Part shown: positions 1-64,000 of the stretch, piece after piece
Layout of the letters: the number at the start of each line of letters is the position of its first letter
Position numbering within the stretch: position 1 is the first letter of the stretch
Assembly (NCBI RefSeq): GCF_044704955.1
Contig: NC_091984.1
Coordinates: forward strand, 106,392,001-106,456,000
Length of the DNA stretch: 64,000 nt
Origin: Pristiophorus japonicus
Lineage: Eukaryota
Direction of reading: 5' to 3'
Position numbers and translations under genes: made by a program
The notes under the pieces: generated by a model
What the model was told of the DNA's origin: nothing
Seen by the model: only the letters and a program-made list of their open reading frames with translations
The model's database searches: none

Positions 1-1815
1 AGGGTATCCTTGAAGCGTTTTTTCTGCCTCCTGGGGCTCGCCTGCCGTGACATAGCTCGGAGTTTTGGGAGTCTAGTATCGGGCACGCAGACAATGTGGC
101 CGCCTGTCCACCGGAACTGGTCGAGCGTGGTCAATGCCTCAATGCTGGGGATGTTGGCCTGAGAGAAAACGCAGACGTTGGTGCACATATCCTGCCAATG
201 AATTTGCAGGATTTTGCGGAGGCAGCGTTTGGGCTACTTCTCCAGTGCTTTGAGGTGCCTACTGTATATAGTCCATGTCTCTGAAGCATATAGGAGGGCG
301 GGTATCACTATTGCTCTGTAGACCATGAGCTTGGTGCCGGGTTTGAGATCCTGGTCTTCAAACACTCTTTTCCTCAGGCAGCCGAACGCTGGCACACTGA
401 AGGCGGTGTTGGACTGTCTGCCACAGGGAAAATCATCCTCAATCGTCTCCTCCCAGTGGCTGAAGAGCTCCTCCCAGAGTCGCAATGCGGATTCCGCCCA
501 CTAAGGGGCACAACGGATATGATCTTCACCGCGCAACATATCCAAGAAAAAGGAGCAGCATCAACCTCTGTACAAGGCTTTCTTTGACCTCACAAAGGCC
601 TTCGACTCTGTCAACCATGAGGGATTATGGAGTGTCCTTCTCAAATTCAGCTGTCATCAAAAATTTGTCACCATCCTCCGCCTGCTTCATGATGACATGC
701 AAGCCGTGATTCTTACCAACGGATCCACCACAGACCCAATACAAGTGCAGACCGGAGTCAATTAAGGCTGTGTCATCGTACCAACGCTCTTCTCAATCTT
801 CTTCGCTGCAATGCTTCATCTCACCTTTAACAAGCTCCCCGCTGGAGTGGAGTTAATCTACAGGACAAGCGGTAAATCTTGCTACAGCTATACAAGGTAT
901 TGGTGAGGCCACACCTGGAATACTGCATGCAGTTTTGGTTTCCATATTTACGGAAGGATATACTTGCTTTGGAGGCAGTTCAGAGAAGGTTCACTAGGTT
1001 GATTCCAGAGATGAGGTGGTTGACTTATGAGGAAAGGTTGAGTAGGTTGGGCCTCTACTCATTGGAATTCGGAAGAATGAGAGGTGATCTTGTCGAAATG
1101 TATAAGATTATGAGGGGGCTTGATAAGGTGGATGCAGAGAGAATGTTTCCACTGATGGGGGAGACTAGAACTAGAGGGCATGATCTTAGAATAAGGGGCC
1201 GCCCATTTAAAACAGAGATGAGGAGGAATTTCTTCTCTCAGAGGGTTGTAAATCTGTGGAATTCGCTGCCTCAGAGAGCTGTGGAAGCTGAGACATTGAA
1301 TAAATTTAAGACAGAAATAGACCGTTTCTTAAATGATAAGGGGATAAGGGGTAACGGGGAGCGGGCAGGGAAGTGGAGCTGAGTCCATGATCAGATCAAC
1401 CATGATCTTATTGAATGGCGGAGCAGTCTCGAGCGGCTGCATGGTCTACTCCTGTTCCTATTTCTTATGCCCTTATGTAAATTGTTCAACCTCTGACGCC
1501 GCCTGTCCAGATCCAAGGTTGTTCCAATTTCTGTCACTGAATTACAATATGCAGATGACAGAGATTGGAACAACCTTGTGTTTGTGTACACTCGGAGTCC
1601 GAACTCCAAACCATCGTTGACACCTTCACTGAAGCGTGCGAGTCTGGGCCTTACGTTAAACATTAGTAAGTCAAAGGTTCTCTACCAACCTGTCCCTGCC
1701 ACACAGTACTGCTCCCTGACTTTCAAGATCTATGACGAGACCTTGGACAATATGGACCACTTCCCATACCTTGGGAGCCTACTATCAGCAAGGACAGACA
1801 TCGATGACGACATAG
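1..1815. mobile_element. RTE-clade LINE with 5' inversion (3' part on minus 1-~414, RT part on plus ~415-1815), interrupted by a CR1
   Basis: Minus part encodes FGCLRKRVFEDQDLKPGTKLMVYRAIVIPALLY. Plus part encodes RT motifs (DLTKAFD, ELQYADD, FPYLGSLLS...DIDDD). Both align to the RTE at 58.6-61.4 kb. Confidence 0.85.
878..1477 (+). mobile_element. CR1 LINE 3' fragment inserted into the RTE
   Basis: ORF LYKVLVRPHLEYC...RRMRGDL...TRGH (CR1 ORF2 C-terminus), CR1 3'UTR ending TTCTTATG-like tail, and apparent TSD TAAAT on both sides. Confidence 0.9.
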
Positions 1816-4430
1816 TACATAGATAGCAGGGGCAAGCATGACAAGGGAGAATATGAAGAGATTAGGAGAGAAGTCAAAAACAATTAGGAAGGCAAAGAGG
1901 AACTATGAAATTAAATTATCAAGCAACATTAAACAAAATAGTAAAATATTCTACCGGCACAAAGATAAAAAAAAGGAAAGTCAGGATGGGAATAGGGCTT
2001 TTGAAGGACAGGATAAAATCACAGGCAGTGATTGCAAAATCGCAGAAATATTAAATCATTATTTTGCTTCAGTATTTTCTAGGGAAACGGATCAGATAGA
2101 AATAACATTGGAAGATGCTATTAGAAATGATATAGTCACATTAAATTAAAAAGGATAAATATTAAATAAACTAAATCAAATTCAAAGAGGATAAAACTTC
2201 TGGTCCAGACAGATTGCATCCGTGCGTTTTAAAAGAATCTGAGGAAAAGATAGCAGATTACACATATTTAATAATTTGTTAGAAAAAGGTGTAGTGCCAG
2301 ACTGCAGATACCTATATTTAAGAAAGGAGATAGAACATATACAGGGAACTTTAGACCACCCAGCTTAACATCGGTGGTGGGAAAGATAATGAAATCTGTT
2401 AAAGGAAAAATACACAAACATCTAGAAAACAGAAATATAGTAATGAATAGTCAGCATGGATTTCAAAAGGGAAAGTCTTGCTTGACCAACCTCATTGAAT
2501 TCTTTGAAGAAGGAACAGAGTAGACAAGGGTAATGTAGTAGATGTAATACATCTAGATTTCCAAAACACCTTTTGATGAGGTAACAGAGAGGGTTGATGA
2601 GGGTAATGCGGTTGACGTAGTGTACATTGATTTCCCAAAGGCATTCGACGAAGTGCCACATAATAGGCATGCCAGCAAAGTTGAAGCCCATGGAATAAAA
2701 GGGACAGTGGTAGCACGGATACGGAATTGGCTAAGTGACAGGAAACAAAGAGTAGTGGTGAATGGTTGTTTTTCACACTGGAGGAAGGTAATACAGTGGT
2801 GTTCCCCAAGGGTTGGTTCTAGGACCACTGCTTTTCTTGATATATATTAATGACTTGGACATGGATGTACAGGGCATAATTTCAAAATTTGCAGATGACA
2901 CAAAACTTGGAAGTATAGTGAACAGTGAGGAGGAGAGTGATCGACTTCAGGAAGACAAAGGCAGGTTAGTGAACTGGGCGGACACGTGGCAATTGAAAAC
3001 TAACGCAGAAAAGTGAAGTGATACATTTTGGCAGAAAGAATGAGGAGAGGACATATAAACAAAATGGTACAATCTTGAAGGGTGTGCACAAACAGAGACC
3101 TGGGGGTATGTATGCACAAATCGTTGAAGGTGGCAGGGAAGATTGAGAAAGCAATTAAAAGAGGCTTACGGGATCCTGGGCTTCATAAATAGAGGTATAG
3201 AATACAAAAGTGTGGAAATTATTAATCTGTATAAAACAACTGGAGTACGGTGTCCAATTTTGAGCACCACACTTTAGGAAGGATGTGAAGCCCTCAGAGA
3301 AAATTTACGAGAATGATTCCCGGAAGGAGGGACTTCAGTTACGTTGATAGACTGGAGAAGCTGGGGTTGTTCTCCTTGGAGCAGAGAAGATTGAGGGGAG
3401 ATTTGACAGAGGTGTTCAAAATCATGCGGGGTTTGGACAGAGTAGAGGGAAACTGCTCCCATTGGCAGAAGGGTCGAGAACCAGAGCACACAAATTTATG
3501 ATTGGCAAAAGAACCAAAGGCAGCGTAAGGAAAACATTTTTTATGTAGCGAGTGGTTAAGATCTGGAATGCACTGCCTGAAAGGGTGGTGGAGGCTGACT
3601 CAATCTTATCTTTCAAAAGGGAGTTGGATAAGTTACTGAAGGAAAAAGATTTGCAGGGCTATGGGGAAAGGGCATGGGAGTAGGACTAGCTGAGAGCTAG
3701 CACGAGTTCGATGGGCCAAATTGCCTTCTTCCGTGCTGTAACCATTCTATGATTCTGTGATAAGATAGCACATAATAGACTAATGAATAAGGTCAGGGGA
3801 CAGGTAGCAGAATGGAAAGCTAGCAGGTGGCAAGATAGAAAGCAGAGAGTAAAGGGTAGCTATTTCAGAGTGGCTGAAGGTGGGAAGTGGGGCCCCACAA
3901 GGATCAGTGCTGGAACCAATGTTGTTCACAATATATATTAACGATTTAGACTTTGGAATCAAATTCACGGCGACACCAAATTTGCGTGGAATAGTCAATA
4001 TTGAGGAGAACTCTAACAAATTACAAGAGGACATTAAGGAACTTTTAATGATGTGTCTCTGCACCACAAGAACCTTTTGCTCCATTACCCCATTTAGACT
4101 CTTATTTTCCAGAGTACATGGTCTCCTTAATCTTCCTGCCAAAATGCACCACCTCACACTTATCTGTATTGAAATTAATTTGCCAATTACACACCTGTTC
4201 ACGCAAATTTATTAATGTTTATCAATAGTTTAAAAAAAAGTTGGACAGATACTTGAGAATTAGGAACTTGCAGAACAAAAAGCAGGGGTGGGACTAAGCA
4301 CGACTGCTCTTTCAAAGAGCCAGCACAGGGCCGAATGGCCTGTTTATATGTAAGTTTCTATGATTCAATTAATGTCTTCTTGTCATTTGTTGCAGTCTTC
4401 CTCAGTATTGACTATTATACCTCCCAACCT
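1816..4430 (+). mobile_element. Cluster of nested, degenerate CR1 LINE fragments (mostly plus; ~4050-4215 and ~4365-4430 minus)
   Basis: RT motifs [37 protein letters not shown], and CR1 3'UTR/tails (ATTCTATGATTCT at ~3745). Frameshifts and stops throughout. Confidence 0.85.
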
Positions 4431-4781
4431 AAGGTTAAATACATTTGTGTGACATACAGAATGGATTCCTTATAAAGGACCCCATGGTACAACCTGAAGG
4501 AGCAAACCTTCCTCGCAAACAGTGGACAATCATCAATCACCTCAGAACTGGTCATGGTAAATGCTGCCACCTTCTCCATAGATAGAAGATTAAAGTGGTT
4601 ATACCGGAAGCTTTGCGCTGGATATCTGACTTAGATATTGAACATTTGATTTGCTTTGCTACTACCATACAAAAGAATACATATTTATAGCAATCCTAAC
4701 GTTCAGGCTCTTTTGAGGCCAGATATTGAAGTGACTACCAAGGACACCTGTCCTCTTATAATTACTGAGTAGTTGCCATAC

Positions 4782-4934
4782 TTCACTATTTGGTGCTGTA
4801 TTCGCATGTTCCCCACAGAAACGCTTGCCTTCTGCAGCAATCATTTTGCAATATCTCTTCTTCTTTTCCACAAAGTACCCGCATTTTCCTGGCAGGGGCG
4901 CCTGGATGCTATTTGTAGCCGTCTCGCCGGCCAT
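4782..4934 (-). CDS. TRMT13: TRMT13 (tRNA:m4X 2'-O-methyltransferase) first coding exon; gene continues beyond the left edge of the window
   Basis: ATG at 4934 gives MAGETATNSIQAPLPGKCGYFVEKKKRYCKMIAAEGKRFCGEHANTAPNSE, matching the N-terminal CCCH zinc finger of vertebrate TRMT13 (CGYxVEKKKRxCxM...GKRFCGEH). Followed by a phase-0 GTATGG donor at 4781. Divergent from SASS6, as in human. Confidence 0.93.
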
Positions 4935-5342
4935 GCTGGCACCGAGCGGGGCAGCAGCAACGACTGTACGAGTATGCCCCAAAACGGAGGCCTATGCCAC
5001 GGGCTGCCGTTTTCCAGATCGATCCCCGCACAAAGTCGGTTGGAAGGACGAGCGAAATAACGTGTTCTACCTCGAGAGATGCCTAGCGGCCGCTCAGTAT
5101 ACAAGGGTTTACCAAGCAAGTTTAAAAGTAGCGCGCTTTGCAGCCGCCGCTTCTAAACTATCCGGTGTGAACGGTCACCTGAGCCAGGCAGCCCTTTGCC
5201 AAGGACCAGAGGTCAAAGATCAGAGGGTTGCGAGGCCCCGCCCCCCGGACACCAACGGCCGTGCGCGAGGCCGCGGCGCCAAGTTTTGAATCCGGAGGAT
5301 GGCAGCGGGAGCGGCCTAGGCCGCGATTAGGGTGAACTCACA
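4935..5342. promoter_or_regulatory. Bidirectional CpG-rich promoter/5'UTR region shared by TRMT13 and SASS6
   Basis: The two start codons (4934 minus, 5343 plus) are separated by ~408 bp. CpG-rich compared with its flanks. GC box GGCCCCGCCCCC at ~5234-5245. Confidence 0.85.
5275..5290 (+). promoter_or_regulatory. CDE/CHR-like cell-cycle element (GGCGCC-N4-TTTGAA)
   Basis: GGCGCC at 5275-5280, a 4-nt spacer AAGT, then TTTGAA at 5285-5290, ~50 bp upstream of the SASS6 ATG. This is the canonical CDE-N4-CHR geometry. Confidence 0.6.
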
Positions 5343-5407
5343 ATGAGCCGGCAACTCTTCAGCCAGATCGTGGGGGTGACCGTTAAATGCAAAGACTGCG
5401 AGGAGAG
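5343..5407 (+). CDS. SASS6: SAS-6 centriolar assembly protein, coding exon 1
   Basis: MSRQLFSQIVGVTVKCKDCEER matches vertebrate SAS-6 N-terminus (..VKCKDCEERR). 65 nt, donor GTAAAA. Confidence 0.95.
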
Positions 5408-5875
5408 GTAAAACCGCCGCTGATTCAGGGAGCCGCGGCCCTCCCGGGGGTGGGTGGGACGTGATTGAATACAACCTGGCTGCTGCAGGAAGGTTGGCGG
5501 CTCGATGTCTGCCGATTGGGACAGCGGACTGGCGGGCAGCTGGTGTAGGTGCTGTGCTCTGTTGTGCTGTTTACGTTCTAGATCCCAGATTATTCAATTA
5601 GGTTTTATGTTTTTTTTCAAATGAAGCTTGTCTCACTCCCAATGGACTGAGGCTCCCATCCACCCATGCTATTATGCTTTAAAAATGTCGCCTATTTTGA
5701 TGTATATCACTCTTTAAATTTGCTTGTGATCAGTCTCATCCTTTTTTCTTCTAAATCCAGATCCTGACAGTTGCCTGACATTGACAACTGTGCTATAAAT
5801 GGTAATAGAGTCTGCACTGTTCCATGATCATAGAAACATTAAAGTATGCAAAATCATAGTCTCAATCTCACCACT

Positions 5876-6574
5876 TCAGGTAGGTTTCCTGGAGGAGGCA
5901 CTCGCCTGCACTGGATCTATTACTTGGCTGTACCCAGGGCTATCTTTCCATCTTTCTGTGTGCCAGTAAGCACTGGGAAAGATTTGTGAGACATATGACC
6001 TTGTTATAAGCTCCTCCGCCACAAAAACACTCACTGCACCTCCGCCACGATCTCGCGCCGCACCTCCACACCAAACATTCGCCGAACCTCCGTCACGATC
6101 ATCCATCAAATCTCGGCCATGATCCCTCATCACTCCTCCGCCCCAATCAGTTGCCACACTTTCATCACGACCTTCCCACTCCTCTGCTGAACCTGGGCCC
6201 AGCCGATGTTCTTGCCCATGCTCCAAACGGCGAGGGTCCTGATGATGTCCCCCAGTTGCCGATCTCGAAGCCGTCGCAATTTGTGTCAGCTCGCACTGGA
6301 AGCTGCAATGGCATGCTCCAGCTCTTTTTATAGCCCCGACTTGTGGAGATATTCTCTTGCAGGTTGGGGTGGCCCACAATGTCCCAGGACCTGGTGCTCC
6401 AGCTCTTTTTATAGCCCCGACCTGCAAGAGAACCTGTGGAGATGTTCTCTCGCAGGTCGGAGTGGCCCAAGATGTCCCAAAGCCCGGCGCTCCAGCTCTT
6501 TGAAGCATCTGTGAACTCGTGGAAGCAAGTCATCCTCGTTCGAGGGACCGCCTATGATGATGATGATGATGATG
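5876..6574. mobile_element. Non-autonomous element with RTE-type 3' tail and internal TATA-containing tandem units
   Basis: Ends GGAAGCAAGTCATCCTCGTTCGAGGGACCGCCTA(TGA)n, like the RTE tails at 21.1, 22.0, 33.4 and 56.1 kb. Three GCTCCAGCTCTT units at 6315, 6396 and 6489. Left boundary approximate. Confidence 0.6.
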
Positions 6575-7119
6575 TTATAAGTGTTGTGGTTTGCACCTAT
6601 ATAGTATACAAAAAATGTAAGTGATGCTTGGGTAAGTGATACACAAGAAAAGTAGAAGAACTAATTGTGATCTAGTGCTAATCACTTACTAGCAATTGTT
6701 TAAGGAACCGTATTGGCATAAGAACTCCATGCAAGACTGCAGTCTGCTCTTTGCTGAGGAGACTTTGAAGGGAATGAAAAATAAATAAAAAAAAGGCACC
6801 CTTTTATGATGTCTGAGGTAACATTTTGGGAAAGATCCACATTCAGTCTGTTGTCAGCTCATTTGGGGTTAATGCTTCTGATTGCTATACAATGAACTCT
6901 GCTGGAAGAGAGAGTGTGTTTGTATGTGGCTTTAGTTACACTGTATGTATACACACAAGTACTCAAAGGTTATCTCAGTAAGGGATGTAAGGCCATTGGG
7001 AGGGGAGGGTATAGATGAAAAGAAAATTCAAGAAAACATGAAAGAAGCTCAGCCTTTGAAGCAGCACACTTCATTCCATACTATTTTGTTATGTAACCTG
7101 GTGCATGTAATTCAAGTTG

Positions 7120-8170
7120 CTATCCCTTTTAAAACAGCTGTCATCACTCCCCTTTTCAAAAATCACACTCTCAACCCTCTGCCTGCAAACTACTGCCCTA
7201 TTTCAACTTTCCTTTCCTCTCTAAAGACCTTGAACATGTTGTCGCCTCCCAAATCCGTGCCTGGCACAGCACCAAAATGTCCCTAACCAAAATCACTAAT
7301 AACATTCCCTGTGACTGCTGCAATAGCCCTCCTCATCGTCTATGACTTTATGCAGCCTTTCACATAATTGACCACACCATCCTTCTCCAGTGCCTCTTCT
7401 CCCTGGTCCAGTTCAGTTGGACTGCCCTTGCTTAGTTCCACATCTCCACACCATTACTTCTAGGGTACCTCAAGGGTCTATTCTTACCCATCTCTTCCTC
7501 ATTTACATCTTCCTCATCTGTCCCTTGGTGACATCATCCAAAGAAAGTGGGTCAGCTTCCACATGTATGCTGAAGAAACCCAGTTCTATCTCTCCAGCAA
7601 CTCTCTTGATCCCACCACTATCTCTGTGTTGTCAGACTGCGTGCCTGACATCCAGTCTTGGAGAAGCCACCATTTCCTCCAGTTAACCATTGGGAAGACT
7701 GAAGCCACTGTCTTCAGCATTCGTCATTGCCATGGATTCCATCCCCCTCCTTGACTATTGTCTCAGGTTGAACCTGACTGTTCACAACCTCAGTGTTCTA
7801 TTTAACTCTGAACAGAGCTTCTGACCCCATATCCTCTTCATCACAAAGATTGTCTGCTGCTACCTTTGTAACATAGCCTGTCTTCGCCCCTTCATCAGCA
7901 CAGCTGTGGCTGAAACCTTCACCTATGCCTGTCACCTCCAGACTTAACTATTCCAATATCCTCCTGGCCAGCTACCCATCTTCTGTTCTTCATAAACTTC
8001 AGCTCATCCAAAGCTTTTAAGAGCGTGGGAGTGGGACTAACTGGATTGTTCTTCAAAAGAGCTGGCGCTGACTCAATGAGCCGAATGACCTCCTTCTGTG
8101 CTGTACTATACTATGATTCTATCGTATTCCACATCAAATCCCACTCGACTATTACCAGTGTCTTTGCCGA
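7120..8170 (+). mobile_element. L2 LINE fragment (with a short CR1 3' tail at ~8020-8120)
   Basis: FKTAVITPLFK...LPANYCPIS, RVPQGSIL, MYAEETQFYLS, WRSHHFLQLTIGKTEA are L2-type RT motifs, degenerate. Confidence 0.8.
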
Positions 8171-8944
8171 AAGGAATTTCAGGTGTGGCTGAGATACCTG
8201 TACTAACATATTGAGAGCTTTGTGCCTGGCTGTTAAATTTTAACTGCTGTGAGACCATGCGTTCTTAGTCTCTAAAAATTTGAATCAACTCAGTAAATTT
8301 AGGATCTTGCAGCTTAACCTGCAGCATGAACAGACCCAAAGATCTTACTGACATAGTGCATGAGGAAACTACTGCTACTCGATAACTAGCTTTTCAGAAA
8401 ACTTCCTAATTGAAAATAACAGGCAAGAGACATGGAATAGTGGGTACAGCTGGATGGGAAATTGGATTAAAAGCAGAAAACGGAGCCATAAATGGGAACT
8501 TTTCAAACTGCAAAGAAGTTACAAGTGATGTATGCTAGGATCCAGTCTTTGGGTCTTTGTTTTTATCCCCTTTTGAACTTTTATTTATATAAAATTCTTA
8601 AGGAATAACTAATGAAACATGCAGTGAAAATGTGGATTCAGAGTAGAATCAGGTGACTGGTTCGCTTAGCAATAACCATTTCTTTCAATAAGAGTCATCA
8701 ATAAAGATTCCATCAAATATATTATAGACTAATCTCATTGAGGAGATGAAAAACAGAATGCCCAGCACCAATCCCAGGAACATCTTGGATGAGGACTGGG
8801 ATCTGTGCACATCTTGCATCAAAATTGTAGAAAAGGAATTGAAACCCTCAAAAGCACAAGAGGGGACAATTAAAGATAGATTCAAACTGGACAATCCTCC
8901 AAGGTTCATCAGTTTAAATGGAGAGTGGAGCCAATTAGAATGAT

Positions 8945-9590
8945 GCCAAGGATGACGTGTTGGAATTCATGCCAATAGGAGGCCAGCAGAGAGCGTATTA
9001 GAGTAGTCAAGTCAACTATAAGGGTTTTAGCACTGGAGGGTCTGACATGGGGCAGAGGCGGGCAATATTGCGGAGGTGAAGTAAGCAGTTGATAATGGAC
9101 GGTATGTAGGGTTTAATGCTCAGATTAGGGTTGAACAGGACTCCCAAGATTTCAATCTATCTGGTTCAGCCTGAGGTGGTGGCTGGGGAGTGGGATAGAG
9201 TTTGTGGCAAAGATGCAGAGTTTGTGGCAAAGATGCAGAGTTTGTGGCAAAGATGCAGAGTTAGTGGCATAGGTCTTCCTGCCAGAGAACCAGTCTGACA
9301 GCACAGAGGCAGTCGAGGGGTCACCAGTGATGGTGGAGTGATGGAACTGGGTGTCACCAGTGCATGTGTGAAAGCTGATCCCAAGTCTGGATGATGTTGC
9401 TAAGGGGTTGCATAAGATAAGGAGACGATGTGGCAAAAGATAGATCGTTAGGGGACTCTGAAGGTGACAGTGTAGGAGAGGAAAGAGAAGCCAATGTTGG
9501 GGATGCACGGCTACAATTGAATAGTTAGAAATGAAACCATGCAATGGAAGCCTCGTAGAGGTGGACGATGGAGAGGCGGCTTTGGAGAAG
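8945..9590 (-). mobile_element. L2 LINE fragment containing a 20-bp tandem triplication
   Basis: Minus-strand GISFHTCTGDTQFH...TASVLSDW motif. AGAGTTTGTGGCAAAGATGC x3 plus a partial copy at ~9197-9269. Confidence 0.65.
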
Positions 9591-9857
9591 GATGGCTTCC
9601 TGCTGCTTGTCCATCTGAGACCATCTACTGCTCCAGGTCCCATTAATGAGCCTGATAAGTCATCAACAATGCCCTGATATAATATGGCCTGCTTAGCTCA
9701 GGTATCAGATTACTAAGTCTGCTACAGAATTGGTTTCAATCTTCTGTCACCAAGCATGTCATCATGGAGGCACCTTGACTCCAAAAAGACTCAATCCTCC
9801 CCAAAAAGGAGAGCTTTTTGCATTTGGTTACATTTTTTAAAAAACATTTATTTGCAG

Positions 9858-9918
9858 GAGAACAAGTATTCGAGTGACTGTTGAGCTGCATTGTGCTTCT
9901 AACCCCGTTTATAAAAAG
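9858..9918 (+). CDS. SASS6: SAS-6 coding exon 2
   Basis: tttgcag|G RTSIRVTVELHCASNPVYKK |gtcagt. 61 nt, phase consistent with exon 1. Confidence 0.95.
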
Positions 9919-9980
9919 GTCAGTGTTTTTTTCATCTTTTAGAACAAAATTTGGTTCTCATGTATGTTTAAAAAGTCTTG

Positions 9981-10596
9981 GAGCTAGAATTTCCACAAAA
10001 TCCGCCACTGCCGGTTTGCCGCCCAAAAAACCGTTAAGCTTATTAAATTAACACCGGCGAAAATTTGATCAAAAAAAGGAAAAAATTCTGCCTGGCGGGA
10101 AAAATGGGTCTTGCAGGCGGATTCTCGGTGGAAACCCCGATCCTGGGCAAATTAGGCAGTACTTACTCAAATTTAGTCTGCGGCTGTGGGTTGGGCCTAG
10201 GGAGGGCGGTGGGGGGGGGGGGTGGGTGGGAAACAAAAAAATATTTTTCTAAAACAAAATCAGAAAACATTCGCTGGACCCTTTTCCACTTAATCAATGT
10301 AAAAGAATTAAAAAAAAAATGTAACTTGCCTTTTTTTGCAGGGCTTCATACCTACCGCCCAGCTCCGGCTGGTTTCTCGTTGGCGTTTTTTTTCTACTCA
10401 CCTACGGGTCACTGCTGTGACCAAACTTGGGCGGTAGCGTTTTTTTCGGCGGTGCACGCTGGCGGTCCGCTTCCCAGCGGTATTTTGAGACCGCGGGCAG
10501 AACTCTTTGAAGAAATTCCTGTCGGGGGTGGTTTTCTGTTGAAAACGAAGAATACCACTGAAAAACCGGGCGGAAATGGTGCTGAATTTCTAGCCC
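9981..10596. mobile_element. Non-autonomous PIF/Harbinger element (MITE)
   Basis: Termini GAGCTAGAATTTC ... GAATTTCTAGCCC, flanked by TTG/TTA (degenerate 3-bp TSD). CpG-rich subterminal repeats. Confidence 0.75.
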
Positions 10597-12441
10597 TTAG
10601 AATATATTTGAGATCTGTTATGTTGCTTCAATTACTTCAGTTTGCTGTGTAAGCGTACGTGCCATAAAATGTTCTATCCAGTAAGAACAGAAGAAATGGG
10701 AGCAGGAGTAGGCCATTCGGCGCTTCAAGCCTGCTCCGCCATTTAATAAGATCATGGCTGATCTTTCACCTCAACTCCACCTTCTCGCACTATCCCCATA
10801 TTTCTTGATTCCCTTAGAATCCAAAATTCTATCGATCTCTGTCTTGAATATACTCAATGACTGGGCATCCACAGCTCTCTGGGGTAGATTCACAACCCTT
10901 TGAGTGAAGACATTTCTTTTCATCTCAGTCCTAAATGGCTGAGCCATTAATCTGAGACAGTAACCCCTAGTTCCAGACTCCCCAGCCAGGGGAACATCCT
11001 CCTAGCATCCATCCTGTCAAACCTTGTAAGAATTTTATATGTTTCACTTAGATTACCTCTCACTCTTCTAAACTCTAGGGGATATAGGCCTAGTCTACTC
11101 AATCTTCCCTCATAGGACAATTCCCTCATTCCAGGGATCAGTCTGGTGAACCTTCGTTGCACTGCCTTATGTAAAGAGACCAAAACTGTACACAGTACAC
11201 CAGGTGTGGTCTCACCAAGGCCCGATATAATTGTAGTAGACTTTTTTTCCTGTCATATTCCAATCCCTTTGTAATAAAGGATAACATACCATTTGCTTAC
11301 CTAATTGCCTGCTATACCTGCATGTTAACTTTCTGTGATTCATGTACAAGGACACCCAGGTCCCTCTGAATACCAACATTTGCCAATCTTTCACTATTTA
11401 AAAAATATTCTGCCTGTCTATTTTTCCTATCAAAGTGGATAACTTCACACTTCTGCACATTATATTCCATCTGCTATGTTCTTGCCCACTCACTTAATCT
11501 GTCTATATCCCTTTGCAGCCTCTTTGCGTCCTCCTCACAGCTTACATTTCCACTTAAATTTATATTGTCAGTAAACTTGGAAAAATTACACTCAGTTCCC
11601 TCATCTAAGTCATTGATGTAGATTGTAAATAGCCAAGCACTGATCCTTGTAGTACCCCACTGGTTACAGCCTGCCAACCTGATAATGACCCGTTAATTCC
11701 AACTCTCTGTTTTTTGTCCGTTAACCAATCCCCAGTCCATGCTTTTACATTAACCCCAATCCCATGAGCCCAATTTTGTGTAATAATATTATCGAATGCT
11801 TTTTGAAAATCCAAATACACTGCATCTACTGGTCCCACCTTATCTACCCTGCTAGTTACAACCTCAAAAACCTCTAACAGATATGTCATACACGATTTCC
11901 CTTTCATAAATCCGTGTTGACTCTGCCCAATCATATTATGATTTTCTAAGTTCCTTGTTACTGCGTCCCTAATAATAGATTCTAGCATTTTCCCCACTAC
12001 TGATGTTAGGCTAACTGGTCTAGAGTTCCCTGTTTTCTCTCTTCCTATCTTGAATAGTGGGGTTACGTTTGCTACTTTCCAATCTACGAGGACCATTCTA
12101 GAAACTAGGGAATTCTGGAAGATCAAAACCAATGCATCCACTATTTGTGTACCTACCTCTTTTAAAATCTTAGGATGTAGGCAATTATGTCCAGGGGATT
12201 TGTCGACTTTTAATCCGATTAATTTATCCAGTACTATTTCTTTACTAATACTAAGTTCCTTATTCTCGCTAGACCCTTGGCTACCCACTATTTACGGAAT
12301 GTTATTTGTGTCGTCTACCGTGAAAGGAGATACAAAGTATGTGTTTATTGTCCTTGCCATTTTCTTATTTCCCATTATAATTTCTCCTGTCTCTGTCTCT
12401 AAGGGACTCACGTTTACTTTTGCTAATTGCTTCCTTTTTAC

Positions 12442-13995
12442 GGGCCCAAGTTTCCACACGCGCCTAGAACGGCGCAGTCCCGACCTGGACGCCTGTTTTT
12501 CGCGCCACAAAGTGCGCCTAAAAAAAATCCTCGGTATTCTCCACCTACTTGCAGGTCCTCTGGCCCTCGGCGCAGCCAGCACGAGCTGTGGGGGGGCGGA
12601 GCCAGGTCCCTGCGCTGAAAACAGTGCCGGGACCTCTGCACATGCGCGCTAAAGTGGGCACGCAAGTGCAGTAGCTCCAGGTGCCGAACTGTGTGGGAGG
12701 GGCCCGAAGCACGCAGCCCCTAACCCTGGCTGAATGGCCTCACTGGGCCTGCGTGAATAAGGCTCCTCCCGCGGCCAGCTCCTGCTCTCCCGCCCCCTCG
12801 ACAAGACCCGACACCCACTCTCCCCCCCCCCCCCCCCCCTCCGCACCAGACCAGACCCGACACCCGCTCTCTCACCCCCCCCTCCCCCGCCTCCGGACCC
12901 GACCCGACACCTGCTACCCCCCCACCCCGCCTCTGGACCAGACCCGCCCCCCCCCCCCCAACTGACCCGTCTCGACCCGCGCTCCTGTTCCCGCTCCCCG
13001 CCCCCCCGACTGGACCCGACCCGACCCTACCCGCGCTCCTGTTCCCGCTCCCCGACTGGACCCGACCCGACCCGACCCGCGCTCCCGCCCCCCGACCTGA
13101 CCCGACTCCCGCTCCCGGACNNNNNNNNNNNNNNNNNNNNNNNNNNNNNNNNNNNNNNNNNNNNNNNNNNNNNNNNNNNNNNNNNNNNNNNNNNNNNNNN
13201 NNNNNNNNNNNNNNNNNNNNNNNNNNNNNNNNNNNNNNNNNNNNNNNNNNNNNNNNNNNNNNCTCTCCCTCCGCCCCCCCCTCCCTCCCTCCGCCCCCAC
13301 CCCCCCCTCCCTCCCTCTCTCCCTCTCTCTTCCCCCCCCTCTCTCTCCTCCCCCCTCTCTCTCCCCCCCCTCTCTCTCCCCCCCCCCCGACCAGAACCGA
13401 ACCTCCCCTCCCCGACCCGAGCCAACCCAACGCCACCTACCTGTAAATCTGGTGCTGGGGACGGGCCCTGCCCGAAGTCTCGGGCCGGCCCGTTCAGCCT
13501 TCGGTCCCGAAAGGCCTGCCTGAAGCACTTTCACACAGGTAGGAAGATGGTTTATTTAATCTTTTCTTTGCTTATAAATGTTTATTCAGGTTGGATTTAT
13601 TTGTATAATATTTGTATAAGTATAAATAAGGATTTATTATAGAATTTAATGACTTCCCTTCTCCCCCCCCCCCCCCCCACCTCGTTCTGGACGCCTAATT
13701 TGTAACCTGCGCTTGATTTTTTAATGTGTAGAACAGGTTTTTTCAGTTCTACAAAAATCTTCACTTGCTCCATTCTACTTTAGTTTGGAGTACGTTTTCA
13801 CTGTGGAAACTTTGAAATCAGGCGTCAGTGGCCGGACACGCCCCCTTTGAAGAAAAAATTCTGTCCAAAGTAGAACTGTTCTACCTGACTAGAACTGCAG
13901 AAAAAAAAATGAGGAGAATTGCAATTTCTAAGATAGTCCGTTCTCCACCAGTTGCTCCTAAAAATCAGGCGCAAATCATGTGGAAACTTGGGCCC
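12442..13995 (+). mobile_element. Non-autonomous Harbinger element with internal GC-rich minisatellite
   Basis: Perfect 17-bp TIR GGGCCCAAGTTTCCACA...TGTGGAAACTTGGGCCC with TSD TAC/TAC. Internal (CCCGA)-rich array spans an assembly gap. Confidence 0.92.
13121..13262. other. Assembly gap (N run) inside a C-rich minisatellite
   Basis: Run of 142 N; the true array length is unknown. Confidence 0.99.
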
Positions 13996-15041
13996 TACAT
14001 ATCTATAGAAGCTTTTACAATCTGTTTTTATGTCCCTTGCTAGTTTAATCTCAAGTTATCTTTTCTCTTTCTTTATCAATTTCTTGGTCATCCATTGCTG
14101 AATTCTCTAATCCTCCCAATCCTCCGGACTCCTCTTTTTGGCAACATTATAAGTCTCTTCCTTTAATCTAATACTATTTTTAACTTCTCTTGTTAGCCAT
14201 GGTTGGACTACTAATCCCATGGGGTTTTTATTCCTTAGGGGAATGTATTTTTGCTGTGAATTATGAATGCATTCCTTAAATCTTTGCCATTGCTTATCGA
14301 CCGTCATATCTTTCAATCTAGTTCCCCAATCTACCTTAGCCAACTCGCCTCTCATTCCTATGTAGTTTGCTTTGTTCAGATTTAAGACCCTAATTTGGGA
14401 CTCAACTAAATCACTCTCAAACTCAATATAAAATTCTGTCATATTATGATCACTCTTCCCCAGAAGCTCCTTTACAACAAGGTAATTAATTAACCCTTTC
14501 TCATTGTACAATACTAGATCTAAAATAGCCTGTTCCTAAGTTGGTTCCGTGACATACTGGTTGAGGAATCTATCTTGAATGTATTCCATGAACTTGTCCT
14601 CTACACTATTACTGCAAATTTGGTTTGCCCAGTCTATATGAAGATTAAAGTCCTCCATGATTACTGTATTACCCTTGTTACATGCAACTCTAATTTCCTG
14701 ATTTATACTCTGCCCGACACTACAACTATTGTTAGGGGGCATATAAACTACTCCCACCAGTGTTTTCTGCTCCTTATTTCTTAGTTCCACCCAAATGGAT
14801 TCTAATAATTCATTTTCCGAGCTAAGATCCTTTCTTTCTACTGTCTTTATTATCATCCTTTATTATCAGGGCTACCCCTCTTTTCCATTTTGCCTATCTC
14901 TTCTAAAAGTCAAGTATCCTGGAATATTTAGTTCCCAACTGCAACCATGTCTCCGTAATGGCTACTAGATCAAATTAATTTATTTCTAATTGTGCTATTA
15001 ATTAATCCTATTTTTGCAAATGTTTCACCTACTCAGATATA

Positions 15042-16417
15042 GGGCTGGATTTTCGGCTCATTTGCTCCTCGATTAGCACCCCGGTGGAGCGTTAAATGCT
15101 GTTTTTGGCCATTATGCCAGGCGTCCGGGATTTACTGTCCGGCCGGAAGATTTGGCTATTGGTTTGCGCCGGCACAAAAACTTACCACCCCGCCCTCCGT
15201 TTTTAGCGTGATGATGACGTCAATCGTTGTGCAATGCTGCGCCAGCACCCCGGATGGAACATTCAGCCTTAACGCCTCATTTAACTTCCTCCCCAGGAAA
15301 TGCCTGAAAAAAACAGGCGGTCCCAGGGTGTGGCATGCGGTATTGGCAGCATTTTTAAATGGAGGGATGAGGATCCTACATTGCAGGTCATATTGACTAC
15401 AATGGTTGCACACATTGTGTGAAGCTCCAACTTGCAATCTTCATTTTTATCTGCCATTACAGTGCCCTTACAACTTCAGTGAGAAAACTTAATGGGGTCA
15501 TTACTAGTTTGCCAGCGTATCATGCTCCATGCTGTTGCCAGGCGGTGTCAAGCTAGAGGAAGGACTATTGGTCATGTTGGCCCATGAATGATAGAAGGCC
15601 GAAGACGTCCGAGGAGGCACGGGTTTACAGACACCAACGCTCAGACCTCTAATTCTCTGAGGAGCAGTTTGTGAGAAGACTGCGCTTCCGAAAGGAAGTA
15701 CTGACAGAGATATGCTATCTCCTATTGGCAGACCAATGCCTGGACTGCTCTGGAGGCAGCCTTCAATACTCCCCTCAACAGGTATCCGAATTCATTGTAG
15801 TGTGCTGCATCTTGCACAGCTTGGCCATCATGAGGGGCCAGGCATTGTCAGTGGGGATTTCATGCCCACCTCAGGAGGAGGAGGAGGAGAACGATGACGA
15901 CAAAGAGCCTGGCGAGGCCCCTATTGGATAGCCACCCCATCCACGGGGGAGGCAGTATGGAGATGCCGGACCAACATTCGCACGTCGCTAGCTTGTAATG
16001 GACTGGCTCTCCTGAATGGAGGAAACTGAGGGATGAAACTGAGGGACACGCTATGTGCCCCCATAAAGGCACATCTCCGGTGAACGTTGGAATGATGCAT
16101 AAGACACCAAAGACAAATGATGAGTCATAAATTTTATTGCAACAAATTCACAAAAACACTCCCCAGCAAAATAAAACCATACAATATACTACGTTATGTT
16201 GCAGGGCACTAAACAACAATTAAACTTCTTTACCGCCGCAAGTTTCGGCTTGGGCGCACAAAGTCCGTTGTATAACGCCTGACTTAACGCCAACGCTCCT
16301 CCAATTTACATTTTCGCTGAAACTTGCAGTCGGAGGCGCAACCTATTTTCAGGTGCTAACTTTTAACATCCCGCCGCGATTAACGCCTCAAAATCCAAAA
16401 ACCCCAAAATCCAACCC
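15042..16417 (+). mobile_element. Internally deleted Harbinger element retaining N- and C-terminal transposase remnants
   Basis: TIR GGGCTGGATTTT...AAAATCCAACCC with TSD ATA/ATA. The remnant FSEEQFVRRLRFRKEVLTEICYLL is fused directly to CLDCSGGSLQYSPQQVSEFIVVCCILHSLAI, so the DDE core is deleted. Confidence 0.88.
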
Positions 16418-17242
16418 ATAGAACCTTTAGCTTTAACTGTTTTCTATTTTTCCCTGATGACGCCTTAGTCTCTAATGCTCTATATCCTTTGTTAAGCTCT
16501 CTGTCCCTTCCTGATCCAATCTGCTTATTTTTACCCAAATCGCTACTCTGCTCTACAGCTTTGACATTTCTCTTAATGCTTTTGAAATTACCCTTTCCTG
16601 AATCCTCCCCCCCCCCCCCCCCCGCCCCCATTCGTTTAAAGCCCTAGTTATTCAATTTGCCAGGACACTGGCTCTAGCCTGGTTTAAGTGGAGTCCGTCC
16701 ACTTAAAGGTATTAATTCCTTACTAGGGTGAGAATCACCTTTATTCATATATGAGCCTTGACAGTTTCAAACTTTTTATAAGGGCGGGCATCACAGCCCA
16801 ATTTTTGTCTCCACTTGAGACCCACACGTATGCTTTCATCACTTTCTAGGGTCACACATGAATGATCGCTTGGGTGAGGTACCAGAGGATGACTGGCATT
16901 TAAGAACCATACTTAAGCAGGAGTGGTATTGAAGTGATAAGAGGCCAACAATTTGAGAATGTTATTATTGAAATACTGTTTGTATTGTAGTGCATAACGG
17001 CAAATATAAATAACCAATTGGCCTGGGCAGGTCTAATGTTTAAATTTCCAAATAGATTTAAAAAGTGACTTTAAAAATATTTGTGATGGAAGGACTTGTT
17101 GGAAAGTACAATGGTATTTATGATCAGATTTGTCCTAGTGGAATTAAATGTAAGTCATTTTTGCAAGTTTAGTGTACTAATTGTACCGCTAGCACTTCTA
17201 ACCAGCGAAACAACTTCAGTAAATTAGTTTTTTTAATTGCAG

Positions 17243-17322
17243 GATTTGGTAGTCCGGTTAACAGACGATATAGATCCATTTTTCCTTTATAACTTGATAA
17301 TTACAGAAGAAGATTTTCAGAG
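17243..17322 (+). CDS. SASS6: SAS-6 coding exon 3 (PISA motif)
   Basis: ttgcag| DLVVRLTDDIDPFFLYNLIITEEDFQ(S) |gtaagc. 80 nt. Confidence 0.97.
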
Positions 17323-18217
17323 GTAAGCAATAGTTTACATACATATTTACTATATTTAGTGATGCTCTTATTTTGATATAGTGCAGTTTGTTTAAAGATT
17401 ATATTTTTCAGCTTGACTGTAGTTTAATGCCAAGAAAAGCATGCTACACAAATTACAATGTGCTATGAGGGAGCACTTCCTCACTTGTTCAGATTCCAAA
17501 TAGAAATAAGAATTGCTGTTAATCGTAGCATAAAGTCACATAGAAACACTGTCTCTCTCTAAAACCTTACACTTCGGTGGTGCTGCTTAGATATCTTCAT
17601 TTACTCTTTTGTATAGAAGGCTTTATTTTGAATCCTGTTCATCATTCTTTTTCTCCTGAAGCAGCCTCGACTGTTTACTGTTTTTTGGTATCTCCGTGTT
17701 GTAAAACAGTGTAGTTTGCAATGTATAGTTCTTAGTGCCGTAAATGTTTTTTTAAAAGGTTAATAACTGTTTTTTTAAATTTCAATCAACTTTGGAAAAG
17801 TTGTTTTGGCTGCTGATCTACTTTTTTTATTAGCACCTCAATATTTGACTGCAATTCAATCAACCTAACATTGGCTAATGGCAGCTCCTCGTTTCATGAT
17901 GTGTGCCAAATGCTATAGAAGGTTTCCAGTGATATGCTCAAGATATATTGCCTTCCAATAGTGCTAAAACCAGAATTGTGCAGCCTGCTTCAAACTCAGC
18001 AAAAGTGTTGGGTATTACATTTCCAGTAAACAAGAACGTTCAGGCTCAATTCTTTTAACTGCAAAGAGAACTTGAATAGCATTGTAAGAAATGGCAGATT
18101 AATGTTTCATCTTTTAGATTGCTGAACATTTATGATTGTTGTAAATATTTGAGGTAACTTAAATGTAGTCTGCAGTATTTAATTGATAATTTTGATTTAT
18201 CATGTCTCCATTCATAG

Positions 18218-18322
18218 CTTAAAACATCAGCAGGGGCTCTTAATAGATTTTTCTGCATTTCCACAAAAATTTATAGACCTTCTACAGCAGTGTATCCAAG
18301 AGCAGAGCAAAGATGTTCCGAG
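18218..18322 (+). CDS. SASS6: SAS-6 coding exon 4
   Basis: ttcatag| [34 protein letters not shown](R) |gtgagt. 105 nt. Confidence 0.97.
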
Positions 18323-19404
18323 GTGAGTGGTGTTTTGAAATGTGCAGTATAGCTGCAAGGTTTGACTTTTTTCAAAGAATAAAAGATTGATGTTGCAATA
18401 TAAATTTCATTTAATACCAGAATTAGTCTAAAGAATGTTCACAAGCAATACAATGTGTAAAATATATATGTTTTTAAATGTGTGTGTTGAGATGGTAAAA
18501 GACAGAACTTATGTTAACAGACAGAAAGAAGGTAAAAGAATAAGTGTAACATTAAGAATAACTATAATAAAGAACCATACCATGAAAATGTATAAGCAAA
18601 GTATAAGATGAAGTAAAATAAAGGTATCTTCAATAAGCAATTAGGAAGGGGAGGAAACCAGATATATGTCGTTGTACTGCTGGCATGGCGTCTGGCGGGC
18701 GAGCCTAAATACCCCCACCGGAGCTGTGCATGCGCACCCAATGTTGCAGCTGTGCATGCATCCAGCCTGAACCACATTTCCTCCAATCAGAAATCTGGTC
18801 CAGCCCACTAGTGTTGCAAATCGACACAGCCTTCGGTTACTCCGGACACTGCTTACAAAAGGAATATAGATGAAACCTGAGGCAGAACATCATATTTGGC
18901 AATGTTTGTCCAGTACACACTGCAACAGTCTGCAGAGTTTAGCAATAAATAACAAAAACCTTAATAGTCAGCCATTTCAAAGAGTCCAATGGTAATGATT
19001 AGGATTCAACTGAACTTCATGGTGTCTGTAATACATTAAAAAAGTCCAATATGTCCAGACTATTTGGCAAGATCAAAAGACATGGAGTAGCGTACCCACA
19101 TTCCTGCTAGCAGCCCCTTGGCTATTGAGGATCTTGAGCTAATCCTCTTGTCAGCAACTACAAATTATCGCCTTAAAGGCTATTGCACAGGTATCCTTCA
19201 ACTAAGTTCTGTCTTCAGATCTCTTTCTCGGGTCTAAGAGAAGTTTTTTTTTTGTTTTGTTTCATTTACTTTGTGAGTATCATTAACAACCCAGAGTTAC
19301 TGAGCTGTAATGTGCTGGAACTATATCTGAATGTTATTTCTTTACTCCTTTTTTTGTAAATTAAATTTAGGCAAATGTAGTATAAACACTTGTGTGTCTT
19401 CCAG

Positions 19405-19576
19405 ATTCCTGCTGCAGTTAGTTTCTTCAGCACCAGTATTTGACTATACACCTGCCTACTTAAATGTTGTGGAGACCAATGCTTTCAAACACTTGAATCA
19501 CCTTTCTCTAAAATTACTACATGGAACAGATGTGGAAATAAAGAAATACTTAGCTACCTGTTTAAAATGTATAAAG
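19405..19576 (+). CDS. SASS6: SAS-6 coding exon 5 (head-head interface, ETNAFKH)
   Basis: ttccag| [57 protein letters not shown] |gtaaga. 172 nt. Confidence 0.97.
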
Positions 19577-19779
19577 GTAAGATGTGTTTTGTATGTGCTC
19601 ATACAAAGAAATGAACATTTTTCACAAAGGTAAATACAAATGAGGGAGGTCACCTGGACATCAATTATTTCAGAGTATTTGTCCCCACTACCGGAAGACC
19701 TTTCCAGGTATTCATCACCGTTTGCATAAAAAATTGCTTCTTGAAATCAGTTCTGAACTTGCCCCTTACCTGTTCGTTT

Positions 19780-21100
19780 GTTTAATTCATTCTTGAGATG
19801 TGGGTGTCACTAGCATGGCCGGCATTTATTGCCCATTATTAGTTGCCCTGAGAAGGTGATGGTGGACTTTCTTCTTTGAGCGGTTTGATACAACTGAGTG
19901 GCTTGCTAGGCCACTTCAGAGGGTGGTTAAGAGTCTCGTTGGTGTGGACTGGCATCATAGGGCCCAATTTTTCCCAACCCCTTTTTTCGGCGCACATACC
20001 CTAAATGCGGCGACTTTGTGCGCTGGAAACGGCACCGAAAGAAAGTGGCCCCATCCTGCCCGCTCTGCCAAGTCTCTGGTGTACCTGCGTGGCGTACAAA
20101 GTGCAGTGGGGGGGGGGGGGGGGCGGAGCAACAGCCCAGCGCAGAAAACATTGCCGGCAGCTGCGTGCATGCGCAGTGGAGTCTGCGCGCATGCTCCTCG
20201 TCCTCCCAGCATGTCCTGCGGGCTGTGAGCAGGACCCTATCCCTGGCCAAGTGGCCTCCCGCACAGGCCGACCGGCCCGCTGACTTCCCGGGCCGAGGTA
20301 GGACTTGAGTTTTATTTTTTATTTATTGATGGTTGTGCTTTGTTTAATGAGGAGAGTTTTGATTCGAGGGAGGGGGAGGAGGAGAGTTTTGATGGGGCGG
20401 GGCGGGGGGCAACTTAAAAGAAATCTTGTTTCTGGCATAAAGGTAGGACTTCTATTTTTTATTATTGATTGCTTATTACTTTTTGTGGTTTGTTTAGTGC
20501 TTTGTAAGTCTTGGTGCAGGTCCTCTCAGCTTCCTTGCATTTTTTATTATTGAATGCTTATTTTTGTGCTTTTGTTTATTGCTTTGTAAGTCTTGGTGCT
20601 TTAAATGTACTAACCTGCGCCAAATTCTTAACTGCCCGCAATGTTTTTCAGAGCTGGCCACATATGCTGACCTAAGTCGATTTGGAGTAAGTTTTAGCTG
20701 GCCAAAGTGGCATAAATTGCCAAAACTGATGTAAATGGCTGGGAATGCCCCCTTTTGGAAAAAAAACTCAACTAAAAAAAATCGGACCCAACTGAGTTAC
20801 TCTGGAGCAAGTTTATTGAGAAAAATGGCGTTTTTTAACTTACACCAGAAAAACCAACTTGCTCCAAAAAAATTGGAGCAAGTCATGGCCAAAATTAGGT
20901 CCATATATAGGCCAGGATGTCAGGTTTCCTTCCCTAAAGGACATTCGTGAACGAGTTTGATTTATACAACAATTCGACAGCTTCGTGGTCAATTTTTCTG
21001 ATACCAGCTTTTTATTTTCAGATTTCCTTTTTGAATTTAAATTCTCAAAATTCTATTGAACTTGCATTCTCTGGAGTATTACTCCAGGTCTCTGGATTGC
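19780..21100 (-). mobile_element. SINE-like repeat (possibly Meta-domain type) split by a Harbinger MITE
   Basis: Minus strand reads GTTCACGAATGTCCTTTAGGGAAGGAAACCTG...GACTCTTAACCACCCTCTGAAGTGGCCTAGCAAGCCACTCAGTTG and is collinear across the 19960-20902 insert. Family assignment is from memory of the consensus. Confidence 0.55.
19960..20902 (+). mobile_element. Non-autonomous Harbinger element (MITE)
   Basis: TIR GGGCCCAATTTT...AAAATTAGGTCC with TSD ATA/ATA. The right arm resembles the reverse complement of 47100-47340. Confidence 0.85.
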
Positions 21101-21101
21101 T

Positions 21102-21690
21102 CATCATCATAGGCAGTCCCTCGGAATTGACTTGCTTCCATTCTAAAAATGAGTCCTTCGGTGGCTGAACAGTCCAATACGAGTACCGCAGTCCCTGTCA
21201 CAGGTGGGACAGATAGTCGTTGAGGGAAAGGGAGGGGTGGGACTGGTTTTCCGCATGCTCTTTCCGCTGCGTTTAGTTTCTGCATGCTCTTGGCGATGAG
21301 ACTCGAGGTGCTCGCGCCCTCCCGGATGCACTTCCTCCACTTGAGGTGGTCTTTGGTCAGGGACTCTCAGGTGTCAGTGGGGATGTTGTACTTTATCAGG
21401 GAGACTTTGAGGGTGTCCTTGTAACGTTTCCTTTGCCCACCTTTGGCTCGTTTGCCGTGAAGGAGTTCTGAGTAGAGCGCTTGCTTTGGGAGTCTCGTGT
21501 CTGGCATGCGAACTCTGTGGCCTGCCCAGCGGAGCTGATCAGATGTGGTCAGTGCTTCAATGTTGGGGATGTTGGTCTGGTCGAGGACACTAACATTGGT
21601 GCGTCTGTCCTCCCAGGGGATTTGCAAGATCTTGCGGAGACATCATAGGTGGTATTTCTTCAGCGACTTGAGGTGTCTACTGTACATGTA
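21102..21690 (-). mobile_element. RTE LINE 3' fragment
   Basis: (ATG)n tail, C-terminal zinc finger TICPTCDRDCGTRIGLFSHRRTH, and LRWAGH..RMPDTRLPKQALY. Confidence 0.9.
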
Positions 21691-21724
21691 CTGGATTGCT
21701 AGTCCAGTACTGAACCCCTAGGTA

Positions 21725-22490
21725 TGACTCCAGCCAGTGGAGAGATTTCTCCCTGATTTCTATTGACCTCAATTTTACGAGGGCTCCTTGATGCTACACT
21801 CAGTCAAATGCTGCCTTTATGTTAAGGGCAGTAACTCTTGCCTCACCTCTGGAATTCAGCTCTTTTGTCCATGTTTGGACCAAGGCTGTAATGAGGTGTG
21901 GAGCCAAGTAGTTCTGGCGGAACCCAAACTGAGCATCGGTGAGCAGATTATTGGTCATCATCATCATCATGGGCAGTCCCTCAGAATCCACTCCTGAAGT
22001 GAGTTCTTTGGTGGCTGAACAGTCCAATACGAGAGCCACAGACTCTGTCACAGGTGGAACAGATAGTTGTTGAGGGAAGGGGTGGGTGGGACTGGTTTGC
22101 CGCATGCTCTTTTCGCTGTCTGCGCTTGATTTCTGCACACTCTCGGCGTTGAGACTCGAGGTGCTCAGCGCCCTCTCTGATGCATTTCCTCCACTTAGGG
22201 CGGTCTTGTGCCAGGGACTCCCAGGTGTCAGTGGGGATGTGGCACTTTATCAGGGAGGTTTTGAGGGTGTCCTTGTAGTGTTTCCGCTGCCCACTTTTGG
22301 CTTGTTTGCTGTGAAGGAGATCTGAGCATTTGCTTTGGGAGTCTCGTGTCTGGCATGTGGACTATGGTTATTGGTAAGTGCCATTTGATCGCACTGTCAG
22401 TGACACTTTCCATCACTTTGCTGATGATTAAAAGTAGGCTGATGGGGCAGAATTGGCCAGATTGGATTTGTCCTGTGGATGGACATAATC
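21725..22490 (-). mobile_element. CR1/L2-group LINE RT fragment interrupted by an RTE 3' fragment (~21955-22365, minus)
   Basis: NLLTDAQFGFRQ...ARVTALNIKAAFD and PISLLLIISKVMES flank an RTE piece that has a (ATG)n tail. Confidence 0.75.
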
Positions 22491-22829
22491 TTAACCATGT
22501 GTGTATTGTAACTAACAAAAAATGAAACACTTTTGTGAAAGATGGATTATGTTATTAACCGTTGCTGGTCAGAATGCATACAGGGCTAAAATTAGATTCA
22601 CTTTGCTGAATCTGTAGCTGCTAATGTTCCTTTATAGCCTATGCTGAGCACCATAAAGTCTAGATTTTGTGCAAAAGGAATAGCATTAATTCCTATTCTG
22701 ACCATGCTCTACTGAACATTCTGGGCAATACTGAACGTTTCTATTTCTATAGCAAGATCTAAATATTGCAAGTTTTCCACTATTGACTTAATAGAAAAAC
22801 CTGTTGAACTCTTTAAATAGTATGTTTAA

Positions 22830-23020
22830 GATAGAAACAAATAAATTAGGTGCAGGTGTAGGCCATTCGGCCCTTTGAGCCTGCACCACCATTCAATAAG
22901 ATCATGGCTGATCATTCCCTCGGTACCCTTTTCCTGCTTTCTCTCCACACCCCTTGATCCCTTTAGCCGTAAGGGCCATATCTAACTCCCTCTTGAATAT
23001 ATCCAATGAACTGGCATATT
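22830..23020 (-). mobile_element. CR1 3'UTR fragment
   Basis: Reverse complement of the CR1 3' ends seen at ~40.7-40.86 kb and ~43.6-43.77 kb. Confidence 0.8.
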
Positions 23021-23592
23021 GATCTATATGTTTGTCTTTGACGTGTTTATGGTTCTATAAGATTTTTATATAAATGTAATCTGATTTGTTACAAACTCTT
23101 CCAGGAAAATATCTATGCTGGTTTTGTCAATACCATGAAATTGGTCTTTAAGCATTACTTTAGACTGCCATTCTAAAATTATACTGCACAGTTTGATGCT
23201 AGTTGTATTGCTTACCAAATGCATGTAAAATGATTACTGCCATAAAATAAATTTTAAAAAAAAATCTTATTCAGCCTGTTAGGTTTGACAGAGTTTTTTC
23301 TACCCATTAACCCGCCTTTTGTTTAGCCATTGTCCTTAATTTCTATAAAAGTATTAGAGGTGTCGGGGAAAGAAAGAGACAGACAATCAGCTTGCTTCAC
23401 CTGAATTGTGCTTTGTGCCAGCTGTTCACATAATGGTGTTGATGGTACATGAACAGTTCTACTATCGGGCACTGTTGCTTGGAGGACACATTTGAGTCCA
23501 GGGAATAGTGGAAAAGAATGAACAGGCATCTCTCTGTTTGCTTTTATCACATATCCAAGTCCCAATTCACTTACTATTTCCTCTGTTTGTAG

Positions 23593-23670
23593 GATGAAAA
23601 GTTGTTGTTGGAACAAAAGTTTAGAAAAACTGAAGAAGACCTTACCAGGCAATTAAATTGCGCACAACAG
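23593..23670 (+). CDS. SASS6: SAS-6 coding exon 6 (start of coiled coil)
   Basis: ttgtag| DEKLLLEQKFRKTEEDLTRQLNCAQQ |gtacat. 78 nt, phase 0/0. Confidence 0.92.
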
Positions 23671-24804
23671 GTACATTGAACTTTCACCAATTAGATAGTG
23701 GTCAGTTTTCAGAATCTTACTGAATTTTCACTTAACGTCTTTGACATATATTGCAGAAGACTTTTGCGTGATTTATTTAGCCTTGTGTACATTAATCATT
23801 TCCTTCAATTCCCCAACTTCAAAAATCTCTGGAATGTAATATAATTTTGCATAATTCAGTTTAGCAGAATTGTAAGTTAAAAATAAACTAATCAGTAAAA
23901 TCGCATAGTTTATAATTTAGAATGTGTGTTTATTGGTAACTGCAATGAATTCCTTCGAGGGTATGTTATTCTTTAATCGCCTTCCCTGTTTTTCTGACTT
24001 CTTCTGTTTATTAGGTGGCAATAAGACAGCAGTAATAAGGTTTTTCATGAAACTTATCCCAGTCGCTAGAATAAAGAAAGACTTACAGAAGTTGTACTTC
24101 TGATCCCTCCAGGCATACGTGACTTTGGTTGCGAGCGAGTGGATGAGCTGCTTCCAAGCTTCTTCTCTACTACTCTTGAGCTGGTCACTAGGAGTTAAAT
24201 GAAAGTGGTCTGGTAATAACGACCCTTCCATTTTTTTCTCCTTCCCTCTGGGTAAGTACCTGGGCTGTGCTCTCTATAACAGCATAGGCTAGACTTTCGG
24301 CACATCATTGTCCATTTAACGCCCATATAAGTACTGAGATTCAGGCTATCGCCCATATTTGATGATAAATGGAAACTAGAGCCCGATTATTGCCCATTTA
24401 TCACCGGTGCAACTTTCAGCATACAGGAATGAGCTGCATCGCCCGGCCTATTTATAAAAAAAAAAATGACCCCATCCTCGTGCAAGGCACAGAATGGAAT
24501 TTATAATGGAAATGAGCACCCGATTATTGCCGAGCACTGCTTTTGACATTTCACCCATAATTCGCCCAAATGATCGCTAGCTCAAAAAGACGCTCAAGAA
24601 AAGCTGCACTCACCTGACCTTAACTCAGTAGTATGGACGTCATTTTGTAACTCGGAGAATCTTTAATAAAAAGCTGCTTGAAGTGGTTGGGAGGAGAAGT
24701 AATTCATGAGTGATTTTAAGGGCGTTTTTGAATCTTGCCAATCATCTAATCACATTGTATTTGTTGAGGACAATTTAAGAAGACAGATTAGGGCATTTAT
24801 AGTG

Positions 24805-26002
24805 ATGGGACCTGTCATTTCTCAACCAGTATTTGATGACTACACACATGCTGCAGATTAGAGATGGGAGAAGGTTCATTGAAGAGCATTATGTGCCCAA
24901 TCCAAGAGGTGGCAGACTGCTGAGGAGGAGCAGATGTTACACCCAACACATTTATAGGGATAAGTAATCATACCTGTACTTGTCCGATAACACATGCATT
25001 AGAATGCTGCGATTCTGAAAGGATGTCATCAGTGAGATATGCCAGTTAATTAAGGGAGATCTGCAGCCTACCAGCACCATCAGGATCACACTGCCCGTTG
25101 AGGTTACGATTACTGCAGCGCTTTCCTTCTACGCATCGGGCTCCTTTCAGGCCTCAGCTGGCGACATTTGCGGTATCTCTCAGCACGCCACACATTGCTG
25201 CATTTGACAGGTGACTGAAGCCCTTTACGCATGCAGGATGGACTTTATAAACTTCCCTATGACCAGGGAGGCACAGAGTGAGAGTGCTTTGGGTTTCTCG
25301 AAAATAGCAAACTTCCCCAAGGTGCAGGGAGCAATAAACTGTACACACATCATCCTGCGCGCACCTTTACAGGATGCAGAGGTGTTTCGGAACCGAAAGG
25401 GATTCCACTCCTTGAATGTGCAGTTCGTTGTCGACTACAAGCAAATAATCATGGCAGTAAATGCAAATTTTCCAGGGAGCTAACATGATGCGCACATCTT
25501 GCATGAGAGCACTGTCTCTGATCTGTTTAAGAGCCAGCCACAAGGTTACGGTTGGATGCTGGGGATAAAGGTGATGGCTTTGCCAGCTGGCTCATGACCC
25601 CCCCTGCATAAGCCCCAGACAGAAGCTGAGAAACGCTACAACGAAAGCCATACAGCCACACGCAATATCTTTGAAAAGACAATTGGAGTTCTGAAGCAGC
25701 GCTTCAGATGCCTGGACCACTCAGGAGGCAACCTACAATACCACCCTGAGCAGGTCGCTGAATTCATTGTGGTGTGCTGCATGTTGCAAAACCTAGCTAT
25801 CAGGTGAGGACAACAATTGCCAATTAGGACTGCCGGTCCACCTCAGGAGAGAGGGGAGGAGGACGAGGACCTCGGGGAGGGCAATCAGCCTGGCGATGAA
25901 CCCATGCCCCCACGCACGCCCACACCACTGGAAAAGCCCCATGGTAGTTACGCAGCTGTAAAACTGGTGCATCAGCAACTCATAAATGAACACTTTGCAT
26001 GA
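24805..26002 (+). pseudogene. Harbinger DDE transposase (HARBI1-like family), inactivated
   Basis: FPKVQGAINCTHI (catalytic D changed to N), FRNRKGFHSLNVQ, FPGS*HDAHIL, EKTIGVLKQRFRCLDHSGGNLQY and VVCCMLQNLAI. Several stops and frameshifts. Confidence 0.92.
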
Positions 26003-26419
26003 AGTTATGTTGGTGGCAGTTACAGTTGCTTACGTTTCATCCTTGCCTGGCCTGACCATGGCCATTGTTTGCAACCCTTGTATTGATGTTTTACCTTATG
26101 TTATTAGAAGACACTTCACAACAATTGTAAAGTTAAATAAAATTTTTTAATAATTTAACAAACTGATTTAAAATATTTTAAAACAAACTATAGCACCCCC
26201 CCCCCCCCAACCCCAACAGTGACAACATTTTTTCAACAATATAACAATAGCACTCTCCCACCATCCCCAACAATCAACAAATTTCTAAAAATAATAATAT
26301 AACAATAATATACGCCCTCTCCCCTCCCTACCTGCGGCCACATTTCCCTCCTCTAACTTGACACCGCCCCCCCCCGCGTCGTAACTCCCCTTTTCCCACT
26401 TAATCCCCTAGTAACGGGA

Positions 26420-28717
26420 CCAAAATGTCTTGTAGCAGAGCACCTCAAGGGCTGTTTGGGGGGGGGGGTGGTGGTGGGGGTGACGTTGGCAGAATGACCT
26501 CAGTGGATCAAGGAGAAACGTTTGCGAAGAAACATCTTCCGAGTCAGAAGGAACTTCTTCCTCCTATCTCGTATCTGTCGTGCGTGCTGGATGGTGGTAC
26601 CGCACCTTGGGGTGCAGTGCCATATCCCGAAACTATCGCATGCCGCAAGGCATCGACATAGAGTCGGTAGTTCGCCCCATTGCCGTAGCCCTTTATCCTA
26701 TATCCTCTGATATTCTGGAAGATAGTGTGGCAATGTTGCCAGTCAACCCACCAATCGCCTGGAGGAGCTCTCGACCTATGTCGATGCTTGCCTTCAACAG
26801 TGACACCATGTCCTCGTTGACATCTGCCCGTCGCAGCGTGTGCCTACCTCACAAACCCAACCTCCGTGGGGTCGGCGTAGACACTGGACAACTCGGCGTG
26901 CCTTGCTGCAAGCTGCTTGGCCTTGCTACTTCATCTGTTGAAGATGACGTGGCCGCAGGTACCACAGATGAACCTTCTGGCTCATCATCCTCCTCCTCGG
27001 TCGTATCTTGTTCTTCTTCTTCCCCCGTGGTGAGCACGGCCTGCAGCGGTAGGGGTGATGTCCAGGGGCTTCCCTGTGGAGTTGGAAAACATAATTGAGG
27101 TTCGTAAGAAGAGAAGGGGAGACATGAGAATGCTTGCACTGTGCTGGCATATGTACGAGGAGCAACACTACTGCAATAAATGTGAACGAGAGATGTTACA
27201 TATGATTAACATGAGAGTACAGAAGAGTACAGAAGCTGCATGCATAACATGACATAATTCATATATTATAATCAAATTACATTAAATTACTTTAAATTAC
27301 CACTGGTTTACACATTACTCCTGTGGCGCAACAACGGGATCTGCACCACCACGGGTGGCAGAACGATTATGCGTGCCACTAAGGCTGCGGCACGCTCTTC
27401 CAGATCATCGGTCATTGGGTATAGGGTACAGGTCAGCGGGCCCTCCTCCAGTTCGCCTGCGCTCCGCCTGTTTCTTAGATATCTTCCTCTGCAAACGTGA
27501 CAAGAGCATGGCATAAGCTAATTGCCTAGTTACTATTATGGAAACACAACAGATATTGTAATCCACAATTAGTCACCCCACATGCTATTCATTGTTAACG
27601 TTAACGTTATATGCTAATACGGTTTATATCCAATGGATGCATGGTTATAACATCTACGTTCAGGGAAAATATTTAATAAGATCATGTTTAGGAACTAATG
27701 CTTGACACCAACCCTCACGTACAATCTCCAGGAAAGGCCCCATCCACGGGCCGTGCCATTCAGCGGCTGAGGGGAGTGAGGCGGTTTATTGGAATCGAGG
27801 TCCCCGAGGGGGGGAATCAGGACCGCTTTTGAGCTGGTGAGCTCGGCAATGACAGGACCGTAATGGGAGGGGGCACCGTGTCCCTGGGCTGTGCTTGAAG
27901 ACCTCTGTGTGGCTGGAGCTAATGTCCCAAAGTGTCCCGGAGCATAAAGTGAGCCAGGGCAGCTCTCCCCAGTCCAGGCTGGGTCATTCTGTAACTGACA
28001 GCATCCGGAGAGACTCACACAGTTTGGGAAAAGCTGACTGAACCCCTCATTGCTCAGTCGTGTCCCATCCACCAACCTAACCAAGAAGGAGAAGGTGCCC
28101 AAGTTAAAGAGTTGCTCACAGCACACAAGCAGCGATATAATAATTCTTCTTCGAAACTAAAGTGGTAGAAATGCTGAGTGTTTGTGTTCTGTCTGTTTCC
28201 AGTCATTCCTTTGGCCCCAATTTTCGATCAAAGTATTTAAATAATAATTAATACTGTTGATTAAGTTTAAGGCATCTCAGCAACATCAGAGTAAAAGGGC
28301 GTAGGTTCCGACCCCAGTCCAAATCTTACTAGGGAAGCTACCCAAGATTACCCAGCTTAATTACAATCCAGCAGATTTACATTCTAATTAATGAGTCAGT
28401 GCATCATTACAATTATAAATTGAATAATTTAATACTTACTCTTGCCGATGAAACAAGACTGTTCCAGCGCTTGCGGCACTGGTCTGCCTCTCGCCTATCG
28501 TGGGCCACAGATGACACAATAGCAGTGATATCCGCCCATATTCTCTGGTATATCCGGGGCGGGGAGGTTTCCCATTCCCGCCTCGGGTTAATTGGCCCCA
28601 CCGAGTCTCCACCTTGTGGACTAAGGCCTCATTCGCCTCTTCAGAGAAGGCTTTTGCCCTCCTTCTTCCTGCAACCTCCTCAACACTCTCTTCTGACTCC
28701 TCGTGCTCCATCTCCAT
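26420..28717 (-). pseudogene. Harbinger Myb/SANT-like DNA-binding protein gene, ~3 exons, frameshifted
   Basis: Exon 1 (28717-28440): RRRAKAFSEEANEALV..RW / IWADITAIVSSV..R..DQCRKRWNSLVSSAR|gtaagt. Exon 2 (~27488-27319): tttgcag|RKISKKQAERRRTGGGP. Acidic exon 3 below ~27080, with approximate end. Confidence 0.82.
27557..28365. mobile_element. Possible solo LTR inside intron 1 of the Harbinger Myb gene
   Basis: TGTAAT...ATTACA inverted termini around ~810 bp unrelated to Harbinger. No clean TSD found. Confidence 0.35.
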
Positions 28718-29473
28718 CTTATCCGTTTATCAATTCCTTCAAAAAAATGCCTCGACACAAACCTTCCTTCTCTCTCTCCCTCTCTTTGCCTTCTGAGCAT
28801 GTGCAGATGATCCCTGACCTCCCGAATCTTGGGAAAGTACTTTGCCTGAAAAGAAATGCGGATGTGCAGAACGGCCGTTGCTATGGACACCAGCCTTGCA
28901 CGACTGAATACATCGCTATCGCCCATTTCACATCGCTAAGGCTATCGCCCAAACTAAAAAGGCGAAACCAGCGGTTTTTAAAATGGGCGATATTCCAGCG
29001 ATCCTGAAAAATAAAAAAAGCACGAAGGCTGGAAATATCGCCCATTTTTGGGCAATAGTGATCATAGTGGAAGGTCTAGCCCCAGTTGGGCTTTGGAGCA
29101 GGGCATTGAAATTGCATTCCATCTGTTGGCTGTGCTTGTTACTTCAATGCATAATACGCCCTGTTGTTGGATTCTGTGCAATGCAAGTCCAATAAAAATA
29201 TTCAACTGCAGATCATTTGTATAACCTGCTAATTTGCATTTATTTGCATATATCCCATTTTGGATTTATTTACATATAGTTTAAAGTAAACTCTGGGTGT
29301 TGCTTTAGTGTAACACATGAAAATGCAGGAAAGACATAATTTAAATTCTTGATTTAACTTTTTCCAGTTGCTAAAAAATTTCCGATCTGATTACTGTGTA
29401 CCAAACTACTGTCACCTTTTTGTTACATAATTTGTAACTGAGTATAATTTGATCCTTGTGAAATTTTATTTAG

Positions 29474-29593
29474 GCTTTGTCAGAAAAGAGTAGTGAACTA
29501 GACAGGTTGCGAAATGAATGGACAACACATACAGCAACAATAAATGACCGGTATTCTCAAGAACTAACAACCGAGAGAAAAAAATCATACCAG
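29474..29593 (+). CDS. SASS6: SAS-6 coding exon 7
   Basis: atttag| ALSEKSSELDRLRNEWTTHTATINDRYSQELTTERKKSYQ |gtaaga. 120 nt. Confidence 0.95.
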
Positions 29594-30024
29594 GTAAGAC
29601 ACCTTTTTCTGGGGCGAGGGGTGGTGACAGTATGTTGCTATGATCAGGGAGGTATGTCAGTTCTGACAATCATGAGTGCAACCATCAGCACATTTATGGT
29701 AGGAAAGCTGTCCATTAAGTCCCACTCCCATGGATGACACCCTGTAACTTTTCATGTCATATTACTGTCCGGGTAATAAGTTACTGATGAGTGTTAATTC
29801 AAGCCACAGTCATTTGCAGTAGAAATACTCTGCCACTACAATTGTTTTGGTTATCTGACACGCACACACCCCAGCTAGGACCATTCTACCCTTCAGGGCA
29901 TTAGTTTGCATGGTTATATGGAGCTCGGTGGAAAGAAGCCCAGTGTCCAATAACTGTTTTCCCTTTTTGTTACAAATCTACCGCATAGCTTGGTCCTTCA
30001 TTCCACATATGGCCAAAGGGAACC

Positions 30025-32428
30025 CTTTAATAAACAATCTCCGAGTAAAGGATCCCCTTGGAATGAGTGACCATAGCATGGTTGAACTTCAAATTCAGAT
30101 GGAGGGTGAAAAAGTTGGATCTCAAACCAGCGTACTAAGCTTAAATAAAGGAGACTACAAAGGTATGAGGGCAGAGTTGGCTAAAGTGGACTGGGAAAAT
30201 AGATTAAAGTGTAGGATGGTTGATGAACAGTGGCGCACATTTAAGGAGATATTTCATAACTCTCAAGAAAAATATATTCCAGTGAGGAGGAAAGGGTGTG
30301 AATAAAAGTTAGCCATCCGTGGCTAACTAAAGAAATAAAGGATGGTATCCAATTAAAAACAAGGACATATAAAGTGGCCAAAACTAGTGGGAGGACTGAA
30401 GATTGGGAAGCTTTTAAAAACCAGCAAAGAATGACTAAAAAAATGATTAAGAAAGGGAAGATAGTCTATGAAAGTAAACTAGCACGAAATATAAAAACAG
30501 ATAGCAAGAGTTTCTACAGGTATATAAAAAGGAAAAAAGTGGCTAAAGTAAATGTTGGTCCCTTAGAGGACGAGAGCGAGGAATTAGTGATGGGGAACAT
30601 GGAGATGGCAGAAACATGAACAAATATTTTGTATCAGTCTTTACAGTAGAGGACACTAAAAATATCCCAACAGTGGATAGTTATGGGGCGGCGGGGTGGG
30701 GGGGGGGGAGGAACTTAACACAATCACAATCACTAAGGAGGTGGTACTCAGTAAGATAATGGGACTAAAGGCAGATAAATCCCCTGGACCTGATGGCTTG
30801 CATCCTAGGGTCTTAAGAGAAGTAGCGGCAAGGATTGTGGATGCATTGGTTATAATTTACCAAAATTCCCTGGATTCTGGGGAGGTCCCAGCACATTTAC
30901 AAAATAAATAGTGTGCAATTTTTGAAACTTTTAAAAACAATACCCCGGAACGATGCACTTAATGCACGTCACATGGGCCTTAAAAAAACATGCACTTTTT
31001 TTTGGTGTACAATGTCAACAATCATTTAAAATTTTGTAAAAAAAAAAGGAGGCATACAAAAAGCAGGAAACTATAGACCAGTTAGCCTGACATCTGTGGT
31101 TGGGAAAATGTTGGAGTCCATTATTAAAGAAGCAGTAGCGGGACATTTGGAAAAGCATAATTCAGTCAGGCAGAATCAGCATGGATTTATGAAGGGGAAG
31201 TCATGTTTGACAAATTTGCTGGAATTCTTTGAGGATGTAACAAACAGGGTGGATAAAGGCCAACCAGTGGATGTGGTATATTTGGACTTCCAGAAGGCAT
31301 TTGACAAGGTGCCACATGAAAGGTTACTGCACAAGATAAAAGTTCACAGGGTTGGGGGTAATATTATTAGTTTGGCTAGAGGATTGGCTAACTAACAGAA
31401 AACAGAGAGTTGGGATAAATGGTTCATTCTCAGGTTGGCAACCAGTAACTAGTGGGGTGCCACACGGATCAGTGCTGGGACCCTAACTATTTACAATCTA
31501 TATTAATAATTTGGATGAAGGAACTGAGGGTAACATAGCCAAGTTTGCTGACGATACAAAGATGGGAGGAAAAGCAATGTGTGAGGAGGACACAAGAAAC
31601 CTGTAAAAGGACATAAACAGGCTAAGTGAGTGGGCAAAAATTTGGCAGATGGAGTATAATGTTGGAAAGTGTGAGGTTGTGCACTTTGGCAGAAAAAATC
31701 AAAGAGCAAGTGCAATGGAGAAAAATTACAAAGTACAGCCGGACCTGGGGGTCCTGGTGCACGAAACATAAAAGGTTAATATGCAGGTACAGCAAGTGAT
31801 CATTGGCCTTTATTGCAAAGGGGATGGAGCAGGGAAGTCTTGCTACAGTTATACATGATATTGGTGAGGCCACACAGAATACTGCGTACAGTTTTAGTTT
31901 CCATGTTTAAGAAAGGATATACTTGCTTTGGAGGCAGTTCAGAGAAGGTTCACTAGGTTGATTCCGGAGATGAGGGGGTTGACTTATGAGGAAAGCTTGA
32001 GTAGATTGGGCCTCTACTCATTGGAATTCAGAAGAATGAGCGGTGATCTTATCGAAATATATAAGATCATGAGGGGGCTTGACAAGGTGGATGCAGAGAA
32101 GATGTTTCCACTGATAGGGGAGACTAGAACTAGGGGGCATAATCTTAGAACAAGGGGCCGTCCATTTAAAACAGGGATGAGAAGGAATTTCTTCTCTGAG
32201 GGTTGTAAATCTATGGAATTCGCTGCCTCAGAGAACTCTGAAAGCTGGGTCATTGAATAAATTTAAGACATAGATAGTTTCTTAGCCGATAAAGGAATAA
32301 GGGGTTATGGGGAGCGGGCAGGGAAGTAGATCTGAGTCCATGATCGGATCAGCCATAATCGTATTAAATGGCGGAACAGGCTCGAGGGGCTGTATGGCCT
32401 ACTCCTGCTCCTATTTCTTATGTTCTAT
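30025..32428 (+). mobile_element. CR1 LINE (end of APE through RT to 3' tail)
   Basis: PLGMSDHSMV, KSPGPDGLHPRVL, QHGFMKGKSCLTNLLEFF and YLDFQKAFDKVPH, ending in a TTCTTATGTTCT tail. Confidence 0.92.
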
Positions 32429-33368
32429 TAGATGCTTAGGTGTTCAAATCATGGTGTTGAACAATTTGGGCATGTCTTATACACTACAAACTTAATCTGC
32501 ATTCTGCTTCATTCATTCTCAAAGAGACCCACAGTGGTCCAACAGTGTAAGCTGGATGATTGGGGATATCTAGACTATCACTTCAGCATCAAGAGATTCT
32601 GAGCAGCCAAGCCGGTATCTTGCATCTGGTGTCTCCACTTCCCTCTTCAAAAAACAAATTCCCAACTTACTCATTGAAAAGAGTAGAACTGATTTACAGC
32701 CATGGATGATTGAGAGAAAAGGAACATGTCATTACAGACGGAATTGGCCAGCCAGTCTTGCGTAGGAGGTTTTACCTCCAAATAAATTCTCATTGTTTTG
32801 GTGAAAAGAATAGGACTGTTTCACACTGTGAGGCCATTACAACATCTTGAAGAAACTGAACGTAAGGATTCCCCCCAAATTTTCATGGTATCGAGGAAAA
32901 TAAGATGCAGGTTTATCTTTCATGACATTGGACACTCCTCCTTAGTGCGTATGGCCAGAGGCCTCCTTATCCTCAACCCGTTTCCTCCTCTTCCTTTCTG
33001 TTTCCCTTGAAGAAACTTTGTTTGCTTTGAAAATTTCAATTATAATGAAGAAAAACACACTCTGCTTTCTCTCTAGCAATCTCTCTTTCATAGGTATTAG
33101 CAAACAGAATCTCTGCCTCATAGCTGTAATCAATTACAGCATTTGCCTTCTACTTGTCAAGAAAAGATTGGTGAATTAATCAGTTGGCTTCCAAATTCAA
33201 CTATTTTTTGAAAGAAATATTAGCATGAGCAAAGACTCTCTTCCCCCCCCTCTTCCCTTGTGGTATAATTCTGTTATTTTTCAGCCAGTAGAAAGGAGAA
33301 AGTCTTAAATGCTTGGAACTGCTTTCCAAAATGACTAGGTGACCTAAATTCAATCATGTCAAGCTTAC

Positions 33369-33407
<39 letters not shown>

Positions 33408-33830
33408 CAGGCGGTCCCTCGACCGAGAATGACTTGGTTCCACGAGAGTTCACAGATATTTCAATGAAGGTCCTGATGTTCCAGTCCTGAACTCCAGTTG
33501 AATGGGTGGAAGATGCCCGTGCGTGAATTTTTTTTTAACATGTGACCGTTCCACATCAGCCACCACACGGGCTTGACAGAGTTAGGCCTTTATCCAGTGA
33601 CAAGGATTAACCAGGATGACTGGAGACCTGCTCTACTGCACGGACCTAGTGCGCACACATCGCAGTGTGGGCAGGTCCGTGCTGCCCCTGGGCTCTCGGC
33701 TCTTTTTTGAGCCCTGTACCCTCATTTGCCGCACCTCTGCCACGATGTTCCAGGGCCCGGCGCTCCAGCTCTATTTATAGCCCTGACCTGCGGTGGTGTT
33801 CTACACAGGTCGGGCGGTCCGCGAGCTTAC
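33369..33830 (-). mobile_element. Bipartite non-autonomous RTE derivative (RTE 5'UTR/ORF start fused to RTE 3' tail) with long (CAT)n tail
   Basis: Minus-strand AAGCCCGTGTGG...CACGCACGGGCATCTTCCACCC..TGGAACATCAGGACCTTCAT matches 58520-58630 and is joined directly to the GAGGGACCGCCT(GAT)n tail. Confidence 0.8.
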
Positions 33831-33939
33831 TCAAGGCTGTACCTGATGTATGGTTGTAGATTTCAGAACAATAATTTGATATATATGTTTCTTTTATTCT
33901 TGTTATGAACTTGCTTTCTGATTCCCAATTAGAGTTGTA

Positions 33940-34237
33940 CAGGTTGAACCTCCCTCATCCAGAACCATTCCCGGCCACCGGATGGCACATGTGCAGAACT
34001 CCGACATGAACAAATTGAAGTCCTTCCTCACTGCCGATTCCCGCAATTGCTGGCCTGTCCCCGCGATCCCCTGCACCACCACCACCGCCCCCCCCACCAT
34101 GATCTCTCTCCCGCACTTCCAGCCCCTTGCTCAGTACCTGTACCATCCAATTTAACGTGACTACCCCTCATCCAGAAAAATCCCTTATCCAGATCAGGCC
34201 AGGTCTCGAGGGTTCTGGATAAGGGAGGTTCAACCAG
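33940..34237. mobile_element. Tc1/mariner (Tigger/pogo-like) MITE
   Basis: TA|CAGGTTGAACCTCCCTCATCCAGAACC ... GGTTCTGGATAAGGGAGGTTCAACCAG|TA: a ~27-bp TIR with TA TSD. Confidence 0.88.
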
Positions 34238-34384
34238 TACTGGCAAGATTTGCCTTTCAGATGAAAATGGCTTTGTGGAGCAAGCAGATGAGAGAAAAGG
34301 TATAAAGCAAGAGATTTTCTGTTTGCTCGACCATGGAATCAAGCTACTGAACATCTTTTAAGCACTGTTTCTGTTTTTATTCAG

Positions 34385-34576
34385 GCTCAGACACAATGGC
34401 AACAGCAGTTTGAACAGCAGAGGAAGGAGTTGGAAACTGGTCACAGGAGAAGTCTTCAGCAATTACAGACCAGCCTAGCAGAGCTAGAGACTGTAAACAA
34501 AGATCTTACTGAAAGGCGATACAAAGCAGAATGTATCATCCAAGAAATTAAAGCAAAACTCTCAGGGTTGGAAGAT
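34385..34576 (+). CDS. SASS6: SAS-6 coding exon 8
   Basis: attcag| AQTQWQQQFEQQRKELE...NKDLTERRYKAECIIQEIKAKLSGLED |gtaagg. 192 nt. Confidence 0.95.
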
Positions 34577-34661
34577 GTAAGGATTATTCAATTCTATGTT
34601 AAGAAAAGTGAGAAATGTAATCATTGTTATAATAAACTCTCCATGCAATTTTTGTTAATAG

Positions 34662-34856
34662 GAATGTCACAGAGCAAAACAAGAAGTCCAGTCGTTGCGT
34701 CGGGAGAATTCAATGCTTGATGCAGAATGCCATGAAAAGGACAAGTTGATTAATCAGCTGCAAACTCGTGTTGCTGTTTTAGAGCAAGAGATCAAAGACA
34801 AGGACCAGTTGGTTTCTAGAACTAAGGAAGTATTGGAAGCTACTCAGGAACAAAAG
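34662..34856 (+). CDS. SASS6: SAS-6 coding exon 9
   Basis: ttaatag| [26 protein letters not shown]...[15 protein letters not shown]...QEQK |gtatat. 195 nt, after an 85-bp intron. Confidence 0.96.
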
Positions 34857-35707
34857 GTATATGCATATTTTGCAACATTCCAATGGTACTTTTGTATTTG
34901 AACATTTTAAAGTAAGCAGTTGGTAAGACTTTCATAGAGATGTGTACAACAGTTCTGGGGGCTCCCCAACAAGAAAAAGCCGTTTCCATAAGTAGATCCG
35001 CGTTTCCTCGTAAAAGGAAATTTGCTTCCTTACATGTGATTGAACAGGATAGCGCGACACAGGCTTAAACATTATCCTTGTCAGATTATACAACAGAGAC
35101 CACATGGGCTGCATACTGCTTTATATCCTGTTAACTTTAAAAGGGCATAAATATGTCAGACCGAGTGCAGGTTAAGTTTAAAAGTCCATTTTATTTATAT
35201 ATAAATAAGATAATTAGTGAAGCAAAATACAATAAGTATACAGCAGCGCAGTGCTTTATTTTCACTGTTTTCAAAACAATAGAATCCAAAACCTTAGAAG
35301 TCATTTTCAGTAACTTCTGAATCTGATAACAAATTTACATGGGCAATGTCTCCACGGAGTCCCTCTTTGGCCAAAACCAATGGAAATAGGCAGTGGGAAA
35401 CTAAAGACCTCAGGAACTGCTGAGTTCTGTTCTGTTTTCCTGTTTTTTCTTTAACGTCCAGCAGGCACACTTAAAGATAAAACAGATTCTTCACAATTGT
35501 CAAGCAATGAAGATCTTAACCATTTTTACCTCTACAGCAGATAAGGTGTGATCAGTAGACTCCTGATAGGTCAAACTAGAGATTTAACTATACCTACTTC
35601 CCCTAGTTTATGAACTCAAATGCATTAACATCTCAAAAGGGATATAGACCCTGGCGTTATGTAATCTTCTAACACAATTAGTTTACAACAATGGGCAACA
35701 ACATCAT

Positions 35708-36998
35708 GGGCCCAAGTTTCCACGTGATTTGCACCTGATTTTTAGGAGCAACTGGTGGAGAACGGACTATCTTAGAAATCGCAATTCTCCACTTTTTTTT
35801 CTGCAGTTCTAGTCAGGTAGAACAGTTCTACTTTGGAACAGAATTTTTTCTTCAAAAGGGGGCGTGTCCGGCCACTGACGCCTGATTTCAAAGTTTCCAC
35901 AGTGAAAACGTACTCCAAACTAACTTAGAATGGAGCAAGTGAAGATTTTTGTAGAACTGAAAAAACCTGTTCTACACATTTAAAAAATCAGGCGCAGGTT
36001 ACAAATTAGGCGTCCAGAACGAGGTGGGGTGGGGGGAAGGGAAGTCATTAAATTCTACAATAAATCCTTATTTATACTTCTACAAATATTATACAAATAA
36101 ATCCAACCTGAATAAACATTTATAAGCAAAGAAAAGATTAAATAAACCATCTTCCTACCTGTGTGAAAGTGCTTCAGCCACGGAGAATGCTGCAGTCAGC
36201 CTCACAAGTTGAGGCACCCGTTCGTTCCCGCGGGGGGGAGGTGGTGGGGAGGAGGCGCCCGTTCGTTCCCGTGGGGGGGGGGGGGGGGAGGAGGCGCCCG
36301 TTCGTTCCCGTGGGGGGGGGGAGGAGGCGCCCGTTCGTTCCCGTGGGGGGGGGGAGGAGGCGCCCGTTCGTTCCCGTGGGGGGGGGGGGGGGGAGGAGGC
36401 GCCCGTTCGTTCCCGTGGGGGGGGGGAGGAGGCGCCCGTTCGTTCCCGTGGGGGGGGGGGGAGGAGGCGCCCGTTCGTTCCCGTGGGGGGGGGGAGGAGG
36501 CGCCCGTTCGTTCCCGCGGGGGGGGGAGGAGGCGCCCGTTCGTTCCCGTGGGGGGGGGGGGGGAGGAGGCGCCCGTTCGTTCCCGCGGGGGGGGGGGGGG
36601 GAAGGAGACAGTGAGAAGGCTGCAAGAAGCCTCAGTGCTGATGTGCTGATGGCAATGTGCTTTTATTAAAAAATGTTCAAAAATTAAACAGCTACAAAGA
36701 ACTACAGAAATGGCTGAGTGCCAATGTTTCCTTCACACTGCGCGTGCGCGAACGCTCCAACGCGCACGCGCAGCGTTGCTGGCAGGAAAAAAACTAACTT
36801 AAATGGTACTCGCCCCCTCCCACTTACAAAATCGGCGCGAGTGTAGGATCCGCCCCCCTTAGGCGCCGCGCCAAACAGACAAGGAACTGCAAAGCGCTCC
36901 AGAATCGCGCGTTTTTTTTCCGGCGCCGTTTTAGGCGCGAAAAACGGGCACCCAGCTCGGAGGGGCGCTCGTTTTTTATCGTGTGGAAACTTGGGCCC
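35708..36998 (-). mobile_element. Non-autonomous Harbinger element with G-rich minisatellite; same family as 12442-13995, opposite orientation
   Basis: TIR GGGCCCAAGTTTCCAC...GTGGAAACTTGGGCCC. 35708-36175 is nearly the reverse complement of 13522-13995. TSD imperfect (CAT on the left). Confidence 0.9.
36211..36600. repeat. Minisatellite, 11 copies of GGAGGCGCCCGTTCGTTCCCG(T/C) + variable G run
   Basis: Tandem units read directly from the sequence; units differ mainly in G-run length. Confidence 0.95.
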
Positions 36999-37335
36999 AT
37001 AATGAGGTAAACAAGCTACATCATATGAAATAGATATTGCTAGATAATTCTCTGTATTGGTTTTGTCCTGCTCAGCAAGACAAAATAATTTTCTTTCAAA
37101 GATATAACTAAGCTGAAGCCAAACTTAAACTCACATTATTTTGTGTGCCTAAAGTCATTTTAAAAATCCTGTTGAAGGCATGATGGAGTTCTGCTTCTGT
37201 CAGAATGTACATGAAACAGCATATGTAGTAAAATCTAAAATCCATTTAGCACTGAAATTTGAGTCTCGTTTTGCCTAGAAATGAAATAAAACTCAACTTG
37301 ACCATAGCATTTCAGTTCCTTTATAATTGTTTCAG

Positions 37336-37425
37336 CTAACATTTGAAGAAAACTCAGAGAAGAATCAAGTTCAAGTGGAAAAACTGGAATCCACTGTGAA
37401 GTCTTTGTCAGAAGAGCTGCTCAAG
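37336..37425 (+). CDS. SASS6: SAS-6 coding exon 10
   Basis: tttcag| LTFEENSEKNQVQVEKLESTVKSLSEELLK |gtgtgt. 90 nt. Confidence 0.95.
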
Positions 37426-38626
37426 GTGTGTAGTTTATGTGTGTGTGGAAACACTTGTAAGCATTAAGATTTAGCATACGAGAATCTTTTTTTCTAACTG
37501 GTTTGTATTCTTGATTTCTTAGCTTGTTACAATGTACTAAATATAACATATTGGGGAAGAAGGAGAATTCCTAAACATGTACGAGAGTCAGATATGGGAG
37601 TGGCTGATAATTATACATACTTAAGACTTTTACTTAAATATTAATAAACTCAGATCTTTGAAGATTCTCTTAAGTCAGCCTGTTCTATATAGTGCTTCCC
37701 ACCAATCCAAGTGCATTATGTTATTGTGTGAAATGGATTTTACCTCATTCTTATGACTCACCTGACTGTCACCCCATGGGTTGAGGAGTAGTTCAGGAAT
37801 TTTGCCTCCTCCCTTATGGGTTTCTGCCTTAAATCTAGGTTGAGTGTAATTGAATTATGTAATTATAAGGATGTGATATATTTAGTGCAGTTTCTTGAAC
37901 TGGCCCTCTCTTGTATATTTTTGTAATACTGAACCAGGCAATGGATATACTGATAGATTTAAAATTCTCTGGTTATTTGAGGTTGCCTTCTGCTCCTACT
38001 TCTTTTCCCCTTTTTTCTCTGAAAATCTTAACTAATGCCCATTCAATGAATAGACATTAATTAGGATTGACCTTTGTGATTGTTAACACCATATCTATTA
38101 AATTTAAAGTTTTGTGTCTAGCGTGCATTTATGGTTTCGCACTTCAAAGTAAGGCATGCTAAAAGTGTGACACATTTGTCAGGCAAAAACAAACTACAGT
38201 TGGCTTAAATAACCACTACCCTGTTAAGTTAACCATGTTGTTAGCTTCATAATTAATTAATATTACCCTATCAAAAAAACATTCAATTTAATAGACAGAT
38301 CAGCAACAAGTAAACATCACAAAACCAACCAATCAATTTACTTAATTATTTTCAAAATTCAGCAATCTGGAACATGCAATTATAGTACTACAAAACAAAG
38401 CAATCAACTGCTTAAATAATTTCTTCATACTATTTTCCATTGTTGTTTTCCTCCTTCATTCAAGTAAGTACACACAGTTTTGAAAATAAAATCATTAACC
38501 TGCCTCTAAAATTGGTCAGCTAAATGTTAGAAATGCCCACAAGAAGTTTCCTCCAAATAGACCTGCCTTTCTGTCTGCAGGTTTGAGCTGCAAATTTCAC
38601 CTGTGGCTTGGTTCTTGGTTTTACCA

Positions 38627-38628
<2 letters not shown>

Positions 38629-38657
<29 letters not shown>
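38629..38657. repeat. (TG)n microsatellite
   Basis: About 14 TG units. Confidence 0.95.
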
Positions 38658-38664
<7 letters not shown>

Positions 38665-39544
38665 ATGCTTTTATGTGATGCTTTTTACAATTTTTACCTC
38701 TTCCTGTAGAATACAATACTGTGTGTACTGTGACAGCTCCTATTACATGTCAATCTGGTAGAAAATTTACAGATGACTGAGGTGTGTATGGCAGGGGAAA
38801 GCAACAAATATAAAAATATTTAATATTCTTGCAGTGTTTCATACGGTTTGTCTTTATTAAATAAACATTTGGAGCTAAAAATGTCATTTGTGATGAGGGT
38901 TATGTTTGTTGCTGATGGAATAATGTTTGTGCTGAACCCAGAGGAGGTTGTTTGAAGTATCTGCGAATGGACTTTGTGGTCAGAGTCAGTCAGCCAGCAT
39001 CTATGGCAAATGACTAACTGTTCAAGGTGCTGGTCATTGGAGACGAGACAGTGGAAACATATCTGGTACTGTGTTTTACCAATAGCAACTTTAACAAGCT
39101 CTCTAAATGTAGCATATAAGGAGAGTAAATATATATTTTTTAATCACGAGAAAAAGAAGTAAGGTTTTGGGAAGGGAGGAGGGAAGAATAAATAATCTAC
39201 CTTAATCTACCTATATATTAAGCATGTAAATCCACCACAGGAGTGAAGCAAAAAAAACATTTCTGAATGTTAATAATTAAGAGGTTTAGGGAAAGAAAAA
39301 CAAAGTTACTTAACCAAATTTTGTAATGTGGTAACTGGTATGTAAATAATGAGATTGATATCTTTTGGTATCAGCACAGTCTGTAATGTTTTTATCCAGT
39401 CAGTCAAGTGATAAGTTGCTTCTGTAAATTTACATTGCACTGAAGGGCAAATTGCTATTGTAGGACAACAACAACTACTTGTATTTTTATAGCACCTTTA
39501 ATGCAGTAAATCATCCTAAGGAGCGTTATCAAACAAAACTTATC

Positions 39545-41950
39545 GAATCATAGAATGGTTACAGCACAGAAAAAGGACATTCGGCCCGTTGAACTTGTGC
39601 CGACTCTCAGTTAGTCTCGCTCCCTTATCCTTTCCCTGAGCTCTGCAAATCTTTTTCCTTCAAATACTTATCCAACTCCCTTTTGAAAGATAAGATTGAC
39701 TCTGCCTCTGCCGTCCTTTCAGGCAGTGCATTCCAGTTCCCAACCACTTGCTGCACAATAAAATTTTTCTTATATTGCCTTTGGTTCTTTTGCCAATCAC
39801 TTTAAATCTGTGTCCTCTGGTTCTCGACCCTTCTGCCAATGGGAATAGTTCATCTCTACTCTGTCCAAACATTCATGATTTTGAACACCTCTATCAAATC
39901 TCCTCTCATTCTTCTCTGCTCCAAGTAGAATAACCCCAATTTCTCCAGTCTATCAACGTAACACTAAGCTGGGTGGCAGTGCGAACTGCGAGGAGGATGC
40001 TTGGAGGCTGCAGGAGATCTTGGACAGGTTAGGTGAATGGGCAAATGCATGGCAGATGCAGTATAATGTGGATAAGTGTGAGGTTATCCACTTTGGTGGC
40101 AAAAACAGGAAGGCAGATTATTATCTGAATGGTAACAGATTAGTAAAAGCGGAGGTGCAACGAGACCTGAGTGTCATGGTACATCAGTCATTGAAGGTAG
40201 GCATGCAGGTACAGCAGGCAGTAAAGAAAGCAAATGGCATGCTGGCCTTCATAGCGAGGGGATTTGAATATAAGAGCAGGGAGGTCTTACTGCAGTTGTA
40301 CAGGGCCTTGGTGAGACCACACCTTGAGTATTGTGTGCAGTTTTGGCCTCCTAATCTGAGGAAGGACATTCTTGCTATTGAGGGAGTGCAGCGAAGGTTC
40401 ACCAGACTGATGGCAGGACAGACATATGAAGAAAGACTGGATCGACTAGGCTTATATTCACTGGAATTTAGAAGAATGAGAGGGGATCTCATAGAAACAC
40501 ATAAAATTATGATGGGTTAGATGCAGGAAGAATGTTCCCAATGTTGGGGAAGTCCAGAACCAGGGGCTCACAGTCCAAGGATAAGGGGTAAGCCATTTGG
40601 GACCGAGATGAGGAGAAACTTCTTCACTCAGAGAATTGTGAACCTGTGGAATTCTCTACCACAGAAAGTTGTTGAGGCCAGTTCGTTAGATTTATTCAAA
40701 AGGCAGTTAGATGTGGCCCTTATGGTTAAAGGGATCAAGGGGTATGGCGAGAAAGCAGGAATAGGGTACTGAAGTTGCATGATTAGCCATGATCATATTG
40801 AATGATAGTGCAGACTCGAAGGGCCGAATGGCCTACTCCTGCACCTACTTTCTATGTTTCTATATAACTGAAGTCCCTCATTCCTGGAATCATTCTTGTA
40901 AATCTTTTCTAAAGTGTGGTGCCCAGAATTGGACACAGTACTTCAGTTGGGGCCGCACCAGTGTTTTATATAGGTTCATCATAATTTCTATACTATTGTA
41001 CTCTATATCCCTATTTATGAAGCCCAGGATCCTGTAAGCCTTTTTAACTGCTTTCTCAACCTGCCCTGCCACCTTCAACGATTTGTCCATTCATATTCCC
41101 AGGTCTCTCTGCTTGTGCGCTTCCTTTAAGATTGTACCATTTTGTTTATATATCCTCTCTGTCTTCCTAAAGTTTATCACTCTTCTCACTGTTCACTATA
41201 CAGGTGTCCGAAATCCGGAAACCTCGGGATCGAGGCCATTAATGATTCTGGGTATTTCCGGATTTCAGAACGTCTTTCTGACGTCCTGAACCCGGAAACG
41301 CGCGAGTCGAGGTTCGGGTATTTACGGATTTCGGAACGACTTTCCGGCATGCAAGGTTGGGGGTGCCGTGGTCGCTATGCTTTGCAGTTTTGGCGTACCC
41401 GTGTGCTGGCCGAGGGAAGATGCTGGGGGGGAGGTGGGGAAACCTGCGTTGCGGCCCCAGGAGCAGCGGTGTCTGTGGGTGTGAAGACCTGCAAGAAGAG
41501 ATGGGTTGGAGTTTTTATTTTTTGATTCTTGTGAGTGTTCTGAGAATTTTTGTTTTTTGGATTTTCCCTAGGCCCGGCTCGCAGTGGTAATCGGTTTAGC
41601 AGGGTGACCAGATTCCATAACATTTTCCGGATTCCAGACAACCCCGCCACAGATCGGCCTGGTGTCCGGATTCCGGAACATTCCGAATTTCGGAACTCCG
41701 TATTTCGGATGTTCAACCTGTACTGCCAAGTTTTGTGTCTTCTGCAAATTTTGAAATTGCGTCCTGTACACCCACGCCCTAGTCATTAATATATATCAAG
41801 AAAAGCAGTGGTCCTAGAGCTAAGCCTTGGGGAACAGCATTGTATATGTCGCTCCAGTCCGAACAACAACCGTTCACCACAACTCTCTCTTTCCTGTCAC
41901 TTAGCCAATTTTGTATCCATGCTGCAACTGACCCTTTTATTCCGTGGGCT
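39545..41950 (-). mobile_element. CR1 LINE (minus) hosting a nested plus-strand CR1 (~39960-40864) and a Tigger-like MITE
   Basis: The minus copy is collinear on both sides of the inserts. The plus copy encodes WQMQYNVDKCEVIHFG...LVRPHLEYC and has its own TTTCTATG tail. Confidence 0.85.
41201..41720. mobile_element. Tc1/mariner (Tigger-like) MITE with repeated TCCGGA/TTCGGA motifs
   Basis: TA|CAGGT(5-nt deletion)GTCCGAAATCCGGA ... TCCGTATTTCGGATGTTCAACCTG|TA. Confidence 0.8.
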
Positions 41951-41954
41951 TGAC

Positions 41955-42260
41955 ACCGAGCCACCTAAGGAGATATTAGGGCAGATGAGAGGTACGTTTT
42001 AAGGACCATCTTAAAGGAGGATAGAGAGATGGAGAGCTTTAGAGAGGGAATGCCAGTGCTTAGGGCCTTGGCAGCTGAAGGCACGGCCGCCAATGGTGGA
42101 GCGATTAAAATTGGGGATGCTCAATAACCAGAATTGGAGGAGCACAGATATCTCGGAGAGTTGTAGGGCTGGAGGGGATTGCAGAGATAGGGTGGGGCGA
42201 GGCCATGGTGGGATTTGAAAATAAGGATCAGAATTTTAAAATCGAGGCGTTGCTTAACTG
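41955..42260 (-). mobile_element. L2 LINE 3' region fragment
   Basis: Minus strand encodes RLDFKILIL...RYLCSSNSG.L..P.FNRSTIGGRAFSCQGPKHW, typical of the L2 C-terminus. Confidence 0.7.
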
Positions 42261-43360
42261 ACCATGGTAAACATTAGAAACTGCATCCAGGTCCAGGGTT
42301 TCTTGTGAGCAATGTCATGGGAGATCTTTAAGTATATAGTAGATTTTATTATGACAGTGAATTGGTAAATGTACCATTGCTGGTTCAACTTGCTCCAGTT
42401 ATGTCTCATGCTATTTTTCTATTGCATTTGAAATAAAAACATAAAGCACAGTCGAAAGAAAAGCTCCTAGCTTCCATAGACCATGTACAATCTACTTTAC
42501 CATGAATACTATCCATACATTTACTCTTTCCCAGACATTTCACTTCTGGAATTTATTCCTGCTACTCAGAAAGCAAATAAAATGAAGCTCCAAAATAACT
42601 GCAAAACTTTGCACTATCTATCCACCCCTGACTTGTTGCCTTTCATGGTCTGATGTTTGGCATTCCAGCAAGTCCAGAACACCATGTTCCTCTGTACATT
42701 TTGATTATTTATATCTGTACATGTCCTTATGACTCCCAACCCTGTTTCGAATCATTAATTTGAACAACCTTTTTCTTTTAATTGTTAGTGGATGCAGCAT
42801 TAGCTTCTTTTACTAGGATTATCCTCCACATATCCACTATTGCTTGGGGGGAGGGACGGTGGTGTGGGGACTGAAAATAAAATCCTCCTAAACTTAACCC
42901 ATGCCTGAGGCTTGTGTTGTCTAATTCTGTTCTTCCGGTCAAATTTAAATAACTTGCTTCATTTATATCAGAGACACTTAGTCAATTTTGTTGAGGTTTA
43001 AGGAGTAAATTGCTTAGGGGCTGCTTTACAGACCCACCAAAAGGTTTATTTTTAATAATCATATTTGCTATATACCCTGTATCACATTTTTCTAGCATTG
43101 AATCAATGCACTGAATTTGTTTAACCACTTTTATTAACTAGATTGCCACGTTTGTTTCCACAAACTAGTTGTGTAAAGACTACTGCAAGTCTCAACCCCC
43201 TGTACTGTGCACTTTCTCCACCTAAGCGTCGAGGACAGGCAAAAGGCCAGCCTCCAGAGAACCATAACTCAGTCTGTGGAACTCCGGAAGAACAGGCTTC
43301 CTTAAGTGTCTATGCTGCCTGGCGTGCAGTGGTTCTTCAGTGATTCTGTACTTGCTCTGT

Positions 43361-43767
43361 GTTCAGAAGAATGAGAGGGGATCTCATAGAAATGTTTAAA
43401 ATTCTGATGGGTTTAGACAGGTTAGATGCAGGAAGAATGTTCCCAATGTTGGGAAAGTCCAGAACCAGGGGTCACAGTCTAAGGATAAGGGGTAAGCCAT
43501 TTAGGACCGAGATGAGGAGAAACTTCTTTACCCAGAGAGTGGTGAACCTGTGGAATTCTCTACCACAGAAAGTTGTTGAGGCCAATTCACTAAATATATT
43601 CAAAAAGGAGTTCGATGTAGTCCTTACTACTAGGGGGATCAAGGGGTATGGCGAGAAAGCAGGAATGGGGTACTGAAGTTGCATGTTTAGCCATGAACTC
43701 ATTGAATGGCGGTGCAGGCTCGAAGGGCCGAGTGGCCTATTCCTGCACCTATTTTCTATATTTCTAT
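43361..43767 (+). mobile_element. CR1 3' fragment
   Basis: FRRMRGDLIE...TRGHSLRIRG...RNFFTQRVVNLWNSLP plus 3'UTR tail. Confidence 0.9.
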
Positions 43768-43774
43768 AGACACT

Positions 43775-44232
43775 GGGGGTGAAATTGGACCTTGTTACGC
43801 CTGTTTTCCAGGCAAAAACGGATGCAAAGAGATGCATATTAGGGTGACAACTACCCGTGCCCGAACAATGTTGGAAACACGCCATATTTGTTCGGGTGTT
43901 ACAGAAGTATCCCTGACAGTCAGCTAACACAGGCATTAAGCCCCTTGAATATGCTAAGGAGCCTGAAGGGTGCGCCTCTCAGCGCCACATTAAAACAGCG
44001 GGCCTCTACCGGCCAATTCTCGCCCTACTCCCAGTTACCCCCTCCCCCCCCCACTCTCCTAAATCCACCCCCCAGACTCACATTAGGCCCTTGTTAACCT
44101 CCCTCACCAGTACTCTACTAATGAAGTCAGTAGATCAATTTGCCGTGGTCCTGTCGCTGACCTCATTAGGCACTTGCAGCATGCTCTGCACCCGAATCGT
44201 GCCCAATTCTGGTGAAATCAATTTTCTAGGCC
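43775..44232. mobile_element. Probable Harbinger MITE
   Basis: Imperfect termini GGGGGTGAAATTG...CAATTTTCTAGGCC, flanked by ACT/ACT. Confidence 0.6.
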
Positions 44233-44558
44233 ACTACATTATAAATGCCTGAAACAAAGTATCATATTTCTCTAGAAATCTACATGAATTTATAAACATT
44301 TATTTGTTTTATAACAGATTTGGTGAATTAAATAATGTTCTGTAATAGTGAAATCTGCTATGATGATCTTTTGTTACTGTAAGTTTTACTTTTAATGTCT
44401 GATTGTTAGATTATAGACTAAATCATATGGTCTAATAGGGTGGTAATTATTCCTTTATCCGAAAAACTAGGAGCACATGAGAGGACTTGTAATTTCCAGT
44501 GAGCAAATTACACTGTGTTCTGTTTGACCCTGGACAATGCTACAACATCAGATATACA

Positions 44559-44879
44559 GGGCTAAAAATGTGGGTGCCCCACGTTTGTGGGCGGTGACAT
44601 TCGCAAGGCGCGAGACTTCGCAGCAGGCGCGGAAGTCTCGTCTCTCGCAAGAAATTGTGGTTACTGCCCCCAAAATGAAGTGGAGCGCTAAATCAAGGGT
44701 GGACGCCTCGGGAGTGGGGTGCATGGCTCAGCCAGCGTTGTTACCGCCGCAGCTAAACTCCCGCCGAATTTAGCTGGAGTCGTTAGCGGCATCGCGCCCA
44801 GTCGCAAAGTTGTTTACTCCCTGTTAGAATCCCCCCTGGGGGCGCTAACGGGAGGTGCAAATGACCCGAATTTCTCCCA
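44559..44879. mobile_element. Probable short Harbinger MITE
   Basis: CpG-rich ~320-bp island in AT-rich intron, with GGGCTAAAAAT...GAATTTCTCCC-like termini. TSD unclear. Confidence 0.5.
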
Positions 44880-46067
44880 CTGTGTGTATAAGATCACACT
44901 TCAGTTCATTGTCATTGTATAGTCTTTTTGGTTTCTTTAGCCCATCCATTTTCAGTATGAGAAGTGCACTGTTTTTTTCAGCTGTATGCACAGTTGTTTG
45001 CAGGTTTTGTAGAAAATGTTACAGGTCATTCTGTTAGATAATCATCCTATGTGAATGGCCAAATTAATGGAGAGATCACTTTGCTTTTCAAACACCTGGC
45101 TGTATTAGTGTACAGAATTGTGGCCACATTTGTGCTATACCATATTTGTTCCAACCCATTTTTGACTCGTCCATTACCTCCAACATCAGCCCCAATTTCC
45201 AACCTACCTTTCGAATCCATGATTCTTGAACTTGTCTGCCTACAACTCTGTATCCATCTCTCCCAAAACTCCTTGTTTGAATAGCTCTGGCTCTGCTCTA
45301 CTCATATCATCAACACAGCCCTAGTCAAGTCAGAATGACAATATCTAGGGACTCTGACCATGGTATATTGTTATTCTTCCTAATCCTCTTCCACCTTTCT
45401 GGAGCTTTTGATAAAATAACCACTCACATTCATTGCCTTGCCTCCATTGTCTAGCTCTGGAATTGCCCATCCCTAGTTCTACCAATATAAACATAACCAG
45501 TGCATTTTTAGCAATGGCTTCCACTTTCCTCAATGATCTATCCTGAACCCCTTTTCCTTACTCATCTATATGCTGCCCTCAGTGACATCTGTAGACATGG
45601 GACCAGTTTCCATATGTATGCTGATGACTCCTAACTCTCTCTTTCCATCAACTCTCTTGATTGCTCAATCACATGAGCCTGACCAACTATATGCAGTAAT
45701 GCCAACTCTCGCGAATCCATTGTGAGCGTCGCGATTTTGGAGTGAAATAAAGCATCATGTGATGGAACGCCTAAATCTTGAGGGGGTTTTTGGGGGGAAA
45801 AAAACGCCGATTTGTTCATTCGGGGGAAAAAATTGCCCATTTGGAACACTTTTGAATTCTGAAGAGTCAGCCATCTTGATGTTTTTTAGGTTAAAAATTA
45901 AGAATTTGTTACTTAAAAAAAAATTAAGACAGCAATGACGCTTCCTGGCAAACTGAACTGTACAAATAAATAAAAGTTAAATTTCACCACCAGACGATTG
46001 ATAAATAGCTCCACAGGATGATTAAATCAACTCCCACAAAATCTCTAATCAACCTTTACAAAGTATC

Positions 46068-46443
46068 AGCTGTGGCTCAGTTAGTATCATCCTCGCTTCT
46101 GATTCAGAAGGTTGAGAGTTCCAGTCCCACTCCAGAAACTTGAGTACAAAAAACTAGGCTGACACTCCAGTGCTGCACTGTCGGAGGTGCCGTCTTTCAG
46201 ATGAGACTTTAAACTGAGTTATCCCCGGTGTGCTGGCCGATATTTATCCCTCAATTAACATCACTAAAACAGATTATCTGGTCATTATCACGTTGCTGTT
46301 TGTGGGAACTTGCTGTGCACAAATTGGCTGTCGTGTTTCCCACATTACAACAGTGACTACACTTCAAAAGTACTTCATTGGCTGTAGAACGCTTTTAGAC
46401 ATCCGGTGGTCATGAAAGGCGCTTATATAAATGTAAGTCTTTC
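46068..46443 (+). mobile_element. tRNA-derived DeuSINE (SacSINE1/AmnSINE-like) with an internal deletion
   Basis: A-box TGGCTCAGTTAG, B-box-like GAGTTCCAGTCCC, and Deu-domain sequences GTGCTGCACTGTCGGAGGTGCCGTCTTTCAGATGAG and TATTTATCCCTCAA...CAGATTATCTGGTCATT, followed by an L2-type 3' tail. Confidence 0.88.
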
Positions 46444-47099
46444 TAATCTTGAGTTTGATCCGAACTAACAGGCCAGAGTTTTAGCCTGCTGAATGGCTAC
46501 TTGCTTGCCTGCTGGTGGTGCTGTCAAATAACTGCACACTCTTTCGCTGGGAGCGGCCCATCTGAGGTGACCAATTCTTGTTGTTAATAAAGGGTGAGGA
46601 ATTAAAAGTTACCTAGCAAGGACGTGTGGGAAAATTGCTTGTTGCAGAAAATTAGAATGTAGACCTGGAAAAGATATTGTTGTCAGAACTTTATATACAC
46701 AGCAATCATATTCCCAGGCTCGAGCCCAGGGCACACAGCTTCTGCACGTAAACATTAATATTTAAATTTAATTTTTTTTTAAATCTTGCTCATTTGGGAT
46801 GCACCTAATTGCTTTATTGGATCCCCTTGTCATTCAATGTACCGAGGCGGTGCTACAATTTAGTGGGGCTTGATTTTTTTCTAATTTTCCTTGTTAAGTG
46901 TGATCCTTTCCCCCTAGTCATTTACTAACAGTTTGTAATAAAGTCTGTCCTGACTTAAAAAAATATTTATATATCAGTGCAAAAATGTGCAGATACACTG
47001 TTGTAAGATACAATTATAAAAAAATAAGCCATCCACTAGGATGCATGCAGAAAGGTTACAATGTATAAAACTTAAGATCTGCTTCCTGTTACTCTCTAT

Positions 47100-47887
47100 G
47101 CGCCCAAATTTGCCCAGGAGTTGCTCCATTTTTTTTTGCAGCAACTTGATTTTTCTGGAGTATCTTAAAAATCCCTATTCTGCACATTTAATTTGCCCCA
47201 GTGTAAGTGAGTTAGTTAGGATTTTTTTTAGTTTAGTTTTTTTTTCAGCCATCTACGCTAATAGTTGCTCCAAACTAACTTAGGCAAGTGTATGTGGCCA
47301 CTTGTGGCTGCACAGAAAACCCTTGGGGAGAGTTAAGAAATCAGTGCAGGTAGCCAGAAGTGGGGGGGGCGGGGGTGGAAGGGAAGCGGAGAGGACCTTG
47401 CAAAGCACTAAACACCTTCACAACAACATTCAAGAAGCATAAAATCCATCAGTAATAAATAAAACTTAAGTGCTACCTTCCTAACTCGGCCCGGGAAGGC
47501 AGCGGGCCGACTCCGACTCCGACTCTCTCTCTTGAGGACTCTCTGAGGACATCTCTCCGACAACTTCCAGAACTTCCATCCGACGACTTCCAGGACTTCT
47601 CTCCGTGGACTGACTGCTCTCTCCGTGGACTGACTGCTGTCTCCGAGACCTCTCCGGCTGGGGGCAGGAGCTACTGTACATGGACGAAACCTCCAGTGCG
47701 CATGCGTTGAGCTGCCGGCACTTTTCTTCGCGCAGGGCCCTAGCTCCGCTCCCTAATAGACAGACCACACCGCGCATGGAACAGGCCACAGAGCGGCCAG
47801 AATCCGAGGAGATCTTTTCGCCGCCGTTTTTACCCTAGGAAGTCGGCGCATCTCTGCTGAAAAAACGGGTGGGCCAAATTTGGGCCC
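47100..47887 (-). mobile_element. Non-autonomous Harbinger element (MITE)
   Basis: TIR GCGCCCAAATTTGCCC...GGGCCAAATTTGGGCCC, flanks TAT/CAT. Short internal tandem CTCTCCGTGGACTGACTG repeats. Confidence 0.82.
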
Positions 47888-48832
47888 CATGAAACTATTT
47901 GTCACAGATGTGAATTAACTTGACAAATCATTTACAATTAAAGATTTTTCCTTATTAAACTGGTGTTTGAGACTCTAAGTGAATCAAGGAATATGAGGAT
48001 CGGGAGGGAAAGTGAAGTTGAGGTTGAAGATCAGCCATGATCTTATTGAATGACTGAGCAGGCTCCAGGGGTCGTATTGCCGACTCCTGCCCCTATTTCT
48101 TATGTTCTTATGTCAGTAATTGTTTGGTGATGACTGAATGAATGTGCTTCCTGTCCGGGAATAAATGTTGCAGAATTAGCTTCCTGTCGGAAAACAAAGG
48201 ACAGCGAGGGGTCGGGACGGGCAAAAATGGCAAATCATAATTTCTATACCAAATCTCATGATTTTTAAGAGTTTGTCTCCTGATTTATGAGGTGATGGGG
48301 TTGGCAATATTGTATCTGGCATTTTCATGGGTGAGTCGCAATTTCCTCCAACTGAGCATTGGGAATACCAAAGCCATTGTTTTCAGCACACGCCATAAAT
48401 TTTCCCTTTTTGTCCCTTCCTTCATCCTCCTCCATGGCTACTTGCTCAGACTGAGCCAAACCATGTAAAAACTTGGTGTCATGTTCAACTCAGGGCTCAG
48501 CTCTAAAACCCAATAACTATCCCATCACCAAGATTGCTAATTTCCACCTCTACAACATTGCCCACCTCAGGGCCGCCACAGCTGAAATCTTCATCCTAAT
48601 CTGTGGGCATGCTTCCTTCCTTCCCTTTCGAAGAGCTGGAAATACAGAACATGAAACTTACCAAATTCCAGTAGCCATTGGGCCCCAAACAGATGTGTAC
48701 TAGAGTATCATACTATCTTTGTTTTGTTAATTTTGAGCCAAATTGTAATTTTTTAAAAAAGTATTATAATTGTCTTTGCCTTGCTAAATGCTGAACTCTG
48801 CCCATTATATGCCTTCTACCATCTTTCAACAG

Positions 48833-49012
48833 GCTAATGAAATTATTAAAAAGTTACATGGGGATATTAAAACACTAATGGGGAAGCTGAAACGTAAAAA
48901 TACTGTCACAATACAACAAGAAAAGCTGATATCAGAGAAAGAAAAACAATCACAGAAAGAGCAGAGGGAGCTACAGGAAGCTCGGCAGACATTACAACTC
49001 AAAGGAGAAGAG
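48833..49012 (+). CDS. SASS6: SAS-6 coding exon 11
   Basis: caacag| [31 protein letters not shown]...LQLKGEE |gtaaag. 180 nt. Confidence 0.96.
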
Positions 49013-50029
49013 GTAAAGCTCCAACTGCAACTTGAAGTTTGTGTGTGTGTATTGCTAAACTATAGGGATTTTAACATACTGGAAATGTGCTTTTATTTGA
49101 TAAGATAAATTTAAATTTCAGAATGCAACTGATTTGCTAAAGTTGTAGCATTTGCCATCTGACCAGGTGTCAATGCACTAGTCACAAGAAAATCTTACTT
49201 GAGTCCACCTGACTCTGGAAAGTAAATTTAGTTAACAGTAGCAGATCTTTCAAGGCATTGTTTAAGATGAGTGGAGGTAAGGGGAAGAAAATAAGTTTGT
49301 AAGAAATGGTAAAGAAAATTATTTTGATCAGTTGCTGGAAATAAAAAATATTATCAACTTCAGGTGGGTAAATAAGTTCTGTTTCCTCACATACCACATT
49401 TGTATTAAATAATTGTCTGCATTAGTATGTGAGCAGCTTTTTAACTTTGCTGTTATAGCAAAAGCCAAAAAAATAGACATGCTAAGTAACTTCTAGGGAA
49501 ACCCTTTTAAGAAATCTCTCCTATCCAGAGTGTATCTGTCCACCCTGAGCATCTACCTTCCCCTCCCCTCAGTCCCTCCTGCTGCCTCTTGCCTTCCTCT
49601 GCAATGAACATCTCCATTATTGTGCATTTATTAGCACCATGGAACCCTCTCCTCAGTGCTTCCACATCCAGCAACCCCATTCCCAATGCTTACATGCCCT
49701 GCCACAGCCATCCCAGCCTGACCACATGCAGCTTCCCACTGCTGTCACATCTTACACACCCCACTCAGTTCTCCCATCTCCAAAAAAACACCATTGCCCT
49801 TAGTGCTGCCATAGCCCCACACCCATCTCCACTCGTAACAAACCCTGGCATCCCCTTCCCATTGCTGTCAAACACCATGATACCTACTCTCACACCTCAC
49901 AACCACCTTCCCAGTGCTTTCAACCCACACGGCTCCCCCAACTTTCCACTACTGCTAAACATAGTTGTTACAATCCGCCTTCCTATCTATGTTCAACTTG
50001 GAACATTTTTCCTACCATCATGAAGGGTT

Positions 50030-52622
50030 TAGTTAAATAAAGAGTGCCTGTTTCCAATGGCTGAAGGGTTGATAACCAGAGGGCACAGATTTAAAGTGAT
50101 TGGCAAAAGAACCACAGGCAACATGAGGAAAAACTTTTTTACGCAACGTGTGGTTAGGATTTGGAATGCATTGCCTGATAGGGTGGTGGATACTGATTCA
50201 GTCGCAACCTTCAAAAGGGAATTGGATAAATACTTGAAGGAAGAAAAATTGCAGGGATATGAGGAAAGCGCGGGGGAATGGGACTAACTGGATTGCTCTT
50301 TGAAAGAGCCGACGCAGAGGATGGGCCGAATGGTCTCCTTCTATGCTGTATTATTCCATGATTCTATCTTCCTCTGTATCTTGTGCTTTAAAATAAAAAG
50401 TGGGGAATAAAATGAACTACAGCAACAACTTGCATTTGTATAGCGCATTTCTCTAGCACTTGCTCTCTTTCCACCTGCCTTCCCTTTGCGACCTCTAGCT
50501 GCCCCAACTGCCAACCGGAGCCTCAGTTCCTATCCCTTCACTAATAAAGTCATGTCCAACACTGGGCTTAAGTTGGTTAATTACTTTGAGCACCGTATAA
50601 AAGTTTTTTGTTCTGGTTTAAAAAGCACTTAAATCTGGCACTGGTCATTTCCAAGAATACATCTTTTCTTATTATGGAGGTAGAATTTCTTAAAGGGGTT
50701 CCCACTAACTCCACACTACTTCCAGACTCTAGAATCCTAATCCTTCTACTCTGATACCCCAGCACCACTTCAGCACTCTCAGACCCCATGACCTCCCTGC
50801 CACCCCGTGCCTCACCCTGACTACCACATCCTAGTGTTCACACACCCTAGGACTCCCCACTTCTCTACCCCTTACCCAACCCTGATACCCAGTGCCAGTG
50901 CTCCCAAAGCCAGGAACATGGGAACAGGAGCAAACCATTCAACCTCCTTGAGCCTGTTCAACCTTTCCAGCAGATTATGGCTGATCTGTACCTCAGCTCC
51001 ATTTACCAGTCTTTGATCCATATCCCTTGATACCCTTAATGAACAAAAATCTATCAATCTCAGTCTTGAAAATTTCAGCTGGTGAAGAAAGTGTTCCAGA
51101 TTTCCACTACCCTTTGTATGAAAAATGCTTCCTGATTTCACTCTAAATGGCTTAGCTCTAATTTTAAAATTGTGCCACCTTGTTCTGAATTCCACCACCA
51201 GAGGAAATAGTTTCTCTGCATCTTCCCTATCAAATTGCTTTATAATTTTAAACACCTCAATTAGATCAGCCCTCAATATTCTAAACTCCAAGGAATACAA
51301 GCCGAGTTTATGCAACCTGTCCTCATAATTTAACTCTTTCAGCCCAAGTATAATTCTGGTGCACCTAAGCTGTACCTTGTCCAAGGCCAATACATTCTTC
51401 CTGAGGTGCAGTATCCAAACCAAATGCAATACTCCAGTTGGGGTCTGACCAAGGCTCTGTACAACTAAAGCATAACTTCCTTCCTTTTGTATTCCAGCCC
51501 TCTTGAGATAAAGGTCAACATCCCCAATAGCCTTTTTTGATTGCTTTGTGCATTTGCAATAGGTTTTAATGATTTCATGCTCGGGTTGGCAATCAGTAAC
51601 CAGTGGGGTGTCGCAGGGATCAGTGCTGGGACCCCAACTATTTACAATCTGTATTAATAACTTGGAGGAAGGGACTGAGTGTAACGTACCCAAGTTTGCC
51701 GACGATACAAAGATGGGAGGAAAAGCAATGTGTGAGGAGGAGACACAAAATCTGCAAAAGGACAAAGACAGGCTAAGTGAGTGGGCAAAAATTTGGCAGA
51801 TGGAGTATAATGTTGGAAAGTGTGAGGTCATGCACTTTGGCAGAAAAAATCAAAGAGCAAGTTATTATTTAAATGGAGAAAGATTGCAAAGTGCCGCAGT
51901 ACAGCGGGACCTGGGGGTATTAGTGCATGAAACACAAAAGGTTAGTACGCAGATACAGCAAGTGATCAGGATGGCCAATGGAATCTTGGCCTTTATTGCA
52001 AAGGGGATGGAGTATAAAAGTAGGGAAGTCTTGCTACAGTTGTACAGGGTATTGGTGAGGCCACACCTGGAATACTGTGTGCAGTTTTGGTTTCCATATT
52101 TACGAAAGGATATACTTGGTTTGGAGGCAGTTCAGAGAAGGTTCACTAGGTTGATTCCGGAGATGAGGGAGTTGACCTATGAGGAAAGGTTGAGTAGGTT
52201 GGGCCTCTACTCATTGGAATTCAGAAGAATGAGAGGTGATCTTATCGAAACGTATAAGATTATGAGGGGGCTTGACAAGGTGGATGCGGAGAGGATGTTT
52301 CCACTGATAGGGAAGACTAGAACTAGAGGGCATAATCTTAGACTAAGGGGCTGCCCATTTAAAACTCAGATGAGGAGAAATTTCTTCTGAGGGTTGTGGA
52401 TCTATGGAATTAGCTGCCTCAGAGAGCTGTGGAAGCTGGGACATTGAATAAATTTAAGACAGAATAGACATTTTCTTAAACAATAAGGGAATAAGGGTTA
52501 TGGAGAGCGGGCAGGGAAGTGGACTTAAGTCCATGATCGGATCAGCCATGATCGTATTAAATGACGGAGCAGGCTCGAGGGGCCACATGGCCTACTCCTG
52601 CTCCTATTTCTTATGTTCTTAT
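50030..52622. mobile_element. Three CR1 fragments: 3' end plus (~50030-50367), minus copy (~50915-51570), plus copy (~51575-52622)
   Basis: Each has CR1 ORF2 C-terminal motifs and its own 3'UTR. The 51569-52390 ORF (273 aa) carries QGSVLGP, FADDTK and RPHLEYC. Confidence 0.88.
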
Positions 52623-53056
52623 TTATGTACACTGACATCCAAATTCCTTTGCTCTTCCAACCCCCAGATTGCCAAGCTGACTAGAGACATTTTTGTCTTC
52701 CTTAGCTCACTAGTTTTACCAGTTTTCAGCTTGTGCACTGTGATTTTAAAGCAATAAATAGCCTATTCCACTTGGAGTGTAGCATAAATAAATACAAAAT
52801 ATACTTTTTGCGGGACCATTTGTAAATAACCAGAAAATTATAAATTGTGATTCTACCTAGTTGATTATTTTTGAAATAGGACTTAATCTTAAGTTGTTTT
52901 TATTAAGTGATTATATCTTCATGGACTGGATAAGTGTCTGAAAGTTGGAGCAATGTAGCATTTCAAGGTGCTTTACAAAGGTGTTGCATAGATTAATCGT
53001 TGAATATTACACTTTTGCTTACCAGGCTCGGTTTCAGTCTTTTCTTCTTGCTGTAG

Positions 53057-53138
53057 GTATCAAAATTGCAAGAGCAATTAGAAGGAACTATGGAGAAATT
53101 GGAGGAAAGCAAACAGCTCCTCAAAACAAATGAAAATG
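53057..53138 (+). CDS. SASS6: SAS-6 coding exon 12 (remaining exons lie beyond the window)
   Basis: ctgtag| VSKLQEQLEGTMEKLEESKQLLKTNEN+G |gtaagt. 82 nt. Confidence 0.96.
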
Positions 53139-53196
53139 GTAAGTATGCTGCAAGAATATTCTCTCGTACTGCAATTCGGCAGTGGCAGCGGGATTA

Positions 53197-56115
53197 GACC
53201 TACTTGCCTTAGAGGGAGTGCAACGAAGGTTCACTAAACTGGTTCCTGGGATGAGGGGATTGCCCTGTGAGGAGAGATTGAGTAGACTAGGCCTATATTC
53301 CCTAGAGTTTAGAAGAATGCGAGGTGATCAAATTGAAACATATAAAATGCTTAAGGAGCTTGACAGGGTTAATGCTGAGAAAATGTTTCCCTTAGCTGGT
53401 GAATCTAGAACATGGGGTCACAGTCTCAGAATAAAGGGTTGGCCATTTAAGACTGAGATAAGGAGAAATTTCTTCACTGAATGGGTTGTGAATAGCTTCC
53501 ATATGTACGCTAATGACACCCAGCTCTACCTCACCACCACTTCTCTCGACCCCTCCACGGTTTCAAAATTGTCAGACTGCTTGTCCGACATCCAGTTCTG
53601 GATGAGCAGAAATTTTAATATAATCATAGACATTTATAGCACAGAAGAAAGCCATTCGACCCATCGTGTCCATGCCAGCCGACAAAGAGCTATCCAGACT
53701 AATTGCACTTTCCAGCTCTTGGTCCGTAGCCTTGTAGGTTGCAGCCCTTCAAGAGCATATCTAACTACTTTTTAAATGTGGTGAGGGTTTCTGCCTCTAC
53801 TACCCTTTCAGGCAGTGAGTTCCAGACCCCCACCAACCTCTGGGTGAAGAAATTTCCCCTCATATCTCCTCTAAACCTCCCCCCAATTGCCTTAAATCTA
53901 TGCCCCCTGGTTGTTGACTCCTCTGCCAAGGGAAACAGGTCCTTCCTATCTACGCTATACAGGCCCTCATAATTTTATACACCTTAATCAGGTCTCCCCT
54001 TCACCTCCTCTGTTCCAAAGAAAACAGATCCAGCATCTCCAATCTTTCCTCAGACAAAATTCTCCAGTCCAGGCAACATTCTTGTAAATCTCCTCTGCAC
54101 CCTTTCCAGTGCAGTCACATCTTTCCTGTAATGTGGTGACCAGAACTGCACGCAGTACTCCAACTGCGGCTTAAACAGTGTCTTATATAGTTCCAGCATA
54201 ACCTCCGTGCTCTTGTATTCCATGCCTCGAGTAATAAAGTATTCCATATGCCTTCTTAACTACCGTATCTACGTGGCCTGCTACCTTCAGGGATCTATGG
54301 ACCTGCACTCCAAGGTTCCTTTGTTCCTCTACATTTTTCAGTGTCGTACCATTTAATGTATACTCCCTTACCTTGTTGGACCTCCCCAAATGCATTCCCT
54401 CACACTTATCCGGATTGAATTCCATTTGTCACTGTTCTGCCCACCTGACCAATACATTGATATTTTTCTGCGTCCACAGCTTTCTTCTTCATTATCAACC
54501 ACACAGCCTATTTTAGTGTCATCTGCAAACTTCTTGATCATACCCCCAACATTCAAGTTCAGGTCATTGATATATACCACAAAAAGCAGGGGACCCAGCA
54601 CTGAGGCCTGTGGAACCCCATTGGATACAGCCTTCCAATCATAAAAACACCCATCAACCATTACCCTTTGCTTCATGACTCGGAGCCAATTTTGGATCCA
54701 ACTTGCCACTTTGCTCTCGATCCCATGGGCTATTGCTTTCATGACCAGTCTGCCATGTGGGACCTTATCAAAAGCTTTATTAAAATCCATATACATTACA
54801 TCATATGCATTGCCCTCATCAACCCCAATCCTTGCTGACTATCCTTGATTAATCCATGTCTTTCCAAATGAAGATTTATCCTGTCCCTCAGGACTTTTTC
54901 CAATAATTTTCCCACCACCGAGGTTAGGCTGACTGGCCTGTAATTACTCGGTCTAACCCTTTCTCCCTTTTTAAACAAAGGTACAACATTAGCAGTTCTC
55001 TGACACACCTGTAGCCAGAGAGGATTGGGAAATGAAGGTCAGAGTCTCTGCTATTTCCTCTTTTGCTTCGCTTAACAGCCTGGGATATTTTTCATCCGGG
55101 CCTGTGGATTTATCCACTTTCAAAGCTGTTAAGCACCTGAATACTTCCTCTCTTGCTACGTTTATCTCGTCTAAAATTTCACACTCCGTCTCCCTGATTG
55201 CAAAGTCTGCATCGCCACAGATGCAAAGAATCATACCCATGTCTTCTGCCTCCACACACACATTTCCTTCATGATCCCCAATAGGTCCCACTCTTTCTCT
55301 AGTTATCCTCTTGCTCTTAATGAATTTATAAAACATATTTTGGTTTTCCTCTTTGGTTTCTTGATATCTTTTTTAATTGCACCCCTGCAGTTTTTATACT
55401 CCTCTAGAGTTTCTGCAGTATTGAGTTCTCGGTATCTGTCATAGCTTCCCTTTTTTTCTTTCTCTTACCCTGTATGTCCAGCGACATCCAGGGGGCTCTA
55501 GATTTGTTAGCCCCACCTTTTTTTAATATAAAAGGGAACATACTTGTTCTGTACCCCCAGGATCTCCTCCTTGAATGCCTCCCACTGCTCTTACACTGAT
55601 TTACCATCAAAGTAGCCATTGCCAGTCCACTTAGGCCAAATTCCATCTCAGCTCAGCAAAATTGGCTTTACCCCAGTTGAAAACTTTTATTCCTGGTCCA
55701 CCTTTGTCCATATCCATAATTACCCTAAATCTTACTGAATTATGATCACTAGCACCAAAATGCTCTCCCACTGATACCCCTTCCACCTGCCCCTCTTCAT
55801 CCCCCAAAACCAAGTTCAGAACTGCCTTCTCCCTTGTTGAGCTTGTTACACACTAGCTAAAGAAGTTCTCCTGAATGCATTTTAGGAATTCTGCATTCTC
55901 TATCATTTACACTACTTTTTTCCCAGTTAATATTAGGGTAGTTGAAATCCTTCAGTATTACAGCTCAATAGTTTTTGCACTTCGCAGCAAATTTGCACAC
56001 ACATTCTTTTATCTCCCTCTGACTGTTTGGGGGTCTATAGTACACTCCCAGTAGTGTGATTGCCCCATTTTTGTTCTTCAATTCAACCCATAGGGCCTCG
56101 TTTGATGACCTCTCT
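53197..56115. mobile_element. CR1 fragment (plus, ~53197-53492), L2 RT piece (~53495-53612) and long minus-strand CR1 (~53625-56115)
   Basis: Motifs RRMRGD; FHMYANDTQLYL..WMSRNF; MDFNKAFDKVPHGRL, FADDTK, NYRPVSLTSVVGK and EHFGASDHNSV. Confidence 0.85.
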
Positions 56116-56117
56116 AA

Positions 56118-57078
56118 CATAGGCAGTCCCTCGAAATCAAGGAAGACTTGCTTCCATTCTAAAAGTGAGCTCTCGGGTGACTATACAGTCCCAATACAGG
56201 AATTACACAGTCTCTATCACAGGTGGGACAGACAGTCGTTGCAGGAATGGGTAGATTGGGAGTCTAGTTTGCTGCACGCTCCTTCTGCTGCCTGTGCTTG
56301 TTTTCTGCATGCTCTCGGCGACGAGACTCGAGGTGCATAGTGCCCTCCCGGATGTTCTTCCTCCACTTAGGGTGACCTTGGGCCAGGGATTCCCAGGTAT
56401 CGGTGGGGTGTTGCACTTTATTAAGGAGGCTTTGAGGGTGTCCTTGAAATGTTTCCTCTACGCACCTGGGGATCGCTTGCCGTGTACGAGTTCTGAATAG
56501 AGCGCTTGCTTTGGGAGTGGTGTGTCGGGCATGAGGACGATGTGGCCCGCCCAACGGAGCTGGTCGAGTGTAGTCAGTGCTTCGATGCTGGGGATGTTGG
56601 CCTGATCGGGATGCATGACCTCACCTCTCTCATCTGGAAGGAGGAGTGCATGCCTGGAGATCTCAGAGATGCCGTAATCGTGACCATCTTTAAAAAAAGG
56701 GACAAGTCCGACTGCGGCAACTACAGAGGAATCTCCCTGTTGTCGGCCACTGGGAAAGTTATCGCTAGAATCATCCTCAACCGTCTTCTCCCTGTGACTG
56801 AAGAGTTCCTCCCAAAGTCACAATGCATATTCCGTCCACTAAGAGGTACAGTGGACATGATTTTAAATGGCGTGACAATTGCAAGAGAAATGCAGGGAGC
56901 ATGGCCTTCTTTGACCTCATAAAGGCCTTTGACACTATTAGCCGCGAGGTACTATGGAGCGTCCTCCTCTATTTCGTCCAACCCCAAAAGTTTGTTGCCA
57001 TTTTCCGCCTGCTCCACGACGACATGCAAGCCCTGATCCTGACCAATGGATCCACCACAGACCCAATCCACATCCAAT
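56118..57078. mobile_element. RTE LINE: 3' part minus (~56118-56606) joined to an inverted RT part plus (~56608-57078)
   Basis: RTE tail reverse complement ATAGGCAGTCCCTCG at the left. DLRDAVIVTIFKK..DCGNYRGISLLS on the plus strand. Confidence 0.82.
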
Positions 57079-57119
57079 ATATCATCCCTTCTCACAGCTG
57101 CAATGAGTGATTATAATCC

Positions 57120-60100
57120 AGTAACATCCAAGATGGCGGACGAGATGGCAGCTCCCTAGGAAGCTCTCCCTGAACAAATATCCCCCTGGCCATCTGCTGC
57201 CATCCTTCACTCTTCTCTTCCCCCAATCTACCCCCTCCACTGTTTAAGCTCCCCCTGGCCCTAATAGTGGGTACATTTCCTACCCCTAAAACCCATGCTG
57301 CAAGGGCAGCTCCTTCGGTCCACTGCCCATCCCCCAACCACGACTGCTCACCATCATTGAGCGCTGAACTTACCTTCCAGATCGACATTCCTGCTGCCAA
57401 GACTTTCCACCTGGACCTTCCTGTTACCAAGACTTTCGCTCCCCACTGGATGTGGCCGACTCAGCTGCTTCATCCGATCCCCGACGGCGTCCAGTGAGGG
57501 TTTGGGCCCTACCTTCTCTCTCCGTCCTCACGTTCAGGCCTCCCTCCCTCCGGCGACGTTCAGGCCTCCCTCCCTCCGGCGACGTTCAGGCCTCTCTCCC
57601 TCCGGCGACGTTCAGGCCTCCCTCCCTCCGGCGACGTTCAGGCCTCTCTCCCTCCGGCGACGTTCAGGCCTCTCTCCCTCCGGCGACGTTCAGGCCTCCC
57701 TCCCTCCGGCGACATTTGCGCCTCCCTCCCTCCCTCCCTCCAGCGACGTTTGCGCCTCCCTCCCTCCCTCCGGCGACGTTTGCGCCTCCCTCCCTCCCTC
57801 CGGCGACGTTTGCGCCTCCCTCCCTCCCTCCGGCGACGTTTGCGCCTCCCTCCCTCCCTCCGGCGACGTTTGCGCCTTCCTCCCTCCCTCCGGCGACGTT
57901 TGCGCCTCCCTCCCTCCCTCCGGCGACGTTTGCGCCTCCCTCCCTCCCTCCCTCCAGCGACGTTTGCGCCTCCCTCCCTCCCTCCGGCGACGTTTGCGCC
58001 TCCCTCCCTCCCTTCGGCGACGTTTGCGCCTCCCTCCCTCCCTCCGGCGACGTTTGCGCCTCCCTCCCTCCCTCCGGCGACGTTTGCGCCTCCCTCCCTC
58101 CGGTGACGTTTGCGCCTCCCTCCCTCCGCCGACGTTCGGGCCTCCCTCCCTCTGGCGACGCCCTAGCCTTCCTCCCTCCGGCCGCTGGTCCCACTCAACT
58201 GCGGAGCCCCTGGCGAGCACGTGGTGCGCACAATGGCAGCAACCATTCTGACCTCTCCTCCTTCCACGAAGTGCACCTCTGGCCATCCCAATGCCTGCCC
58301 TCAATCAGGAGCTAATACTTGGGAGAGGGAAGCATTATCTCAAATCTCTCTTCCCCCACTTTCCATGCCTCGGATCTCTCACCATCTCATCAAAGGGCGC
58401 TGCTCAGAGCCAAGCTTATGGCTCGTATTCCACCGTAGACAACTAGGCCCATATAGTAGAGCCTGGTCTGTAGTCGTCTTAAATCCGCTTGCCACTGGAC
58501 CAAGACCTTGCTCTGCTAAGCCCGTGTGGTCGCCGGCGTGCAACGGCCACCTCACATTAAAAGAATTCACGCACCGGCATCTTCCACCCTTCAAAATGAA
58601 GTTCGGGACCTGGAACGTCAAGACCTTCATGGACAACCCCAACAATGACAGACTGGAACGTCGCACCGCCATTGTTGCCCGGAAACTCAGACGCTTCGAC
58701 GTCGACATTGCCATCCTAAGTGAGACCCGCCGGGCAGGGGAAGGCCAGCTCAAAGAACAAGGTGATGGTTACACCACCTTCTTCTGGAAAGGCAAACCTG
58801 AAGAAGAACGCCGCCTCCATGGAGTTGGCTTTGCCATCAAGAATGAGTTGGTCGGCCGCCTCAGAGACTCCCCCTGCAGGATAAGCGAATGTCTCATGAC
58901 TCTCCGGCTCACCCTAGCCCAGAACCAGTGCGCCACAGTTATCAGCACGTACTCCCCAACACTCAACGCAACAGATGAGACAAAAGAGGAATTCTACTCC
59001 AGCCTCGAACAATCCCTGTCCTGAGTCCCTACGGACGACAAACTGATCCGCCTCGGCGACTTCTACGCCAGAGTCGGTAAGGACACAGACCTCTGGGGCA
59101 GCGTGATCGACAGAGAGGGGGTAAAAAAAACAACTTCAGCGGTACCCTGCTCCTGACAAAATGCCAACAACATGACCTAGTCATCACCAACACCTTGTTC
59201 CATCAGAGAGACAAGTACAAGGCATCGTGGCTACTCCATCGCTCCAAGCACTGGCACCTGCTCGACTGTCATCGTCTGAGCGAGGGACCGCAAGGACGTG
59301 CACATTACCCACACCATGATAGGAGCCGATGACGGCTGGACGGATCACCACCTAACCCGCTCCGTCATCAACATCAATATAGCCCCAAAGCAGCGATGGC
59401 AATAGAAACAATGCCGCAGAAAAATCAACGCCATGGTATTCAAAGACCCAGTTAAGAAAGCCCTATACAGCCAGTGCCTCAGTGCCAACCTAGCAACCCT
59501 CGATGACCCCGAGACGCAGAATGCCCACAGCGCCTGGTCTGCCCTCAAGGCCACCATAACTAGTGCCTGCGAAGAGACGCTCGGTCACTCAACCAGGAAA
59601 CTCCAAGATTGGTTTGACGAGAACGACCAGGCGATCCAGGAGCTAATAAGCCACAAGCGCAAGGCATTTCTGAACTTAAAGCAGCAACCCAACTCGGGAG
59701 CAGCAAAGCAGCTCTACAGACGGCTGAAGGCCAAGGTCCAACAAAAAACCCGCGACTTAAAGAATAGATGGTGGGTGGAGAAAGCACAGGAGATCCAGCA
59801 GTTGGCGTGCAAGGATTCTTCACCGCAGTTAAGACCACCGACAGCCCAAGCACCCAAAGCCCCACCCCACTGCTGGCCAAGAACGGGGAGGCACTCATTA
59901 AGAACACTGAGGCAGTCAGGGCCCGCTGGAAGGAGCACTTTGAAGATCTCCTCGACTTTATCCCACAGCATGCTGCCCGCCACCATCTCAGCAAAACCCC
60001 ATCCCTGCACGAGGTAGAAAAGGCCATCCGTCAGTTCAAGAACAACAAGGCATCAGGAGCCGATGCAATCCCTGCTGAGGCACTAAAGTATGGCGGAGAA

Positions 60101-61416
60101 GCACTATTGGTACAAATGCATGGCCTCCTCTCTCTTATCTGGAAGGAGGAGAGCACGCCGAGAGATCTCAGACGCTGTAATCGTGACCATCTTCAAGAAA
60201 GGGGACAGGTTCGACTGCGGTAACTGCAGAGGAATCTCCCTGCTGTCGGTCACTGGGAAAGTCATCGCAAGAATCCTCCTCAACTGTCTTCTCCCTGTGG
60301 CTGAAGAGCTCCTGCCAGTGTCACAATGCGAATTTTGTCCACTAAGGGGTACAATAGACATGATCTTCACCGTGCGACAACTACAAGACAAATGCAGGGA
60401 ACAGCATCAACCCTTGTACATGGCCGCCTTTGACCTCATCAAGACCTTTGACACTGTCAACCATGAGGCACTATGGTGCGTCCTCCTCCGTTTCGGCAGC
60501 TCCAAAGGTTTGACACCATCCTTCGCCTGCTCCACGACAACATGCTAGCCGTGATCCTGATCAACGGATCCACCACAGACCCAATCCACGTCCAGACCGG
60601 GGTCAAGCAGGGCTGCGTCATCGCGCCAACACTCTTCTCGATCTTCCTTGCTGTAATGCTCCATCTCTCTCTCAACAGGTTCTCCGCTGGAGTGGAACTA
60701 AACTATAGAACCAAGGCTAGATCCAAGGTCGTCCCATCCTCTGTCATCGAACTACAGTATGCGGACGACGCTTGCATCTGCGCACATTCAGAGACCGAAC
60801 TCCAAGCTATCGTCAGCATCTTCACCGAAGCGTACGAAAGCATGGGCCTTACACTAAACATCTGTAAGACAAGATCCTGACCCCGCCGCACAGCACTGCC
60901 CCCCCCCCCCCCCCCCCCCCCGTTCATCAAAATTCACGGCGTGGCCTTGGACAACGTGGACCATTTTCCTTACCTCAGGAGCCTACTATCAGCAAGGGCA
61001 GACATCTACGACGAGGTCCAACAATGCCTCCAGTGTGCCAGCGCAGCCTTCGGTCGCCTGAGGAAGAGAGTGTTTAAAGACCAGGACCTCAAATCTGGCA
61101 CCAAGCTTATGGTCTACAGGGCAGTAGTGATATCCGCCCTCCTATATGACCCAGAGACATGGACCATATACAGTAGACACCTCAAAGCGTTGAAAAAGTA
61201 CCATCAATGCTGCCTCTGCATGATCCTGCAAATCCACTAGAAGGATAGACGCACCAACGTCAGTGTTCTCGCTCAGGCCAACATCTCCAACATTGAAGCA
61301 CTGACCACCCATGACCGGCTCCGTTGGGTGGGCCACATTGTCTGAATGCCTGAAACGAGACTTCCAAAGCAAGCGCTGTACTCGGAACTCATACACGGCA
61401 AGTGATCCCTAGGTGG
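57120..61416 (+). mobile_element. Near full-length RTE-clade LINE (long 5'UTR with minisatellite; APE-RT ORF from ATG ~58596; decayed); 3' end interrupted by CR1/Tx1
   Basis: MKFGTWNV..LSET..GVGF..YSPT (APE), then KASGADAIPAE, GVKQGCVIAP, LQYADD and LRWVGH. Multiple stops and frameshifts. The 5' boundary is inferred. Confidence 0.9.
57528..58160. repeat. C-rich/CpG-rich minisatellite (~20 units of 26-34 bp, core CCCTCCGGCGACGTT) in the RTE 5' region
   Basis: Early units end ...GACGTTCAGG (26 bp) and later units end ...GACGTTTGCG (30 bp). Confidence 0.95.
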
Positions 61417-62135
61417 GCATAAGAACATAAGAACATAAGAATTAGGAACAGGAGTAGGCCATCTAGCCCCTCGAGTCTGCTCCGCCATTCAACAAGATCA
61501 TGGCTGATCTGACCGTGGACTCAGCTCCACTTACCCGCCCGCTCCCCGTAACCCTTAATTCCCTTATTGGTTAAAAATCGATCTATCTGTGACTTGAATA
61601 CATTCAATGAGCTAGCCTCAACTGCTTCCTTGGGCAGAGAATTCCACAGATTCACAACCCTCTAGGAGAAGAAATTCCTTCTCAACTCGGTTTTAAATTG
61701 GCTCCCCCGTATTTTGAGGCTGTGCCCCCTAGTTCTAGTCTCTCCGACCAGAGGAAACAATCTCTCTGCCTCTATCTTGTCTATCCCTTTCATGATTTTA
61801 AATGTTTCTATAAGATCACCCCTCATCCTTCTGAACTCCCAACGAGTAAAGACCCAGTCTACTCAATCTATCATCATAAGGTAACCCCCTCATCTCCGGA
61901 ATCAGCCTAGTGAATCGTCTCTGTACCCCCTCCAAAGCTAGTATATCCTTCCTTAAGTAAGGCGACCAAAACTGCAAGCAGTACTCCAGGTGCGGCCTCA
62001 CCAATTCCCTATACAGTTGCAGCAGGACCTCCCTGCTTTTGTACTCCACCCCTCTCACAATGAAGGCCAACGTTCCATTCGCCTTCCTGATTACCTGCTG
62101 CACCTGCAAACTAACTTTTTGGGATTCATGCACAA
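61417..62135 (-). mobile_element. CR1 3' fragment inserted in the RTE, itself interrupted by Tx1
   Basis: (TAAGAACA)n tail reverse complement at 61420. ORF 61816-62133 encodes LYRELVRPHLEYC. Confidence 0.9.
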
Positions 62136-64000
62136 GGAAGAAGGCCGCGCTGAAGGACCTGCAGCTCGTCGGGTCCCGAGGCGCGTTCGTGAGGTCGCGG
62201 ATCCGGTTCCTGCGAGATCTGGACCGCGGCTCCCCCTTCTTCTACTCGCTGGAAAAAAGACAGGGTGTCCGTAAGCAGCTCTTGACGCTGCTGGCCGACG
62301 ACGGCTCTCTCGTCTCGGATCCGGAGGGCGTCAACAACAGGGCCCATGAATATTACGGGGCCTGTTGTCTCCGGAGCCGTCCAGCGAGGAAGCGCGTAGA
62401 GTTTTGTGGGAGGACCTGCCGAAGGTCAGCTCGGAGGGCGCCGAAAATCTGGAAGCTCCGCTAAGCCTGGCGGAGCTGAGCGGCGCCCTCGACTGGCTCT
62501 CGAGGGGAAAAGTCCCGGGGCTGGACGGGCTGACCGTGGAGTTCCACAGGGCGTTCTGGGACGTCCTGGGGGGCGACTACGCGCGGGTCCTGGGGAAAAG
62601 TCTGGCGACCGGGGAGATGCCCCTCTCTTGGCGCAGGGCAGTCATCGTCCTGCTGCCTAAGAAGGGCGATCTCCGCCTCCTTAAGAACTGGCGCCCGGTT
62701 TCCCTCCTCAGCACGGACTACAAAATCTTCGCCAGGGCGATGTCTGCTCGCCTTGGCACCGTGCTGGACCACATGATCCACCCCGACCAGTCCTACACGG
62801 TCCCGGGCCGGACAATCCACGATAACATCCATCTGGTCCGGGACCTCATCCATTACTCCCAGGAGGCTGGTCTGTCGGTCGCCTTCCTATCCCTCGACCA
62901 AGAGAAGGCGTTCGACAGGGTGGATCACGACTATCTGTTCGGAACTCTGCGCGCTTTCGGGTTCGGGACGCATTTCGTCGCCCGGATCCGACTTTTGTAC
63001 GCCGCCGCGGAGTGTCTGATTAAGGTTAACGGGTCCTTGACGGCGCCCCTTCGCTTTGGGAGAGGGGTGCGCCAGGGATGCCCCATGTCCGGCCAGTTAT
63101 ATGCCGTCTGCGTGGACGAGGTTGACGGGACTGGCTCTGCAAGGTACCGGGCGTGGAGGTCGTCCTCGCGGCTTACGCCGATGACGTGCTCCTCGCGGTA
63201 GAGGATCCCGCTGACCTGCGGAGGATGCGTGAGTGCCAGGAGATTTACTCGGCCGCAACCTCCGCCAGAATCAACTGGGAGAAATGTTCCGGACTCTTGG
63301 TGGGTCAGTGGCGGGTGGACTCCCTGCCGGAGGAGCTCAGGCCTTTTGCCTGGAGCACGACCCATCTCCTCTATCTGGGAGTCTACCTTAGCCCCGACGA
63401 GGAAGCCTGGCCGGCGAACTGGCAGGAGCTGGAGGCCAAGGTCGCCGCACGCCTAGGGCGCTGGACAGGACTGCTCCTACAGGGGTCGAGCGCTAGTCAT
63501 AAACCAGCTGGTGGCCGCCATGTTGTGGTAACGGCTGGTCACTTTGACCCCTCCCCCTGCGTTTGTCACCAAGATACAGAAGAAGCTGGTGGACTTCTTC
63601 TGGAACAACAGGAAGCACTGGGTCTCTGCCGCGGTCTTGAGTCTCCCGCTTGAGGAGGGCGGTCAGTCATTGGTGTGCGTCAGCGCCCAGCTCGCGACTT
63701 TCCGTCTTCAGACCTTGCTGAGATACCTTTACGTTGAGCCCCCTCCTAGGTGGCGTGCTCTGGCGATGTATTTCTTCCGCCAGCAGCACGGCCTGAACTA
63801 CGACACGCAGCTCCTGTTTGTGAGTGTGGGGGGCGTCAGGACCGCCCTCCGGGAGCTGCCTGTCTTTCACAAGGAACTCATCAGGGTCTGGAACAAAGTC
63901 TCCACCAAGCGCAGCTCTCCACCGGCTGGAGTGGCGGCCGTCCTGCAGGAGCCGCTGCTCGGGAATCCGTACCTCCACAACCGAGGTTTTGGGTGGCGGT
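62136..64000 (+). mobile_element. Tx1-clade (L1 group) non-LTR retrotransposon ORF2, 5'-truncated, running off the window
   Basis: GAFVRSR..FFYSLEK, GKVPGLDGLTVEF, LKNWRPVSLLSTDYKI, SLDQEKAFDRVDH, GVRQGCPMSG and AYADDV. CpG-rich, with a few frameshifts. Confidence 0.92.

What the first reader, a model, noticed from the sequence alone, without database searches (positions are those of the whole stretch)
12442..47887. Harbinger MITE family carrying a GC-box + NRF1 + minisatellite + splice-donor cassette (mobile promoter/first exon?)
Seen: four TIR-bounded elements (12442-13995 +, 19960-20902 +, 35708-36998 -, 47100-47887 -) share one internal order despite divergent interiors. First is a GC box: GGGGGCGGAGC at ~12592 and ~20119, GGGAGCGGAGC on minus at ~47750, and GGGGGCGGATC on minus at ~36855. 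Next, 35-75 bp later, is an NRF1-like motif: GCACATGCGC at 12638, TGCATGCGCA at 20166, reverse complement of TGCGCATGCG at 47697, and the CTGCGCGTGCGC palindrome pair at 36738-36773. Then comes a copy-specific tandem repeat, long in two copies and short or nearly absent in the other two. Last is an AG|GTAG donor-like site (13539, 20298/20443, minus ~36158, minus ~47476) followed by a T-rich stretch. Knowledge: Sp1 plus NRF1 (TGCGCATGCGCA) defines TATA-less CpG-island promoters. Inference: these MITEs carry a promoter and non-coding first exon, probably inherited from the parental element, and could splice into host genes. Two copies are sense to SASS6.
Basis: partly seen in the sequence, partly recalled or inferred. 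Interest (0 to 1): 0.72.

Follow-up and report, generated by a model that had tools for sequence, protein, structure and literature searches.

The report
Shark Harbinger miniatures with mismatched flanks
Four shortened jumping-DNA copies in introns of a shark gene are made of the two ends of full-length Harbinger transposons, so the apparent promoter-plus-first-exon unit is a likely promoter from one end joined by deletion to a splice-like site from the other, and about half of the sampled young copies have unequal three-base flanks, likely carried in from the previous site.

Summary
The four TIR elements and their motifs are real. All lie in SASS6 introns, two sense and two antisense. They are internal-deletion derivatives of at least two autonomous Harbinger families found in this shark genome. 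The GC box and NRF1-like pair come from the left end, upstream of the Myb/SANT gene. NRF1-like sites occur there in 23 of 25 such ends and in 0 of 14 right ends, so this is likely the Myb gene's promoter. The repeat, donor and T-rich tract come from the right end, about 4 kb away and antisense to the transposase. The 'promoter + first exon' was therefore not inherited as a unit. Three copies lack the YY1-like start element, inserted copies show no clear excess motif conservation, and no RNA could be tested. More surprising: 34 of 73 young copies (11 of 19 in an unranked sample) have unequal 3-bp flanks; at paralogous empty sites one side usually equals the target and the other is foreign. This fits carry-over of the donor's 3-nt overhang. 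An earlier scan note describes a donor-bearing Harbinger MITE in another genome; one word search found no note on mismatched flanks.

The parts
12442..13995 (+). E1, non-autonomous Harbinger element in SASS6 intron 2 (sense); flanks TAC|TAC; mosaic: left cassette resembles parent family C, right end matches parent family B
   Evidence: 144-206 vs C 78-82%; 1075-1554 vs L056 96%
12592..12669 (+). E1 GC box, 35-bp spacer, NRF1-like site (12637-12648) and degenerate second site; no YY1-like element follows
12790..13390 (+). E1 C-rich minisatellite / simple-repeat block
13516..13995 (+). E1 right end, equal to the parent B transposase-side end, with CAG|GTAGGA (GT at 13539), T-rich tract, and a GC-box-like site ~150 bp from the right TIR on the other strand
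19960..20902 (+). E2, non-autonomous Harbinger element in SASS6 intron 5 (sense); flanks ATA|ATA; positions 1-237 match the left end, and 276-337 and 646-937 the right end, of parent family C
20119..20197 (+). E2 GC box and NRF1-like pair (20164, 20186); the deletion joint follows directly, no YY1-like element
20295..20448 (+). E2 donor-like sites GAG|GTAGGA (20298) and AAG|GTAGGA (20443), in the part that follows the right-end-derived block
35708..36998 (-). E3, non-autonomous Harbinger element in a 2.5-kb SASS6 intron (antisense); flanks TAT|ATG (3 of 3 differ); positions 1-291 and 819-1291 match the two ends of parent B
36705..36857 (-). E3 two GC boxes, NRF1-like pair (36772-36761, 36750-36739), decayed Inr/YY1-like element; AATAAA follows at ~36667
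36211..36607 (-). E3 33-bp minisatellite, related to a 1-2-copy repeat upstream of the parent B transposase
   Evidence: CGGGAAC unit seen by eye in L056, L052, L057, L044
47100..47887 (-). E4, older non-autonomous Harbinger element in a SASS6 intron (antisense); flanks ATG|ATA; decayed GC box (47753), NRF1-like site (47708-47697), decayed donor (47476)
5343..53137 (+). Host gene SASS6; coding exons at about 5343, 9856, 17243, 18219, 19403, 23584, 29474, 34382, 34662, 37333, 48830, 53057, in protein order

Best explanation
The four elements are internal-deletion (non-autonomous) derivatives of shark Harbinger transposons, in which a likely promoter of the element's Myb/SANT gene from the left end has been joined to repeat, donor-like and T-rich sequence from the transposase-side end, and most copies are likely methylated passengers rather than working first exons. 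Shown: parent anatomy (left TIR, GC box, 35 bp, NRF1-like pair, CACTCGGCCATTTT, Myb ATG; convergent transposase; donor antisense in the right end), the deletion joints, no clear excess motif conservation after insertion, and CpG decay. Inferred: Sp/KLF, NRF1 and YY1 drive the Myb gene (motif names recalled), which explains why the motifs are conserved between families but not within inserted copies. Second, shown: about half of the young copies sampled have unequal 3-bp flanks, usually with one side equal to the target. Inferred mechanism: the excised element carries the donor's 3-nt overhang, this is joined across the 3-nt target gap as a heteroduplex, and repair or replication fixes the donor bases at roughly 3 in 10 ends (my arithmetic).
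For: Parents: L056 (4,629 bp, TAT|TAT, Myb_DNA-bind_5 on +, DDE_Tnp_4 on -) and L303/L304. NRF1-like site in 23 of 25 Myb-side left ends from five groups (Myb exons 35-94% identical to L056 where measured), in 0 of 14 right ends, background 6 in 59 kb. YY1-like GCCATNTT follows it in 17 of 25 (background 0.08 per kb). Donor at L056 position 4169 versus NRF1-like sites at 225/247 and transposase ATG at 3893 on the other strand; present there in 13 of 15 B elements. Motif versus other non-CpG columns: GC box 40/1125, donor 27/879, rest 2532/85212; CpG change 8-11% in and out of motifs. Flanks: 39 equal, 17/11/6 with 1/2/3 differences among 73; 8 equal of 19 in an unranked sample. Mutation at 4-10% per site predicts at most 2 double and under 0.1 triple mismatches; internal change at A/T sites is 1.4%. 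42 of 57 flank differences are A<->T versus 64 of 284 inside (p=3e-13). 14 mismatched copies have a 3-bp gap in paralogous empty sites with one side matching. At one recurrent LINE-tail target (TAT in 116 of 120 empty sites), 3 of 7 insertions are perfect and 4 have TAT on one side only. mPing carries donor TTA/TAA into Cas9 breaks (PMC11254759, passages) and is proposed to be cut with 5' overhangs (PMC4561436, passages and part 3 of 5).
Against: No transcript, start-site or binding data; the promoter rests on motif position. NRF1 non-CpG columns are slightly more conserved (1.9% vs 3.0%, p=0.02). Donor-compatible variants (GTAGGA, GTAAGA, GTGAGT, GTGATT) sit at the same GC-to-T boundary in several lineages, and outward donors occur near the left TIR; passive inheritance does not fully explain this. 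No exact parent was found for E1's left end or for E4 (68-82% local matches only). Conservation samples were the best 30-40 hits among thousands and are not independent. For carry-over: in yeast, 45 of 46 insertions of an mPing with TCA/TCA flanks were reported in TTA/TAA (PMC4561436), which may mean little carry-over there. Five mismatched copies show gaps other than 3 bp (L259, L262, L271, L335; L229 by eye), one is ambiguous (L316) and one uninformative (L325). No donor-daughter pair was traced.
Confidence: 0.68

Rival explanations
1. One reading: the shortened elements act as mobile promoters with a non-coding first exon that splices into host genes, here SASS6. It would have arisen de novo at the deletion joint and been favoured in some copies.
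For: Promoter-type motifs and a donor are now 100-900 bp apart in the right order; E1 and E2 are sense to SASS6 and CpG-rich; donor-compatible variation at the boundary across lineages; Harbinger MITEs overlap liver-specific open chromatin in Xenopus (PMC12676858, passages).
Against: The donor comes from the other end of the parent. E1, E2 and E4 lack the YY1-like element and E3 has AATAAA before the donor. No excess conservation of GC box or donor; CpG decay. Orientation here is 2 sense, 2 antisense. The first in-frame Met after exon 2 is M309. The two isoforms listed begin in exon 1.
Confidence: 0.12
2. The GC box and NRF1-like palindromes are binding sites for the element's own Myb/SANT protein, or structural parts of the transposition complex, and not a promoter.
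For: The Myb-like protein binds element ends in Harbinger3_DR (PMC2836001, PMC9392472, passages). A GC-box-like site lies ~150 bp from the right TIR as well in 8 of 14 right ends. GGCGC/GGAGC units repeat at both ends. The deletion derivatives examined keep the left ~240-290 bp.
Against: NRF1-like sites occur only at the Myb end (0 of 14 right ends), upstream of the ATG, and are followed by a YY1-like site; they stay the same while the Myb exons diverge to 35% identity.
Confidence: 0.2
3. The unequal flanks arise without donor carry-over: from ectopic recombination between copies, error-prone filling of the 3-nt gaps, or greater age than the internal identity suggests.
For: Chimeric copies exist (E1; L015). 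A few junctions have larger gaps. In the older E2/E4 families single mismatches can be ordinary mutation.
Against: Flanks are contiguous in the same host repeat with a 3-bp gap (14 cases). E3 (3 of 3 mismatched) lies between consecutive SASS6 exons. Both sides stay 92% A/T like true targets, and transitions are 4 of 57.
Confidence: 0.3

Closest known systems
Vertebrate PIF/Harbinger elements (Harbinger3_DR and Harbinger3N_DR; described in PMC2836001 and PMC9392472, passages read; Sinzelle 2008 itself not held)
   Same: Two genes (DDE_Tnp_4 transposase, Myb/SANT protein), TIRs, 3-bp target register, extended palindromic target preference, non-autonomous derivatives.
   Different: W-rich degenerate 3-bp target; about half of sampled copies have unequal flanks; a conserved GC box / NRF1-like / YY1-like arrangement before the Myb gene. 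I found neither described in the held library.
mPing/Ping/Pong (Tourist MITE; PMC4561436 passages and part 3 of 5; PMC11254759 passages)
   Same: Deletion derivative of a two-gene parent; staggered cut at the 3-bp flanks; donor TTA/TAA seen carried into Cas9 breaks.
   Different: mPing inserts almost only at TTA/TAA and free insertions are described as having intact duplications; here foreign trinucleotides are common at natural insertions.
piggyBac at non-TTAA sites (Li et al. 2013; Mitra et al. 2008: titles seen only in the reference list of PMC4786924; content recalled)
   Same: Recalled: the element carries a flank-derived overhang and leaves unequal flanks at non-canonical targets.
   Different: Different superfamily, 4-bp TTAA, rare events (recalled); here 3 bp and about half of sampled copies.
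Harbinger-N12A_XT MITE at Xenopus liver open chromatin (PMC12676858, passages)
   Same: Harbinger MITE with host transcription-factor motifs.
   Different: There 21 of 3,521 copies overlap ATAC peaks, read as enhancers; here there are no functional data and the motifs trace to the parent's Myb-side end.

Membership tests
PIF/Harbinger superfamily | Autonomous partner with DDE_Tnp_4 transposase sharing the ends | tested here: met
   L056 405-aa ORF, PF13359 E=3e-39; ends 89-96% to E3/E1; L303/L304 ends 74-90% to E2; only 68-82% local matches for E4
PIF/Harbinger superfamily | Second gene encoding a Myb/SANT protein | tested here: met
   PF13873 E=1e-4 on L056 exon; 63-68% matches in L303/L304
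PIF/Harbinger superfamily | Terminal inverted repeats | tested here: met
   17-bp perfect in E1, 16-bp in E3, imperfect in E2 and E4
PIF/Harbinger superfamily | 3-bp target site duplication | tested here: inconclusive
   The 3-bp register holds (empty-site gap 3), but an identical duplication is seen in only 39 of 73 and 8 of 19 young copies
PIF/Harbinger superfamily | Target preference extending beyond the 3 bp | tested here: met
   Palindromic bias in 73 flanks, e.g. C/T at -4 in 68, G/A at +4 in 72
MITE (Tourist-like) | Non-coding, high copy, homogeneous short length | tested here: inconclusive
   No transposase or Myb match inside the four elements; 8,614 exact matches of a 25-nt right end, autonomous copies included; but 0.8-2.3 kb with variable minisatellites
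TE-derived alternative promoter / first exon | Transcription start within the copy and splicing to a host exon | not testable with these tools
TE-derived alternative promoter / first exon | Motifs more conserved than the rest of the element after insertion | tested here: not met
   only non-CpG NRF1 columns marginally lower
TE-derived alternative promoter / first exon | Promoter and donor contiguous in the parent | tested here: not met
   3.9-4.6 kb apart with two genes between

The most novel reading that the evidence does not exclude
Shark Harbingers integrate by joining a donor-derived 3-nt overhang into a degenerate target, so thousands of copies record the flank of their previous address and every insertion can rewrite three host bases. 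Their Myb gene runs on a conserved NRF1/YY1 housekeeping-type promoter, which deletion fuses to an outward splice donor, giving a large pool of ready-made promoter-exon units of which a minority may be active.
Probability: 0.45. Interest if true: 0.7.

Novelty: new variant of a known kind. Interest (0 to 1): 0.5.

Why it matters
The cassette itself is mostly ordinary: two ends of a parent joined by deletion. Two by-products matter more. First, unequal 3-bp flanks in about half of the young copies give genomic evidence on how a vertebrate Harbinger joins its ends, a step so far inferred from mPing assays. The mechanism is directly testable with marked donor flanks, and TSD-requiring annotation would miss many such elements. 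Second, a conserved GC box / NRF1-like / YY1-like arrangement before the Myb gene across divergent families points to how these two-gene transposons are expressed and silenced, since NRF1 binding is methylation-sensitive (recalled).

Tried and rejected
Run search for RNA on window 14050-23950: none was listed; this is no evidence either way, and no reads were laid. The first 20 transposase stretches (L041-L060) and 30 Myb loci held no E2/E4-type parent; family C was found only by an unranked pattern sample. No autonomous element was seen among the 30 best E1-left hits. Rejected: a single family; a 2-bp TSD (empty-site gap is 3); flank mismatch by mutation alone; a subfamily-wide inversion of the donor (seen only in L045). 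A splice acceptor just before the B transposase ATG is not evident in families C and D, so I set it aside. Papers not held: Sinzelle 2008, Li 2013, Mitra 2008; Repbase-type descriptions of shark Harbingers could not be consulted, and no supplements were read. Earlier-finding searches by sequence and for mismatched TSDs returned nothing. Rows dropped: 25 of 98 loci and 11 of 30 lacked a second TIR in the fetched DNA; 6 and 10 of 30; 14 and 15 of 30; 22 alignment columns with over 40% variation; columns with over 10% variation in the spectrum; L046 could not be oriented.
Full report
Observation. The four elements exist as described: E1 12442-13995(+), E2 19960-20902(+), E3 35708-36998(-), E4 47100-47887(-). 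The GC-box pattern occurs exactly once in each and nowhere else in the window. They are not one family: E1 and E3 share the last ~480 bp (95%) and the first 86 bp (76%), while E2 and E4 are older, with best genomic relatives at 84-89% and 70-85%. In family majority lines the GC box to NRF1 spacer is 35 bp and the NRF1-like site is a pair 22 bp apart; E3's type has two GC boxes. Motif names (Sp/KLF, NRF1, YY1, Inr) and the donor matrix are recalled, not from a call.

Host. One exon matches SAS-6 structures and another is 100% identical to a protein labelled Pristiophorus japonicus, so the host is a shark. Twelve coding exons map in order on + from 5343 to 53137. E1 is in intron 2 and E2 in intron 5 (sense); E3 and E4 are antisense in later introns. 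The two isoforms in the one cluster examined both start in exon 1, and the next in-frame Met after exon 2 is M309.

Parents. Of 20 stretches around DDE_Tnp_4 hits, 15 share the E1/E3 right end. L056 is 4,629 bp with TAT|TAT flanks, a Myb_DNA-bind_5 gene from the left (ATG 518) and a convergent 405-aa transposase (ATG 3893, minus strand). E3 positions 1-291 and 819-1291 are its two ends. An unranked sample of 30 of 450 exact E2 right-end matches gave 2 autonomous elements of a second family (L303, L304; transposase about 50-64% to L056). Their left end carries the E1/E2/E4-type GC-box/NRF1 block and their right end carries E2 positions 276-337 and 646-937. So in both families the promoter-like motifs come from the Myb end, and the repeat, donor and T-rich tract from the transposase end, 3.9-4.6 kb away. 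No exact parent was found for E4 or for E1's left part.

What the left motifs are. An NRF1-like site lies in the first 420 bp of 23 of 25 Myb-side ends from five groups (three of these ends had no transposase in the fetched DNA), in 0 of 14 right ends, and only 6 times in 59 kb of background. A YY1-like GCCATNTT follows in 17 of 25, usually as CACTCGGCCATTTT. This order is typical of TATA-less promoters (own knowledge), so I read it as the Myb gene's promoter; this is inferred. E1, E2 and E4 lost the YY1-like element at the deletion joint; E3 has a decayed copy followed by AATAAA. Against this reading, a GC-box-like site also lies ~150 bp from the right TIR in 8 of 14 ends, and the Myb-like protein is known to bind element ends (PMC2836001, PMC9392472, passages), so a role in transposition is not excluded.

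The donor. It is present antisense to the transposase in 13 of 15 B elements (inverted in L045, anchor not found in L054) and varies GTAG/GTCG in four family C elements. Donors of this strength occur 0.43 times per kb per strand. Other non-autonomous lineages show AAG|GTAAGA, TGG|GTGAGT or CAG|GTGATT at the same GC-to-T boundary, and several have an outward donor near the left TIR. This is unexplained and keeps a U1-related role open.

Conservation after insertion. In alignments of 25-73 copies per set, non-CpG change was 3.6% in the GC box, 3.1% in the donor, 1.9% in NRF1 columns and 3.0% elsewhere; CpG change was 8%, 10% and 11%. The copies were top-ranked hits and are not independent. There is no clear sign of selection or of protection from methylation in bulk; single active copies are not excluded.

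Unequal flanks. Of 98 young loci, 73 had both TIRs: 39 have identical 3-bp flanks, and 17, 11 and 6 differ at 1, 2 and 3 positions. An unranked sample of 30 of 8,614 exact right-end matches gave 19 usable copies, 8 identical. Older families gave 8 of 24 and 7 of 20, and 3 of 16 and 6 of 15. Mutation cannot give the young pattern: internal change at A/T sites is 1.4%, models at 4-10% per site predict at most 2 double and under 0.1 triple mismatches, and 42 of 57 differences are A<->T against 64 of 284 inside. Where the element landed in another repeat, paralogous empty sites show contiguous flanks with a 3-bp gap and one side equal to a target state in 14 mismatched copies (8 left, 6 right). 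One copy was ambiguous, one uninformative and five had other gaps; other gaps also occur at matched copies (L011, L063, L273). At one recurrent LINE-tail site, TAT in 116 of 120 empty sites, 3 of 7 insertions are perfect and 4 have TAT on one side only. E3 itself differs at all three bases and lies in a 2.5-kb intron between consecutive exons.

Mechanism for the flanks (inferred). mPing is proposed to be cut with 3-nt 5' overhangs (PMC4561436) and brings donor TTA/TAA to Cas9 breaks (PMC11254759). With a degenerate W-rich target, joining that overhang across the target gap makes a heteroduplex; fixation of donor bases at roughly 30% of ends reproduces the observed match rate (my arithmetic, using 10.6% chance identity). 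Against: 45 of 46 insertions of a TCA-flanked mPing in yeast were reported in TTA/TAA (PMC4561436), and I traced no donor-daughter pair. A similar effect for piggyBac is recalled; only the titles were seen.

Comparison and verdict. These are non-autonomous PIF/Harbinger elements: transposase, Myb gene, TIRs and extended target preference are met, and the identical TSD only in about half. Ten searches of the held library (listings, plus passages of eight papers or preprints and the abstract of one more) showed no description of frequent unequal flanks or of an NRF1-type promoter in vertebrate Harbingers; subscription papers and Repbase were not available. Interest 0.5, carried mainly by the flank result.

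Noticed in passing
window ~24950-28900 and 15734-15874: Decayed Harbinger of another family (81% DNA to L050; transposase 57% to L056 at 24968-25840) inside a SASS6 intron, plus a transposase fragment at 15.7-15.9 kb.
   Followed up: no
window 57539-58152: GC-rich 26/30-bp minisatellite of about 21 copies, with a TIR-like GGGCCC and a minus-strand AGGTAGG just before it; no match to the parents tested.
   Followed up: partly
E2 ~19999 (-); L234 and L101 MITE position 87; many of L243-L302 at position 40: Outward-facing GT(A/G)AGT donor-like site on the strand opposite the Myb gene near the left TIR, also present in parent family C.
   Followed up: partly
L233:~5200-5550 and L235:~3800-4130 (element orientation): Long imperfect inverted repeat upstream of the transposase in family D, seen by eye; not folded.
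   Followed up: no
L015, E1, L204: Chimeric ends between subfamilies, and one young element nested in an older relative's right end.
   Followed up: partly
L055, L056, L163, L197, L308, L322, L331: The short tandem 3' tail of a LINE-like repeat is a recurrent insertion target.
   Followed up: yes
L072:2285-3329: A related MITE carries a ~170-bp internal insert unlike the rest of the family that looks like a captured mRNA piece (by eye).
   Followed up: no
window 5343-17325: An annotated SASS6 isoform (P0001) starts in exon 1 in another frame and skips exon 2, i.e. splices across E1.
   Followed up: no
window 62001-64000: CpG-island-like stretch (GC 0.60-0.64, CpG o/e 0.69-0.93), not examined.
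   Followed up: no
genome-wide: Very large Harbinger load: 89,387 first-look candidates for DDE_Tnp_4 and 43,029 for Myb_DNA-bind_5 (not copy numbers).
   Followed up: no
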